Assembly (NCBI GenBank): GCA_021613535.1
Contig: CP075493.1
Location: 16,740,001-16,804,000 of the forward strand
Reading direction: 5' to 3'
Source: Adineta vaga
Lineage: Eukaryota; Animalia; Rotifera
DNA: 64,000 nt
Shown in pieces: positions 1 through 64,000 of this stretch; the first letter of the stretch is position 1; every line of letters begins with the position of its first letter. Below the pieces are notes generated by a model. It was not told where the DNA came from. It saw nothing but the letters and a program-made list of their open reading frames with translations, and searched no databases. The translations under genes and the position numbers were made by a program.

Positions 1-446
1 AGTCATTCCTGCATCAATATTGCCAAGAATTCGACAAAGAATAACAACAGTTTAAATATAAAAGACTGTTTGAGATGAATATCCAAATATCGTACGAAAA
101 TATAAATATTATAGTCTCATATAATAGTATTTTTCATAGTAATACGTCATTTTCGAAATGTATGTTTGTCAAAATTCTTTTAAATATTTGCGTGATGATA
201 GAACAAAAAGAACAAAACCAAGTAAATGGGATGCATACGATAGAAGATAAGCGATGGATAATAAATGTTTTTGTCATCTTGATAATTGTATCTACAAGAA
301 AATATCGATGTGATCATTATTGGTTGTAAACCATTAAATAAAATGATCGATTCTGTTATAAATAATTCTTTTTGATTATAAAATTGTTGTTTTAAAGTTT
401 CAATCAATGCATCATCTACCTTCATCCTTCGTGAATGACCACAAGC

Positions 447-510
447 TGAAAGTGTGGGTGGATATGGATTATCTGTTACTTATACCTTAATCCACACTCG
501 CACCCTACAA
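447..510. repeat. Inverted telomeric-repeat element, degenerate copy
   Basis: tgaaagtgtgggtgga...ccttaatccacactcgcaccctacaa; G-rich arm, spacer, C-rich arm. Confidence 0.65.
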
Positions 511-1237
511 TTCATTTTGATTAATGAAAAAATTACTCGAGAGAGCTTTTACTTCTCGAATACGATGCTTTACATCGCTCATTTTATTAAAACCATTCAT
601 TCATTCAATCAATAAAAAATCAACTGTGCTTATGTATATTAGGGAGGTATTCATAGCTTCTGAAAGGAGCAATTTCAAAAAGCTTATATGGCTGTAAGAT
701 CTGTAGAAAATATTTGACTACACGACTGAAGACTGCAGAAGCTATAAAAGTATTTGAGACATTGAAGTGTGAAGCCCTAGTTTACTTATAGGCATATATA
801 CATTAATGTCTAGTGTATGTATGTGCCTATTGGATTTTAGTTCAACCTTTGAAACAGTGTACCCTTAACAAGAAAGAAAAGCCACGCAGTATGTACGAAT
901 TTACGCTGGTGTCATCAAAATGCCATGGTAGATGTATGAAGTCTATTAAACTGCTTCTTTTATTCAGTATGGAATAGATTAGCAGTGAGCATGTGAATGT
1001 ATGACATTTTCATCAGTTTCTTTGACGCTCCAAACACATCTTCATTTAAAGAAAAGAAAGTAATTTTGGAATTCAATCCAACATTTAAAACAACAGCGAG
1101 TAGTGATTTTTCATAAAAGATTTTAAAAGGATCCTGAAGTTTTTACATTTTGTATGAAATACTTCTCACTAACAATGTGACATATCTTTTCATGAGACTT
1201 CGCACTCACAGAAGGCACAATTTAGGCTGATTAATGA

Positions 1238-1284
1238 GAATTCAATCGAGGGTCAAGCGAGTCAGCCTCGACGAACTTTATTTA
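1238..1284 (+). repeat. 47-bp hairpin repeat; second copy inverted at 34837-34883
   Basis: gaattcaatcgagggtcaagcgagtcagcctcgacgaactttattta closely matches the reverse complement of 34837-34883. Confidence 0.75.
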
Positions 1285-1558
1285 TAATACTTGTGGATGT
1301 TATTTTATTCTCATTTACCCTGAAGATGAAAGTGAGAACACAACTAAAGAGTGCAAAATAAAGAGTTTGACAGAATTGATTGACATCTATTTATATTTAT
1401 TCATTATCAACAGGAAGAATAAATCAAATCTGAAAGTCATTTATTTAAATAGAAATAAAATTATCTGTTTTCTACTCGACAATTAAAATATAGAATACAA
1501 TTCTTTATTTTAGTTATCATTATAAAAAAAACGTCCTATCAATTCAAAGTAAATAAAA

Positions 1559-2070
1559 ATGAATGAATCAATTTCTCTTGTTAATAATTTAAATAATATT
1601 GAAAATCAAATCCAATTATATAGTTATTCATTTATGTTTATTTCTTGTCTTATTGGTAATAAATTAAATATTCTTATATTTATCATTAAATCAAAAGATA
1701 ATCCATGTACAATTTATTTATTAGCATCACAAATATATGATATACTCATATTATAATTATTTCTTAAAACAAATATAATTTATTTTATTACAAATAAAAA
1801 TGGTACTAAATCTTGGAATTTATGGTGTAAATTAAATCCATATTTTGCAAATTATCTTTCATTAAATTCAATTGGTTTACTTTGTTTAGCTGCTATTGAT
1901 CGTTGTTATGTTATATCTCGTGAAGTTTACCGACGAAATTTACTTATATTTGTAGTAGTTTCTATATTTATTGTTTAGGTTCATCGATATTTCGTGCAAA
2001 TGTCAAAAGTATGTTCAATAATGTTCGAAATTTAATTCAAGGTACAACAGTATCTATAATATCTAATTAA
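1559..2070 (+). pseudogene. Rhodopsin-like chemoreceptor GPCR pseudogene (in-frame stop, truncated)
   Basis: TM1 'LIGNKLNILIF', 'NPCTIYLLA'; after the TAA it continues 'WCKLNPY...LCLAAIDRC' (DRY-like). Confidence 0.7.
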
Positions 2071-2593
2071 ACAATAAATTCTATAGACTTTTCTTTTCAT
2101 TACTTGATTGAACAGTTTTGTACGCGAGATATTATATTGTGTGTTTTTCGTCTGAATGTCCTATTTTCTATCAGAAAAAAATCGATTGCTCATGGCAAGG
2201 CCAAAGTTTTATTTGCACATTGTCAATCGCTCGTTTTTTTTTCAATGAATTTCAGTTCTTCATGTGAATAATAAAGAGACAGACAGAGAGAGAGAGAAAA
2301 ATGAAGGACGAATAAATTTAATGATTTTATAAGAGAAGAAAAAAACCCCTATAAATATGATTATTTAGATGTTGTTCAATAGTCATCATAGTAGTTACTT
2401 TTCTTTTGATTATAAGTTGTCAAATATACTCAAAGATAATATCTTAAAGTAAGTAACACGTATAAAATACTTTCAATAAGTAAAATATGTAAAGAATAGT
2501 AAATAGAAGAAAATATTTCTTCCCCTTGATTTCATTTTGTTTCTAAAATATAATATTGAATAGTGTCTGGTTTTAGTATTCAGATATTCTACA

Positions 2594-3469
2594 ATGAGAC
2601 CATCAAATAAATACGATGTCAATGAATATCAAACTGAAATAGTTTCTGGTGCTTTCGATGTTATTCCAGAACAAGAAATTAGAGATGAACCAATAAGAAC
2701 AATAGCTTATGATCGAGAATATCACCATGAAGGTAAAGAAAGTGATCGAGAATATCAATATGAAGACAAAGAAAGTGATCGTCCGTATCAAATTCCACAA
2801 AGGTATGAACTTTATTTATTTATCAGAAGAGAAAAAATAGATTTTTTTTTTCCAAATTTAGAAAAAAATTTTCAAAATTCTTCACAAAACGATGTTTAAT
2901 TGGATTTGCCATTGGTTTAATAACTGGTATCATAATTTTAATTGCTGTTGTTGTTCCAGTTGCTGTTCTTACACGTTGTTCATTAGGTAAATAAAAATAA
3001 CTCATGAATACATATCTCAATGACATTTTTCTTTCTTTCTTTCTTTCTTTCTTTCTTTCATCAAGGTACAATCACTTCTACATCCAATTGGATCGGTAAA
3101 TTTCAAATGGATGATGCATGTGATAGAAGTGTATGCTGTTGTTTCACTAATGAAATTATTCTCTCTCAAAAAACGAGTAATCAATTACAAGTCTCAGGTA
3201 ATGTTGCTGGTATTTGTACAAATGTTCCATCAACTCTCATTTTGGCACAAACAATGCCCACCGGATTTCAAACATATATTTCATGGTATAGAGATACACT
3301 TCGTTTTCGATTAGGTCAAGATAGTTCTTATATATCAATTGTTAATATTGGACATGGAGCATGTAGTGCTAGTGGATTAAGAATATCGTATAATTCTGGT
3401 TATATGATATATATGAATGTATATTTAATTATCTTTATTTTAATAATTACAATTATCAATATGATATGA
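2594..3469 (+). CDS. Uncharacterised membrane protein, 3 exons (2594-2802, 2862-2986, 3066-3469)
   Basis: GT-AG introns join the ORF pieces; TM 'LIGFAIGLITGIIILIAVVVPVAV', Cys motif 'CDRSVCCC', hydrophobic C-terminus. Confidence 0.65.
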
Positions 3470-3645
3470 AACTAATTATATCAATGAACTTCTTTTTTTT
3501 CTCAGGGATTTTCTTGTAGTTTAGTATTTCTTTTTTTTTTGTGAAACAAGTTTATTATAATTAGCTAAAATTTAAAAATTTTTGAATTGTATAAGATGTT
3601 TTGATTCATGTCGAAATAGAATCATAGTAATCTTTGTGATATAGA

Positions 3646-3716
3646 GGGCGTATGGTGTAATGGTAGCGCTCGAGTCTTCGGAACTCGGAATCCTGGTTCG
3701 ATTCCAGGTACGCTCA
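3646..3716 (+). tRNA. tRNA-Arg (anticodon TCG)
   Basis: Acceptor GGGCGTA/TACGCTC, D-arm GTGT-AATGGTA-GCGC, anticodon arm CGAGT-CTTCGGA-ACTCG, T-arm CCTGG-TTCGATT-CCAGG, followed by TTTT. Confidence 0.9.
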
Positions 3717-3881
3717 TTTTCTTATTGCTTTTATTAATTTCGATTTCATTAATCAATCTATTTACCATTGAAATTATTGATCAATTTCAAATCAATATAA
3801 GTTAATATTAAATATTTATTCCTAACATAACAATAAAAAAGTACAGTTCGTAAAAAATAAATTTGCTTGTTAAAAAATCGA

Positions 3882-6433
3882 TCATACAACATTATTTTTA
3901 CATGTAATAGAAGTTCTATTGAATCTCAATATCAATCCAGGATTGACAGAACCATACAAATTGCCTAATCTGTCAAGTATAATTTTGCCAGTAGTTATAT
4001 TTTCTATTATAATAGAATTATTAAATTGATATTTATTCATAGCTATACCATTAAATTTACCATCAGATGACCATATAGTTATTTTATCTTTTTCACCTAC
4101 GATAATATAACCAGTTTTATCAAGAGCTATTGTGAACGCATTGATATCTATTGACTTTACACTTGAAAATATTTCGTTAGGTGTTCCGTCAATAAAAGTT
4201 ATTCCTCGTTCTAATCCGTTAATATATTTCAAAATACGCGGAAAACCAACATCTACTAAATATATTATATTATTGACTTCATCTACTGTGAAATCGTTCG
4301 GAATTGCGTATGGATAACGAATTGAGTCAGTTTTATTTCCATTTGCCGCTACAATTGCAGAAGAGCTGTTAACTGTCCATTTGCGTATTATATGTGATAC
4401 CATATCCAACATGAATATGTCACCTGGTGAATTGACGTATAGTCTAGTACAACTGGATGAATGAAGACTCATTCCAAGTTCATTAGTCATATTCTTGATT
4501 ACATTTATTGGTATCGGATTTTCATTTGTTATTTTGAAAACTCCCAATTCTCCTTTGAATTCATTGCAAAAATATAACGATTGGGACGGTGAATGAAAGA
4601 ATAATGGACTGTAGGTATCAAATTGTTGAGAATATAATCTTTTAATTAGTGTTCCTTGATATGACCATTTATCCAAACTTTGATACATTTGATTAACAAC
4701 GTACATATTTAGATCATCATCAACAGCAAAGTTAATAAGAGGATGATCACTGGTTATTACATGGCCTCTATAATCCCATCCAACAGGAACACAATCTATC
4801 GCTATTCATTTGAAAAATACGATAATTTGTCTTAAAGTAAGATAGACACATACGTGTTGATATTGTTGTCGAAATCGTGTTTATTAAATTCGTTATTGGT
4901 TGTATTGACGTTTTTCTTAGTGCTATAATAGTATTAAAGTAAAACAAATTTCTTTATCTTTTTATCTATCATACTAAGATAACAGTTTTCTCAAAGATTA
5001 ATAAAATCAAAATGTACATTACCTATTGTTGTTGTGATAAAGTTTGTACAATTATCATGATCAATACAATTGTATGAACTTCGATTTTGATCTTTCAATT
5101 TAAAATTGATACCCAAAATAACACCTGAGGCTACTATCATCATGAAAACGATGGTAACAAATACTTTAATCATATATTTCTTCTGACAATATTGATTTAT
5201 AAAAGATATTTCAATGTTAATCTGTTCGGAATTATCTACAGCATCTTCATCTGTTGCACTAATTATAATTTTTGATAATTGATTTTCTTTATCATCTATA
5301 ATATCATTAATTCTAAATATAGAACAAAGACTAAATAAAACTTCTTGTTCACTTTGCATATCTGAAAATTGTGAAATATCAGCAAAAATAACATTTTTCA
5401 AATTATAATTAGTTTGAATTTCAAATAAAATTGATTTATTTGGACTTGTCATCGAGCCAGCAAAGTCTATTGCAACTTGTTTATCTTTTGTAGTAGATAA
5501 AAAGCCATTAAATGATATTAAAGTACCAATATTTCTTTTGATTTTTTCAAATTGATTCTCCGTCATATTTCCATGTCCACGAAATACTGTTAATGGTAAA
5601 TCTAATTGATTTTGTTTATGTAATTGTTCGAGTTGTGCACATAAGTCTCGAATAAAAGGTCGAAAAATATTAATTTGATCCATATCCAATGATCTTAATG
5701 CTTTATTTACTAATCGATAAAGAAAACTATCTCTCGTATACCATCGAATTGCTGTTTCAGGTGTATAATTATATTTAAATTCTTCAATTTTTCTTCTCTG
5801 TGCATTATTTTTTCGATATTGTTTTTCACATTCATCTAACATCTTTTCTCGACTATTTGAAGTCCATGGATAAGATTTTAAATTTTCAATATTTTGTTTA
5901 TATGCATTAAATTCTTCAGAATCATATTTTAAACTAAATAGAGGATTTAAATCTCGATCCATAATAAAAAATATTTTCGATGGATGTAATTCTTCTTCAA
6001 TTGCTTCTTTTAATGATTGATTATCAGTACAAATATCAATTATTTTTCGACATTGTTTAAGTAAATATTTATAATTCGTTGAATCTTTACAAAATATAAA
6101 TATCGAGCAAATTTCTCTTAATAATGATGATAATTTCGGAAGGAGATTTTCTGCAAAACATCCTGACATAATAATAACAAGTCTTGTCTTTTCAGCCATA
6201 CTTTGAATTTCTTCAAGAAATAACTCGGAATTGTTGTACAATAAATAATTCGTATTTTCTATACTTTTAAACATATCAATTGTGAGTCGAGTATCAAGTA
6301 ATGTTAAATTCAATGCTTCTTCATCTAACCATATGAAAGTATAGTTCATAATATCATTGTGATAAGTAGTTATAGCTGTTGTATCGTCGTCGTCATCTTG
6401 TAGTGGATAGTATTCATAATTATTATTCTTCAT
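3882..6433 (-). CDS. ADP-ribosyltransferase domain + TM helix + NHL-like beta-propeller, 3 exons (6433-5023, 4922-4854, 4801-3882)
   Basis: ART motifs WYTRDSFLY, VFRG, FLSTT, SEQEVLF; TM 'VFVTIVFMMIVASGVILGI'; both GT-AG introns keep frame into the NHL-like ORF 3882-4706. Confidence 0.8.
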
Positions 6434-6779
6434 CTTACAAATAGGATCTTTTGGATGATTAAGTTTTAATAATAACTAGAATTTTTACTCAAACAAAATC
6501 TAATTTATCTCATGTTTTTGTTGAAAAAAAAAATAAAGTATCCTATGCTTGTAAAATAGTCTCACATTTATGAAAGACGAAAGGAACATGATAGTGCACC
6601 ATTGCAATGTGCCTACATTACAATTTTTCGTTAATGAGTTAACACGTTTCGATATCGACAAAATCGAATATGACGAAGAAAAATATATATTAATATTGTT
6701 TTTCATCCGTAGAAAAAGAAAACGTTGTGCATAGCTACGACACAGAATGAGTCTGCAATGAAATCGTTAAAAAGAAATT

Positions 6780-9461
6780 TTATTCAAATCCAACAAAATG
6801 ATCTAAACTATCTTTATCATCTGCTACAAAAACATTTTTACTTTCATATTTCGTTAAATTATTTTCCACTTTTTCAAGTCCATATTTTTTTTGATAAGTA
6901 AATATTAGACAATCATTTTGAAAACCTAATTGTCGTACTTGTTTAATAAGTTGTATACCTGCTAATTCTGGAGATAATTCATTATCACGTCTCATATCTG
7001 TTACAATACGAAATGTTGAACGATTTTTTAAACGTTGTCCAAATGACGATCGAAGAAATGAAAGTGCATTTTTACTAGACGATTTCGGTATAAAATGAAC
7101 ATTGAAATTTAATGAACGAGTTGATGCACGTTCCATATGTGATTTATTTTCCCATTCCGAATCAAATATATGATCATCAATCCATAAAATTGATCGTTCA
7201 CAAAAGCCAAGTTCAACTTGTCGTAAATAAATCATATGTTGATTTTCATCATTGATTTTATGATCTAATACAAGAAATATTGAATGAGGTAAAAATAAAA
7301 TTTCATCTTCTTCGGGAAATATTGAAAATTGTTTTATACAACGACCAGTTAATGAATAAATAATAAAATATGTATTACGATTAGAAAAATATTTCCATGG
7401 TTCATAACCTTTTCTTGATGAACTAAATTGAAGCCATGTTATTAATGAACCTATTTTATAAAATTTTAATGCAGCATCTGTTAAATTTATAGATCGTGTA
7501 GATACTCCCCAATAATATGGAATATTAGCTAAACCTTTAGCTAAATAATAAAGAATAATAATAGCTTCTTTCCAATTTTTTCCATTAAAATTTTGAAATA
7601 TTTCTCCATTACTTGTTCGTGCAACAAGACTTGCACTACGTTTAATAGTTTCATTTGATTTTGAACCAGTATAAAATGCAATAGCAAATGCAACAGCTCG
7701 TGCATCATCTTCGGATAAATTTTTTTTTATAAAAAAATCGAAATTTTTCTCACTACTTTGTTTATGAATATCAATATCGTCATTTTGTTCATATTTTCTA
7801 CAAGCAATTAATAATTTTTCATACGAATAATTTTCTTCTTCAATCATTTTCGTAAATGATGAATTCAAATGATCTTCATAAACTAAATCATTACGTCGAA
7901 TTTGTAACCATTCTTGTCCACGTTTTTTTATTGAAATTTGTTCTAAAATATTTTCACTTTCTTCTTTTTCAATTGAACAATTCATTTCAGAAGATAATAA
8001 TTGATCTGTTGGTATACCAAGAATTTCCATAAAAACTTGATGTTTTTTTCGATTTTTATCTTCAGAAGATGAAGTTGGAGGATTATTTTCGATCTAAAAG
8101 ATTTTTTTTAGAATTTCGTAATATTTAATTTACAGAAACTTACTGTTGTAAAATTCTCGTTGGAGATTTTCTCTTCAGATTCAACAATTCTATGTGATAG
8201 AGTTTCTTTCAATGCTTGAAATTTCTCATTTAATTCATCAATACATATGAGAAATGATTGTTGTGGACGAATAATTCGACGATCTTCAACATATTCAAAT
8301 GCTTTCTTTAAAATAATAAATTATAAAAATTAATGAAAATAACAAATTTTGTACCTGTGAATCCAATCGCATATGAAATGAAATAAATGCTATAGCTATA
8401 GCTGCCGATCGACTAATACCATTATCGGAATAAATAAGTACAGGATATTTTCGATTATAAGCAATAGCTAAAAGAAAAACAACAAGAGTCTATTTTTCCT
8501 ACGAAATCAACAAAATTGAATGAACATTTACCAATGAAACTGACAGCATCATGAAAAAGTTCATTAACATTAGATATATTGGGTTTATCATCAATTGGAA
8601 CTTGATAATATTCAAGTATATTCGTTTCTTGTACTCTATATAAAAAAAAAGTAATATTCATATTCAATTAATGAATAACAAACAAATAATCATTATGTTT
8701 GGTACAATTGATATAAGCACGAATTTTTAAATCTTTGATTATTTTTGAATTTAAAGCATGTTCACGTCGACCTAAATAGATTAATTGTGGACAAATTTCA
8801 TTTGGATATGTTTCAATCAATTCCAATTCCTATTCAATAAAATTTCATTCTATTTTAGATAACAAAATTTCATTTACTTTTGGTGAATAAAATATCTGTT
8901 GTGTTCGTAAAAATGGATAAGATTTCGAAAATAATTCATAACCACCATTAATAATTTTTATTGTTGTCAAACCACCAGCATATTTACTGAGAAGATGAGT
9001 ACAAGTATAAATATCATCTAGATAAATGATAATACATTTTTTCATTAATTGAATAATATAAATAATACCTTGCTCAGATAAAGGTAATGTATTCGATCGA
9101 TTATCATAAAGAATAATATGTTCACGTGTTTCTAAATTTACATTGTATGAAAATTGAAATTCGCCATTTTGATTCTTTAATAAAGAAATAAAATTTTAAA
9201 GATATAAATATTTCAAATGAATTTTACTCGTTTAATATGTTCGGCAGTAATTATATGACTTTCATTGTAATCTTTTTCAGATCGACAATCTATTAAATAT
9301 CATAGATATTTAAATATATTTAAAAAAAAATATATATATATATATTAACCAAGCAAATAGAGATAATTTCGATCACTGATACGTGCTAATCCATTGATTT
9401 CAGCATTGAGTAAATTATATAAATCATTACAATTGATTAATTCAAATAATGGTGGAAACAT
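6780..9461 (-). CDS. STYXL1/MK-STYX-like rhodanese + pseudophosphatase fused to ART and a receiver-like domain (multi-exon)
   Basis: 'DCRSEKDYNESHIITA', 'GGYELFSKSYPFLRTQ', 'ETYPNEI', 'YSDNGISRSAAIAIAF'; exon 8305-8144 splices in phase 0 to 8093, in frame with ORF 6780-8030 (TR, FSSS, EEDEILF; ILWIDD...VTDMRR). Confidence 0.8.
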
Positions 9462-9949
9462 TTTCGTTTTTATGATTCAAATGATATTTGACAATGAACA
9501 GAATTTCATTAATCATTCTGTTGCTAATAGCAATTATCGTTATCATCAAATTCTTAATATTCGTATTTTTTTCATATAAATAATATTTTCATGAAATTAT
9601 AGTCAATATAATTATATATTGTAATTATTTATTCAATTTAATTAAACGATAGATGGCGTAAGGTGTCATAGTAGATCTATCGATTCAAATTATATAAACA
9701 AGATGAATCAAGTTGATTTCGAGTGACAAAAGAATTTATTTCGATTCCTTTTTCCAAAAATGAGTTTATTTTAATTGTTTATTTTTCTGATTTGATGATC
9801 TTTTGTCCTGATCTTCAGCTAATTTTATTTGAGTTTCAATTTGTTGTTGTTCTTCATCATTGTCTTCCGATTCATGAATATGAACTGAATGAGAATCGAC
9901 TGTAGCTGGATCGAACGTGCAATTCGAAAGAGTTCTATTCAGAAAACTT

Positions 9950-10480
9950 AGAGATATCTTAGTTTGGAAATGAACCATTCATCATATTTGCTCATCGTTG
10001 CAGTATTGAAAACGCCCTTCCCTTTGAATAATAAAACGGGACCAACACGTTGAGCTTCACATGACACTGTGGTAATAACTGTACAAAATCTCTGAATGAA
10101 GAAACAAAATAAAATAGCAAATAGAATCATTCTTTGTGTAGTTCTTCCTAAAAATAGCTGACCTATATACCAGTAGCTTCTAAAATTTAACGAAGACTTG
10201 CGCTTAAATTCAATGGTTCTTATTAAGGAATATGTAGATCTGATAACGCAAACTTTAACTGTCAGATCAACATCTTATAGATCTACGAAAGTCCCCACGA
10301 AAATGATACACAATAGCTCATGACTAGTAAATAAGTTAAATTTTTTGTGTGTTTTAGAGAAAGATAAATACTTACTTTGTTACTCAAACATCCTTCTACT
10401 GCATCACAACTGTTGATATCATTGATTGAAGGTTTTGCTTGATCACCGAATAATGTAAGCGGAGTAAAGGCCCTCACAGG
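9950..10480 (-). mobile_element. Decayed pogo-like DDE transposase fragments
   Basis: 'TPLTLFGDQAKPSINDI', 'RFCTVITTVSCEAQRVGPVLLFKGKG' resemble pogo/Tigger DDE_1 segments; disrupted. Confidence 0.45.
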
Positions 10481-11599
10481 ACCACGTTTTTGAGCTCAAC
10501 AGATTGCTCGTCGAAAAAAAGTATAAAATGAAGTTGCTTTTTTATGAACTTCGTCGAGTGGAATCTTCTGCTGTCGCTTTGGACGTTGAAGAGAGAGAGA
10601 GAGAGTCGATGATGGACGAGAAAACGGCAATCAAGGTCCACGTACGTTAATTTTTTACTTGGAAAAAAGAAAATTAGAGTTTGTGTTACTTTTTATATTT
10701 AATAAAAATAGATTACTCACCTTGCTCACGCTTTTTATTGATGGTTGGTGCTGACGAAGACGGGTACTACTTCCCTTTAGACACAGTGCAGAACAGAAGG
10801 AAAATATATTCGATAGACATTCAACCAACCAACCAAATGAACAGAACGGAAGAAGAGAGATAATTTAATATAGACGGATACTATAGACACAAATGTCAAA
10901 TGTAAAAATCGAAAATCCAGAAAGGTCAGCTTTGTGAATTTTATTATCAGTATGTTCATATATTTTCACAAAAACATATCCTTATTACGTATAGAAAGCA
11001 AACATACAGATGTAATTAAATTATGGAAAATAACTTTAAATTTTTTATGCTTTATAGTCAATTAACACGTGTTCTTTTTGCACAACTTTTTTCATTGGAT
11101 TGAATAAATTTGAATTAGTCTGGTTTTGATAAAAAGTAATCATAAACTTCTGCATATGATAAGAATGAATTGAAATGAATTTTAAATTTAGATGCTACTA
11201 GTCTTGTTGACATACAGTTTTGTTTATCATAGAATAAATGCGTTTTTGCCGAGAAAATACTATTAACAAATACATTACTACATGGGTTCGAGAATAATAA
11301 ACAACTTAATTTATGTAAATTAGGTGAAGGTATTGATTTGATATATAGCAAGATCGCTCAAAGTTGACAAGAAGAAACAACTAAATTGAACTTTTAGGAA
11401 AACCAATAGGAGAAAATAGTAAACCTCTATGAACTCATTCGCTACTTCTTAGAATCCTAAAACAAGTGAAATATAACTGGAAAAAAAGTGCTATAGATCC
11501 GAAAAACTTCTGAAGATTCGGATTCTTTCCTGATTTGTCGGAACGTCTGGCTACTTTGACTATAGATGACATCCATGTACATAATTTATCAAAACAAAT

Positions 11600-11745
11600 A
11601 ATTTACCAAATCGAATAAATTATCGAATTATTCGAATTAATGTTTGAGCATCACATTGATCAACTTCAACCATAAAACATTCCTTTGTTTGAGGATTAAT
11701 ACCACCAAACACCCATTGTTGAGCTCCTGGAACAAGTTCACGTTG
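11600..11745 (-). mobile_element. Merlin/IS1595-type transposase fragment
   Basis: Minus-strand translation QRELVPGAQQWVFGGINPQTKECFMVEVDQCDAQTLIRII (WVFGG...F.VEV..RDA.TL motif). Confidence 0.7.
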
Positions 11746-11803
11746 GGTGTGGGTGAGGGTTTAGCGCATAACCAAATCTGACCCACACCCACCCACCCTC
11801 AAT
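11743..11803. repeat. Inverted telomeric-repeat element at Merlin/FucP junction
   Basis: ttgggtgtgggtgagggt-ttagcgcataaccaaatctg-acccacacccacccaccctcaa. Confidence 0.9.
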
Positions 11804-12088
11804 AACAGAAGCATAAGAATTTGCTGATGTTTCTAATGTAACAAGACCACACGCGATAACAAATGTACAAACCATAAAACCACAAAAATAAACAATTTAT
11901 AAAGCTGTTAATTCAAGTTTGGCAATTTTAAGAACATCTTGAAAATGTTTCTTTAAAACATCAAGTAAACCATAGGAGAAACCCCGAAGAAAAAATAATG
12001 AAATTGCCAATGATAAAGGAAAGATCAGTTTTCGATCAGTTAGACAAGGACTACTATGCGTTGTTGTTATTACTGCACCGCCAGCCAT
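11800..12088 (-). pseudogene. L-fucose/glucose-galactose MFS permease (FucP-like) pseudogene, truncated
   Basis: 'SLFFLRGFSYGLLDVLKKHFQ', stop, then 'GFMVCTFVIACGLVTLETSANSYASVI' ending at the repeat element. Confidence 0.75.
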
Positions 12089-12639
12089 TTTAATTTAATA
12101 ATATGAAGATAAATTGAACATCTTGAAGAGAATATTCTGATACGTTTTGCTGTGTAGTATTTCGTTTACATATCGAGTATTTATAGGTAAATCATTCTCT
12201 ATCTGATTTTGTTTATATTTTCGAGCATAATCGATTTTTCTCTCTTTTTATTAAAGATCAAAAAATTACGAACCATTACCATGTAACTTACAACGATCAA
12301 TTATTCATTAACAAAGAAGTAGATGTTCCGATCGTGATCGATTCATTCATATACAACTGAGTATTTTGGAAAATGTATGATGTACTTGCATGAACGTGAA
12401 AGGCGAGAAATACATATTAATAATTGCATATATATTGAGACATGATAATTGAGAATGTAAGTATACTGGTGACATTTAAAAAACATTCATATCATTCGTT
12501 TCTTTACATAGCTACTGTATAGACGTACATAAATATATTATATTCCTCTTACGCGTCCTTTTGACTTATAGAAGTTGAAACAAAGAAAGATAGGTCAACA
12601 ATTTGATATGAACGAAGGAGATGAACTTGCATATGGACA

Positions 12640-13015
12640 ATGGCCAAACCTCGTCTTCAGATATCGAGACGTGGTGATGTTATCATGAATTACAATAATA
12701 AAGATTATGATAGACAAGGTACAGATTTAGTAGGTGTATTACCACTTAATTCAGATATTGATCCAAATACCAATATTATAAACAATAATGGATATAATAA
12801 TACAATTAAAATATCTAATCACGCGTTTAATTATGCATGTGAATATCATTTTACACCATTTCAAATCATATATCCACCAAAAACTAAAGATACCAAGCAA
12901 GGTTCAAAATTAATAAATGAATTGATTAAATCAATAAAAGAAGATTTTATGTTACGAAATCCTTCTTTTAATAAGCCTTTTCTATTTGATTTATGATGGA
13001 TTGATCCTCAAGGAG
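12640..13015 (+). mobile_element. Probable retroelement ORF1-like fragment, cut at repeat element
   Basis: 'ISNHAFNYACEYHFTPFQI..PK.KD.KQGSKLINELIKSIKEDF..NPSFNKPFLFDL*WIDPQG' resembles bdelloid non-LTR ORF1 proteins (recalled, not searched). Confidence 0.4.
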
Positions 13016-13083
13016 AGGGTGTGGGTGTGGGTGGGTGAGGTTGTGGGTAAGACTCATTTCTTTCCCTACCCCACATCCTCAAA
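13014..13083. repeat. Inverted telomeric-repeat element
   Basis: gagggtgtgggtgtgggtgggtgaggttgtgggt-aagactcatttctttccct-accccacatcctcaa. Confidence 0.85.
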
Positions 13084-13254
13084 TACAACAGTAAACCATG
13101 GGGTCTTTTATTACAGAGGCAAGTTTACAGATATAAAAAAATTCGAACGTATTTCACACAAAAATTTATATTTTTCTTCCTTAGTATAACTTACAGCATG
13201 TATTTAGGAAATGTCACTTCATTTCATTGAATTTACATTCATGAATAAAAACAA

Positions 13255-14861
13255 TTAATTACAATAATATTTAAATATAAACATTTTCTTAACGTTTATA
13301 CATGTATCAGTGAAAAGTGTGTTCGTAGCATTAAACCAACACATTGATGGCGTACCATAGGTAGAACAATATGATATGACAGTTTGAGTTGCATTCATAT
13401 TTGAACAAGCACTTGCACTACAATTACATTGTGAAACATTAAGAACACCATAAAATGCATTTTCAATATTTATTGTTGGTGTTGGTGATGTACATGTAAA
13501 ATTCACAACATCACCTTCAGTTACATTTGTCAAAGTTTGATAAACTATAAAATTAAAATAAAATAAAAACTAGGGTATAATAAATGAACACATACTGACA
13601 GTAGTTGAAGTGCTTGTTGTACTTGACGAAGTAGTTGAAGTACTTGTGCTACTCGACGAACTAGTTGACGAAGTACTAGTCGATGCTGCATAGAAATAAA
13701 TATATGCTTATGCTCGAAAATCTACTATAATTGTTATGTTTCTTTCAGAAGTTGGAATATTCAGTTTAGTTGTAAAATTTTATAATTTATATGTAGTATA
13801 GGAAAACACAAACATCAGACATCGATCTGTTCTAAATGTAACACTTCTCTCCTAAACAAAATTTACGGAATAATAGGAATTCCAAAATCAGCATTATTAG
13901 ACTAATGACAAATCACTAACCTAGGGCATGTATGACTTTGTTAATCAAGCACAAAGTTTGCGACTTTTCTCAATAAGATACGAATTTTTTTTTTATTTTT
14001 GGCAAATATATAAGAATACCTCAAAACATGGTGGAACGTCTCACACAATTTTGAAAAATCATAGGGAGTTTTAGAAAGTATTCGTAACGCTTTTAAAGAA
14101 TTAAAAAGTTGTTTCGAAAAGTGAAATAAGGTAGTACTCTCTTAATATATTCTAAGATACATTCCTTTAATTCTCATCTCAAACCAACATTTGTCCAGGC
14201 TTTAGATCCAGCAATAATAATATCAGATAATGCGATTCCAATTGGATTTGGGTCGATATAGGTAGTTGTCTAAGTATCGGTTTAAACCGAACCGCGTCCA
14301 TCTCTGTATGTTATCCTGCTTTTTACTGGTCATATCTAGGAAAATCAATTCTTACTTGTCGTTGTTGTTGACAATGTTGTATTATTAGCAGTTGTTTTTC
14401 CTATAAAAAGAAAATTATGATGAGATAAATTACAATTTATTGTCTTTCTATCTTTGACAGAATCAATTCACAAGTTGATTTAATATAAAAAAAAACCATT
14501 CTATGATCCATGACGAGTCAAAGACATGCGCAGAATTTCAACTGTTACTTTACATTCAAGGTATCTGCATAATTACAACGTAGGTATTTTATCTAGTTTA
14601 GTAATAACCTGTTAGAATAATAGCTAAAGGTGCTGATAATGCAACAAGAATAAGTAAAGTCGATAATAAGCCTATTAAAGCCAACATTTCAGGACCACAT
14701 GTACAACAAGAAGATGAAGCTGTAGTAGCAGCACGTCGTCTTTTCCTTTTTCTACAATATTCAATCATTCTTTTGTTAAATACTATAGATCTCACTTACT
14801 GTTCTGATTCAATTTGTCTTAATCGTTCAATATTAACATAATATGGAATATATTGTGACAT
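13255..14861 (-). CDS. Type II membrane protein with Ser/Thr stalk and C-terminal SUEL/galactose-rhamnose lectin-like domain (multi-exon)
   Basis: Start MSQYIPYY; TM 'LALIGLLSTLLILVALSAPLAIIL'; S/T-rich exon 13597-13687; 'INIENAFYG...C...FTDTC...KK.....Y.C'. Confidence 0.65.
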
Positions 14862-16089
14862 TATTCTCTATTCAATAGATTATACAGAAATGAACTGATA
14901 GTTTCTTTCATGCACACTGTATTTCAATCATTAAAAATGTTTTTTTCTTACCTATACAGTATGCACACCCTTTCGTATTATTATTATTAATCCCATGCAT
15001 TTAACGGAAAATAAAGATAATATTTATCATTTAGAAAAAAATACTTGAAGTTTGAAATAACAAACGAAAGTATAGTAGCTTTATTAAACAAAATAACATT
15101 TTGCCCATCTGTCTGTATAAAACTATGGGCCAAAAATAAAAATAAATGTACTCAATAAATATATGATAGAACTACCAGTAAAAATTCTTTGTAATATTCA
15201 AAATCTCTAATATGTTCTAATGAAAAAACCCTTGATATACTGTAAGTAGAGTTTGCTGTGTATTATTTTTTCTACATTTTTTGTATATTTAAAAACAATA
15301 ATGGAAATAAAACTGTAAGCAAAACGGAACTTATTTAATAAATCAAAATATCAGATTGGTAAAATACAAATAATACGTAGAAATGAACTATTTAGACTTT
15401 ATAATTATATAAATTCATTTACAATATATAAATTCGTATTTCTGATTTTATTTCATTGTCTTTATGGTGAATTGTCGTAAGTGAAAGGTAATTATAACAA
15501 AAGTATAAAAAAAACAAAAACAACAAAGAACACGCATAGGTTTTTTTCTTTTCTGTTCACTAACACATTTGATTAATGTTTGTTAAAATCGAACCGTACG
15601 TGGTGCTTTTAGTTTTAATGCATTAGTATACATTTGAAAGCGTTATTTATGTAAAAGGACATTATTGTTTATGTATGTACTATGCAAATGAAATGGAAAA
15701 AGTACAAAAGATCATGGTTCATTGTCTACTCTTTCAAAGTGTAATATAGAAAAAAAGAAAAAGAGTAGAAAGTTCTTTTTTTTTACGAACGATGAAATCT
15801 TTTCAAAGACTGTACTCAATTCAAAGATAATTTTGAATTCAATTAATTAAAAAGTGAGATTTTTTGTTGTTATTTTATTGACTAGTTTCTGTCAAGTTAC
15901 TACTTGACGTCATCAGAAAAAACATCACACAACTTAGTTACCAAAAATTATTGATACAAGAGAAAATAAAGGGGAGGAGTTCGTCGCGGGTTGCAAGGAC
16001 CTGCAAATGTTCATTTGATTGTTGCTCACTATTAATTGACCGCCATTGTTGTCTTTTGTAATCACCCATTGTATTTTCCGCTTTTGTTG

Positions 16090-16740
16090 TTTCCAGAGAG
16101 TTCGCCAACAAATTCTGCATAAACCAACTATTACAGTATATCAACGTGCCTCAAGATTAACTAGAATCCAAAATACTCCACATGACCATTCTTCTCCCAA
16201 TATTGTATTTAAAACAAAAACATCAAAAAATTCAAAATGAGATGGTAAACTCGTCATCCATTATACTCATGAACAACATCAGGCCTCGTATAAACAAGCC
16301 ATGCACCAACTCTGGAATGACGCATTTCGTCAGACACCAATTATTCATACATAATTGATCATTGGCTATCGCAATCATTCCAGCATAAATCAGTAACTTG
16401 TCCATTTCGATACAACCAAACGGCACGAAAATAAAACAACAAAAAAGAAACAAACTGATCGAAAACACTTCTCACAAACTTGAAAAACGTTTTTGCATGA
16501 AACTATCGAAAATTTGTTACAAAAGACCTCCTAATCTAACATTCAAATGCACTTATAAAATAATAAATAAATCAAAACAAAGTCTAATGTTTTCCATTAT
16601 AAAATCACCTGAAATTGTTTTCCCCAGACATTCCTTATCATTATTATAGTTTATCTGTGATTTTCTAATCATTTGAGTAGTCTTAGGATATAAACCACCT
16701 GATGAGTCATTTTGACAAGGACGAAATCGCGACCGTAGTA
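16090..16740 (+). mobile_element. Decayed 3' end of an Athena/Penelope-like retroelement
   Basis: 'KLVIHYTHEQHQASYKQAMHQLWNDAFRQTPII...LIIGYRN' resembles the C-terminus of bdelloid Athena-type RT ORFs (recalled); followed by a hammerhead motif. Confidence 0.55.
16694..16739 (+). ncRNA. Minimal type I hammerhead ribozyme, decayed
   Basis: accac-CTGATGA-GTC(attttgacaag)GAC-GAAA-tcgcga(palindromic stem III)-cc-gtagt; the NUH uridine appears mutated to C. Confidence 0.7.
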
Positions 16741-16746
16741 TGCTTT

Positions 16747-16765
16747 ACTCACGCGCACCCTCAAC
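16747..16765. repeat. One-armed (C-rich) copy of the telomeric element
   Basis: actcacgcgcaccctcaac. Confidence 0.5.
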
Positions 16766-17471
16766 TAAATTCGATAAGTTTTCGAAAAGAATATCTCGAC
16801 AAAGATCTACATGAGCTTGGAACTATTTGGAAGTGTCAATTAGAAAGTATTTCAGAGTCATAAACATATGTAAACATGTCGTTAGATTTACTCTTTGAAG
16901 TACAAATAACATTTTGGATCTTTCTGTATGCATAGTAGACGAAATCTTTTATTTACATATGAATAATCGAATATTCCAGTATGAACAAAAATATTCTTGT
17001 GAGTTAGTGTTGGATTCCATTCTGTATCGCAAAACTGATATTATAGACGCTTACGTAAGAAGTGAGATAAATAAAAGTTATTCATGTGTCATAATGTATG
17101 AAGAATAAATTTCAAAACAAATGCCCACAGTATGACTCACAAGAATATTCAGTTATTTTTCTAGACTAAATTAAAACGTTTTACAACCAATATAACTGAC
17201 TACGAAAAAAATAGAAGTTTCTAATGAGTAATATTTTGAATATTTTACAGGAAAGATATTACGAAAATAAGAAACACGCCAACAGCAGATGTAGGATGAA
17301 ATATTTCTTCCTACTTACACTTCCGCATAAGATCATATATAAGGATTTGCATAAATTAACTTTCGTTACTTATATCAGCTACAAAGTTTATATTATTTGT
17401 TTTATAAAAAGATTCAAGCAGGTAATGTAGAACGTATACGCATATTATATTTCATGCGCTTTATTTTCTAG

Positions 17472-17747
17472 ATGGCAAACTGGTTGCATATTTGTTCAAT
17501 TATGGTTACATTAGTAATCATTCTATATAAAATGAATATTATTGAAGGTATATCGTTGAATTCAACAAGAAACGATGTTGATGTGTTCAACGATACAAAA
17601 ACAATATTCAATCATACAATGAAAGAACAGTCAATACGAGCGAACGACAATGATTCTCCTTCAGTGGGTATTTATATTGGTGGAGGTGTAGGCGGAGGCA
17701 TTGGATTTCTCATTCTTATCTGCATCGTATGGTGCTGCTGTTGCTGA
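17472..17747 (+). CDS. Small single-pass membrane protein with Cys-rich tail
   Basis: Signal-like N-terminus, N-glycosylation sequons, TM 'IYIGGGVGGGIGFLILICIVW', ends CCCC; similar layout to 63415-63648. Confidence 0.6.
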   Translation: MANWLHICSIMVTLVIILYKMNIIEGISLNSTRNDVDVFNDTKTIFNHTMKEQSIRANDNDSPSVGIYIGGGVGGGIGFLILICIVWCCCC

Positions 17748-17925
17748 AAAGAAAGAACTATCATCATTCTCGAAGAACAATTTTTTGATTCACTCGTTTG
17801 ATTTTATGGTTTTTTTAAGAAAATAAAAGCTTTAAGATCGGATATAAAAAGTTGTATTATTCTTCTCAATATGTCGAAAAAGAAAATAAACTTCAATAGT
17901 TACCGATTTTGCCATTTGTTGATAT

Positions 17926-18000
17926 ATCTTGAGGGTGTGGGTGTGGGTTAAGAGTATAGCCTAATCTATACTCACACCTACACCCATATTCTCAACATGC
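17926..18000. repeat. Inverted telomeric-repeat element flanked by an 8-bp direct repeat
   Basis: atcttgagggtgtgggtgtgggt-taagagtatagcctaatctat-actcacacctacacccatattctcaacatg; gttgatat at 17918-17925 and 18001-18008. Confidence 0.9.
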
Positions 18001-19814
18001 GTTGATATCTGAAACGTCAGTAATTTTTGGTATAGAATCAAAAATTCATTGAATAAAATTTACAGAAAAAGCTTTTAACACTTGAAACTTCCTACGGATC
18101 ACATCGATCGAATAGATTTATTTTTTCACGTTGGTAGAATCTACGGAGTTTCGATGGAAAGTCGTAGATAATCCAATACAAACTTACCTGTAATATTGTT
18201 TTTTTCCTCGGACAGATAATACTAAAACAATTGCCTGGATGTAATCGAAGACACGATACACGATTCAAGCAAAGATTATGTATCTGACTGAAAATGACAG
18301 AATATTCTCCAAAATTCTTGTAGTAGTTACAACTTGATTGATAGTCACTGTATAATTTATTACACCCAAATAAACCACTCACTTCACTCAGCCGACCATC
18401 AAGATGATGCCGTTAAACATAAAAGAATATCTCTTATCTTGCTTTACGACCATATATGATTTCATCTATTTTTTGTAAAACAAGTAGACAAATAGCAAAA
18501 AAGGTTGACTGCTAGAATTCACAGCACACATTATTAAGCAAGAGTTATAGCGGTAGAATTGAAAAATATTCTGTGAGGGTGAGCCTCAGTTCTGAAGTTC
18601 TGTAACGTTAAATCGAGAAGAAAACAGTAGAGGCACACACTAAAAAAATGAAGAATCATAAACTCTTTCCTTTTTGTGCACATGAAATCTCTTTAGTTTG
18701 GATTTTGACGCTTGTCAGTGCCTCACCAGCTGTCCGTTTAATCATAGAAATAAGGATAACTATTGAATCATTCGAGTCTACCTTGATAAAATCATATGTT
18801 GAGAACGGTAAATTTTCGGGAAAAGCCCTTTTTAATGGAACTCCTCTTTCCCGGTTTTCTCAATAACGGCTGAGTAGAAATAGAGGAAACTTTAGAGCAA
18901 CCACATCTCGATGTGTGGAGTAAAAGTTGTCCTAGACGCAAAGTATCCAGATGCCTCTTTCTGGAGAATTTTTTGAAGTCCAATGGTCAAAAGCCACCTA
19001 AAGTTTTCCCCCATTTCTCCTCCATGGATCGCCCGACCGCGCTAAAAAATTTTTTCGTAAGTACTAGACTCCAACTGGGATCGGTGTTGTTTTTGAAAAC
19101 ATTGAATTTATCGGAAAAGGTAAACAAAACAACGGAAAAGATTTCTGGAAATCGTATTTTTTGCAGGATGTAAAATTTCCAAAGCCTGTCGAATCTTTCA
19201 CAGACAAGATTTCACGAAAAAAATTAAAAACACCCAACCCAGATAGCCTGAAGTTCGCCCAAAAAGCTTTTCAACTCAATTGGCCCAACCGTTTAAGAGA
19301 AGAAGAGGGAAAAAACAGTTTTCGGCATCCTACACGGTTACGTGCTGTCTTCTCGTTTCCATATAATCTTCGCAAGATAAGCTTTTTCGTGGGTTATAGA
19401 AAACCTGATCCAGTCCTAAGTTTTACAGCATGAATGTAGTACATCAAGGTACACCTTCAGAAACAAAAAACCAAAAAATGATCATTGTGTCCTGAAAGAG
19501 ATGGAATTTCCTCAATAACTGATGCTTATCTCAGACAACTGCTATTTGCGATAATCCAGCACGGGAACAATTTCATTCTATAAAAATCGGCAACAACATT
19601 TGACAGAGCGACCCATTCGAAAGAAGAATCTGAAATGTATCAAGAACACTGTATTGAGAGTAGCATAAGAACTACCTATCAAGGCTGAAGAAAAAATATT
19701 AATCTAGAAGAAAATAGACCATCAACTAAATTGTTTGATCCATATGCACGAAGTATTTTTTTAACAATAGGGAGAAGGTAGCAGAACTATTAGCTTAGAA
19801 TACTCTGGATTATA

Positions 19815-20211
19815 CATAGAGCAACCAAAAAGTTCTTGCAACTTTATTTGTTTTACCTAACAAATACGACCTTTCGCGGATCTTTTTTTATCAGATGTTC
19901 GACGTAGTGCCCCTGTTTCTTCGTGGAAAGTTCCAGCGTCTCTGTCCACTTCTGGAACGCTTCCTATACTGATGAGTTGAAGTTGATACCAAACTCGCAC
20001 ATACAGCATAGTAAAACACCAAAGGAATCTTTCATCTAATCGAAAAGACAAAAATCACATAAGATGAGGTCGAGAGAATAAGAGAGCAATGATGAACAAG
20101 TTCCATCTTCTCGTGTGGTACGTCAAACATCTGATATAGAAAGGTTCACGTAAGGTCGTGTTTGTTGAGGAAAACAAATGGAGTTGCAAGAACTTTTTCG
20201 ACTGCCCTATG
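19815..20211 (-). mobile_element. Internally deleted mariner derivative (MITE)
   Basis: Imperfect ~40-bp TIRs catagagcaaccaaaaagttcttgcaact / agttgcaagaactttttcgactgccctatg; TA on the left; YSPDL..CDF.LF-like remnant inside. Confidence 0.75.
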
Positions 20212-20425
20212 CATACAGATGGAATTCATAGATATGTAAGCACACATTTCAGTTCATGAAATATTGCAGTTTCGTTACTTTTGCAAAGCATTGAAGACGG
20301 TCTAGATGCTCGAGAATGAAATTAAACGTTTTATTCTGTGCTTGCACTCAAATATATGAAAAATTATTCGTTTTCGAAAACCTGTTCCTACATAGGATAT
20401 TTTATCATTAGTCTTATTGCAGATT

Positions 20426-21628
20426 ATGGATGCAAGTGAGTTTTTCTATGCTTGCTCAAATGGTGATGTAGCTATTGTACAATGGTTACTACCAACATTT
20501 TCGCTTGCGGAGATCGATCACCTCGAACCAAATGGAACTACGGCGTTACATGCTGCTTGTGCAAATGGACATACGGAAATTGTTCGTCTCTTGCTTGAGA
20601 AAGGAGCTGCTCGTCATTTAAAAGATGTCTTCAACTCTACTGCAAATGAAGTAGCGACAATTCCAGAAATTAAACAGCTTTTTAAGCGTCCGTTGAAAAA
20701 GGCACAATCTCGCTTTATGAGCCGTGATGTTCGTACAGAGTGGACACTTCGAAAGTGGGGTGATGCTGTTGTTCATCATTATACACTTTGTCCTATAGGT
20801 GACATGCTGACAATCGCCAATGTAGCATTCAAAATTGTCAATACTGAAGATCTCGGTGACAGTGTAGGAATGAAACGAATAACAGGGTGGATACAGCAAG
20901 TCAGAGAAAATAATGATTCGACCTATTTTTTGCGTGCCCACACGTCATCGACGGTATTTTACGAAAGGCTGAATTTGAAACTAGCACAGCATGCTGATAA
21001 TCAGCTGAATCCAGCTAATTTGCCATGGTATCTCGCATTGCCGAAGCACCTATACCATCAAAACACGCTAAGTCAGTATCGTTATCTTGGTAACACCTAT
21101 AGAGGTATGATCTTGACTCAATATGACTTCGATCAATATCAAGTGGGAGAAACCATCGTAAACAAAGCATTTCTATCAACCTCAACGTCTCGGGATGTAA
21201 CCGAATTTTTCGCATTAAGCGGTGCAGATTCTAGTCAGATAGTTACTATCTGCTTATACCGAATTAAAGACGAAAGTATTGCGCTGGATCTATCAACGCT
21301 TTCTGAATTTCCTGGCGAGCAAGAAGTGCTTATTCTCCCAGGATTCTATTTCAAAGTCACGACTATTACTGCTAAAGATCGCTACACCGAAATCGAATTA
21401 GAGCAACAACCCATCGATGATTGTACTGGACGCCGTTTGTGTGACTTATGCGGAAAAACAGGAACTATATCAGTCTCTTTCATCAACGAACAAGAAAATA
21501 TTGGTGTCGATAAAGGAGAAGCCAGAAATGAAGGTGCGATCACATACGAATGCCAGTCTAGTTTAACTGTGCGACAACATGCAAAGTTCAAAAATGATTT
21601 GAATAGAACTTACGATCCAACTTCATAG
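20426..21628 (+). CDS. Ankyrin-repeat + ADP-ribosyltransferase domain protein
   Basis: ANK 'NGTTALHAACANGHTEIVRLLLEKGA'; ART R-S-E motifs TYRG, FLSTS, EQEVL; ATG at 20426. Confidence 0.85.
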   Translation: MDASEFFYACSNGDVAIVQWLLPTFSLAEIDHLEPNGTTALHAACANGHTEIVRLLLEKGAARHLKDVFNSTANEVATIPEIKQLFKRPLKKAQSRFMSRDVRTEWTLRKWGDAVVHHYTLCPIGDMLTIANVAFKIVNTEDLGDSVGMKRITGWIQQVRENNDSTYFLRAHTSSTVFYERLNLKLAQHADNQLNPANLPWYLALPKHLYHQNTLSQYRYLGNTYRGMILTQYDFDQYQVGETIVNKAFLSTSTSRDVTEFFALSGADSSQIVTICLYRIKDESIALDLSTLSEFPGEQEVLILPGFYFKVTTITAKDRYTEIELEQQPIDDCTGRRLCDLCGKTGTISVSFINEQENIGVDKGEARNEGAITYECQSSLTVRQHAKFKNDLNRTYDPTS

Positions 21629-21683
21629 TTGGGTGAGGATCGATAAGGGTGGGTAAGAATAAGACTTAAACCCACAGCCTCGA
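21629..21683. repeat. Degenerate inverted telomeric-repeat element directly after a stop codon
   Basis: ttgggtgaggat...agggtgggtaagaataagacttaaacccacagcctcga. Confidence 0.55.
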
Positions 21684-21811
21684 TTTCAGAGTTACGTCTA
21701 AAACAAGATCAATCCAAAGTTTTTCTTCGGTCCATTAATTACAATTTATTCACTGACGTCAATCCTTTACATTTCATTTCAACAAAAAAACACCCTCTTT
21801 AAGGAACATAC

Positions 21812-21915
21812 CAGGCTTGCCAAATCGAAATTTTAGAAATCAGGGATTTTTGAGAAAAAATCAGGAGTTTATCAGGAGAAATTTTCTTCTAAATCAGGAG
21901 AAAAATCAGGAAGCT
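21812..21915 (+). mobile_element. Probable hAT-like transposon end with subterminal repeats
   Basis: caggcttgcca terminus followed by repeated (aa)atcaggag. Confidence 0.4.
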
Positions 21916-22277
21916 TTTTTGGATATTCAAGAGTGTTTATATAATTTTTACGATACTGCTTACACTCATCTGAAGACTCGCTTTAACATAATAAAATCAC
22001 TAACACGGAAATAAATTTTTGTATTTATTTCTCAATAGTTAAATAGCGCGCAATAAATGTATATTGGGAGTAAACAATGACAATATTTTACAATAATATT
22101 AATGTCGGTTTATTACACTTTAACACTGAATAATAAGAAGCAGAACGACAATATAGACTAACAACACTAAAAAAGTAACTTTCTTCAATATATTGATGAA
22201 ACTAAATAGATGACGAATAGTAAAAGATTAAAATTCGCATGAACAACCAATAGTGATGGCAGAGAATCATAGGTCGT

Positions 22278-23238
22278 CTATGCTACAATTTGAATCGGTC
22301 CTTTTCTGGTGCGAAGGTCACGCAAACCAGTGCCTGTAGCTTGTAAAGGTATATGTAAAATTGTTCTCACTTGATCACGAAAAGTGGCCGATGAAATGAA
22401 ATAGACAAAAAAAGAGAAAGTATGAGGAAAATAATATGTAGTGTTGACTATTTGAAAAATTGCATCTTCTATAGTCTTTCGATCGCTATCTTTAACTGTG
22501 TAAGTTGTGATAGCTAAGTATATACTTTGTAAACCATATGGAACTGATCCGATGACAATAGAAACTGTTTCAAGAAGAATCATCGATACCAGATGATGTT
22601 GAGCTCGTTGACGAACATTTACGCGCTGTAACATGCTCACATTACGATATGTCAATGCACCAACAATAAACAAGAAAAATATTGGAGCCATGGATAACAA
22701 AACTGGAGCAGTAAAGTATTGAATATATCCTCTTAAATGAGGATTAATTATATTATTACAAATTAGACCTCCTTCCATTGGGAATTTGTTGTGCTAATAT
22801 TATAAGTGGTAGATGGTGCGCGAAGCAAGAGATAAGAATAATAAATGTTACACATCGAGCATTGGTCAAATTACTTAATCGACGAAATTTTTCTTTCTGA
22901 GAAGTTGAGAAAAATTGATTAATAGGCGCGTAACACGTGAATGAAACCGTAAGAAGCGCAAGCACATGAGCAAAATATAAACGACTTCGACACCAATTCA
23001 TATTCATCATTGTCCAATCAATCAAAAATCCTGTTGTAATTATTCTTGAGAGCAAACCTATCGATAAATATGATAAACTAGCACATGAAGTACAAAACAA
23101 TATGTAAGTAGTCAGATGTTGAAGATCAGTTTTGTAGAAGACGATTATATTTGATACATTTCCAAATACATCAAAGGTCAGAAGTAGTATTCCAACATAA
23201 ATATTAAATTAAACAAGGCCATTTTTTAAATCTATCAT
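22278..23238 (-). pseudogene. Chemoreceptor-type GPCR pseudogene (frameshift and stop)
   Basis: Overlapping ORFs 22756-23100 and 22278-22778 carry TM2-TM7 ('WCRSRLY', 'SFFVYFISSATFRDQV'); upstream part interrupted. Confidence 0.75.
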
Positions 23239-24984
23239 GGTACTAGAGTCTCAATCAAACGAATGTAAAGTTATTAAGACGTTCGGGAAAATAAAATTGT
23301 GTCGACTTCTTTTAAACGGATGTATTTAAAAATATCAAGATCGTTGACTACACTCTTGTATGTTTTTTCTTGGTGATTCGTTCAGACCAATCTAGAAACG
23401 ACATGCTCTTTTCCGGTGAATAAGCACAACACACATATTCTTCATTATTAGTGTTCAAAAACTAATCCGCTTTCATGATTTCTTGATAAAAAGATGTATT
23501 TTTGTGACAATTTGATCAATAAAATAAACTAATTTTATGACAGTTATCACATCTCGTACTTTCTTCTTTTCTTTCCAACATATTTAATAGTAAAAAAAGA
23601 AAGAATAAGATGTGTCAGTTGTCATAAAATTACAATATTCGTTTTTAATTGCTAAAAACTTCCGAAGAAAAACAATTTCATTAATCAAATTTTCTCTAAT
23701 GTGAACATCAACAGCGACTAACAAAAAGAGTTCATACTATAGTGAGGTTATCATTTATAAGGGAATTCGTGCATTTCTATAGTTGCTAAATTTCTACCAC
23801 CATTTTTTCATGCACCCTATGGCTTAATATTGATACTGAATTTTTTAAACTTAACTCTTCTGTCTCTTGTATTATTATAAAGTAACTTATTCGATGTCCG
23901 TATGTTTATATAAAATTCTGTAAGATCAGATAAAGATCGTTATTTAAACAATAGGCGATCATATCAAAGAGGTTCTACTGCAGTCTATTTTGTTTTGCGT
24001 CTTGTAGATAGGTTAGTAATAAGAGAGAATACAGCAATATAGATCTCCTTGAATATGTTTTACAAAAAGTTGTTCGAAAATAAAAACGGCGTTCAGCTAT
24101 AGAATACGAATAAAAAACTAAAGACAATGAGAAAGATCCTGTTGATTCTTTTGTGGAACTCACATATATTTGATGGTGTGTGTTAGGTTGTCGCTTTCTT
24201 TTATGTAAACACTCTCAATTCTTGATTTACTTTCTTATACTACAAATATCCTACTTTAAAGATGAACGATTGAAGAAAGAAACACACGAAAGATAATATC
24301 TATTATGTATACTTCATTTTATTTGTTCAATATTGACAAAAAGCGTTACTTTGTTTAATCTGAATATCGGATATTGTATTCTTTCACAAATCCAGACAAC
24401 AACTTTTAGTTCATGCATTTCAATAGTCATTTCAATCCATAATTTCAGCATTTAATCAATTAAAAAATCAGAAGTATCGTTTGGCCTATTGCCAATTCTG
24501 ATAAGAATCTCTGTTTTTTTTTTCTTTCTATCATTTATATGTCATCGTAGTTTAGATGAGATAAGAATCTATTGTATCTTATACGATAACTGCGTAATAA
24601 AACTGATGTTAATCCTAATCAAATAATAAATAACTTAAGTATAACAACATGATTTAGAAAAGAAAATCGAATTTTAAATATCTTAGATTCAATTCTTTAT
24701 GTAAATTGTCGATGTTTTTTCATTGTCTAATATATATGTTTTATTTTTAACGATGAAATGAGTTTCATGTAGAAAAAGACAGATATACATATAAATATGA
24801 TGATCTCATCTTCTTTTTCTCCTTTGTATTTTTTATTTCAAATCTTGTTAAATCGTAACATCATCCTTAATATTTGCAGAATGACGATGTCTTCTTTTTT
24901 TTCTTCATCTTCTTATCTTATCGAATGATGACATGTTTAAATATCTGACTTATTTATTCATTTTCATTTGCAATACGCACAAGA

Positions 24985-26293
24985 ATGTACACTTACATTT
25001 GGATTTGTTTTTTTCTTCTTATAACATGTATTTCTAGTAATAATAATGTTGAATTAAATATAGATGGAACAACAGCCAATGGATGGGAATTTATTCGAGA
25101 TTTATTTCGAGAAAATTTTATCGAAGAACGAGATTTAGGTGGATCATTAGCAATATATTATCAAGGAAATTTAGTTGTTGATTTATCGGGTGGATGGTTT
25201 GATAAATCAAAAACAAAAGCTTATGATAATCATACATTACAATTAGTATTTTCAACAACAAAAGGTTTAGTAGCCACAGCTGTTGCATTGTGTGTTCAAC
25301 GAAATCTTCTTGATTATTCAGAATTAGTTACTAAATATTGGCCTGAATATGGACAAAATGGAAAAGAAAATACAACCGTTGCTGATATTCTTTCACATCG
25401 TGCTGGTTTACCATTTGAATTTTCACCATTTGATGATTATTTAAATTGGACATTGATGATAAATAAATTAGAACAAGGTCAACCTGTATGGAAACCAGGA
25501 TCAACTCATGGTTATCATGCACTAACATATGGATGGTTAGCAGGTGAACTTGTTCGACGAGTTGATCCAAAGAACAGAACATTAGGTAAATTTATTCGTG
25601 ATGAAATTGCAAAACCTTTACAAATCGAATTTTATGTTGGTTTACCATCGGAACAAGAATATCGTGTTTCACCATTAGATTGGAAAATATCAAATGAAAC
25701 TTCATATGATGATTTTAATAAAAATAGTACACATGAAGCAGAAATTCCAGCTGCAAATGGTATAACAAATGCTCGATCATTAGCAAAACTTTATGCAGCT
25801 TTAATTGGTAATGTAGAAAATAATCATTATAAACAAATATTAACAGAAAATATTTTAAAACGAGCAACTAAATCCAATACACCACTTCATGAAATTGATT
25901 TTGTTTTGAATGTTACGACAACATTTGCTATGGGATTTTTTCTAATGGATGATGTATTTCCATTACTTGGACCGGGCGTATTTGGTCATCAAGGTTAGAT
26001 TTCTTTTTCTTATTTATTATTTTATGTCATTTTTTGTTTTGTTTTGTTTTATTAAAGGACTTGGAGGTAGTATTGGATTTGCTGTACCTGATAAACAACT
26101 TGCATTTGCATATGTTGTGAATCGATTGGATACTCAAATAATGGATACTGATCATCGATATAAATCAATGATTAAAGATATTGCAACAATGATTAATCGG
26201 AATCATGCTAAAAGTCTTTTCAACAATTTTTCTTTTCATCTTATTACTTTTTCTTGTTTTACTTTATTTTTCATCAAATCTTTTGTTGAGTAA
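24985..26293 (+). CDS. Secreted, probably GPI-anchored beta-lactamase-family serine hydrolase (intron 25994-26057)
   Basis: Signal peptide, SxxK 'FSTTK', 'LSHRAGL', 'HGYHALTYGW', 'FGHQG|LGGS', hydrophobic tail. Confidence 0.9.
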
Positions 26294-26332
26294 TTGAATA
26301 CATATACACTTAACAACATGACATATTCTTTA

Positions 26333-26392
26333 CTTGATAGGGTGTGGGTAGGTTAAGAGTATAGCCTGACCCACACCTACACGCACTACATG
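26333..26392. repeat. Inverted telomeric-repeat element between convergent genes
   Basis: cttgatagggtgtgggtaggt-taagagtatagcctg-acccacacctacacgcactacatg; abuts the stop codon at 26393. Confidence 0.85.
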
Positions 26393-28561
26393 TTACAACT
26401 GATTGAGTGGAAATTGTTTAAAAATAATATTACCGATATATCGAGCGCCATACTTCGTTGTATGTTCACCATCATATGAAATTATTTTTCCTTCTTCAGT
26501 AAAGATAGGACATGTACCATTATCATAGACACATGTCATACTCAACACATCGACAAATATTAATGGATTTAGAATTCGTTTCATCATTGTATTTAATTTG
26601 ACAAATTTATTGAGTGGTGGTAGGAATTGTTGTACACGATACTTATAGGATTTATGTATAAATAACATTCGATTCACTAGGCCAAAATTTTTCACCCCTA
26701 TGACAAAGAGTTTTTGACTTTGACTTAGCTGTAGTGATTTTATTGTCGTTGGCAATCGTTGAGCACTCCATTCAAACCAATGAGCTGCTAAAATTATAAC
26801 GTTTGCTTGTTTGATAAGTGGTAGTGCAAGTCTAATATCGTTATCATTGATACAAAGTTGTCTTTGTGCTGACGGTATCCATTGAAGTCGATCTTCGGGA
26901 CCCATATAAATCTGACAAAAGACTCGAACATAATGACAACGTACTTCGTAGTCAGGTAGAAAGTGTGTTTCTACCATCATGTTTATGAAATCTTGAGCAA
27001 AACTATCACCTATAAGTAAAAGTCTTCGATTAGTCGTTGCTGATTCAACAGAAAACGTTCGATGCGCTTCCATAAGGTTATTAAATCTTCGGGTTACATA
27101 GTTGGAAAGTTCGATGGGTTCAATATCTTGCATATATGTATCTACTTCTTCTTCTTCTTCTAGGTTCAATGATCGGTTATGTCCTGATTTGGTAGCAATT
27201 ACTGATCGATGATCAGCAGTGCGAATAAGAAACACTGCAATAAGAACTAAAAGTAATGCTCCTACTGCTGAACCAAAGAATATCTGTTTCTGAGTAAAGA
27301 GAATTCGATTTCGAAATGGTTGTTCAACTACGATGTAGGTTAAAGTAGCAAGTAGAAAAACGGCACCAACAACGAGCATGATATTTGAGACATTTGTCAT
27401 TGTAATTCGTTGTAGACGAAGATAAACCAATAAAGGTTGATGCCAAAGATATACACTATAAGAAATTCGACCTATCCAACATAATAGTCGTGTAGATAAT
27501 AGACGTCCCACTACAGTATCTCGATTTCCATAAATAATAATCAAAGCTGTTCCAAACGTAGGTACTAAAGTGTAACAATTGGGAAATGGAGGAATAGAAC
27601 GATTGTCAAGTAATACTACAGATGCAATGATTAACGATATTCCAATTAAAGCAAAAATCTGCGCCCGAATGTTGGATGATTTCTTAGAACTAACAAATAT
27701 CGATAGTATAATTTTCAAAATAAATCTTTCAATTAAAAAACACTTTCTCGTAGATATGTTAGTGGATATTAGCAATCAAAAATGATTTTATGTACTACTG
27801 TTACCAACTAATCTCAAGCATATCTTCGATTAAAATTAGTCGATTAGAATAGAGAAAGATAATACATACATGACAGAATCATTGGATTTCAAGTAGAATG
27901 CTACGAAAGCACCAAGTAACAATTCCCAAATACGTCCAATAGGCATATAAAACGATGCCCAAGAATGTTGTAGAAACATGTAAAATGTCATATTGGAGAT
28001 TGAGTGAATGTTTCCACCCCATTGTGCAAAACAAAAGCTAAGTAATGCAAGATATCCGAGGAGAACAAACAAATAACGTCGTTTTCTGGCAAATAGGTAG
28101 CATAGTAAGGGAAAGAGAAGGTAGAACTGTTCTTCGACAGCCAAACTCCATGTGTGAACTACTGGATTGAATTCCGTTGGATGAGAGAAGTAATTATCAT
28201 CTTTCCACCAAAAGAATATGTTCGATGAAAAAGTGGCAATAAAGATCAGAGAATAACCAAATTCTCTTAATTGACTAGGTGGCATCCATTGATAGGCAAA
28301 ATAACAAGTAATATATGAAATAACATACAATGCCGGTAAGATTCGACGGCAACGTTTTTCATAGAAACCAATGAGTGAAAATGTTCCTCCACTGAGCTCG
28401 GTATCGATAATTAATGTTATCAAATAGCCGCTAATAACAAAAAATATATCAACACCAACATAACCTCCTGGAACCAAGAGAACAAAGCCTGCATGATACA
28501 AAATAACTGGCAATATAGCAAGTGCTCGCAATCCGTCGATTTCTTTTCGATAAATAAGCAT
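26393..28561 (-). CDS. Acyltransferase-3 + SGNH domain protein (OafA/OatA-like), intron 27869-27690
   Basis: 'YRKEIDGLRALA', 'GVDIFFVISGYLIT', 'HTWSLAVEEQFY', 'GRISYSVYLWHQP', SGNH 'IGDSFA' and 'DGEH'. Confidence 0.9.
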
Positions 28562-28941
28562 GGTCAATACTGCATAGAGACAAATGTATATAAAATCAAG
28601 ACGATTGTACGCGAACTAGTTGATTTGATTGATGAATATGAGAACTGAAAAAAAAGAAAAAAAATTTACATTTTGAAATTGTTATGGACGAGAAAATATA
28701 ATTGAAATGTCTTCCCACACAAATGAATAGAATAAATGAGAAAGAAAAAGCAGTCAATTTCAAATCCTAAAGTTTACTTAAGAATTGGAAGAAAGTATAA
28801 AGAAAGACATTTTATTGATTTCTAGAAAGACTTATTAAAGTTTTTCTCTTTCGCGGAGTAATTGCGCAAACAAGTTTCTATTCATGTAGTGAAAATAATC
28901 AAACATAAACATGTCTTTGTCCACCAAGTTATTTTGAATCT

Positions 28942-29003
28942 CATCTTGAGGGTGAGGATGCGTGCAAGTCAGTGTTTCTATCCACCTTCACTCACAACCA
29001 CCA
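28942..29003. repeat. Inverted telomeric-repeat element, degenerate
   Basis: catcttgagggtgaggatgcgtg...tccaccttcactcacaaccacc. Confidence 0.65.
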
Positions 29004-29166
29004 TTTTTTTTCATCAAATAATGACAATTACAAGGGTCACAATGATAATTATGAGGAAAAAAATAAAAATATCTAGAAAGTTGAACATAGGATTTAAGAT
29101 GAAGAAGGAAAGGTATGACTAAAATTGTGAGAGAGAGAAAATAAGATTGATTATTGTCAGTTTCTT

Positions 29167-30947
29167 TTATGTAACAACTAACGTGCGATCCTCGTCGATG
29201 AGTATCTCCTTGATGGGTATAGTTGTTGAACTTGTATTTTGTTTTATATTTCTACTTTTAATCGAGTTACGTAGATTGTCACACATCACTTTGCCAAAAT
29301 TTTGTTTTAAACGAATCGAATCATGCTTTGCTTTAGATAAAAATTCGAAAAATGCAATAATTATAGCAAGGCCGAGACCAAAAATCAATACATAAAAGAC
29401 ACCGGCCATGTTAGATAAATGTAATTGCATCATAGATCTTAAATCTTTTTTCGTTTGTAGCTTCGTACATTCGGATCTTTCATAGAACCATTTCTGTTTG
29501 AGTTGTTTAAGAAAACCGTTGTCATGAAGTTCAAGTATGGCAATATTAATTGCTTTACGTAAGTCAGATTTCAATGGTGTTGCGATACCATATTCTTTCG
29601 AATTAATATCTACATGAATGGCCATGGTATCACAAGGAAGATGTTCATTGGTATATTCATTAAATGTAGATTCTGCAAGAAAGACATATCTTCCTAGAAA
29701 ATTGAAGGTTTTAAACATAAAAAACAATTTCAATATAATCAAATGTACCTTTTGCTTGTCGTACTTTTTCAATTCCGGCACGGTATGATGATACGAAAGC
29801 ATCGTCTTTATGCTTTTGCATAAAATTCCACATATTTTGAATCATATCATTATTTGATTTATTAAAAAAATTCATGGTTGAACTATCTTTTAATATTCCA
29901 TATCGAATTGTAGTTTGTTTCGAAAGATCTTCTAATGATTCTATAGGTAATATCATTCTTGAGGAAAAAGGATATAATGCGATCAAACTAGCAATATATA
30001 TTGAGAAGAAAATTAAACAAAATAACCACCAAACACTGATAGCAACACGACCTATAAAATAATACAAACTATGTCAAATAAAAATCATTGAATATATATA
30101 TTTAGATGAAAATACCTGCGATTGAACGAGAAATATTCCAATGCATGAAACAAGTCAATGGAAAACAAAGAGCAGTGCACATTGAAAATGTATCATGTTT
30201 GTTTTGAGGATAAGATTCATAATTTATAATTCGATTGATAAATAATAAGATAATACTAACGAGAATATACGAAAGAAGAACATAAAACCATACAGTTTTG
30301 GACATGGGAAATAAGAAGAAGAATAATTCCTATATTCAAAAATTAATAATATGATAAATTTAGTTGTAATTTTAACAAATAATATCACCGGTTTCTGTTT
30401 GGCAGACTTTAACATTATCATAGACATGTCAGAGGTCATAATTGATTGTGTAAAATCTACAAATTTCTCACGTGCAGCATTAATGATTAGTGGTGCTACT
30501 GCTAAATCAGCTTTGTGATTTATCAACGCACCCATCATACCATTCCATACTCCATTGGTAGCCCGATGGCCATATTTAGTCTCGATGAGAAATTTATATG
30601 AAATGTTCAATCTTTCATGACATATTGTATGTGCTAAATCAGCAGAATAACCTTCGACCATTGATGGATCAAGTATTGTTCCTTGAGTAATAGTTTGTTC
30701 CGAGAATGTTCCATTGTGATTGTGTTTCAGCATCATAAATGGTTCTTCGAAAATAGTGGTAATTAATCGTGTTCGATTAATCGATAACATTCCATAGTCA
30801 TTCCTTTCATTTCCAAGAATCTCAATTAAAACAAGAGTTTTATACTGATAGAAAAGTTTCTTTCATACTTACTCCATTTATTGGTAATACATGAGAATTT
30901 ATCGTTAATAGAAGACCAATGATGGCAACGTACATGATGAGAATCAT
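29167..30947 (-). CDS. Ionotropic glutamate receptor-like channel lacking the amino-terminal domain (multi-exon)
   Basis: Signal peptide; S1 'TTIFEEPFMM', 'GYSADL', 'WNGMMGALINHKADLAVAPLIINAAREKFVDFT'; M3; S2 'IESLEDL', 'YGIATP', 'LKQKWFY'; M4. Confidence 0.85.
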
Positions 30948-31677
30948 TTATAGTTTCTATTAAATTAATCTAGAAAAGATTATTGTTAATAAATATAAAG
31001 TAAACGATATGGAAACGCATTTTTTCCGACTATCTCTTTTAGGGAGTCATAATATATCATTGATATCTATATAAGACTTAACTCGAACAAAACAATTTTT
31101 CTTCTACGAGATATAAACAAAGAGAGAACACACTTCTTTATGAAAATAGATTATTTGGAGAAGACAACCGAGAAGAACGTTTATCGTCAACAAGACAAAT
31201 CCATTATGTACTGAATGAGATTTGAGAAGAAAATAAAAAAATTAGTAGAACAAAATGTAGGTATAATATGCGCTGATGACAAATGATTATATGATAGCAT
31301 AATCATAGTATTGAAGAGTACAGTTTAATAGCCAATATTTTCTTTGTTCGCCTTCTTGTTGTTATCTCTTTCTCTTAATTCTTTTCTCAAATAAGTTAAA
31401 CATCTGTAGTCCATCTTGCTATAATTATCTACGTTATATATCGTTTTTTTTTCTTTTCTTTCTTTCTTTCTTTCTTTCTTCTTTTTGTGTGTTTGAGAGT
31501 ATATCAATAACTAATAATTCATTTATAACTGTACTGTTTCTTATATGTATCAATGAAATATATTTTCTTTCGAAAAAAAACGCAGAAGAAAAATATCGAC
31601 AACAACAAGATTCAGTTTTTTCATGTTTACGTTAAGCTGCAGAGAAATATTAAAGTAATTTTACCACTAGATTGCAT

Positions 31678-31740
31678 CATCTTCAGGGTGTGTTTGTGGA
31701 TACTATATCCATCTAACACCCACACCCATCTGTCTACCTC
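31678..31740. repeat. Inverted telomeric-repeat element
   Basis: catcttcagggtgtgtttgtgg...acacccacacccatctgtctacctc. Confidence 0.7.
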
Positions 31741-31907
31741 TGTCGAATAATAAAGATAGACGAATACTTGCGTATATCATAGGTAGGAAGAATCTACCAA
31801 TCTTTTTTTCATATCTATTTCGAATACGTATATCTCTATAAGAAGGTTATTTGTTTTTTTTTCTTCAAAAATAAATTTTTGTTTTAGAAAACAAGTAAAA
31901 AGACTGA

Positions 31908-33175
31908 ATGGAGAATAATCATTTTATTAATAATACTTTCGAAGAACTTGATGATGCGAATCGTAATCCAATAATTGGCTATGAGAATTTATCTGCTATG
32001 ACATTAGAAGACTCGATAAAAGAAATAATTCCATTAGTTTCCGAAGTCAAAGATTATGTATCAAGAGCTAAACTCAAATGTAAAAAACATTCAACTTCAT
32101 TGACTGAAGATGAATCCGCATCAATATATCTTTATTCAATGCCAATATCGTTTTTTGGTTGTCTTAATGAATCTCTTCGAGCAAAAAATCGGCAAGCTCT
32201 CAAACCATGGTTTACTTTTTTAAAATTATTCTTCAATGCTCTTGAAAAACTTCCGTCAACAAATGCAACTATCTGGTGAGGTGTTTCCGATGACGTCGGT
32301 TCAATCTTTGCTGACAGTCTAAATCGAATATGGTGGAGTGACAATTCTTGTTCGAAAAATCTCGCAGTAGTTGAAAGATATTTAGGACAGACAGGTACTG
32401 TGTTTGCTATTGATACAATTAATGGTAAAGATATTTCAACATATTCAACATTTCCAAAAGAAAAAGAAATCATTCTTATGCCTGGTACACATGTTACTCC
32501 GAAATGTCAATCATTAAATTTTGACAATCGATTTTTTCTTATTCATCTAAAAGAAGAAAGGTTAGCCTCGAATGTTCAAAACAAAGCTATATTGATACAA
32601 AAGAATCATCTTTTTCTATCATAGTGAATTAGAACTAAATGTAAATCAGCGATTGGAAGTTGTATATCAGGTAAATCAAGAAAAGAATAGCATCAAACTC
32701 TTCATTATTCTTCCCTCTTTTTTTCTTAGATTAATCCAAGAATTTCTGCAGGATTTTCTTTCGTTAATTATTTTAATAATTTGTTTGGTAGTAATGTAAC
32801 ATATGTGGCCATAGTGGATATTCAACATCTGACAATCAATAGATTTATATCTGTTTTCATATCGAAATCTTGTCATTAGAAACTATTCGTCTGGCAATCA
32901 GAAAAGAACTCAATCTTTCCATAGAAGATCATTGGGAAAATGTTACAAACAATAAATTGTATAAAGTTTTATATCGATCTGTTCATGAACAAAAACGTTC
33001 AACTGCTTTTGAATTTCTAACGATTATTTCACAAGATCGAACATGGTTGATTCCTAACTATAAAATTGAAGCTAATCGTTCATTTATTGTCACAAGAGAA
33101 CGTAAGATTATGTCTCAAATATATGGTGGTAATCTTTGGACAGATGAAAATGGACAAAAATATTATCCCCAATAA
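31908..33175 (+). pseudogene. ADP-ribosyltransferase pseudogene; TGA at the catalytic-Arg position
   Basis: 'LTEDESASIYLYS', 'LKPWFTFLKLF..ALEKLPS', 'IW*G' (WRG expected), 'NSCS', 'KEKEIILMPGT'; disrupted downstream exons, 3' end approximate. Confidence 0.75.
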
Positions 33176-33272
33176 ACGACTTTCATACAATGTGATAATA
33201 ATCTGATATTTTCTTTTATCCATATTTTGACTTATGAGATAAATGATTAGCGCATTGCTTTGAAGATCTCAC

Positions 33273-33348
33273 CATCTTGAGGGCGTGGATGTGAATACAA
33301 GAGACCGTCATCTACACCCACACCCATCAGTTAATATTCACCCACCCG
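33273..33348. repeat. Inverted telomeric-repeat element
   Basis: catcttgagggcgtggatgtga...ctacacccacacccat...cacccacccg. Confidence 0.8.
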
Positions 33349-33578
33349 TTAAATCGAACTGTGGTCTATTTTTGTCGAGAGTAAAAATATTAAAAATTGT
33401 TTTTTCTTAAATAGCGTATATGTTATTTTCAGAAGTGAATACAAAAGATAAAAAGGACTGAAATAAGAGGTAGAATAAAGTGCATCCATCAGCTTGCCAT
33501 TTTCTCATTGTAATAGATAAAAATAGTGTTATAAATATTTAAAGTAACAATAAATTAGGTTTCAATATACCTATAGTA

Positions 33579-34627
33579 ATGTTTTTGAAAATTGTGTTAA
33601 TATCTGCACTCTTATGTGCATTGATCTATGCTGTAAACGGTGAGTTCATCTATTTAAGTGATAGTTCTCTTCAAATCATCTTATCGAAAAAAAACGTATA
33701 TTTTTCAATTTGTAGCTCATATGGCAGCATGGTCGAAGGGCATGTACTGTATGAAGGTATGGAAAAGAGAAACTTAACGAAGTATTACATTGCATCTTCC
33801 CTAGGGACGTGGAAATGAAGATAATATGAACAATAATTTACCCGTAAATCCTTTGGTTGATTTGACAAAGAAGGACTGGTGGTTTCAACATTTTCAAGGC
33901 TGTGACAAAGAACCACCACCAGACGGAGACTACCTTGAATTACCGGCAGGAGGCTCATTCACGGTTGAGATTGCAACCAATCGTGCTTTTACAACTTTTG
34001 GTCACAATAAAAATTTCGATGGCTATTTTGGTGGCCCACAAGAACTCGAATATACTTCTGGGGGTTGTGTTTCATATCCTAATTTACATACACCAAATCA
34101 AACTGCAGCACCAGGAACAGTTTTTGCTATTTCCTATCAGAATAGTATCGATAAAGTGACACCAGAAAACTTGGTTGTCTTTACTGTAAGAAAGAAAACC
34201 CCTTGGCAAAGACTCACCTCTTACGATGTACCAAAAGATTTACCACCATGTCCTGCAGGTGGTTGTACATGTGCTTGGGGGTGAGTTCATTTCATATTCT
34301 CTGAGAGAATGCTTTATTTTCTTTAATATCAGATGGGTTCCTATGGGCTGTGGACAACCAAATATGTATATGCAAGGTCATAAATGCATAGTTACTGGTT
34401 CAGTTTCTACAAGAAAACTTGCTGTCGCCAAGCCACCAGTATACTGTGAAAATAATCCTTCAAGATGTACAAAAGGAGCAAAACAAATGATTTTCCATTT
34501 TCAAAAAGATGGTAACAATGTATTTAATATTCCAAAAATGCCAACATACAATCAAGTGATGGGCTTTTTTGAAGGTGCTCAGAATGATATTTTTGAAGAT
34601 TCGGATTTAGCATCAAACATAGGCTAA
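33579..34627 (+). CDS. Fungal-type AA14-like lytic polysaccharide monooxygenase, 4 exons
   Basis: Removing intron 33640-33715 gives signal peptide ...VNA|HMAAWSKGMYC (His1); 'NPL..LTKKDWWFQH', 'LELPAGGSFTVE', 'NLH', 'DLPPCPAGGCTCAWGW', 'NMYMQG.KC'. Confidence 0.8.
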
Positions 34628-34766
34628 ATCTTTTGTTTTTTATGAGTTGGTGAAAAATAAATCAATCATTCACTAAACTGATCGACTGAAAAAATTGAAG
34701 AATAGATGTATCATCGAGATAACGAAAAGAATACATCATAATGATCTAGAAAATAATAATGAAGTA

Positions 34767-34814
34767 TTTGAGGGTTAAGATGAATTAGATGCACCCACAC
34801 CCTAAGACAAGATG
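34767..34814. repeat. Short inverted telomeric-repeat element
   Basis: tttgagggttaagatgaattagatgcacccacaccctaagacaagatg. Confidence 0.65.
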
Positions 34815-34836
34815 AACAAAAGAATATGTCAAATAA

Positions 34837-34883
34837 TAAATAACGTTCGTCGAGGGAGACTCGCTTAACCCTCGACTGATTTC
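34837..34883 (-). repeat. 47-bp hairpin repeat (copy of 1238-1284)
   Basis: Reverse complement gaaatcagtcgagggttaagcgagtctccctcgacgaacgttattta. Confidence 0.75.
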
Positions 34884-35654
34884 AATATCATATTATATCT
34901 ATTGAAATCTATATAATATTGTTCGTTTTGCAGTTGGTCATCGGCGTCCCTTCGGTGCGCCACTTTCGACTGCTCAAGTGTGGGAATCGCATTTTTGAAT
35001 CTTAATCGTTGATTTTATTCTCTCTACTGTCGATCGGATTCAAAAGAAAAGTTTTATTCATCAAAAAATATTTCAAGAATATGAAACGACTCAAAATCCG
35101 ATTATCCTTCCTCCACATTAAAGCATCTACCACATATTTATCTTAAATTAGACGATCATTGTAGTTTGAATGGTTTACAAAACGTTTTTATGAATTATTT
35201 TTCTTCTATTCAATAAATCTTTTTTTGTTTGTTATTAGACGAAAAGATCATAAAATATGTTATTCGTCAAATGATATTTCTTGCATCAACGAATCAATTG
35301 ATCATATTCTGATCGGTAGTGAGAAAAAGGTGTTCGATAAGTGTTTGTTTTATTTTCTACGGGCTACGAAACTTGCTCTTGAATCATCATCAACTAATCT
35401 TACTCATATTCTGATAGTTCAATGTAACCATATGTCATTGTGACGAGTTTGACAAAGTTATTATCTTTTGCATCGAATATTGAGAGAAATATTAAAGTTA
35501 CTTTTACACAAACTCAACAATTCAGCCACCTACTTTCTTGAGTCATAATTTTCTTTTTCATGATAAACAGTCCACACAAGATAATATATGAAGGTGAATA
35601 CACAATCGACATTTTTCTTTTTGTTGGGCAATGAAATGATATTTTAGATCCATA

Positions 35655-37430
35655 AATGGAACAATTCAAACACCAACGAAGTAAAAATTTTGATGATCAA
35701 ACGAACAATATTAATAAACACTTAAAATTAATAAAGAATAAGTAATATTCACGAAATATTTGATTATCTTGATTTGTATCATATCTATCAATATTTTTAC
35801 AATCTTAACTATCGATTTCGTTCTCTTCTTCTACAATCAAATCTTCCACTTAAAATCAATCTCTTCCTGATATCTTAAACACCTTTTCATCGTTACAATC
35901 AAGATATAATCTTACCTAATACACAAAGAATTGATACTGAACGAATTGAAAACTATTTCATGTTTAATCAAGATGCACTTGCATTATTACATAAAACATT
36001 TTTTCAAACTCTTATTCTTGAAAATATCGAGTCAACGTGCCTTAATAGTATTCTTGACAAATTAACTTCGTTATTACATCTGTCTGCACTTAGCATCGCT
36101 ACTGTCGAACCCACTAAATGCATAAATTCGATCTATTAAAAAATTTTCGTTTACCTTTATTGAACTATTGGAAATTATCATTAGGAAAGAGTTTTTTGCT
36201 GGTATCTCACCAATGGCAATCAATGAACATAGTCCAATTGAGTATTTGATTATTAATCATGAAATATATTTTGATCAACTGAATGCATTCTTTTCCTACG
36301 TACGTCATCTTCCTCGTTTATCATTCAACTCATTAAAAGGAGATCGAATTCAATCATCATCCGTATTAAAATATCTAACACATGTATCACTTGCATTAAC
36401 TAATTTTATTAATACTATGTTCGATACTCTGGAATATCTCTTGGTCAATTAATTTCTCTGTGTGAAAGTTCTACACATTTCCGCTAGTTGGAGAGATTTT
36501 GATGGGTACAGATGGAAACATATTATATCAACGTATTTACCAAATTGACGTACTTTTTATGCTTTATTTCATATGGATTCACTCACTGATACTCAAAAAC
36601 TGGCGATTGAACAACAGCTAAGCTTTTTCAGGTCATCATTTTGGATTGACCGACAATGATTTTTCGACTATCACTTGACGCAAACAGAATATGGTGGGAA
36701 AAGAATTCTTTATTCAACAATTCCATACAGGTATTGATCTCTGACATTTTTTTCAGAAGAAAAGATTGTGCAATAAGTAATCACTTATTGAATAGTATCC
36801 TTTGTGTAGATGAATATGGAAATATTTTTACGTCAGTTGATCATGTTCATCTTACAAACAAAGAAATCATGGATAAGTGTTTGGATTATTTTTCAAATGC
36901 GACAAAACTTACTTTAGAACGTAGGTTTTCTACAGCTACTACTCAATCAATGCCAATCAGTCTTAGCCGTTTTCTACCTTTAGAACAGTTACAAACTTTA
37001 ACAATCGAATGTGGTCATCTGTCTCTTTTGAAAATGATTTAACTCTTATCTTATATACCTAATCTTCAGACATTAAAATTTGAAAGTATGCCTCTTCACA
37101 CGGAAAGTAAAATATCTATTGAACAAAATGAAATATTTCAATATAATCAGTATCAAAGACAACCCGTGTCATCAATGTTAATTGTTATTCTGACTGTACA
37201 TTAAACGAACTCGAACTACTTGTTAAGTTATTTTCTCGTTTGCAACATCTTCAAATCACTATTACGAATTGTATTAGATAACAATAAACAAAACGTGTCT
37301 GATTTTATTATGTTTCACACGTGTAGGTGAAATTTATCTCAAATATTTAAATAATCTGATCAACTGTGGAGTGATATCTACTGACCAGAAGGCACTACAT
37401 ATTGATAGGACTTTATATTTATGGTGGTAT
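35655..37430 (+). pseudogene. F-box/LRR-like family pseudogene
   Basis: 'EIFDYLDLYHIYQYFYNLNYRFRSLL', 'SPIEYLIINH', 'YFSNATKLTL', multiple stops and frameshifts. Confidence 0.65.
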
Positions 37431-37532
37431 AATGATCATAGTTGTTTACATAGATTTAACATCAATTAATGTATAGAATACTGTCTACATTTGCATTGTT
37501 AGCTTTATATTTCAGTTTTAATATTCTGTTGA

Positions 37533-38231
37533 GGGCCCCCTCAAAAACCGAACTCGGCTTAGGAAAGTTCAAATGGGCTGAAATTTGGAGCATGTGTTAG
37601 GGCTAAACAGAGGAGTCTGTGGTAAAAATTTCAGCTCGATATCACCTTGTTTTCCAGAGATATGGAACAAACAAGGTTAAAAAGCAGGTCATTTTATTTC
37701 CAAGATTTCTCGGTCCAGATCCATGGTAGACTGTTTTTCTTTTTTTTGCTAGAAAGAGCATCTCAGGATGCAGGGCACTGCAGAGCCCTTTTTTTAAATA
37801 GTTACTTTTTCATCGAAAGAAAGGCATCATAAGTTCTGTAAGCTAAAAAATGGGCGCCTAATTATATAAATGTTTTAAATCTTCAATCAAAAACAAAAGT
37901 TAATTAAAAAAAGGACTCTGCAGTGCTCTGCATCTTGACATGCTCTATCAAACAAAACAAAAAATAGAAGTATACCATGGATCCTGACCGAGAAATCTTG
38001 AAAATAAAATTAAGAAACTACAAACGGAGAACAAACGAAAAAGATTTTTGATTTATTGCAAAAAAGCATGATTTTTCAATAGAAATCATGAAGGTTTTTC
38101 AGGAAAAAAGAGGTTTTGAGAAAAAAACTTTATGGTTTCCGAAAGATCCAAAGACGGGCTATCTTCCCATGCATTTATCTCAATTTCGAAAATTTTCTCG
38201 AAAACTGACTTTTTTTGAGGGGAGGGGGGCC
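37533..38231. mobile_element. Non-autonomous DNA transposon (Kolobok-like) with a long internal palindrome
   Basis: Ends gggccccctcaaaaa / ttttttgaggggaggggggcc, flanked by ttga and ttaa; ~37693-37810 is inverted at ~37895-38010. Confidence 0.65.
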
Positions 38232-39003
38232 TTAAAAGATTCACAATGATTGATTTACGTACTTTTGCAGAAATCTTATTTGATACTGAAATATTTCGAT
38301 ATTGGGTTCGTTAGAAAAAATCCTAATTGTAAAAATTTTGTTTGATTGTTATGTAATTTAAAACTTATTTGAAATATAGTTTATGATCGTAATATCCATC
38401 TAAGTATATTGATATATTAGTACATTGATCATAGTTGAACAAAAATAAATAAATACATGTTCTGAAGATTGAAGTAATTCGAAACCGTAGAAATTAGCAA
38501 CAGTCGTAAGCAGTTGTTTAGAAAAGCGATGGAAAGCTAATATAACACATATTTTATATTGTTTTTGATTGAATAATCATAAAATGCTTTCGGTATTGTA
38601 TCAGTTATGATTATACAATTGTATATATCAGATACAGATGAACAATCATTACACTATACGTGATTAAAATTGTTTTTCAAATTGTTTTTATAGTAGAACA
38701 TGTCAATTGACAACGGAATAGTTTTGTTTTATTACTTAATTATATTCTTCGTTTATATAGAAACATTAAATAATCAGATTATCTGAAATAGTTGATATGA
38801 GCAGGATTAGGTTCATGTGACATTAGATTCCAATATAACAGTTATTGTGGATGTGTGCTGACATCATTACTTTCGATTGTTAAAAGATGATTTTAGTTAA
38901 TTATTTTAATGAAGTAGTATTCAAAAACTCAATATATTCGTTTCTAAAATTATCAACTTCGAATTACTTTTATTCTTATTGGATTCTTGAAGAAACCAAT
39001 CGG

Positions 39004-39024
39004 CACACCCTCACCCTCAAGATG
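39004..39024. repeat. One-armed copy of the telomeric element
   Basis: cacaccctcaccctcaagatg. Confidence 0.75.
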
Positions 39025-39280
39025 ACGACTCGCATATAATTTTTTTTCTTATTCTTACGGCTTCCATAAGTACGTAGAAACTCATTTTTCTGCTCTCTGT
39101 CACCAACTTGTGTGCATACTGTGTCTTTTTTCTTTCGTTATATAGTTTTTTACATTACTGTAGCTATATTACTTTAAATGCTAGACAAATATTCTTCCAA
39201 TTGACAATTAAAAAGAGAGATTGTCTTTCAAAAAAATACGATATGTCTTATTGATCACATAATTTATATTCGACTACGAG

Positions 39281-39547
39281 GTGTTATCGTCTGGATCAAA
39301 AGAAATTTGCGTTTTAATCTGGCTTGACGAAAATGATCTTGCAAGAATCGATGATTTAGAGAAGGTAAAAACAGAACTTGAACGAACGATGAATATTGTT
39401 GAAATATTCGATGATGTGGACGAATACGTCGATTTTATTACGGATAGTACAGACTGTCAAATTTTGCTAATAGTTGGTGAATCGATTGCTGAAAGAATTC
39501 TGTCAATACTTCATGAGAACGAACAAATCGAAGTCGTGCATGCTTGA
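39281..39547 (+). pseudogene. Orphan N-terminal domain of the ART-TPR family
   Basis: 'LIWLDEN...IFDDVDEYVDFI...ILLIVG' parallels the N-terminus of ORF 4991-6433 ('FIWLDEE'); no ART follows. Confidence 0.55.
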
Positions 39548-40063
39548 TTGAAACATCTAAATAAATAAAATATTACGAGAAAAGGAAAAAAGTAAAGAAA
39601 TGTTTAGCACGTGGTATGATATCTGCATAAATATCATTTTCGTTATTTTTTCATCTCTCTTCCGTCGAATAGAACATTCGGTTCAGTAATTTTCCGTCAC
39701 GGTAGTCACTAGTATTTGCCTTGCCTTAATCTTTTTTCTTTTCTTTTTTCTTTTATCCATATAAACGACTGTCGTCATGAAACAAAAGCATTTGATACAA
39801 CATTAGCTATGGTGACAATCGTTGGTATTATCAAGAAATACCTTTATATCGTTTTTTGTTGTTTTTTGTTGTTTTTTGTTATATGCGGAGCATGTAAAGA
39901 CTATTGTGTTTATGAATGGAAAGCTATCAATAGTCATTTCTTAAGCAATTACTTAACTTTTAAGCTACTTCTCTCGTCGATGTTTGTTACTTCTAGTCGT
40001 GTTATAGTTTCAGATAGTACCTTGTTTTTTTTCTATCATCAAGCAATTTAGATATTTCAAACC

Positions 40064-40998
40064 ATGGACAAATATACTGATTTTTTTAAAAGTAGTACTA
40101 CTAAAATTATCAATAGTTTAAAGGGAGGTGCTGACAAACTCAATGAAGCACCAAAGGAAGTTCATAAGGATTCGAATGCAACAACGGATGCCACCGTCAA
40201 TACTGATAGTAAGTATCGAAAATAGTAATATATATATGTTATGCACATCCTATTTACATTTCTTACCTTTACGTTTTAGAATTGTAACACTCGTTCGGGT
40301 TATTTCATTTTTGAGAGGTAGCTAATATTATAAGTTAAAGAACGAAATTGCCGTAGTATTCAGAAAGTCAATACTACGGCGGATGAGATCGGTTGAACTC
40401 ATACTGCAAACGTAAAAGTAATTGACTAGCTTTCCCGCTCTCTGATAGAAGATAAAGGAGAGTTCAAATTCTGCTTTTTCTAGATTGTCTCTTTTGATGA
40501 GAGATGATCATCACTAGTTCTACTGATGAATACTACTATCACACGTACTCTCTTCTGTTAATTTACACAATTCTGCATCTTTAATGAATATATTAGCAAT
40601 TTTTCTTTTTTTTGTTATGAGTCATTATACAAAATGAAATTGTTTGTTTAGAAAAGTCCAACTTCTCCGGATCAAAAAGTAAATCACCATACTCTAACAA
40701 GAAACTTAATTGTAACGGACGTGCTTGTGTCGAATGTGGTCACTGCCGTGATTGGTACTGGCGTCCTGATGGTAATGACAAGGATTATACAAAGCGTGAT
40801 GATGCAACTTGTACTTCTGATGGTTATGATCGTGGTTTTCGTCTTCCATTTCGCGATGGTCTTTTTCTTTTTAAAGATGATGATGATGATGATGATCGTC
40901 GTCGTAATTATTATCATTTTATTTATTCCGTTACTTATCATGATGGTACTGATGTTATTGATAATCGTCTATGCCAATGTGATGATAATCGCTGTTAA
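40064..40998 (+). CDS. Uncharacterised Cys/Asp-rich protein (multi-exon)
   Basis: Exon 1 MDKYTDFFK...; last exon 'CNGRACVECGHCRDWYW...DATC...LCQCDDNRC*' in a frame with no start codon, so absent from the ORF track. Confidence 0.55.
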
Positions 40999-41109
40999 TC
41001 CTGCAACTTTAGTTTTGAGCGACTTTGACTAATTTGCTTATCACTGATGGCTGTCTAATCAACAAAATAAATAAAAATTATCTTCTCAGAATGTTCATAG
41101 GAGTTTGTT

Positions 41110-41177
41110 CATCTCGTGTGGGTGAGGGTGAGAGACCAGCTATAGCCTCACCCACACCCACACACGCCCTCAAGATG
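41110..41177. repeat. Inverted telomeric-repeat element
   Basis: catctcgtgtgggtgagggtga-gagaccagctatagcc-tcacccacacccacacacgccctcaagatg. Confidence 0.9.
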
Positions 41178-41684
41178 CGGCATTGTCAAATTTTCAAATG
41201 TGTTTGTCTATTCGAACTAGTCTGCTTCCATCTTATCATTCTGATATCGCTGATACTTACAGAATGATAGGCTACATTCTTCAAGAACAACAGAAGTTGA
41301 CGGAAGCATAGGATCATTTCGAATCAGTTTCGAAGATTTTTAATCAAGTTCGATTATCAGCAAATCCTGAGACAAGTAGAGACAATATTGAGGATTGCAA
41401 ATGTTCTCTTGCTGATATATATGGTAGTATTGGCACCATTCATACAAAACTAAGTAATATTCCTTGTGCACTTCAAAACTTCCAGAATGCTTTAGATTTT
41501 CGACTTGAATGTACATCATCGACGAGTCAACAGATTGCCAAAAATATGGACTATTTGATCAATACTTACGTTGCCATGAATAATTACGAAAGAGCATGGT
41601 TCATATGTAGAAAACAGTATGAAATTATGCGTTTTACTATTAATTCTTTCCATTCCAATGTCGACAGTTGCAGCTACAGTATTA
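41174..41684 (+). pseudogene. 5'-truncated TPR-repeat gene fragment
   Basis: DAALSNFQMCLSIRTSLLPSYHSDIADTYRMIG...EA*...LADIYGSIGTIHTKLSNIPCALQNFQNALDFR; one stop; mariner inserted at its 3' side. Confidence 0.75.
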
Positions 41685-42878
41685 TTAGGTTGGCAACTAA
41701 GTTCTTGCGTTTTTTTTGAAAATGTTCTAAAATATTCGAGAAAGTTCTAGAAGTTTCCATACTAAAGGCATATAAAGGGAGTGTGAATGTCTTTCGAATG
41801 ATAATAAATTCATCGATATGGAAGCTGATCATGATTCGGAAATGAATCTTTCCCGTAGAGAGATTCGAGTACTTTTACTTCATGAATTTCGTCTGGGTCA
41901 CAAGGCAACGGAAGCAGCTCACAACATTGGTTCAATCGCTTTAAGAACGGTAACTTAGAACTCGACGATTTACCTCGATCCAATAGACCATTGGAACTGG
42001 ATATGGATCTCTTAAAGCAGCTCATCGAACAAGATCCTCGATTGACCCCACGATATTTAGCAGAGCAGCTTGGGTGCTCCCATACTGCGGTGGAAAAACA
42101 TCTGAACGAATTAGGCAAGACATGGAAATATGAAGTTTGGATACCTTATGAGTTATCACCACAACAGCTCCAATGCAGGGTTGATGCTTGTATGGATTTA
42201 ATGACATCTCATCGCAACTATCAATGGCTCCGCAATCTTATCACTGGCGATGAGAAGTGGGTGTTGTATGCTAACTACACGCATAGACGTCAGTGGCTAA
42301 GTCGTGGTCAAACAGGCGTAGCAACACCAAATGCTGATCTACATTCTAAGAAGGTGATGTTAAGTGTTTGGTGGGGTGTCAATGGAATCGTTCACTGGGA
42401 AATTCTACCTGATGGTTGCACTATCACTGCTGACCTATACTGTCGACAATTGGATCGAGTTGCAGAAAAACTCAAGGGGAAGCAGGATCGAATTTACTTT
42501 TTTACACGGTAATGCCACACCCCATGTTGCAAAGTCGACCTGTGAAAAATTATTAAGTCTCGGATGGATTACCATTCCTCATCCATCTTATTCTCCTGAC
42601 TTGGCACCAACAGATTATCATTTGTTTCGTTCTCTATCTCATCATTTGCGTGAGAAAAATTTCGACGACGAGAACGACGTGAAAATGGATATTGTCAACT
42701 TCTGTGGTCGAAAGTTCCAAGACATCTACGAACGTGGGATTCTATCTCTGCCAGAGCGTTGGCGACAGGTCATAGATAGTAGTGGTGCATATATAACTGA
42801 AAGCTAGTTATACTTTTAAAGTTTAAAAATAAAAATAAAATTTTTGAAAAAAACGCAAAAACTTAGTTGCCAACCTAA
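41685..42878 (+). mobile_element. Full-length mariner transposon with inactivated transposase
   Basis: TIR ttaggttggcaactaagtt.ttgcgttttttt at both ends, TA TSD (41683-84, 42879-80); WIPYEL, TGDEKW, HGNATPH, YSPDLAPTDYHLF; frameshift near 42500. Confidence 0.95.
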
Positions 42879-43204
42879 TAGCTATTTATTTTTAGTAAAT
42901 TCAATAAAAACCAATTGTAAAAATCGTAAAAGAGTTTAAATGTATGTGAATATTTATTAAAATATCCTCAACACACATCAAATTACAAATTTTTTTCTGA
43001 ATGAAACTATAATAGATATTATTTATCATGTGATGGATATATAGACCAGATAAATAATTGTAGGAAAAAACTATTTTCAATCTCTTAACAGAATAAGTCT
43101 GATAGAATCTTCTGGATTAATTTGAATCATCTCAGCTATTTTGTGAAACACGATCTGAAAGAGAGTGTTGAAGTGTTTATAGGCAGAAATTTGCACCCAT
43201 CCCT

Positions 43205-43475
43205 CCTCCACAGACCTTGACAGAGGGGTCAAAATGGCATCACCAACCGTGACAGACTGGGATCACAGACTGTGACATTTGGTTTTTAGGAGATCACAGA
43301 CCTAACAGACACAATTCACAAAAAAAATCAGAAACTGTTACAGACATGCAAAAGTGGGATCACAGACCATTACAGACTGGCAAAAAATAGAGTCACATAC
43401 CGCTACTGACTCGCATAATCCGATCACAAACGGTGACAGAATTGCCAAAATAGCATCACAGACCATAATAGATAT
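43205..43475 (+). repeat. Degenerate minisatellite, period ~30-35 bp
   Basis: Recurrent (a)tcacagacc.t.acaga(c) units. Confidence 0.65.
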
Positions 43476-43656
43476 ACGTTAGCATAAGATCACAAGTCTC
43501 AGCCGTGCTGAAGGAAAACAGGTAAGAACGCGTGCCAATAATTTGTCCCCTCGTTGCCTCCTCCCATCCCTCTCTCTCCTTGCTTATTTTTATACTAAAT
43601 TTAAAGGAGAAAACCGTTAAATTGTGTGTTGAAGACCTCGATAGACTTTATCAGAA

Positions 43657-43760
43657 ATCTTGAGGGTGAGGGTGTGGGTGTGGGTGTGGGTGTGTGGGTG
43701 GGTGTCGATGATAGTCACCTCTCCTCACCCACCCACACACACCCACACCCACCCTCAACT
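43657..43760. repeat. Longest inverted telomeric-repeat element
   Basis: atcttgagggtgagggtgtgggtgtgggtgtgggtgtgtgggtgggtg-tcgatgatagtcacctctcct-cacccacccacacacacccacacccaccctcaac. Confidence 0.95.
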
Positions 43761-45116
43761 TGACTTGGAAATTTTACAGTTTTATTCACAATTTGAACAC
43801 TAATTGAAGTATATATATTCTCTTTTCTGAAAGAAAGGGTTATACAGCCTTTAAATCATGGGCTTGAAATGCTAAAAGTTTGTCTGTTTGTTTGTCTGTC
43901 CTATCCAATCAGAATGCAGCATTCAGTAAAGCAGCAAAAACTAACCTTCGTCAATAAACAAAGCGTGACAGAAAGGTAGTCAGGATCGAGGATCTTGAAT
44001 CTGAGACTAATTTTTCGAAAAAGGTATATAGGAGTATTCTGATGCAATTTTCGAGTGTCATTTGACGAACAAGCCTAAGGAGCATCCTCAGACGTGAGGT
44101 CTGTTATCCTGATATGACCAAGGAATATACTTTAAACATTTATTGTGAAATTATGAAGTGGGAGAAAAATTTTCCTAATGTATTATTTTTTGAATTCCTA
44201 CTTTTGGTTTGGCTTCGTGCAAAAGATTTCGTTGCAGATTGCGAAGTGTTTTATTTTGACAAGAAATCTCAATGATTTAGTAGTAGAACAAATAAAAGAA
44301 AGTCATTTTGAGCAGAATTTTATCACGCATATGCAAGTAGTGGATTTATCGGAAATAAATGAAATACCGCTTTAATGTAGTTCACTATCAGAAATGTTTA
44401 TAATTGTAAATAGACATTTAGTTAATAAAGCAGTAGAAACTTGAGAAACAACTCACGAACATCGAAATAAATATATCGGATGACAAATCAACAAATTCTC
44501 AATTAATACAAATTACAACTAAGAAGACTTCAGTGATTAGTCGAAAACTAAGTGGTTGGTTTCTTACAGATATTATGAAAGAACAATCAATATGATATTG
44601 TTAACATTTGAGTGAAGAACGTTGCGTGAAAATAATTTTTAAAATAAAAAGAGTTCTTTATGAAAATAATGTTTTTGTTTTGAAATCATTTCAATATTTT
44701 TAGTAAAAAATTAGGCTGAATGAAGAAAATGAACATTTCAATATGTTTTAGCCTTGTCGCATCATTGGCTAGAAAATCAAATTTGCTTTTGAAATATGCT
44801 TTTGTTTCAGTTTACTCATTAAATTATTAGGATCTCCGTTGTTTTATCCTATACGAATCATTAGGTTTTTGAAAATAGATTGTCTAATTTATTTTCTTCT
44901 ATTACATTCATTTTCATTTTGTTCGATATTATTGACTTCGATTTTCTTTTCATCATATTGAAAACTATATGGTTATGTCAATACTTTTTTCTGTTTATTC
45001 GAGATTTTGGGATGCTTTGATATTACAACTTGTGTTTTTTTTATAGTAAAACATAATTGAATTATTTTTTTCCCATTAAGTTCTTGATTTGCTTACAGTT
45101 TGATCAATTATTTTTG

Positions 45117-45200
45117 TTGGGTGTGGGTGTGGGTGTGGGTATATCTTCTTCACTCAGGTCAACACCCACACCCAGGCCCCCCTCACACACATACCCTCAA
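45117..45200. repeat. Inverted telomeric-repeat element
   Basis: ttgggtgtgggtgtgggtgtgggt...acacccacacccaggcccccctcacacacataccctcaa. Confidence 0.9.
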
Positions 45201-45532
45201 ATTTATATTTTTTATTAATGAATTTTATTATTCAATCGTTACAGCTATCATAATGTCATTACACTGAGTATCCAGAGCTGAATGTGTAAATACTCAACAG
45301 AGTAACGAAACTATATCCCTCAGAATCTGAGAAATTTGAGTGAATTTGGTCAAATGATCTTATTACCCAATCATTTAATCATGCTCTTCAAGGGCTTTAT
45401 AATAGCATTTGATTTGGTACATTCGTTGTTCTGCTGCATGTCTCAGTATTTCATTGCTAAAAAGCTTTTTGTTAAGAACTATATTGATGAGACAATTCTA
45501 TAACGTAGCTAGTAACACCCTGGTGGCTAGAT

Positions 45533-45862
45533 TAGAGCTCGTCGGGTCCCTGAATTTTTGGTCCCGACCCGGACCCGACAGAAGAAAAAAAAACTAGACC
45601 CGGACCCGAACTTCAATTATGCTCATTTTTTACAACACATCTATCAAAATGTCGTGATCGCTCATCTAATGCATCTTTTAATTTGTAAATTACTGCTGTT
45701 GGCGACCGAGGCATTTCACGTATGTAAGAATTTTTCACAATGACTTTTATGAGAAGAAAAAGTAAAAATTAAAAAAAATTCTTAGATTTAAAAATTTGTT
45801 CGGACCCGGACCCGGACCTGTCCGGGTCGGGTCCCGGGTCCGGGTAGACCCGACGGGCTCTA
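45533..45862. mobile_element. hAT-type MITE
   Basis: TIR tagagctcgtcgggtc / gacccgacgggctcta; perfect 8-bp TSD ggctagat (45525-32, 45863-70); gacccg subterminal repeats. Confidence 0.9.
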
Positions 45863-46180
45863 GGCTAGATTTCATTCTATCAATCTATTTATAGATTGTG
45901 AGAATGTGAGTACTGAGAAGTCCCAGTCAGTAAACAAAGTTTCGTGATCTCCTCGCATATACTACTTTTGACATATTTGTGTTCAAACTTCATTATAATT
46001 CATTTGTTCTCGAAATAAATAAATTATGAAAGTGTGAGAAAAGCTAAGGAATATATAATGAAGAATAATTTACATGTTTATGTCGTTTCTGATACAGTGA
46101 ATGAATATGAGACAGGCACTATCAGTAAAACCTGTACATCATTTAATTTTCGAGTAAAAATTAATTTCATTTCCAAAGGG

Positions 46181-47627
46181 TTAAAATAGAAGAAACCATA
46201 AGAAAATAAAAATTGTCACAGAAAAATCGAACAAAGTTGTTGTTACACGAAAGGCAGACGCAGCAACAGTAGGGCCACCAGTAGGACTAACGGTAGGATT
46301 AACAGTATTAGCATCGAAACATTGAAAAAGTGACATATGAATATTTATCCCTGTCTCAGCAATTTCTCTTGCCAGATGGGTTGGTCCAAGGATATCAGCA
46401 TTTGTAAGTAGAATCACACCAATACTGTGCTTTTCATTGACTAACATCAAATGTGACATGCCTGGAAGAAAACCAGTATGACCAATGTATCGACGACCAT
46501 CACTCATAGTAGTCCAATACCAACTAAGACCATACTGTGGTGGTGGTGGTGCTCCTCCTGTAGAATCACTTGTCGAATCGTGATTGTAAGGTGGTATGAG
46601 TCCACCACCAACTATTGTTCGCATTTCAGCAATAGATCGAGGAAGAAGAATAGAAGAGCCATTGTTGATGAACATGCGAAGGTATACAGAGAGGGTTTTA
46701 GTCGACATTCGTAAGAGACCCGAAGGGTAGAAATTGAAGCTGAAGTCTGGAATATGTAGCCACGTAGGAAGATCGCCCTGCAAAAATAATATTCAAAATG
46801 AACACAACTAATCAAATTGATATTTTTACCGGAATCTGTGTGATATTCAACTGTGGTATAAAGTATTTCCATCCTTCGAGATAAGATGTATTGAATGCAT
46901 AAGCATAATGTTTGACAAGATTTTCTGTAGTTGCAAAGTCGGATAGGCGCACACCTGCTTTACTAATATCAACACCCAATGGTTTCAAAATTTTTTCTTT
47001 GACATATTCACTATAGGATATTTTCGCTACTCGTTCGACAACTAATGCAGCTAGAGCAGCACCTTCATTTGAATATGATGTGACACTGCCTGGTGGCTTT
47101 GGTAACCAGTTTGATGTGTTTGGATTCACATACTGATAAACCATATCAGCTAAAGTGTTTTGTTCATATGCAGTATCACCCGGTTGATAATAAGTATTTT
47201 GCACAGTATAGTCGACAAAGATTGAAGCTGAATGCGAAAGTAATTTTCGTAGAGTAATTGAATGAGATGGATATTGAGGATGAAAGATTCGTTTATTAGG
47301 TTCGGATAAGTATTGATTAACATCTGTATCAAGATCGACAAGTTCTTTCTCGACAAGTTGCATGACAGCAGCGGCAATAAATGTTTTCGAGAGAGAAGCA
47401 AGAGGAAAAATTGACTCGTCAATATTCATTGGTACTGGTGGTACTAAAGATTGAAAGCCAAAAGCTTCTTCATAAAGCGTATGAGTAGCATTGACTACAA
47501 TGACTGTCGCACCTGGTATGCAAGCCTTTGTGAGAGACTGTTCTATCCATTGACGATCTGGACAATTTGAACAACTAATGTTAACTATATTGACCGAAAT
47601 TGCAAGTATTACTAATAACAATCCCAT
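46181..47627 (-). CDS. Secreted, probably GPI-anchored beta-lactamase-family serine hydrolase (intron 46829-46778)
   Basis: Signal peptide, SxxK 'ASLSK', 'LLSHSAS', YxN 'YSN', 'GHTG', hydrophobic tail. Confidence 0.9.
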
Positions 47628-48602
47628 TAATATTTGTTTCTCTTAAACAAAAAATAATCTATGTTGAGGTAAGAATTCGTTGACATTAAGGACTAACTAA
47701 ATCTCGCGCACGAAAAAGTTCTTAAATAGAAGAAAAAAGAAAAATAATCTCTTTTCTTTATCATCATTTTTTCTTCACTGTTTTATATAGGTTAGGCGCT
47801 ATATCAACACTTAACTAACATCAATATTGAAAGAAAAAATGAAGCACAAATACAAAGATTGACGTAAGATGATCATATTATTTAATAAAAGTCGATAAAA
47901 AAAATAATCTTCTAACGAAATGACGTTGATGATGAAAAGTAAATGTGAATAAGAAGATAAAACGAAGCAATCAAAAAACAATGATAAAAAATAAGAAATG
48001 AGTAATAAGAAAAATGGAAGAATTTTTTTCTTTAACGCCAAAGAATACCGAGATGAAAAATTATTGTTGGTATTTAATTTATGTTAACAGAAAATTTTAC
48101 ACATATTGATACTCATACTAAATGTATTACTTTATCTTTACTTTATAACTCAATATTCACATTTTTCACTTTTCGAACAACAAAAATTGATGTTCTTTTA
48201 TCAGATCGAAAAGATATTCTCAGAAATCTCTGTCTTCTGCTGAACGTCATCATCTTTCATTTTAGAAATAAAACAAAAACTTTGAAGGAAAATGTGATAC
48301 TATATGTTAAGTTAGAAAAAAGAATCTAATCTTAGGTAAAGTATAGATGCATATCTTATAAAACTATTCTTAGTAAATATATCTTGTGATAATGACAACA
48401 TTTTTTTCTGTTTTGTTAAAAGTTACAAAAAAAAAATCTTTTTTTCTTTATTTTAACTTTTTAAAGAAATTTTCATAAAATTAACAATTAATGCCAATAT
48501 TTAATATCCATTGTCATTGAATTCAAAAAGAACAATCAAATTGATTAAGTTTATAAGAATTCTTCAATATTTCATATTGATTACGAGTATTTTCTCTATA
48601 TG

Positions 48603-48668
48603 TTGGGTGTGGGTGTGCGGGTATCAGATACCACTAGCACTCCCACCCATACCCACACCCTCAAGATA
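48603..48668. repeat. Inverted telomeric-repeat element
   Basis: ttgggtgtgggtgtgcgggt-atcagataccactagcact-cccacccatacccacaccctcaagata. Confidence 0.9.
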
Positions 48669-49050
48669 TTATGTGTTCACATATATGACGTCATATGTAC
48701 TACTAGATTTATCCGTCCTGCCATGACATCATATGACATCTTCCTATCTGTTCTTTTCGTTCTCTACAAACCTATATATATCTTTCGTTTCTTCGTTAAT
48801 AAATGTTGTTCCATACTTCACAAGATTTTCTGTTAAATAACATCCAAAGAAACAATACCTACTTCACAAGCATCTGCATTAACTAATGGTCAGGTAAGTG
48901 TTATTGGTGAACAAAATGCTACTGGTGTTTTAAATATTGCAGAATTATATCAATCATAACAAACGAATGAAAAATAAACATTTGATATTTTTTATCTTGA
49001 GAATGAGAGTATTTATTTTGAAAACAAGTTCGCATTGATTATCAATTTCT

Positions 49051-49291
49051 TTATTTTTTTGGATGAAAAAAATTATGTAAAAAGAGTCTAGCGAATTCAT
49101 ATGTAGAAGGATGTGGTGTAGAATATCCAACTATGGGTTGATGAACATGATGTGAACTATTAGATCCATATGCAGCTTCATTTGTCTGATGACTATGATG
49201 ATTATGTCCGTGTATAGAATGAATATTTTGATGATTATTTCCATTAATATGATTAAGCATTCGAGCATGAACTTCTTGTAAATGTTGCGCA
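49051..49291 (-). pseudogene. His/Asn-rich 3' gene fragment whose frame runs up to the repeat element
   Basis: Frame extends upstream of the ORF start as AQHLQEVHARMLNHING... and meets the element at ~49292. Confidence 0.4.
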
Positions 49292-49355
49292 GTTGAGGGT
49301 GGGTGTGGGTGTGGGTGTGAGTAATACTTGTCCCTTCACCCACACCCTTCAGATA
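49292..49355. repeat. Inverted telomeric-repeat element
   Basis: gttgagggtgggtgtgggtgtgggtgtgagt-aatacttgtccct-tcacccacacccttcagata. Confidence 0.9.
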
Positions 49356-49974
49356 TGCTTATATACAACAGCTAGTCCATTATCGTCTTCTTATTTAATA
49401 TAATTATAAATATTCTTTTACTCCTTTACAAAATATTGATTATTTACATACAAGCCTTTCGTTTTGTCTTTTTATTACTCTAGATGCATCATAATCAGCC
49501 AATCTTCGCTCGAAAGTAAGAATATTATACCCCACCAAATAAACACTAAACAGATCTATGTGAGAATGATCGTCCAAACTCTAATGGATGCTTCTTTAAC
49601 ATAACAATCACCTGAAATGCTTAAGTGATTTCATTCCTGTTCTGAAATTCAAATTAGATATTTTGGTGGAATTCCTTTGAAATCGTTCTAATTTCTTCTT
49701 TTGGGACATTTAAACAGTGTTTCAATCCTACCTGATGATTTAGACTCTTGAGAAAGTTCAAAACTGTAGTTGTAGCAATTTGAAACGATAATACACCCAC
49801 CCTCATCCGAATTATGTTAAGCATCATTTATTTCTTAAAAAGCAAAAAGGATTTTTTTCTCAGTGAAGTTTTTTTTTGTGATAGCATATAGTACGAATCA
49901 TCAGCGAATAGTCTTATCGTTTCGAATGTGTTCATGAAACTATCGTTCTCAAGAATAAATCGTCTGTACTTAGA

Positions 49975-50130
49975 AGTGTAAGTTAACGCCGACATTGCTG
50001 CCACCATAGTTAGCGGTAATTATATCCGGTTTGCTGTCATTATTCACATCGACGACTGCCACTGAGCGTGGACCAATGTCAGTTGCATAAGCAAATGCGG
50101 TAACGAACGTGCTGTTGGGCACTATTTGAT
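49975..50130 (-). pseudogene. Isolated FG-GAP/VCBS repeat fragment
   Basis: 'AYATDIGPRSVAVVDVNNDSKPDIITANYGGSNVGV'. Confidence 0.6.
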
Positions 50131-52712
50131 AAAAGAATTACTGTATCAGCTTAATCGATCATTAGTTGAAATAAGTAGTCCCTAAAATCCGTTTTGTTTC
50201 ATCTGTAGTGAACATCCACCTCCCATGTTTATAACCGTCACCATAATGGGGGACTGTAATCTACAAGGTTGTCTCTGATACATACACAACTCGAGTTACG
50301 GTTTAGGATTCTTTGTCGATTTCAAACTTGGCAAAAATGGGCAATTCATGGCATCGCATGGATGAGCGTGATAAAAGTAGAAATGGCTCTGAGATGGTAC
50401 GTAAGCTTTTAAAGATGTAAGATTCAAGGTGCGAAGTTGAGTTATCTTTCTGTGCTTCTTAAAGCTAGGCTCACTCTGTGAAATCGGAGGTTCGATAGTA
50501 TGCTTTGCTTCAGTGACGAGCGAAACTATGACATAGGAGAGTGTAATCACAAATTCTTTTCTGAAACATAACTGTGCATAAGTGATGGTTAAGTCGTATC
50601 CTCCTTTTGCGAAATACCATCACGCTCCGACGAAAAATGTTTTATCTTGTTTTTGGCTGTAAGATTCGTAGTCTTCGTGCGAGAATGAGCCACATGTCAT
50701 GGTAATTTCAGTGACGTTATTTCTATACCACTGTATCAAAGTCTTGTTAATCGTTAAATTAAGATCGATTCTAACAGTACTCTTATATAAATGCTCGATA
50801 TACAGGAGAAATCCTAAAATCTATCAACAGGCTTATTGACAATTTCGTCATCAATTAGAAGGATTTTTGAGTCTCTTGTAAATTGCGATCTATGAGGGCG
50901 AACACATTTTTAGCTATCTTGTGCATTAAAATAAAGCGATAAGATTCCTTAATTGATTTTAAAAATTGACTGTTTGATTAGATTGGCATTTAGAACGAAT
51001 CGAATGCTGTTTTTTCGATTACGTATTAGTACCTCATTTTTGGGCTACTAAACAACGAGCCAAAACCTAATAAAAGAACATAAACTAATGCAGTAGATAA
51101 GATGTCGGCGATAAATTATTTTTGAACTAATAGTGCTACCTCTCTCTTGCTTAGTTTGAGTGGACTATACAATAATTATCTGATGTGATGACGATACAAC
51201 AGCGAATATTAAAAAGCAATAGTAGAGTAGAGAAAAAGAAATTCATTGACAATTTGTTTCTGCGGCTACTAGTAGTTAACTCTACAATCTGCTTGTTCAT
51301 GAGTTATAAACATCATGGCAAATTAATCTCCTGCATCCTAACAAAATCTCATTTACAGATTATGCAAACCTTGCTTACTCCCATTGTAATTTTCATGCAG
51401 TACGTTCATCTGTAGTCGATATACAATATTCATGAGGTTTATTTGAGAAAACGGAACACTTGCACAGATACTTAACAAAGGATTCATCCAAAATGAATGA
51501 CAATATATTTGACTTCGGACGTTTTACATTAAATAGGTCCTAGCTGAGTATGAAAATTTTAAAAAAAGATAAATGCTCATGGTCTTTTCTATAAATTTAT
51601 ATACGCCTCACTGAAATTTCAGCTTACAGTATTCAACACACCCAAAAATTAAATGACTATACGATAAGGTTAAGTTTTATCATCAGATACTTCGACTTGG
51701 TAAAAGTTTCAATATTCCGTAAAACATAAAACAGGCTCATGCTTAGTTTAGAAGTCTGAGATTTGTGATTTTGAAGACATTCGGATTACCACTAGAAATA
51801 TACAGACACATCTAAAAGTAGTGATCGTGGCTCTTGAATACCATTTATAGTAAGCTTTAAAAGACTTTTTCTCAATACAGTCTGTCAGAGAAAAAAAATG
51901 CTCTGATTTTCTACACTATTTGATAGTACGTCAATTGATATTGAAATAGTAGAATCTGGGCACGATCTGTTGTTTGATTTTATGTAACTGTTATACTAAC
52001 ATCTATTTAATCAGTATTTTGTCAATAACTCTGGAGCAAAATAAGACGGAGAGTTTCGACTATTAAGATTAGAAAACAGAGAGGAGCATGCATGGAATTA
52101 CGTATTATATATTTTTCTAGATACTATTTACTATGTCTTCAATGATTATTTCCAGTATTAAAAAAAGATTTCTTCTGACTTCATCGACAGCATCTGTGAC
52201 TCCTGAATGACTGATAAAATATATGTAAATTTTCCAAAGTTTTATTGGTTTTATAGGAGCGATTTGAATACATACATGATCACTGAGACTTTGCTACAAA
52301 TACTTTACAGAATGAATTGGTTTTGAAAGGGGATGAATGGAATCTTCAGCAGACCATATAAATGAGTTTACAATATTCGATCGCATGCATCTTCACTTCC
52401 TTTGTCCATCGATGAGAACTGCACTATTGTATCTTATTTGTATGAAAAGTTATCAACAAAATCTTCACGCTCTACATATTAGTACCAGTATCACGCCACA
52501 AATGTTGCTAGGACCTGTACTGAATATCGATTTCTATCATCACCATACGATCTATGTGTGTGCAACAGGTAACTCAATCAAATTTTTTTCTCATATCACA
52601 TAACTTAGGTGGAAGTTCATGAAAAAATAATACACAGAATATGTTATACACACAGAAATATTTTACGCAAACATTATGGACACCGTAGTTTACACATACT
52701 ATTGTAAAATGT

Positions 52713-52725
52713 CACACCCTCAAGA
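52713..52725. repeat. One-armed copy of the telomeric element
   Basis: cacaccctcaaga. Confidence 0.45.
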
Positions 52726-53100
52726 AATTATCTTAAGATTTTCTGGAGTATTCTAACGGATTTCATAAAAACCCTATAAGTTTTCATATAAAGGTTAAAA
52801 AGAAAGTTTGGGACAAGTTTGCATAAGGAATCCGTTGAGCAATAAAAAAAATTGTTTTTGGTGAATATATCTTATAGAAATTGAGTAATAGGCTTCAACG
52901 GAGTCATTAATATGCCGGTTGAAACAATAACAGGTACCGTTTCTATTGTAATTAAAAACTACCATCACAATAGCGGCAAACGTTCAACCGCAATGAACAT
53001 CTCTGGTCTAAGTCTTACAGTGCAGAATATATATTTCAGGAAAAAATTTTGTCCATTTTTTGTTTTTGTGAAACTTATAGATAATGATATACTTGTTTAG

Positions 53101-54765
53101 GTAAAATTTGTTGTGTCTCGATTAGATGAATTAATCGAACGAATTCGTCATGATAAAAATGAATATAAAAATAATGAAATCGATGAATATTTACCTTTAT
53201 TTATTCTTCATGCAAATAAAGGTGATAAACAACGATCAACAAGTGATTTAAATGGTGATTTTTTACATTTTCAAATATTAATTGATTGTTTAATGAAAAT
53301 GAAATCGAATGAAGATGATAAAAAAGAATTAATAATCTTATGTAAACAACAATATAAAAGAAATTCTAAAGAATTAAAAAAAATTCATCAATTTGAAAAA
53401 GAATATTTATCTGAAAATGCTTTATGGTGGTATACAAGAGATTCATTCTTATATAAAATGTTAAATAAAGCACTTCGTATACAAAATATTCATTTACTTT
53501 ATCTTTTTCGTTTTTTAATTCGTCATATTGGAAAACAATTAAAAAAATATCAATGTCAAACATCAATTCGTGTTTATCGTGCACAATTAATGACAAATGA
53601 TGAAATTGAAATGATACAAAATTCTCTTGGACAATTTATTTCAATAAATTCATTTTTTTCGACCTCATTCGATTATAATTATGCTCGAGCATTTTTTTCT
53701 AAAACTGATAATTTAAATGGATATAAACGAGTTTGTTTTGTTATTGATGCTGATCCAACAATTGAAAATGTTCAACCATTTTGTGATGTATCACGTATGA
53801 GTTATTATCCGGGTGAACGAGAAGTTCTTTTTATGATTGGTTCAATATTTCGATTAATGAAAATTCATTCTGATCAGCAGGGTATTTTCATTATTAAAAT
53901 GAAATTATTTTCAATGAATGATCAAAGTCTTATTGAACTTTATGAACATATGCAAAAACGTGGAACAAATGGAGAAACAAATTTATTAGATTTTGCTGAT
54001 GTTTTAACAGATATGAGTAAATGGAATGATGCACAAAGATATTATCAAAGATATTTAGAAAAGAATTTTTCAACAAAGATCGATATTGATAAATGTTATG
54101 CTGGATTGGGAAGTTTAGCTTATAGAAAAGGTGATTTAGATTCAAGTTTAATATGGCATTATAAAGCATTAGATATTCGATGTCAAACATTACAATCAGA
54201 TAGTCAATGTATTGGAGAAAGTTATAATAGTATTGGTAATGCTTATGAAAAGAAAAAAGCTTTTCCAAATGCATTAGAATCATATGAAAAAGCTTTGAAA
54301 ATCTTTCGAAGAACATGTGGAAATGAACATATTTATGTTGCAACATGTATGAATAATATGGGAAATACTTATATGGGAATGAATATGTATGAAGATACTT
54401 TACAATTTTATCAAAATGCTTTAATTATTCTTAAGAAACATCTGCCTACTGATCATGTTAATATTGGAAGTTCATATAAAAATATTGGAAATGTTCTTTC
54501 AAGTTTAGGTCATTATGATCAAGCTTTATCTTATCTAAATTATTCTTTAGAAATTTATAAAAAATCTCGTCCTTCATTACATCCTTCAATTGCTTCAACA
54601 TTAAGAAATATTGGTCTTATTTATCAAAATATCAAAGATTATCAACAAGCATTGAGTTATTTTGAAAAATCAGCGTACATTTTTCACCAGTCATATCCTC
54701 CAGCACATCCTGATGTAATTGAAATTGATCAAAATATTCGTTATGTTGTTTCGAAATTAAAATAA
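53101..54765 (+). CDS. ADP-ribosyltransferase + TPR-repeat protein (5' exon not identified)
   Basis: 'ALWWYTRDSFLY', 'VYRAQ', 'FFSTS', 'EREVLF', then ~6 TPRs; begins after a tttag acceptor at 53100. Confidence 0.85.
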   Translation, partial: VKFVVSRLDELIERIRHDKNEYKNNEIDEYLPLFILHANKGDKQRSTSDLNGDFLHFQILIDCLMKMKSNEDDKKELIILCKQQYKRNSKELKKIHQFEKEYLSENALWWYTRDSFLYKMLNKALRIQNIHLLYLFRFLIRHIGKQLKKYQCQTSIRVYRAQLMTNDEIEMIQNSLGQFISINSFFSTSFDYNYARAFFSKTDNLNGYKRVCFVIDADPTIENVQPFCDVSRMSYYPGEREVLFMIGSIFRLMKIHSDQQGIFIIKMKLFSMNDQSLIELYEHMQKRGTNGETNLLDFADVLTDMSKWNDAQRYYQRYLEKNFSTKIDIDKCYAGLGSLAYRKGDLDSSLIWHYKALDIRCQTLQSDSQCIGESYNSIGNAYEKKKAFPNALESYEKALKIFRRTCGNEHIYVATCMNNMGNTYMGMNMYEDTLQFYQNALIILKKHLPTDHVNIGSSYKNIGNVLSSLGHYDQALSYLNYSLEIYKKSRPSLHPSIASTLRNIGLIYQNIKDYQQALSYFEKSAYIFHQSYPPAHPDVIEIDQNIRYVVSKLK

Positions 54766-54987
54766 TTATTCGTTATTCTCTCCACGTCCCTCTCCCTATC
54801 GGGACACCCCTGATGATGTTTTCTCTATGAATATAAAACTGTAAGATAGATTTCATGAGAATAAAAGAAAGACTGAATGATGATAACAAAAAAAAAAGGA
54901 ATTCTTTTTCTTTTCTAATCTTATCATTAATAAAACATACGTTTGTTGTTTTTTTTTTGAAACATTGTTTTATCATTCAACTTATTC

Positions 54988-56673
54988 ATGAAGAATATTC
55001 AATATTTAATTTCTTTATTAATTCAAATTAATTTAATAAAATCATATGAAATTCTTCCATTAAATGTTGGTGTTCATTTATTAGTTGATAATCAATATAT
55101 TGAAAATTCATCTTCATTAGAATTTCAAAATGGTAAAATAGAAAAAGATCTTGATCATCCATTAATTTATCCTGAATATCCATGGGAAAATGCTATTCAT
55201 TTCTATACAAGTTTTTTACAAGTTCCTGCTGATTTATCAATAAATGGCAAAGCCATGTATATGTTATATTATGCATGTGCTGCATCCTATGAAGTTTTAT
55301 TTTTTAATAATGTATCTATTTGTGTTGCTAATAGTAGTGATGGTATTCATTGGGAAAAACCATTATTAACATATTATCCTTATACAAGAAATGGAAGTGA
55401 ACCACCATGTCTTACAAATATTGTATTTATAACTGATGTAAATGAATTTTTAGGTTCTGTTTTTATTGATCGACGTTTAGGAATATCTCGTTCAGAAATC
55501 TTTAAAATGACATATGAACATACTTCTAAACGTTATATATATATTGGTACATCACCTGATGGATTTATTTGGACAGAAGGTAGAAAACCAGCTCATCCAA
55601 CAGCTGGTTTATCTGATACACAAACAGTTATGTTATATTCTCCAAATAATGGTGGTCAATATATTTTATATGGTCGATTAAATTCTGCTGTATCAAATAC
55701 AAGTATTTATTGTCCTGGTGCTTGGTCTGTCTATAGACATGTTGTTGTTACTCTATCAACTGAAAGTGCATATGGTCCATGGTCAGAATCTGTTGAAACA
55801 TTTCCACTTGGAACACCAGATCCAATTCAATGTTTTGATAATTATAATCCAGCTGCTTTATTATATCATGATGTTTATTTTCTTTTTCCTTCAGGATATC
55901 TTCATTGGGCAGAAGAACATTCTGGTGCACCAATTCCACGTGCAGCTCAAAATGATGGAGTTATGGATATTCGATTAGCGATTAGTCGTATTGCACATGG
56001 TCCTTTTAATTTTCTAACAAGAGATCCATTTATATCACGTGGAATTGGTTCAATTGATCCAAAATCGAAATTAGTTAATGGTACTGGAAGTGATCGTGAT
56101 GCTGGATTTGTTTTTTCATCATCAAATGGTTTAATGGATCCTGATTTTATTCTATCGAACATCGATACACCTTCATCATGGATGTATCATATCTATTGGG
56201 GTTCACAAACAACACATGCTGGTGGTGGAGCATATTTAAGTCGATATTGGCCAGGTGCATTTACAGGTATATTTAAAGCACGTTTACGTCGAGAAGGTTA
56301 TGTTTCTCTTTCAACATTATCATCAAATCCAACAGGTTATGGTTGGTTTATTTCTAAAGTAGTATCATTACCTGAGAAGAAGAAGAATACAAATCAACAA
56401 TTACAAATGTATATCAATGCTGATACATCAACAGCTGGTTTTTTTGCTATTCAATTTGAAGATGGTTTAACAAGAAATCCAATTGAAGGATATACATTTG
56501 ATCAATGTAAAACATTACATCAAAATGGAATTCGACAATTATTACAATGGCGTCAACAAAATGGAACTTATTCAGGAAATTTAACTCAACTTGTCAATTA
56601 TTCAAATGGTATTCGAATTCATATACATATGGCACATACAAAATTGTATTCTTTTATTTTATCATATGTTTAA
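54988..56673 (+). CDS. Secreted intronless beta-propeller glycoside hydrolase-like protein of bacterial type
   Basis: Signal peptide; 'HLLVDNQYIE', 'YPWE', Asp-box-like 'SSDGIHWEKP' and 'SPDGFIWT', 'SDTQ', 'ARLRREGYVSL', C-terminal beta-sandwich ending 'KLYSF'. Confidence 0.75.
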   Translation: MKNIQYLISLLIQINLIKSYEILPLNVGVHLLVDNQYIENSSSLEFQNGKIEKDLDHPLIYPEYPWENAIHFYTSFLQVPADLSINGKAMYMLYYACAASYEVLFFNNVSICVANSSDGIHWEKPLLTYYPYTRNGSEPPCLTNIVFITDVNEFLGSVFIDRRLGISRSEIFKMTYEHTSKRYIYIGTSPDGFIWTEGRKPAHPTAGLSDTQTVMLYSPNNGGQYILYGRLNSAVSNTSIYCPGAWSVYRHVVVTLSTESAYGPWSESVETFPLGTPDPIQCFDNYNPAALLYHDVYFLFPSGYLHWAEEHSGAPIPRAAQNDGVMDIRLAISRIAHGPFNFLTRDPFISRGIGSIDPKSKLVNGTGSDRDAGFVFSSSNGLMDPDFILSNIDTPSSWMYHIYWGSQTTHAGGGAYLSRYWPGAFTGIFKARLRREGYVSLSTLSSNPTGYGWFISKVVSLPEKKKNTNQQLQMYINADTSTAGFFAIQFEDGLTRNPIEGYTFDQCKTLHQNGIRQLLQWRQQNGTYSGNLTQLVNYSNGIRIHIHMAHTKLYSFILSYV

Positions 56674-56691
56674 TTCAAATAAAAAGAAAAA

Positions 56692-56709
56692 TTTGAGTGT
56701 GGGTGTGAA
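56692..56709. repeat. One-armed (G-rich) copy of the telomeric element
   Basis: tttgagtgtgggtgtgaa, 18 bp after a stop codon. Confidence 0.5.
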
Positions 56710-57429
56710 TGAAAAAATAACGCTACTCGTATCTAAAATAGTCAAGTTTAGAAATGTTGAATAATATACTTTTAAAAACATGTTCAATGTTTATTTTAAA
56801 CACCATGTACTTGTTTATTTATATAACATCAGTTTATACCTAAAAAAGACAAATTCGAACTTTTTAATACCTGATTTGTATTTGTCGTATAAAGATTAAT
56901 AAATATTTAATCTATAGACTATTCATTTCATCATCACATCATATCTTATGATATTTCAAATATGTTTATTTCTTAATCAATTTATACAATATAATAAAGA
57001 TCTGTTGAGGACTAAACATTAAGAATGATTGTCATTTTCTCATTAATACTTTCACTTACACCCAAAAAATGGTCTTATTCAAATGATATTGAAGTAGTTT
57101 TGCTGGATAAGAGAAATATCTCTCTGATGATGATGATAATAATAATAATAATGTTCATTTATCTCATCAAGTAGAAAAATCATTTTTTCATTAAAATATT
57201 CACTTATCTCAATTAGATGAATAAAAAAAGCTTGAGATGTTATTCTTTTATTTTTAAAATTATAAAGAAATGTATCGAGACATAAAATTATAGAAGAGAA
57301 AATAAAAAGATATTATTAATATATAATTCAAAGGACAGTTCTGCACTTAATAACTTTTATAAATAATAAGTTGTTTTATAAACATTTCTCTTTCTATCTT
57401 ATCAAATAGAGTTTGAATTCAATTTTGTA

Positions 57430-58487
57430 ATGAATTCAACAAATATAAATGTTCGTGATAGTACAATTGTTTTTCTTCGATCAATGCGAATTAATATTAA
57501 TATTTACCTTGGAATATTTTTATTAATTATGGGTAATATTAGTTGTATTGGTAATCTTTTAGTTTATCGATCATCATTATTTCGTCGTCGAGCTTATACA
57601 ATTTATTTAATTTGTCAAAGTTTTTCTGATTTAATTGTATTAAATTTTATACTTCTTACACGAATAATTGAAAAGGGTTTTAATATTCGAGTAAAAACAG
57701 TTTCTGTTTATATATGTAAAAGTCGACAATTTGCTGAATATTATTTTTATTTATGTTCTTTTACATTCTTTACATTAGCATCAATTGATCGAATTCTCTC
57801 AACACAACGGTCAAATAGTAAATATGATCATTTTATATAATAGAATTTCTATTTCATTTTATTTTAGTCTATCGAAAATGGAGTAATCGTATTTCATTAG
57901 CATATAAATTAGTAATTATTTCAAGTCTCTTCTGGTTTTCAATTTTAGTTCATCGAGCTATTGTCTATAAATTAGAAGATGATGATTGTGATCCACCATC
58001 TGAACTTTATGATACTATTGATCAATATTTAGAAGCTATTTTACTTAATATATTTCCACTCACGACTGTTTTCATATTAGTTTATCTTTTACGAAGATCA
58101 TTAAAAAATACTTTACAACGTCAAACAAATATAGTACCTGTTATAATAAAACAATCTCAACTTCATCATATCGATTCTCAATTGACATTAATGTTATTTC
58201 TTCAAGCAATTGTTGCAATTGTTTCATTTCTTCCTTATGGACTTCGACTACTTTATGATGTAGTTAATAAAAGATGGAATAAAACACCATTACAAGAATC
58301 TATCGATGATGTTATTGGACAATTTACTAAAATACTTTCTTTTACTTTTTTTTCTTCGAGTTTTCATATTTCAATTCTTTCAAGTCGTGGATTTCGTCGT
58401 GAAATTAAACGTTTATTTCAAATTAATAAGATTCATTCATCAATCAATGAAAATGCAAATACTGCTACACAACGTCCTCTTGAATAG
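57430..58487 (+). CDS. Rhodopsin-like chemoreceptor GPCR (intron 57818-57867)
   Basis: Seven hydrophobic segments; 'GNISCIGNLLVY', 'CKSRQF', 'LASIDR', 'LTLMLFLQ', 'SRGFRRE'. Confidence 0.85.
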
Positions 58488-58962
58488 ATATATATTTGAG
58501 AATGTCATGTAGACGTGACTTTCTCTTTTCATCTCTTCATTTTTTTAATATATGTTAGAGTTTAATTTTCGTTTAGTAAAATAAAATTTAATAAGACAAA
58601 GTTTCTTATATCTCTTGGTAGAAACAGATCTTTATCATGGTTTTTTCTGTTTCAAATCGAATCGAATTTTATTGTATCCGTATAGATGAATATATTTCAA
58701 ACAGATTTTGCCTTCGATTATAGTTATAAGAAAAAGAGAACGTTAACTGATGTCAAGTATATCTGTTTATTTCTTATCTTATCATCATGAAAGAATTCGA
58801 ATATACTGATATTTCGTTTTCTTTCATTTTGTAGATATTCATGTAGTATTTTATTACTTTACAATTCAAATCGTGGAGAGAAACACGAAAAAAACAAATC
58901 CAAAAGTTATGTGAGTTAAAAATAAAGATTTTCTTCTTTTTTTTAATATGTCATTATAAGAG

Positions 58963-60963
58963 ATCATTTATATCAGTTGTTCGAGACGTAGTTTATACTT
59001 TCTTCGAAAAGATTTATTTGGAATAGAAATCCATTTTAGGGTATTCGTCATTATAACTTTTGTTTTCCTCATAATCGCCGGTGTTCTTATAGCGGCATCA
59101 GAGATTAATCATAAACCAAACCAAGAACATGTGAGTGATGGTCTTCCTGCAAACAATCCTATGAAACAGCCTTGGATCTGGCCTTTGCCACAAACATGGC
59201 ATCGTGGAAATAAAACTATACAGATTTCTGAAAATGTCCGTTTCGACTTCAAAAGTCAAAGTTCAATTTTGACCAAAGGTACCGAACGTTACCTGAAACT
59301 AATGTTTTTAAAAGATGTTTATCCAATGATTCCTTATAATTGGTCTACAACTGCATCTTCTATAACTAGTGTAGTAAACATGATTAACATTCAAGTGGAC
59401 GACACTTCTGAAGAACTTAGTATAGAAACAGATGAATCCTACGAGTTGATTATTCCAGCCGTTCCAGACGAAAAAATGATTATTAAGGTCAAGACTGTCT
59501 ATGGCGCTCTGTATGCAATTGAAACTCTATCCCAATTGATTCAATGGTCACCGAATCATCGCGCTTTTGTCATTCCAAATGCTCCTTGGAATATTATTGA
59601 TTATCCCAAATATAAACATAGAGGACTTTTGCTTGATACTTCGCGTCACTATTACGATACAAAAGATATCTATAAAGTTATTGATACGATGTCATGGAAT
59701 AAGATGAATGTTTTTCACTGGCATTTCATTGATGCAACATCATTCCCATACGTTTCTAAAGCTTATCCGCAGTTGGCTGCTAAAGGAGCGTATAGTTCTA
59801 GACATCAATACAAGGCTGAAGATATTCGCGATTTAATCCAATATGCAAAGGAACGTGGTATACGTGTAATACCAGAAGTTGAAGCTCCTGGTCATAGTAC
59901 TTCATGGGCTTATGGTAAGGATTTCTAATGTTATAAATTCAATGCTGTAAAGTCATCGAAGTTTAATTCAGGTATTCCTGAAATTGGTTCATGCATAAAC
60001 AAAGTTCCATATGCAGGTTATACTATTCAGCCACCAAGTGGTCAACTCAATATTGCTAATAAAAAGACAAAAGAAGTTGTTAACACTATTATTGATGAAC
60101 TAGTTGAATTATTTACTGATTCATGGTTCCATGCATCTGGTAAAAATTATCTGATATTTTGAATTGTGATATAAAATCATTTACAGGTGACGAAGTGATA
60201 ATGGATTGTTGGACTAATGATACTGAAATTGCATTGTATTTGACAAAGAATAACATGACTATTATGCAGCTTTTTCAAGAATTTGCTTTCGATATGCAAA
60301 ATCATATTCGTTCTCATAAGAAGACTGTTATTGTCTGGCAAGAAATGTTATTAAAATATAATTTTCTTCTACCCATAGATACAATTATTCAAATTTGGAT
60401 TGGTTCTTCAGGTATCAAAGCTGCAACTAAAAAAGGTTATAAAATTGTGGTATCTACAAGTGATTATTGGTATTTGGATATTGGTTATGGTAAACCTCGA
60501 AGTAATCCTTATCCAGATGTACCAGGAACAGGATATAATCATTGGAATAGAATGTATTCATATGATATTAGAACTAATTTGACACAAATTGAATCTGCTT
60601 TGATTCAAGGAGGAGAAGTTTGTATGTGGAGTGAATTAGCTGATAAGACAAATTTTGAAGGAAAAATTTGGCCACGAGCTTCTGCAGCTGCTGAACGACT
60701 TTGGTAAATTTATCTATTTTCACTTTTTTATTTATATATTTTATTTATTCGTAATAATCAGGTCAGGATATGAAACACCTACTGGCGAAAATCTAACCAG
60801 TGACGATGCCATTCTTCGTCTTCTACCATGGCGAGAACTTATGGTTCTTCGAGGTACAATGGCTTCACCCCTCAATCAAGGTTTCTGTACTCGAAATCCA
60901 CTTGATTGTTTCCAAATGCCATCTTATGATAGTGTAAAATATCTCTTGTATAATTCAAAATAG
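58963..60963 (+). CDS. GH20 beta-N-acetylhexosaminidase (multi-exon; start uncertain)
   Basis: 'IWPLPQ', 'HRGLLLDTSRHY', 'KMNVFHWH', 'EAPGH', 'FHAS|GDEV', 'GGEVCMWSE', 'WPRASAAAERLW'. Confidence 0.9.
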
Positions 60964-61165
60964 AAATATTATAGAAATATCTATACGAATGACGTAATAA
61001 ACAATTCGGAAGAAATCCTGAGTTTTTTCTTTAAAACAGGAAGAAAATACAGAAAGATAATTATTTTGAAGTTGCACATTGAATAATACAAACAAAACTG
61101 ATATAAACAGCAGTGTCACATATCCCGTAGATCGGAGATACGTAACAACACTCATTTTCAAATTA

Positions 61166-61899
61166 TCAATTACAATTATATGTTAACCAAAGGTTTTTCT
61201 TATGTCCCGAACATGTATCAGTAAAAAATGATCCACCAACATAAAATTGACATATTGATGGAATAGAACTATTTGCACAATAGGAAGCCAAATATTGAGT
61301 TACATTCATTTGTATACAATTATTCTGTTGACAATTACATACGGAAGAATCATTAACACCATAACAAGCATCAACAATATTGATTGTTTGATTTGAAAAA
61401 GGACAACTAAGATTTGCATTATAATACTCTTCTATCATATATTGAGATTGAAAAGATTTCCCACAAGAATATATTGGAGTTGTTGTAGAAGAAACTTGAA
61501 TGAAAAAGAAAAGATTTCTTTATTTATAATAAAGAAAACAAACTAACCTTGTAAATGATTTGTATTTTCTTGAATTATATTTGTTGATAATTGTATATTA
61601 TCAAATGGTAATGAAAGAAAATAAATTGAACTTTGAAAATTGTTGAATAATAATAGTTGATTTGTACTATAAGATTCAGTAAATATTTCGCATGTTTCAT
61701 TATTTCGAAAACAATTTAATGAAGAAATTTTTATTGGATTTCTTAACATAAAACAGAGGCATTCTTTACAACTACCATTAATTATTGTGGGTGAATTTAA
61801 AGACAAAATTTGCATAGAAACATTATGAATTACTGGAATTTTTCTCATTTGACCAGATATTATTTGAAAGAAGATAATTCCAAAAAAGACTGAATTCAT
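61166..61899 (-). CDS. Secreted Cys-rich protein with C-terminal SUEL-type lectin domain, 2 exons
   Basis: Signal peptide, 'CKECLC...LNC...CEIF'; C-terminal domain paralogous to 13255-13533 ('TINIVDACYG...FFTDTC...KK.L..TYNCN'). Confidence 0.7.
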
Positions 61900-62212
61900 T
61901 TTCTTATTTGATTATTGAAAGAAAATATGATGATGATTGTCAACGATTTTTTTTTATAGAATATCTTTTCCATGGTTACCGTTATGTTTGTTCATTCTAT
62001 CGATCAAACTATTATTTGTTTTCTTCGGCAAATATACTATTTTATCAAAGAAAGAAAATGAAATTATTTTGTGTCAATATTTATTGATTTCTCGAGTATT
62101 TTTAAGATTAATAGCACCTGCATATGGAAACCATTGTTCTCAAGGGGAAAAAAGCGATACTTCAAATACTTTAAATACTTTTTGAAGTACGAGTGAAGTA
62201 CGACTGAAGTAC

Positions 62213-62260
62213 GGTGGGTGTGGGTGTGACTATGCTCTTAATCCACACCCACACTTTCAA
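62213..62260. repeat. Inverted telomeric-repeat element, spacer in reverse orientation
   Basis: ggtgggtgtgggtgt-gactatgctctta-atccacacccacactttcaa. Confidence 0.9.
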
Positions 62261-63414
62261 ATCGATTTTATTACTATTCTTATTTTCATCAACGAAACTT
62301 ACACGATAAAATCAAAACAATGATAACGGTTTTCTATGTATATAGTGCACCAGGTAGTTTTTGTACAAGAAATAAATTCAATATGAATTTGATTTGTATA
62401 GTATCAGATATTCCAACGGATAAACTCTCAAATGTAGATATTAAAATAGTAAATTCTCTTTCTTTTTTTAATTCAGTTGAATTCTATAGTTTTCTTTGAA
62501 TAGATTCCTTCATGTCCACATATTTTGCGTCCAGAAATCGAATGTGAAAATTCTATACCAACTTTTTTGACATTTAATAGCAAATTATGTCGAGGATGCC
62601 CACGTTGTGATTTACCAATAGGCGAACAAACCAAAGAAGATGTTTAGAATTATTAATTAAAATAAAAGATTTTTTCTTTTAATCAGAAGAAAAAATAGAA
62701 TAGTTTTCTTATTTTTTCTTTAAAGTACGTCAGTAATGTATGTTTATAATAATAATACATTCTTCATGTGCTTTCGTTCGTCACAATTCATTGCCAATAT
62801 CTATGAATAGATTTAATCATTACAGGTTATAATTGCAATTTTTACGAGTAATAAATCATACATTATTTTCAGTATACCGAGTCATTAGATAACATTGAAT
62901 ATTCTGTCGAACTATTTCGTGAGGATGTGGAGTTTAGGTGAAGATAAAACAGAAAAATCTATATCTTGATTATCAGTGATAAATATTATGCAATGTGTCA
63001 TACTTCCTAAGAAGTACTTTGAATAATCTCGGTTTTTACTGTCTAAAATACTTTCGTGATGATAATACATTATGATTTATTGCAAATCGTAAATGGATTA
63101 TAAAATTTATTGCTTCTTGTAAGCTTGGAAACTTTTAACAATTAATCATTCCGTGTATGTATATATAAAGTATGCCAATTTGAGAAAAATTTCAATATTC
63201 ATACTTTTATACAACGAAACACAAGAAATGCAGTTTTTAACAATACTTTTTCTTTTGGCGGCAGGTAATTACATTATTTGAATTCTTTTATAACGAACTA
63301 TAATTAGAATTCGTTCTAATGTGAAATACATAGCCAATATTCACTTTTGTTTTATTTGCAGGTCTTTTATGTTTTCATAAATATGCCGCCGCTAATGCAA
63401 TATATCCAACATCA

Positions 63415-63648
63415 ATGGAAGTTGACTCTATTCTGAACACGTCTGAGACAACGACATTGAATCAAACAATTAATTGGACATTAAGTGATAATTATATTCA
63501 GGCAAAAGAATCAATGGTAGTTAGAAGTGAATCGAATCAATCACTTTCAGTCGGAGCAATTATTGGAATTGTGATAGGAACAATGGCCGGTTTTTGTATA
63601 TTCTGTTGTTTCTGTATGTTTTGTTTGAAAGGTTTCTGTTCAGACTGA
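63415..63648 (+). CDS. Small single-pass membrane protein with Cys-rich tail (probably the last exon)
   Basis: TM 'LSVGAIIGIVIGTMAGFCIFCCFC'; upstream ttgcag acceptor at 63361. Confidence 0.55.
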   Translation: MEVDSILNTSETTTLNQTINWTLSDNYIQAKESMVVRSESNQSLSVGAIIGIVIGTMAGFCIFCCFCMFCLKGFCSD

Positions 63649-63827
63649 TTACCATTAATAAGTAAACCCCAAATATAAGAATTGAAATGCATCATTCTGA
63701 TGCGAAAGATCAAACAGAGATATAGTTGGCATTAGTCATATAATTTGGATCAAGTCGATTAGTAGAGAGTACATAAGCATCTAGATTGCTTGATGATATT
63801 GAATTTTAATCAATGATGGTGATGTAC

Positions 63828-63888
63828 CATCTTGAGGGTGTGGGTTAAGAGCAAAGCCACAATCTCATCCACCCACACCCTTGATATG
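63828..63888. repeat. Inverted telomeric-repeat element, consensus-like copy
   Basis: catcttgagggtgtgggt-taagagcaaagccacaatctcat-ccacccacacccttgatatg. Confidence 0.9.
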
Positions 63889-64000
63889 TCCGTAGATCGT
63901 CACTACAACACCGTAGAAAGCAATTATGAAACTTATAAAGATTGACAAGAATTCTTATAATCCAGTTCCTCATTGAAACGTTATTAAAGCAGAGATATCC

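Follow-up and report, generated by a model that had tools for sequence, protein, structure and literature searches.

Introduction

Short telomeric tracts fixed at internal chromosome sites are known from primates and rodents, including the TERC-ITS loci. In these interstitial repeats made by telomerase, the broken 3′ end and the insert share microhomology, and the first repeat follows a few nucleotides that were copied from next to the template (Nergadze et al. 2007, PMC2246262). The sites of breakage are either unaltered or show deletions, insertions or duplications of the target site (TSDs), and each insertion is a single tract in one orientation. In human cancers, neotelomeres and inward (TTAGGG)n-(CCCTAA)n fusions have been described, in which a break is healed and then fused to another end with a G-then-C strand polarity; they are somatic, consist of long arrays and have neither a fixed leader nor a conserved spacer (PMC11293586 and work cited there). 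At bdelloid telomeres, the endonuclease-deficient Penelope-like elements Athena/Terminon attach to free ends, their C-rich (ACACCC)n/(TCACCC)n 3′ end pairing with G-rich ends; they form subtelomeric head-to-tail arrays with host genes captured between the units (PMC6431247, PMC3846280). The published telomere repeat of Adineta vaga is TGTGGG (PMC8494291, PMC7943196), and de novo telomeric repeats have been reported at deletion breakpoints in this species (PMC13564844).

We analysed a stretch of 64,000 nucleotides (the window) of subtelomeric DNA from A. vaga chromosome 1; it lies 1.3 Mb from the end of the chromosome. An earlier note on this DNA had proposed that its many small telomeric inverted repeats each record a break whose two ends were extended independently and then rejoined. 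Coordinates are window positions unless a chromosome is named, and features are given without strand except where stated.

Architecture and distribution of the elements

The window contains about 17 two-armed and 5 one-armed elements, which corresponds to a density of about one per 3-4 kb. Their layout is (CC)ATCTT-GAGGG-(TGTGGG)n, a spacer and (CCCACA)n-CCCTC-AAGAT(GG), with 2-8 repeats per arm. All 22 positions listed previously bear this structure, those at 447, 21629, 28942 and 34767 in degenerate form, and GGGTGTGGGTGTGGG with at most one mismatch occurs 15 times in the window and never in 100 shuffles. With arms defined moderately strictly, the window has 14 G-arms and 16 C-arms; when arms no more than 80 bp apart were taken as a pair, nine pairs ran G→C and none C→G, against 0.35 expected under random arm placement. 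The exclusive G-arm-first order was upheld, as were the ragged outer ends and the inequality of the two arms of a copy, which are not mirror images. The hairpin potential of the elements is strong (z -5 to -6.6).

Two-armed elements lie at 447..510 (degenerate), 11743..11802 (left end TTGGG), 13014..13083, 28942..29002 (degenerate, with leader CATCTTGAGGG intact), 31678..31730, 33273..33328 (leader ACCATCTTGAGGG), 34767..34814 (short) and 63828..63888, where the leader ACCATCTTGAGGG is full. One at 26333..26386 sits between convergent genes, 40 bp and 7 bp past their stop codons, a degenerate one at 21629..21683 directly follows the stop codon of an ankyrin/ADP-ribosyltransferase ORF, and a one-armed G-arm at 56692..56710 begins 19 bp past the ORF 54988-56673. 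Single C-arms are found at 49793..49806 and at 52713..52727 (strand +), the latter closing a repeated 3.4-kb block (49347-52725) with further copies on chromosomes 3 and 5. The one-armed copy reported at 39004 does have its C-arm, but it may be half of one long element (38846..39025), in which a G-arm at 38846-38857 and a C-arm with leader at 39004-39025 are 150 bp apart; both are present in a chromosome 1 paralog described below.

In a genome-wide scan of the kind suggested in the earlier note, GAGGGTGTGGG-N10-60-CCCACACCCTC matched 93 sites and the reversed control (C-then-G) none. The 16-mer terminus CCACACCCTCAAGATG has 288 exact sites in the genome, compared with 0 for its control. Matches cluster in subtelomeres, those of chromosome 1 being about 10 times denser than its centre. 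At about 30% of termini there is one arm only, with unique sequence on its inner side, and upstream of the one-armed copies the sequence is unique except at 16747 and 52713. Both the leader and the layout recur in A. ricciae and in low-GC, rotifer-like environmental metagenome contigs. The flank/arm/spacer junction at 45117 is reproduced with 0 mismatches in independent 2013 DNA contigs, and RNA contigs contain whole elements; therefore the elements are not an assembly artefact, an objection raised when they were first noticed.

In this genome, contig 4 terminates on the left in an array of TGTGGG, which opens with a TGAG-type unit beside unique DNA. At 16699..16765 (strand +), a Penelope-like 3′ end of the Athena/Terminon type, with hammerhead core CTGATGAG...CGAAA and a short tail, runs into a one-armed C-arm ending in CACCCTCAAC. 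This is the only place in the window with a hammerhead upstream of a C-arm. Genome-wide there are 19 such hammerhead-bearing 3′ ends, which stop at CACCCTCA, as against 288 leader termini. Unlike the head-to-tail Athena/Terminon arrays, the elements are head-to-head, and the two-armed ones have neither a hammerhead nor a retroelement body.

Outer leader and junctions

The outer motif recognised earlier is conserved but longer than stated, namely (CC)ATCTTGAGGG, with CCCTCAAGAT(GG) as its form on the C-arm. Outward from GAGGG the leader bases decay gradually, from T 87% and T 64% through C 36%, T 51% and A 47% to C 28%, and this decay is mirrored after CCCTCA on the C-arm side; the outer ends start at graded registers of one fixed 12-nt leader. 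Reconstruction, from a haploid assembly and short-read contigs that end at the arms, covered four junctions and one duplicated segment. All four junctions overlap the leader by 2-3 nt: GAAATC/TTGAGGG on the left of the two-armed element at 43657..43762 (3 nt), GCGCAGTT/GAGGG on the left of that at 49292..49355 (2 nt), GTTTTGTT/GAGGG and CCCTCAA/GATATT.

These features recall the mammalian insertions (PMC2246262): the overlaps correspond to the microhomology between broken end and insert, and the graded leader may be the counterpart of the nucleotides copied from beside the template. Like those insertions, the elements are short telomeric tracts at internal positions, and some of them have TSDs. 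The rotifer elements differ from those insertions in being far denser and mostly two-armed and head-to-head, in having a 12-nt leader and recurrent spacers, and in often joining unrelated DNA.

Spacers

The spacers are not arbitrary sequence. Twenty of 45 spacers (44%) share at least a 10-mer with an unrelated copy, compared with 2.6% in shuffles, and about half of the 45 have no relative detectable by this comparison. Several distinct spacer families exist. A G-arm followed by the core GAAGAAGATATAC occurs at 42 sites and at one in the control, and the boundaries of the core are constant against both arms. In the window, the two-armed element at 17926..17999 has the spacer TTAAGAGTATAGCC, that at 45117..45200 has TATATCTTCTTCAC, and that at 62213..62260 has a spacer of the TTAAGAGCATAG family in reverse complement. 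The excess of shared spacers suggests that bridging involves the copying of a common template and not a free fusion.

Among the core-bearing copies we found no source RNA gene (telomerase RNA) and no master copy; all of them either bear a G-arm as well or are set in unique flanks, and no pair shares sequence past the leader. A conserved promoter was not found among the copies either. The commonest spacer core is never beside a hammerhead, and a comparison of the spacers with four hammerhead tails showed no resemblance.

Paralog comparison and target sites

The window was compared with a 10-kb paralog on chromosome 1, 96% identical, and the differences were found to fall at the outer edges of elements. 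The two-armed elements at 41110..41177 and 48603..48668 are common to both copies, the G-arm of the former differing by one TGTGGG unit; arms thus vary by whole repeats between the paralogs, and some elements have been inherited through segmental duplication. The element at 43657 is missing from the paralog. Together with fragment Y (1.36 kb, 43763..45116), which fills the space up to the element at 45117, it replaces an unrelated 5.8 kb. At 45117 itself the spacer and C-arm are common to both copies and the left flank diverges right at the arm. A 173-bp indel adjoins the G-arm of the element at 48603, and the 10-kb duplication stops at the outer end of its C-arm. Exactly between this element and that at 49292 lies fragment F (630 bp, 48665..49294). 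Chromosome 3:382689-383290 holds a 91% identical copy of it, which lacks arms and is embedded in other DNA. An apparent RNA joint at 48665 was considered as a splice and rejected, since it represents the chromosome 3 paralog. Homology ends at the outer edges of the elements at 43657, 45117, 48603 and 49292, and the flanks at the first and the last two of these are unrelated. Ordinary insertions were also seen in this comparison, namely a mariner with its TA duplication and a MITE of 334 bp.

It had been noted that no consistent TSD is visible. This holds for the elements in general, as TSDs are not enriched and are distributed as in the control, and most intact copies have none; it does not hold for the element at 17926, which has the 8-bp direct repeat GTTGATAT on both sides. 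A 9-bp TSD also surrounds the one-armed copy at chromosome 5:3382561, a copy whose end coincides with the spacer core. At least two copies are simple insertions with TSDs of 8-9 bp; the TSDs at 17926 and chromosome 5:3382561 imply contiguous targets, whereas the three elements at 43657, 48603 and 49292 join unrelated DNA.

Discussion

We favour, with a probability of roughly 0.55, the reading that the elements are seams left by the capping and subsequent joining of free DNA ends. The graded ends, the 2-3-nt overlaps, fragment F, the paralog edges and the lack of a general TSD argue against a MITE and partly for the break-repair reading of the earlier note. The part that stands is that the seams lie at DNA ends, as shown by the ragged leader starts, the microhomology at 4/4 junctions and the unrelated flanks; that the events were wholly independent does not stand, in view of the shared spacers, the segmental duplication and the two or more simple insertions with TSDs.

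In a first step, a 3′ end would anneal by 1-3 nt to an RNA reading ...(CCCACA)CCCUCAAGAUGG and be extended into (CC)ATCTT-GAGGG-(TGTGGG)n, a pattern seen directly in the elements. Priming on the RNA at a variable register would give a fixed leader with ragged starts. Candidates for the RNA are telomerase RNA and the C-rich 3′ tail that Athena/Terminon retroelements possess, and the capping enzyme may be telomerase or an Athena/Terminon-type reverse transcriptase (RT); the evidence favours neither. In a second step, a capped end joined to another capped end would yield a two-armed G→C element and one joined to a bare end a one-armed copy. Two G-rich overhangs cannot pair together, and we therefore propose that one of them might use telomeric homology to copy across an element already in place, or across a small RNA, gaining a spacer and a C-rich 3′ end that can anneal to the other G-rich overhang. 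Such copying across an existing element would account for both the spacer families and the freely varying arm lengths. A third step is seen in the sequences: seams join ends of the same break (the cases with 8-9-bp TSDs) and also unrelated fragments, and the outer edges of existing seams are re-used for later insertions, deletions and duplication borders. This re-use suggests that seams also act as fragile or preferred sites which keep subtelomeres in flux. Against the capped-and-joined reading, several spacer families are hard to square with a single telomerase RNA, and the recurrent spacers, hairpin potential and few TSDs would also fit a small mobile element.

Bdelloid rotifers survive massive DNA breakage and hold the most foreign genes of any animal, mostly in subtelomeres. 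If the seams are healed and joined ends, the genome preserves dated events of repair or capture, numbering hundreds to thousands, which could be counted, compared across lineages and detected in irradiated lines. With the fixed leader as a sequence handle, the rotifer telomerase RNA could be found or, alternatively, an Athena-type RT shown to do the capping. We put forward more tentatively that bdelloid subtelomeres might be built by serial capture, in which own or foreign linear DNA receives a cap at each of its two 3′ ends from a telomerase-type RT that starts from the fixed leader, and is then joined head-to-head to the end of a chromosome or into a break; each capture would leave palindromic seams as its fossil record. 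This would provide a concrete integration route for horizontally acquired genes, and the leader CCCUCAAGAUGG with the run-off core would reveal the rotifer telomerase RNA around its template.

A less probable explanation, though not a remote one, is a small non-autonomous mobile element: a hairpin RNA (or DNA) of ~50-100 nt, its arms resembling telomere repeats and its loop specific, that an RT supplied in trans, such as Athena/Penelope RT or telomerase, copies in one piece into breaks or nicks. One-armed elements would then be truncated copies, and the mosaic of flanks would stem from later recombination between copies. The occurrence of common spacer families at unrelated loci, the hairpin potential, the TSDs at 17926 and chromosome 5:3382561, the whole elements in RNA contigs and the maintenance of the family in other bdelloids would all be expected. 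However, the graded leader is identical at both outer ends, where primed and randomly truncated ends would differ, and the arms of a copy are not mirror images. Recombination between copies would place the breaks in homology inside the elements and not at their outer edges; most intact copies lack a TSD, and neither a promoter nor a master copy came to light.

The strict form of the earlier proposal, that telomerase extends each end, plain end joining ligates them and the spacer is untemplated, so that every element is an independent telomere-telomere mini-fusion, appears unlikely. It would explain the exclusive G→C polarity, the unequal arms and ragged leader and the roughly half of spacers without relatives. 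The cancer fusions (PMC11293586) likewise have their arms in the order G then C. That order is found here (93 vs 0), but the unrelated spacers expected of untemplated inward fusions are not (44% vs 2.6%); the core GAAGAAGATATAC has constant boundaries at both arms, and no annealing route between two G-rich 3′ overhangs is obvious. The rotifer elements are, moreover, fixed in the germline, have only 2-8 repeats per arm and number hundreds or more.

The telomere-mimicking MITE family that had been offered as the alternative, a cut-and-paste or foldback DNA transposon with such terminal inverted repeats, is very improbable. MITEs and foldback transposons are likewise short inverted repeats of high copy number, and three copies have TSDs of about 8 bp, with a single arm in one TSD case. 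The elements nevertheless lack fixed termini, a fixed TSD and precise empty sites: their ends are graded, microhomology is present at all reconstructable junctions, TSDs follow the control, the flanks of three elements are unrelated, and some 30% of termini have a single arm that borders unique sequence on the inner side. The true insertions in the paralog comparison look quite different, and an autonomous partner with the same termini was not seen in the window and ~290 kb of other loci.

Short spliceosomal introns or introners running from GTGAGG/GTGTGG to CCCTCAAG can practically be dismissed, even though the element length matches that of rotifer introns and GT...AG pairs can be found on both strands, because whole elements are retained in RNA contigs, their excision restores no long reading frame, and the sole verified intron here (46777-46828, 52 nt) is AT-rich and unrelated to them. 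GT is also enriched after AAGATG, which would suit an intron and is better explained by a leader that extends to ...ATGGT.

Genomic setting of the elements

The chromosome-level A. vaga assembly consists of six contigs (100.8 Mb in total), and the window, at 16,740,001-16,804,000 of contig 1 (18.15 Mb), lies about 1.3 Mb from the right end of this contig, in a subtelomeric region. Its gene content agrees with this location: there are members of the beta-lactamase family, an acyltransferase-3/SGNH gene of bacterial type, an ORF with ankyrin repeats and an ADP-ribosyltransferase domain, a mariner and the 3' end of a Penelope-like element. The subtelomeres of A. vaga are known to be rich in transposons and foreign genes (PMC8494291). 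The published telomere repeat of the species is TGTGGG (PMC8494291, PMC7943196), and contig 4 terminates on the left in an array of this hexamer.

Several genes lie close to the elements. The stop codon of an ORF with ankyrin repeats and a NAD:arginine ADP-ribosyltransferase domain (20417-21628, plus strand) directly abuts an element, and 7 bp separate the C-arm of E26333 (elements are named by their start in the window) from the stop codon of a two-exon acyltransferase-3/SGNH (OafA-like) gene (26393-28567, minus strand). The latter gene is identical to the A. vaga protein I4U23_005317, which has rotifer paralogs and bacterial relatives; in a protein-based search at >90% identity only the reference chromosome was recovered, and no other orthologous or allelic contig. 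Transcripts of a beta-lactamase-family gene (46111-47595, minus strand) are spliced: they lack its AT-rich intron of 52 nt (46777-46828) in each of two independent sets of RNA data. A second family member is located at 24985-26293. In an Rfam search of the whole window, the sole match at the gathering score was a tRNA gene (3646-3716, plus strand), and a hammerhead at 16699 was below that score. The only Pfam match near element 11743 was a weak one to the hAT dimerisation domain.

Repeats were also seen in the window. The roughly 200 bp at 43816-44021 belong to a dispersed repeat that has at least 40 copies of 70-90% identity across all contigs. The 3.4-kb non-coding block at 49347-52725 contains 106-bp tandem repeats (about 49985-50091) and ends in a one-armed C-arm; its copies on contig 3 (17.646-17.653 Mb) and contig 5 (1.232-1.238 Mb) have far more repeat units, and the block may be the 3' region of a retroelement.

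Structure and abundance of the elements

The consensus of the elements is flank-(CC)ATCTT-GAGGG-(TGTGGG)n-spacer-(CCCACA)n-CCCTC-AAGAT(GG)-flank, that is, a G-arm, a spacer and a C-arm, with a leader, (CC)ATCTT or (CC)ATCTTGAGGG, on the outside. This structure was found at every position where the earlier note had reported it, some of the copies being decayed. The telomeric repeat is present in the window far above chance (15 matches, none in shuffled sequences), and the G-arm indeed precedes the C-arm: with a moderately strict definition of the arms, nine G-to-C pairs within 80 bp and no C-to-G pair were counted, with 0.35 expected at random. The two arms of a copy are unequal, as had been noticed before, in both the number and the type of repeats. 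A genome scan with a strict pattern for the two-armed form gave 93 sites, and the reversed control none; since none of the 17 copies in the window is strict enough for this pattern, the 93 sites must fall far short of the true genome-wide number. The outer motif proposed earlier was present but was longer than had been written, and the 16-mer CCACACCCTCAAGATG occurred at 288 sites genome-wide (control, 0). On contig 1 the density of matches in the terminal 1.6 Mb and 4.7 Mb was about tenfold that of the centre.

The leader has no sharp end. Among 47 unselected arms, the consensus base, counted outward from GAGGG, was found in 87, 64, 36, 51, 47, 28 and 17% of cases, the lengths of contiguous matches to the leader had two peaks, 1-2 nt and 5 nt, and the C-arm side mirrored this decay. 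Such a graded leader without a fixed terminus is expected from variable start points on one template. One-armed copies made up about one quarter to one third of 30 termini chosen only for this 16-mer of the outer motif, and their inner flanks were unique sequence, with no common retroelement. The elements have a potential for hairpin folding, with z-scores from -3 to -6.6.

Independent DNA contigs from 2013 match the flank, arm and spacer at 45117, and whole elements are present in RNA contigs from other loci; the elements are thus not an assembly artefact, an explanation that the earlier note had considered. Short-read DNA contigs end at the arms. An intron or introner origin was rejected because RNA contigs keep whole elements, the apparent RNA joint at 48665 being the chromosome 3 paralog with no splice, and an ORF-bridging test of this idea was uninformative.

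Comparison of paralogous segments

Window positions 38595-48667 (10 kb) have a paralog of about 96% identity at contig 1:16199809-16212446 (L032 and L033), 0.54 Mb away and inverted, and this intrachromosomal segmental duplication serves as a useful internal clock for insertions. We found five structural differences between the two copies, two of which were ordinary transposon insertions missing from the paralog: a member of the mariner family, about 1.2 kb long (41688-42875), with inverted ends of 44 bp, a duplicated TA and about 30 copies of 75-93% identity genome-wide, and a 334-bp MITE (45530-45862) with the ends TAGAGCTCGTCGGGTC.../...GACCCGACGGGCTCTA. The other three were located at the outer edges of elements. 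E43657 and the 1.36-kb fragment Y (43763..45116) replace an unrelated 5.8 kb of the paralog; homology ends on the left at E43657 (GAAATC|TTGAGGG) and on the right at the first base of the G-arm of E45117, the spacer and C-arm of which are common to both paralogs. The G-arm of E48603 is abutted by a 173-bp indel, and the border of the duplication coincides with the exact outer end of the E48603 C-arm. Within the arms, whole repeat units have been gained or lost between the paralogs. Searches for the origin of fragment Y and of the 5.8 kb in the paralog gave neither a source locus nor an LTR or TIR, and Pfam was uninformative. The simplest history would be that a seam A-E45117-B existed ancestrally and that its G-arm was re-opened later, independently in each copy.

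The 630-bp fragment F (48665..49294), which lies between E48603 and E49292, has been copied from elsewhere. Its 91% copy at contig 3:382689-383290 is embedded in other transcribed DNA and is armless at both boundaries, and in the window the fragment is bordered by a C-arm at the left and a G-arm at the right, which implies 3'-end extensions at both its ends. The flank and the leader overlapped by 2-3 nt in all four junctions with known pre-junction sequence, the evidence here coming from a single duplicated segment and a single captured fragment.

A lack of consistent target-site duplications (TSDs) had been reported, and in 54 elements direct repeats between the flanks did not exceed the level of mismatched controls. 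This absence holds in general but not at 17926, where the element is exactly flanked by the 8-bp repeat GTTGATAT. The one-armed copy at contig 5:3382561 has a 9-bp flanking repeat, AATATTCAG, and another contig 1 locus is a possible third case, with an 8-bp TSD. Taken together, the leader, junction, TSD and one-armed features fit the sealing of breaks with variable processing of the ends, and they are a misfit with an origin by transposase. The family of telomere-mimicking MITEs that had been put forward as the alternative fails on its termini, its TSDs and its empty sites.

Spacers and their possible templates

Spacers were found to recur. An exact 10-mer or longer was shared with another copy by 20 of 45 spacers (paralogs excluded), versus 2.6% in shuffled sequences; TTAAGAGTATAGCC, ACATCTATCTAATA and GAGGTAGAAAGCAATAAAGATAC are among the spacer families. 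The commonest core, GAAGAAGATATAC, adjoins a G-arm at 42 sites in the genome (control, 1), usually with TGTAGA TGTGAG before it and the C-arm directly after; a few copies, including the one with the 9-bp TSD at contig 5:3382561, end just past the core and continue into unique DNA. Recurrent spacers indicate that part of each element was copied from a common source, and they speak against a wholly independent fusion of two ends with free spacers, the strict form of the earlier proposal, which fails on this point.

We favour, as a proposal, that the spacers arose by templated copying from an existing element. A capped G-rich end would invade an existing element through telomeric homology and would copy its spacer and opposite arm, and the copied C-rich end could then pair with a second capped end. 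Under this model, spacers would be inherited, arm lengths would be free and the outer leaders would be newly made.

A single telomerase RNA as the source of the spacers is argued against by the existence of several spacer families. If an RNA containing CCCACACCCUCAAGAUGG had its 5' end at GUAUAUCUUCUUCAC, the commonest spacer would be explained as run-off. In the search for a telomerase RNA gene, we found no locus with core, template and leader that lacked a G-arm, and none with common sequence past the leader. It was also considered whether the spacers derive from the tail that separates the hammerhead of Terminon/Athena (Penelope-like retroelements) from their C-rich 3' end. In a genome search the 3' ends of these elements stop at CACCCTCA (see also PMC6431247), and one spacer family resembles, by eye, some of 19 hammerhead-downstream tails. 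This origin is unsupported, since the commonest core was never near a hammerhead in a genome search and the alignment of spacers with four hammerhead tails was no better than with shuffled sequences.

Relation to known systems and other species

The nearest precedents are four. In mammalian germline breaks, telomerase inserts telomeric repeats with microhomology and template-adjacent nucleotides (PMC2246262); cancer genomes contain neotelomeres and inward telomere-fusion junctions (PMC11293586); in bdelloids, Athena/Terminon attach to free ends (PMC6431247, PMC3846280); and deletion breakpoints of A. vaga carry telomeric repeats (PMC13564844). Features that appear to be new are the paired head-to-head form with its graded leader of 12 nt, the recurrence of spacers, the density of the elements and their coincidence with the boundaries of fragments, an earlier account in the primary Athena/Terminon papers being possible.

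In other rotifers, loci were reached through the acyltransferase protein and are not syntenic with the window. One A. ricciae locus has a leader-bearing arm, CATCTTGAGGG-TGAGAG; no such arm was seen in two Rotaria loci of similar size. The 17-mer CATCTTGAGGGTGTGGG had 108 matches in metagenomes, of which only those in 19 contigs of low GC were used, many of these contigs belonging to three related metagenome sets; the other 89 are mostly high-GC chance matches. Several of the 19 are two-armed with like spacers, and in one the element adjoins a 3' end with a hammerhead.

Two further loci were noted on contig 1 of A. vaga. The element at 188787-188855 (L036) is flanked by inverted repeats, with GTTTTAAGAAAACGCTGCC on both sides, 41 and 6 nt from its ends; another small inverted-repeat element, or a fold-back duplication, may enclose this seam. 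At 165 kb (L035), the full leader CCCTCAAGATG terminates an interstitial telomeric array of more than 130 bp beside unique DNA, and the array resembles a former chromosome end that has become internal.
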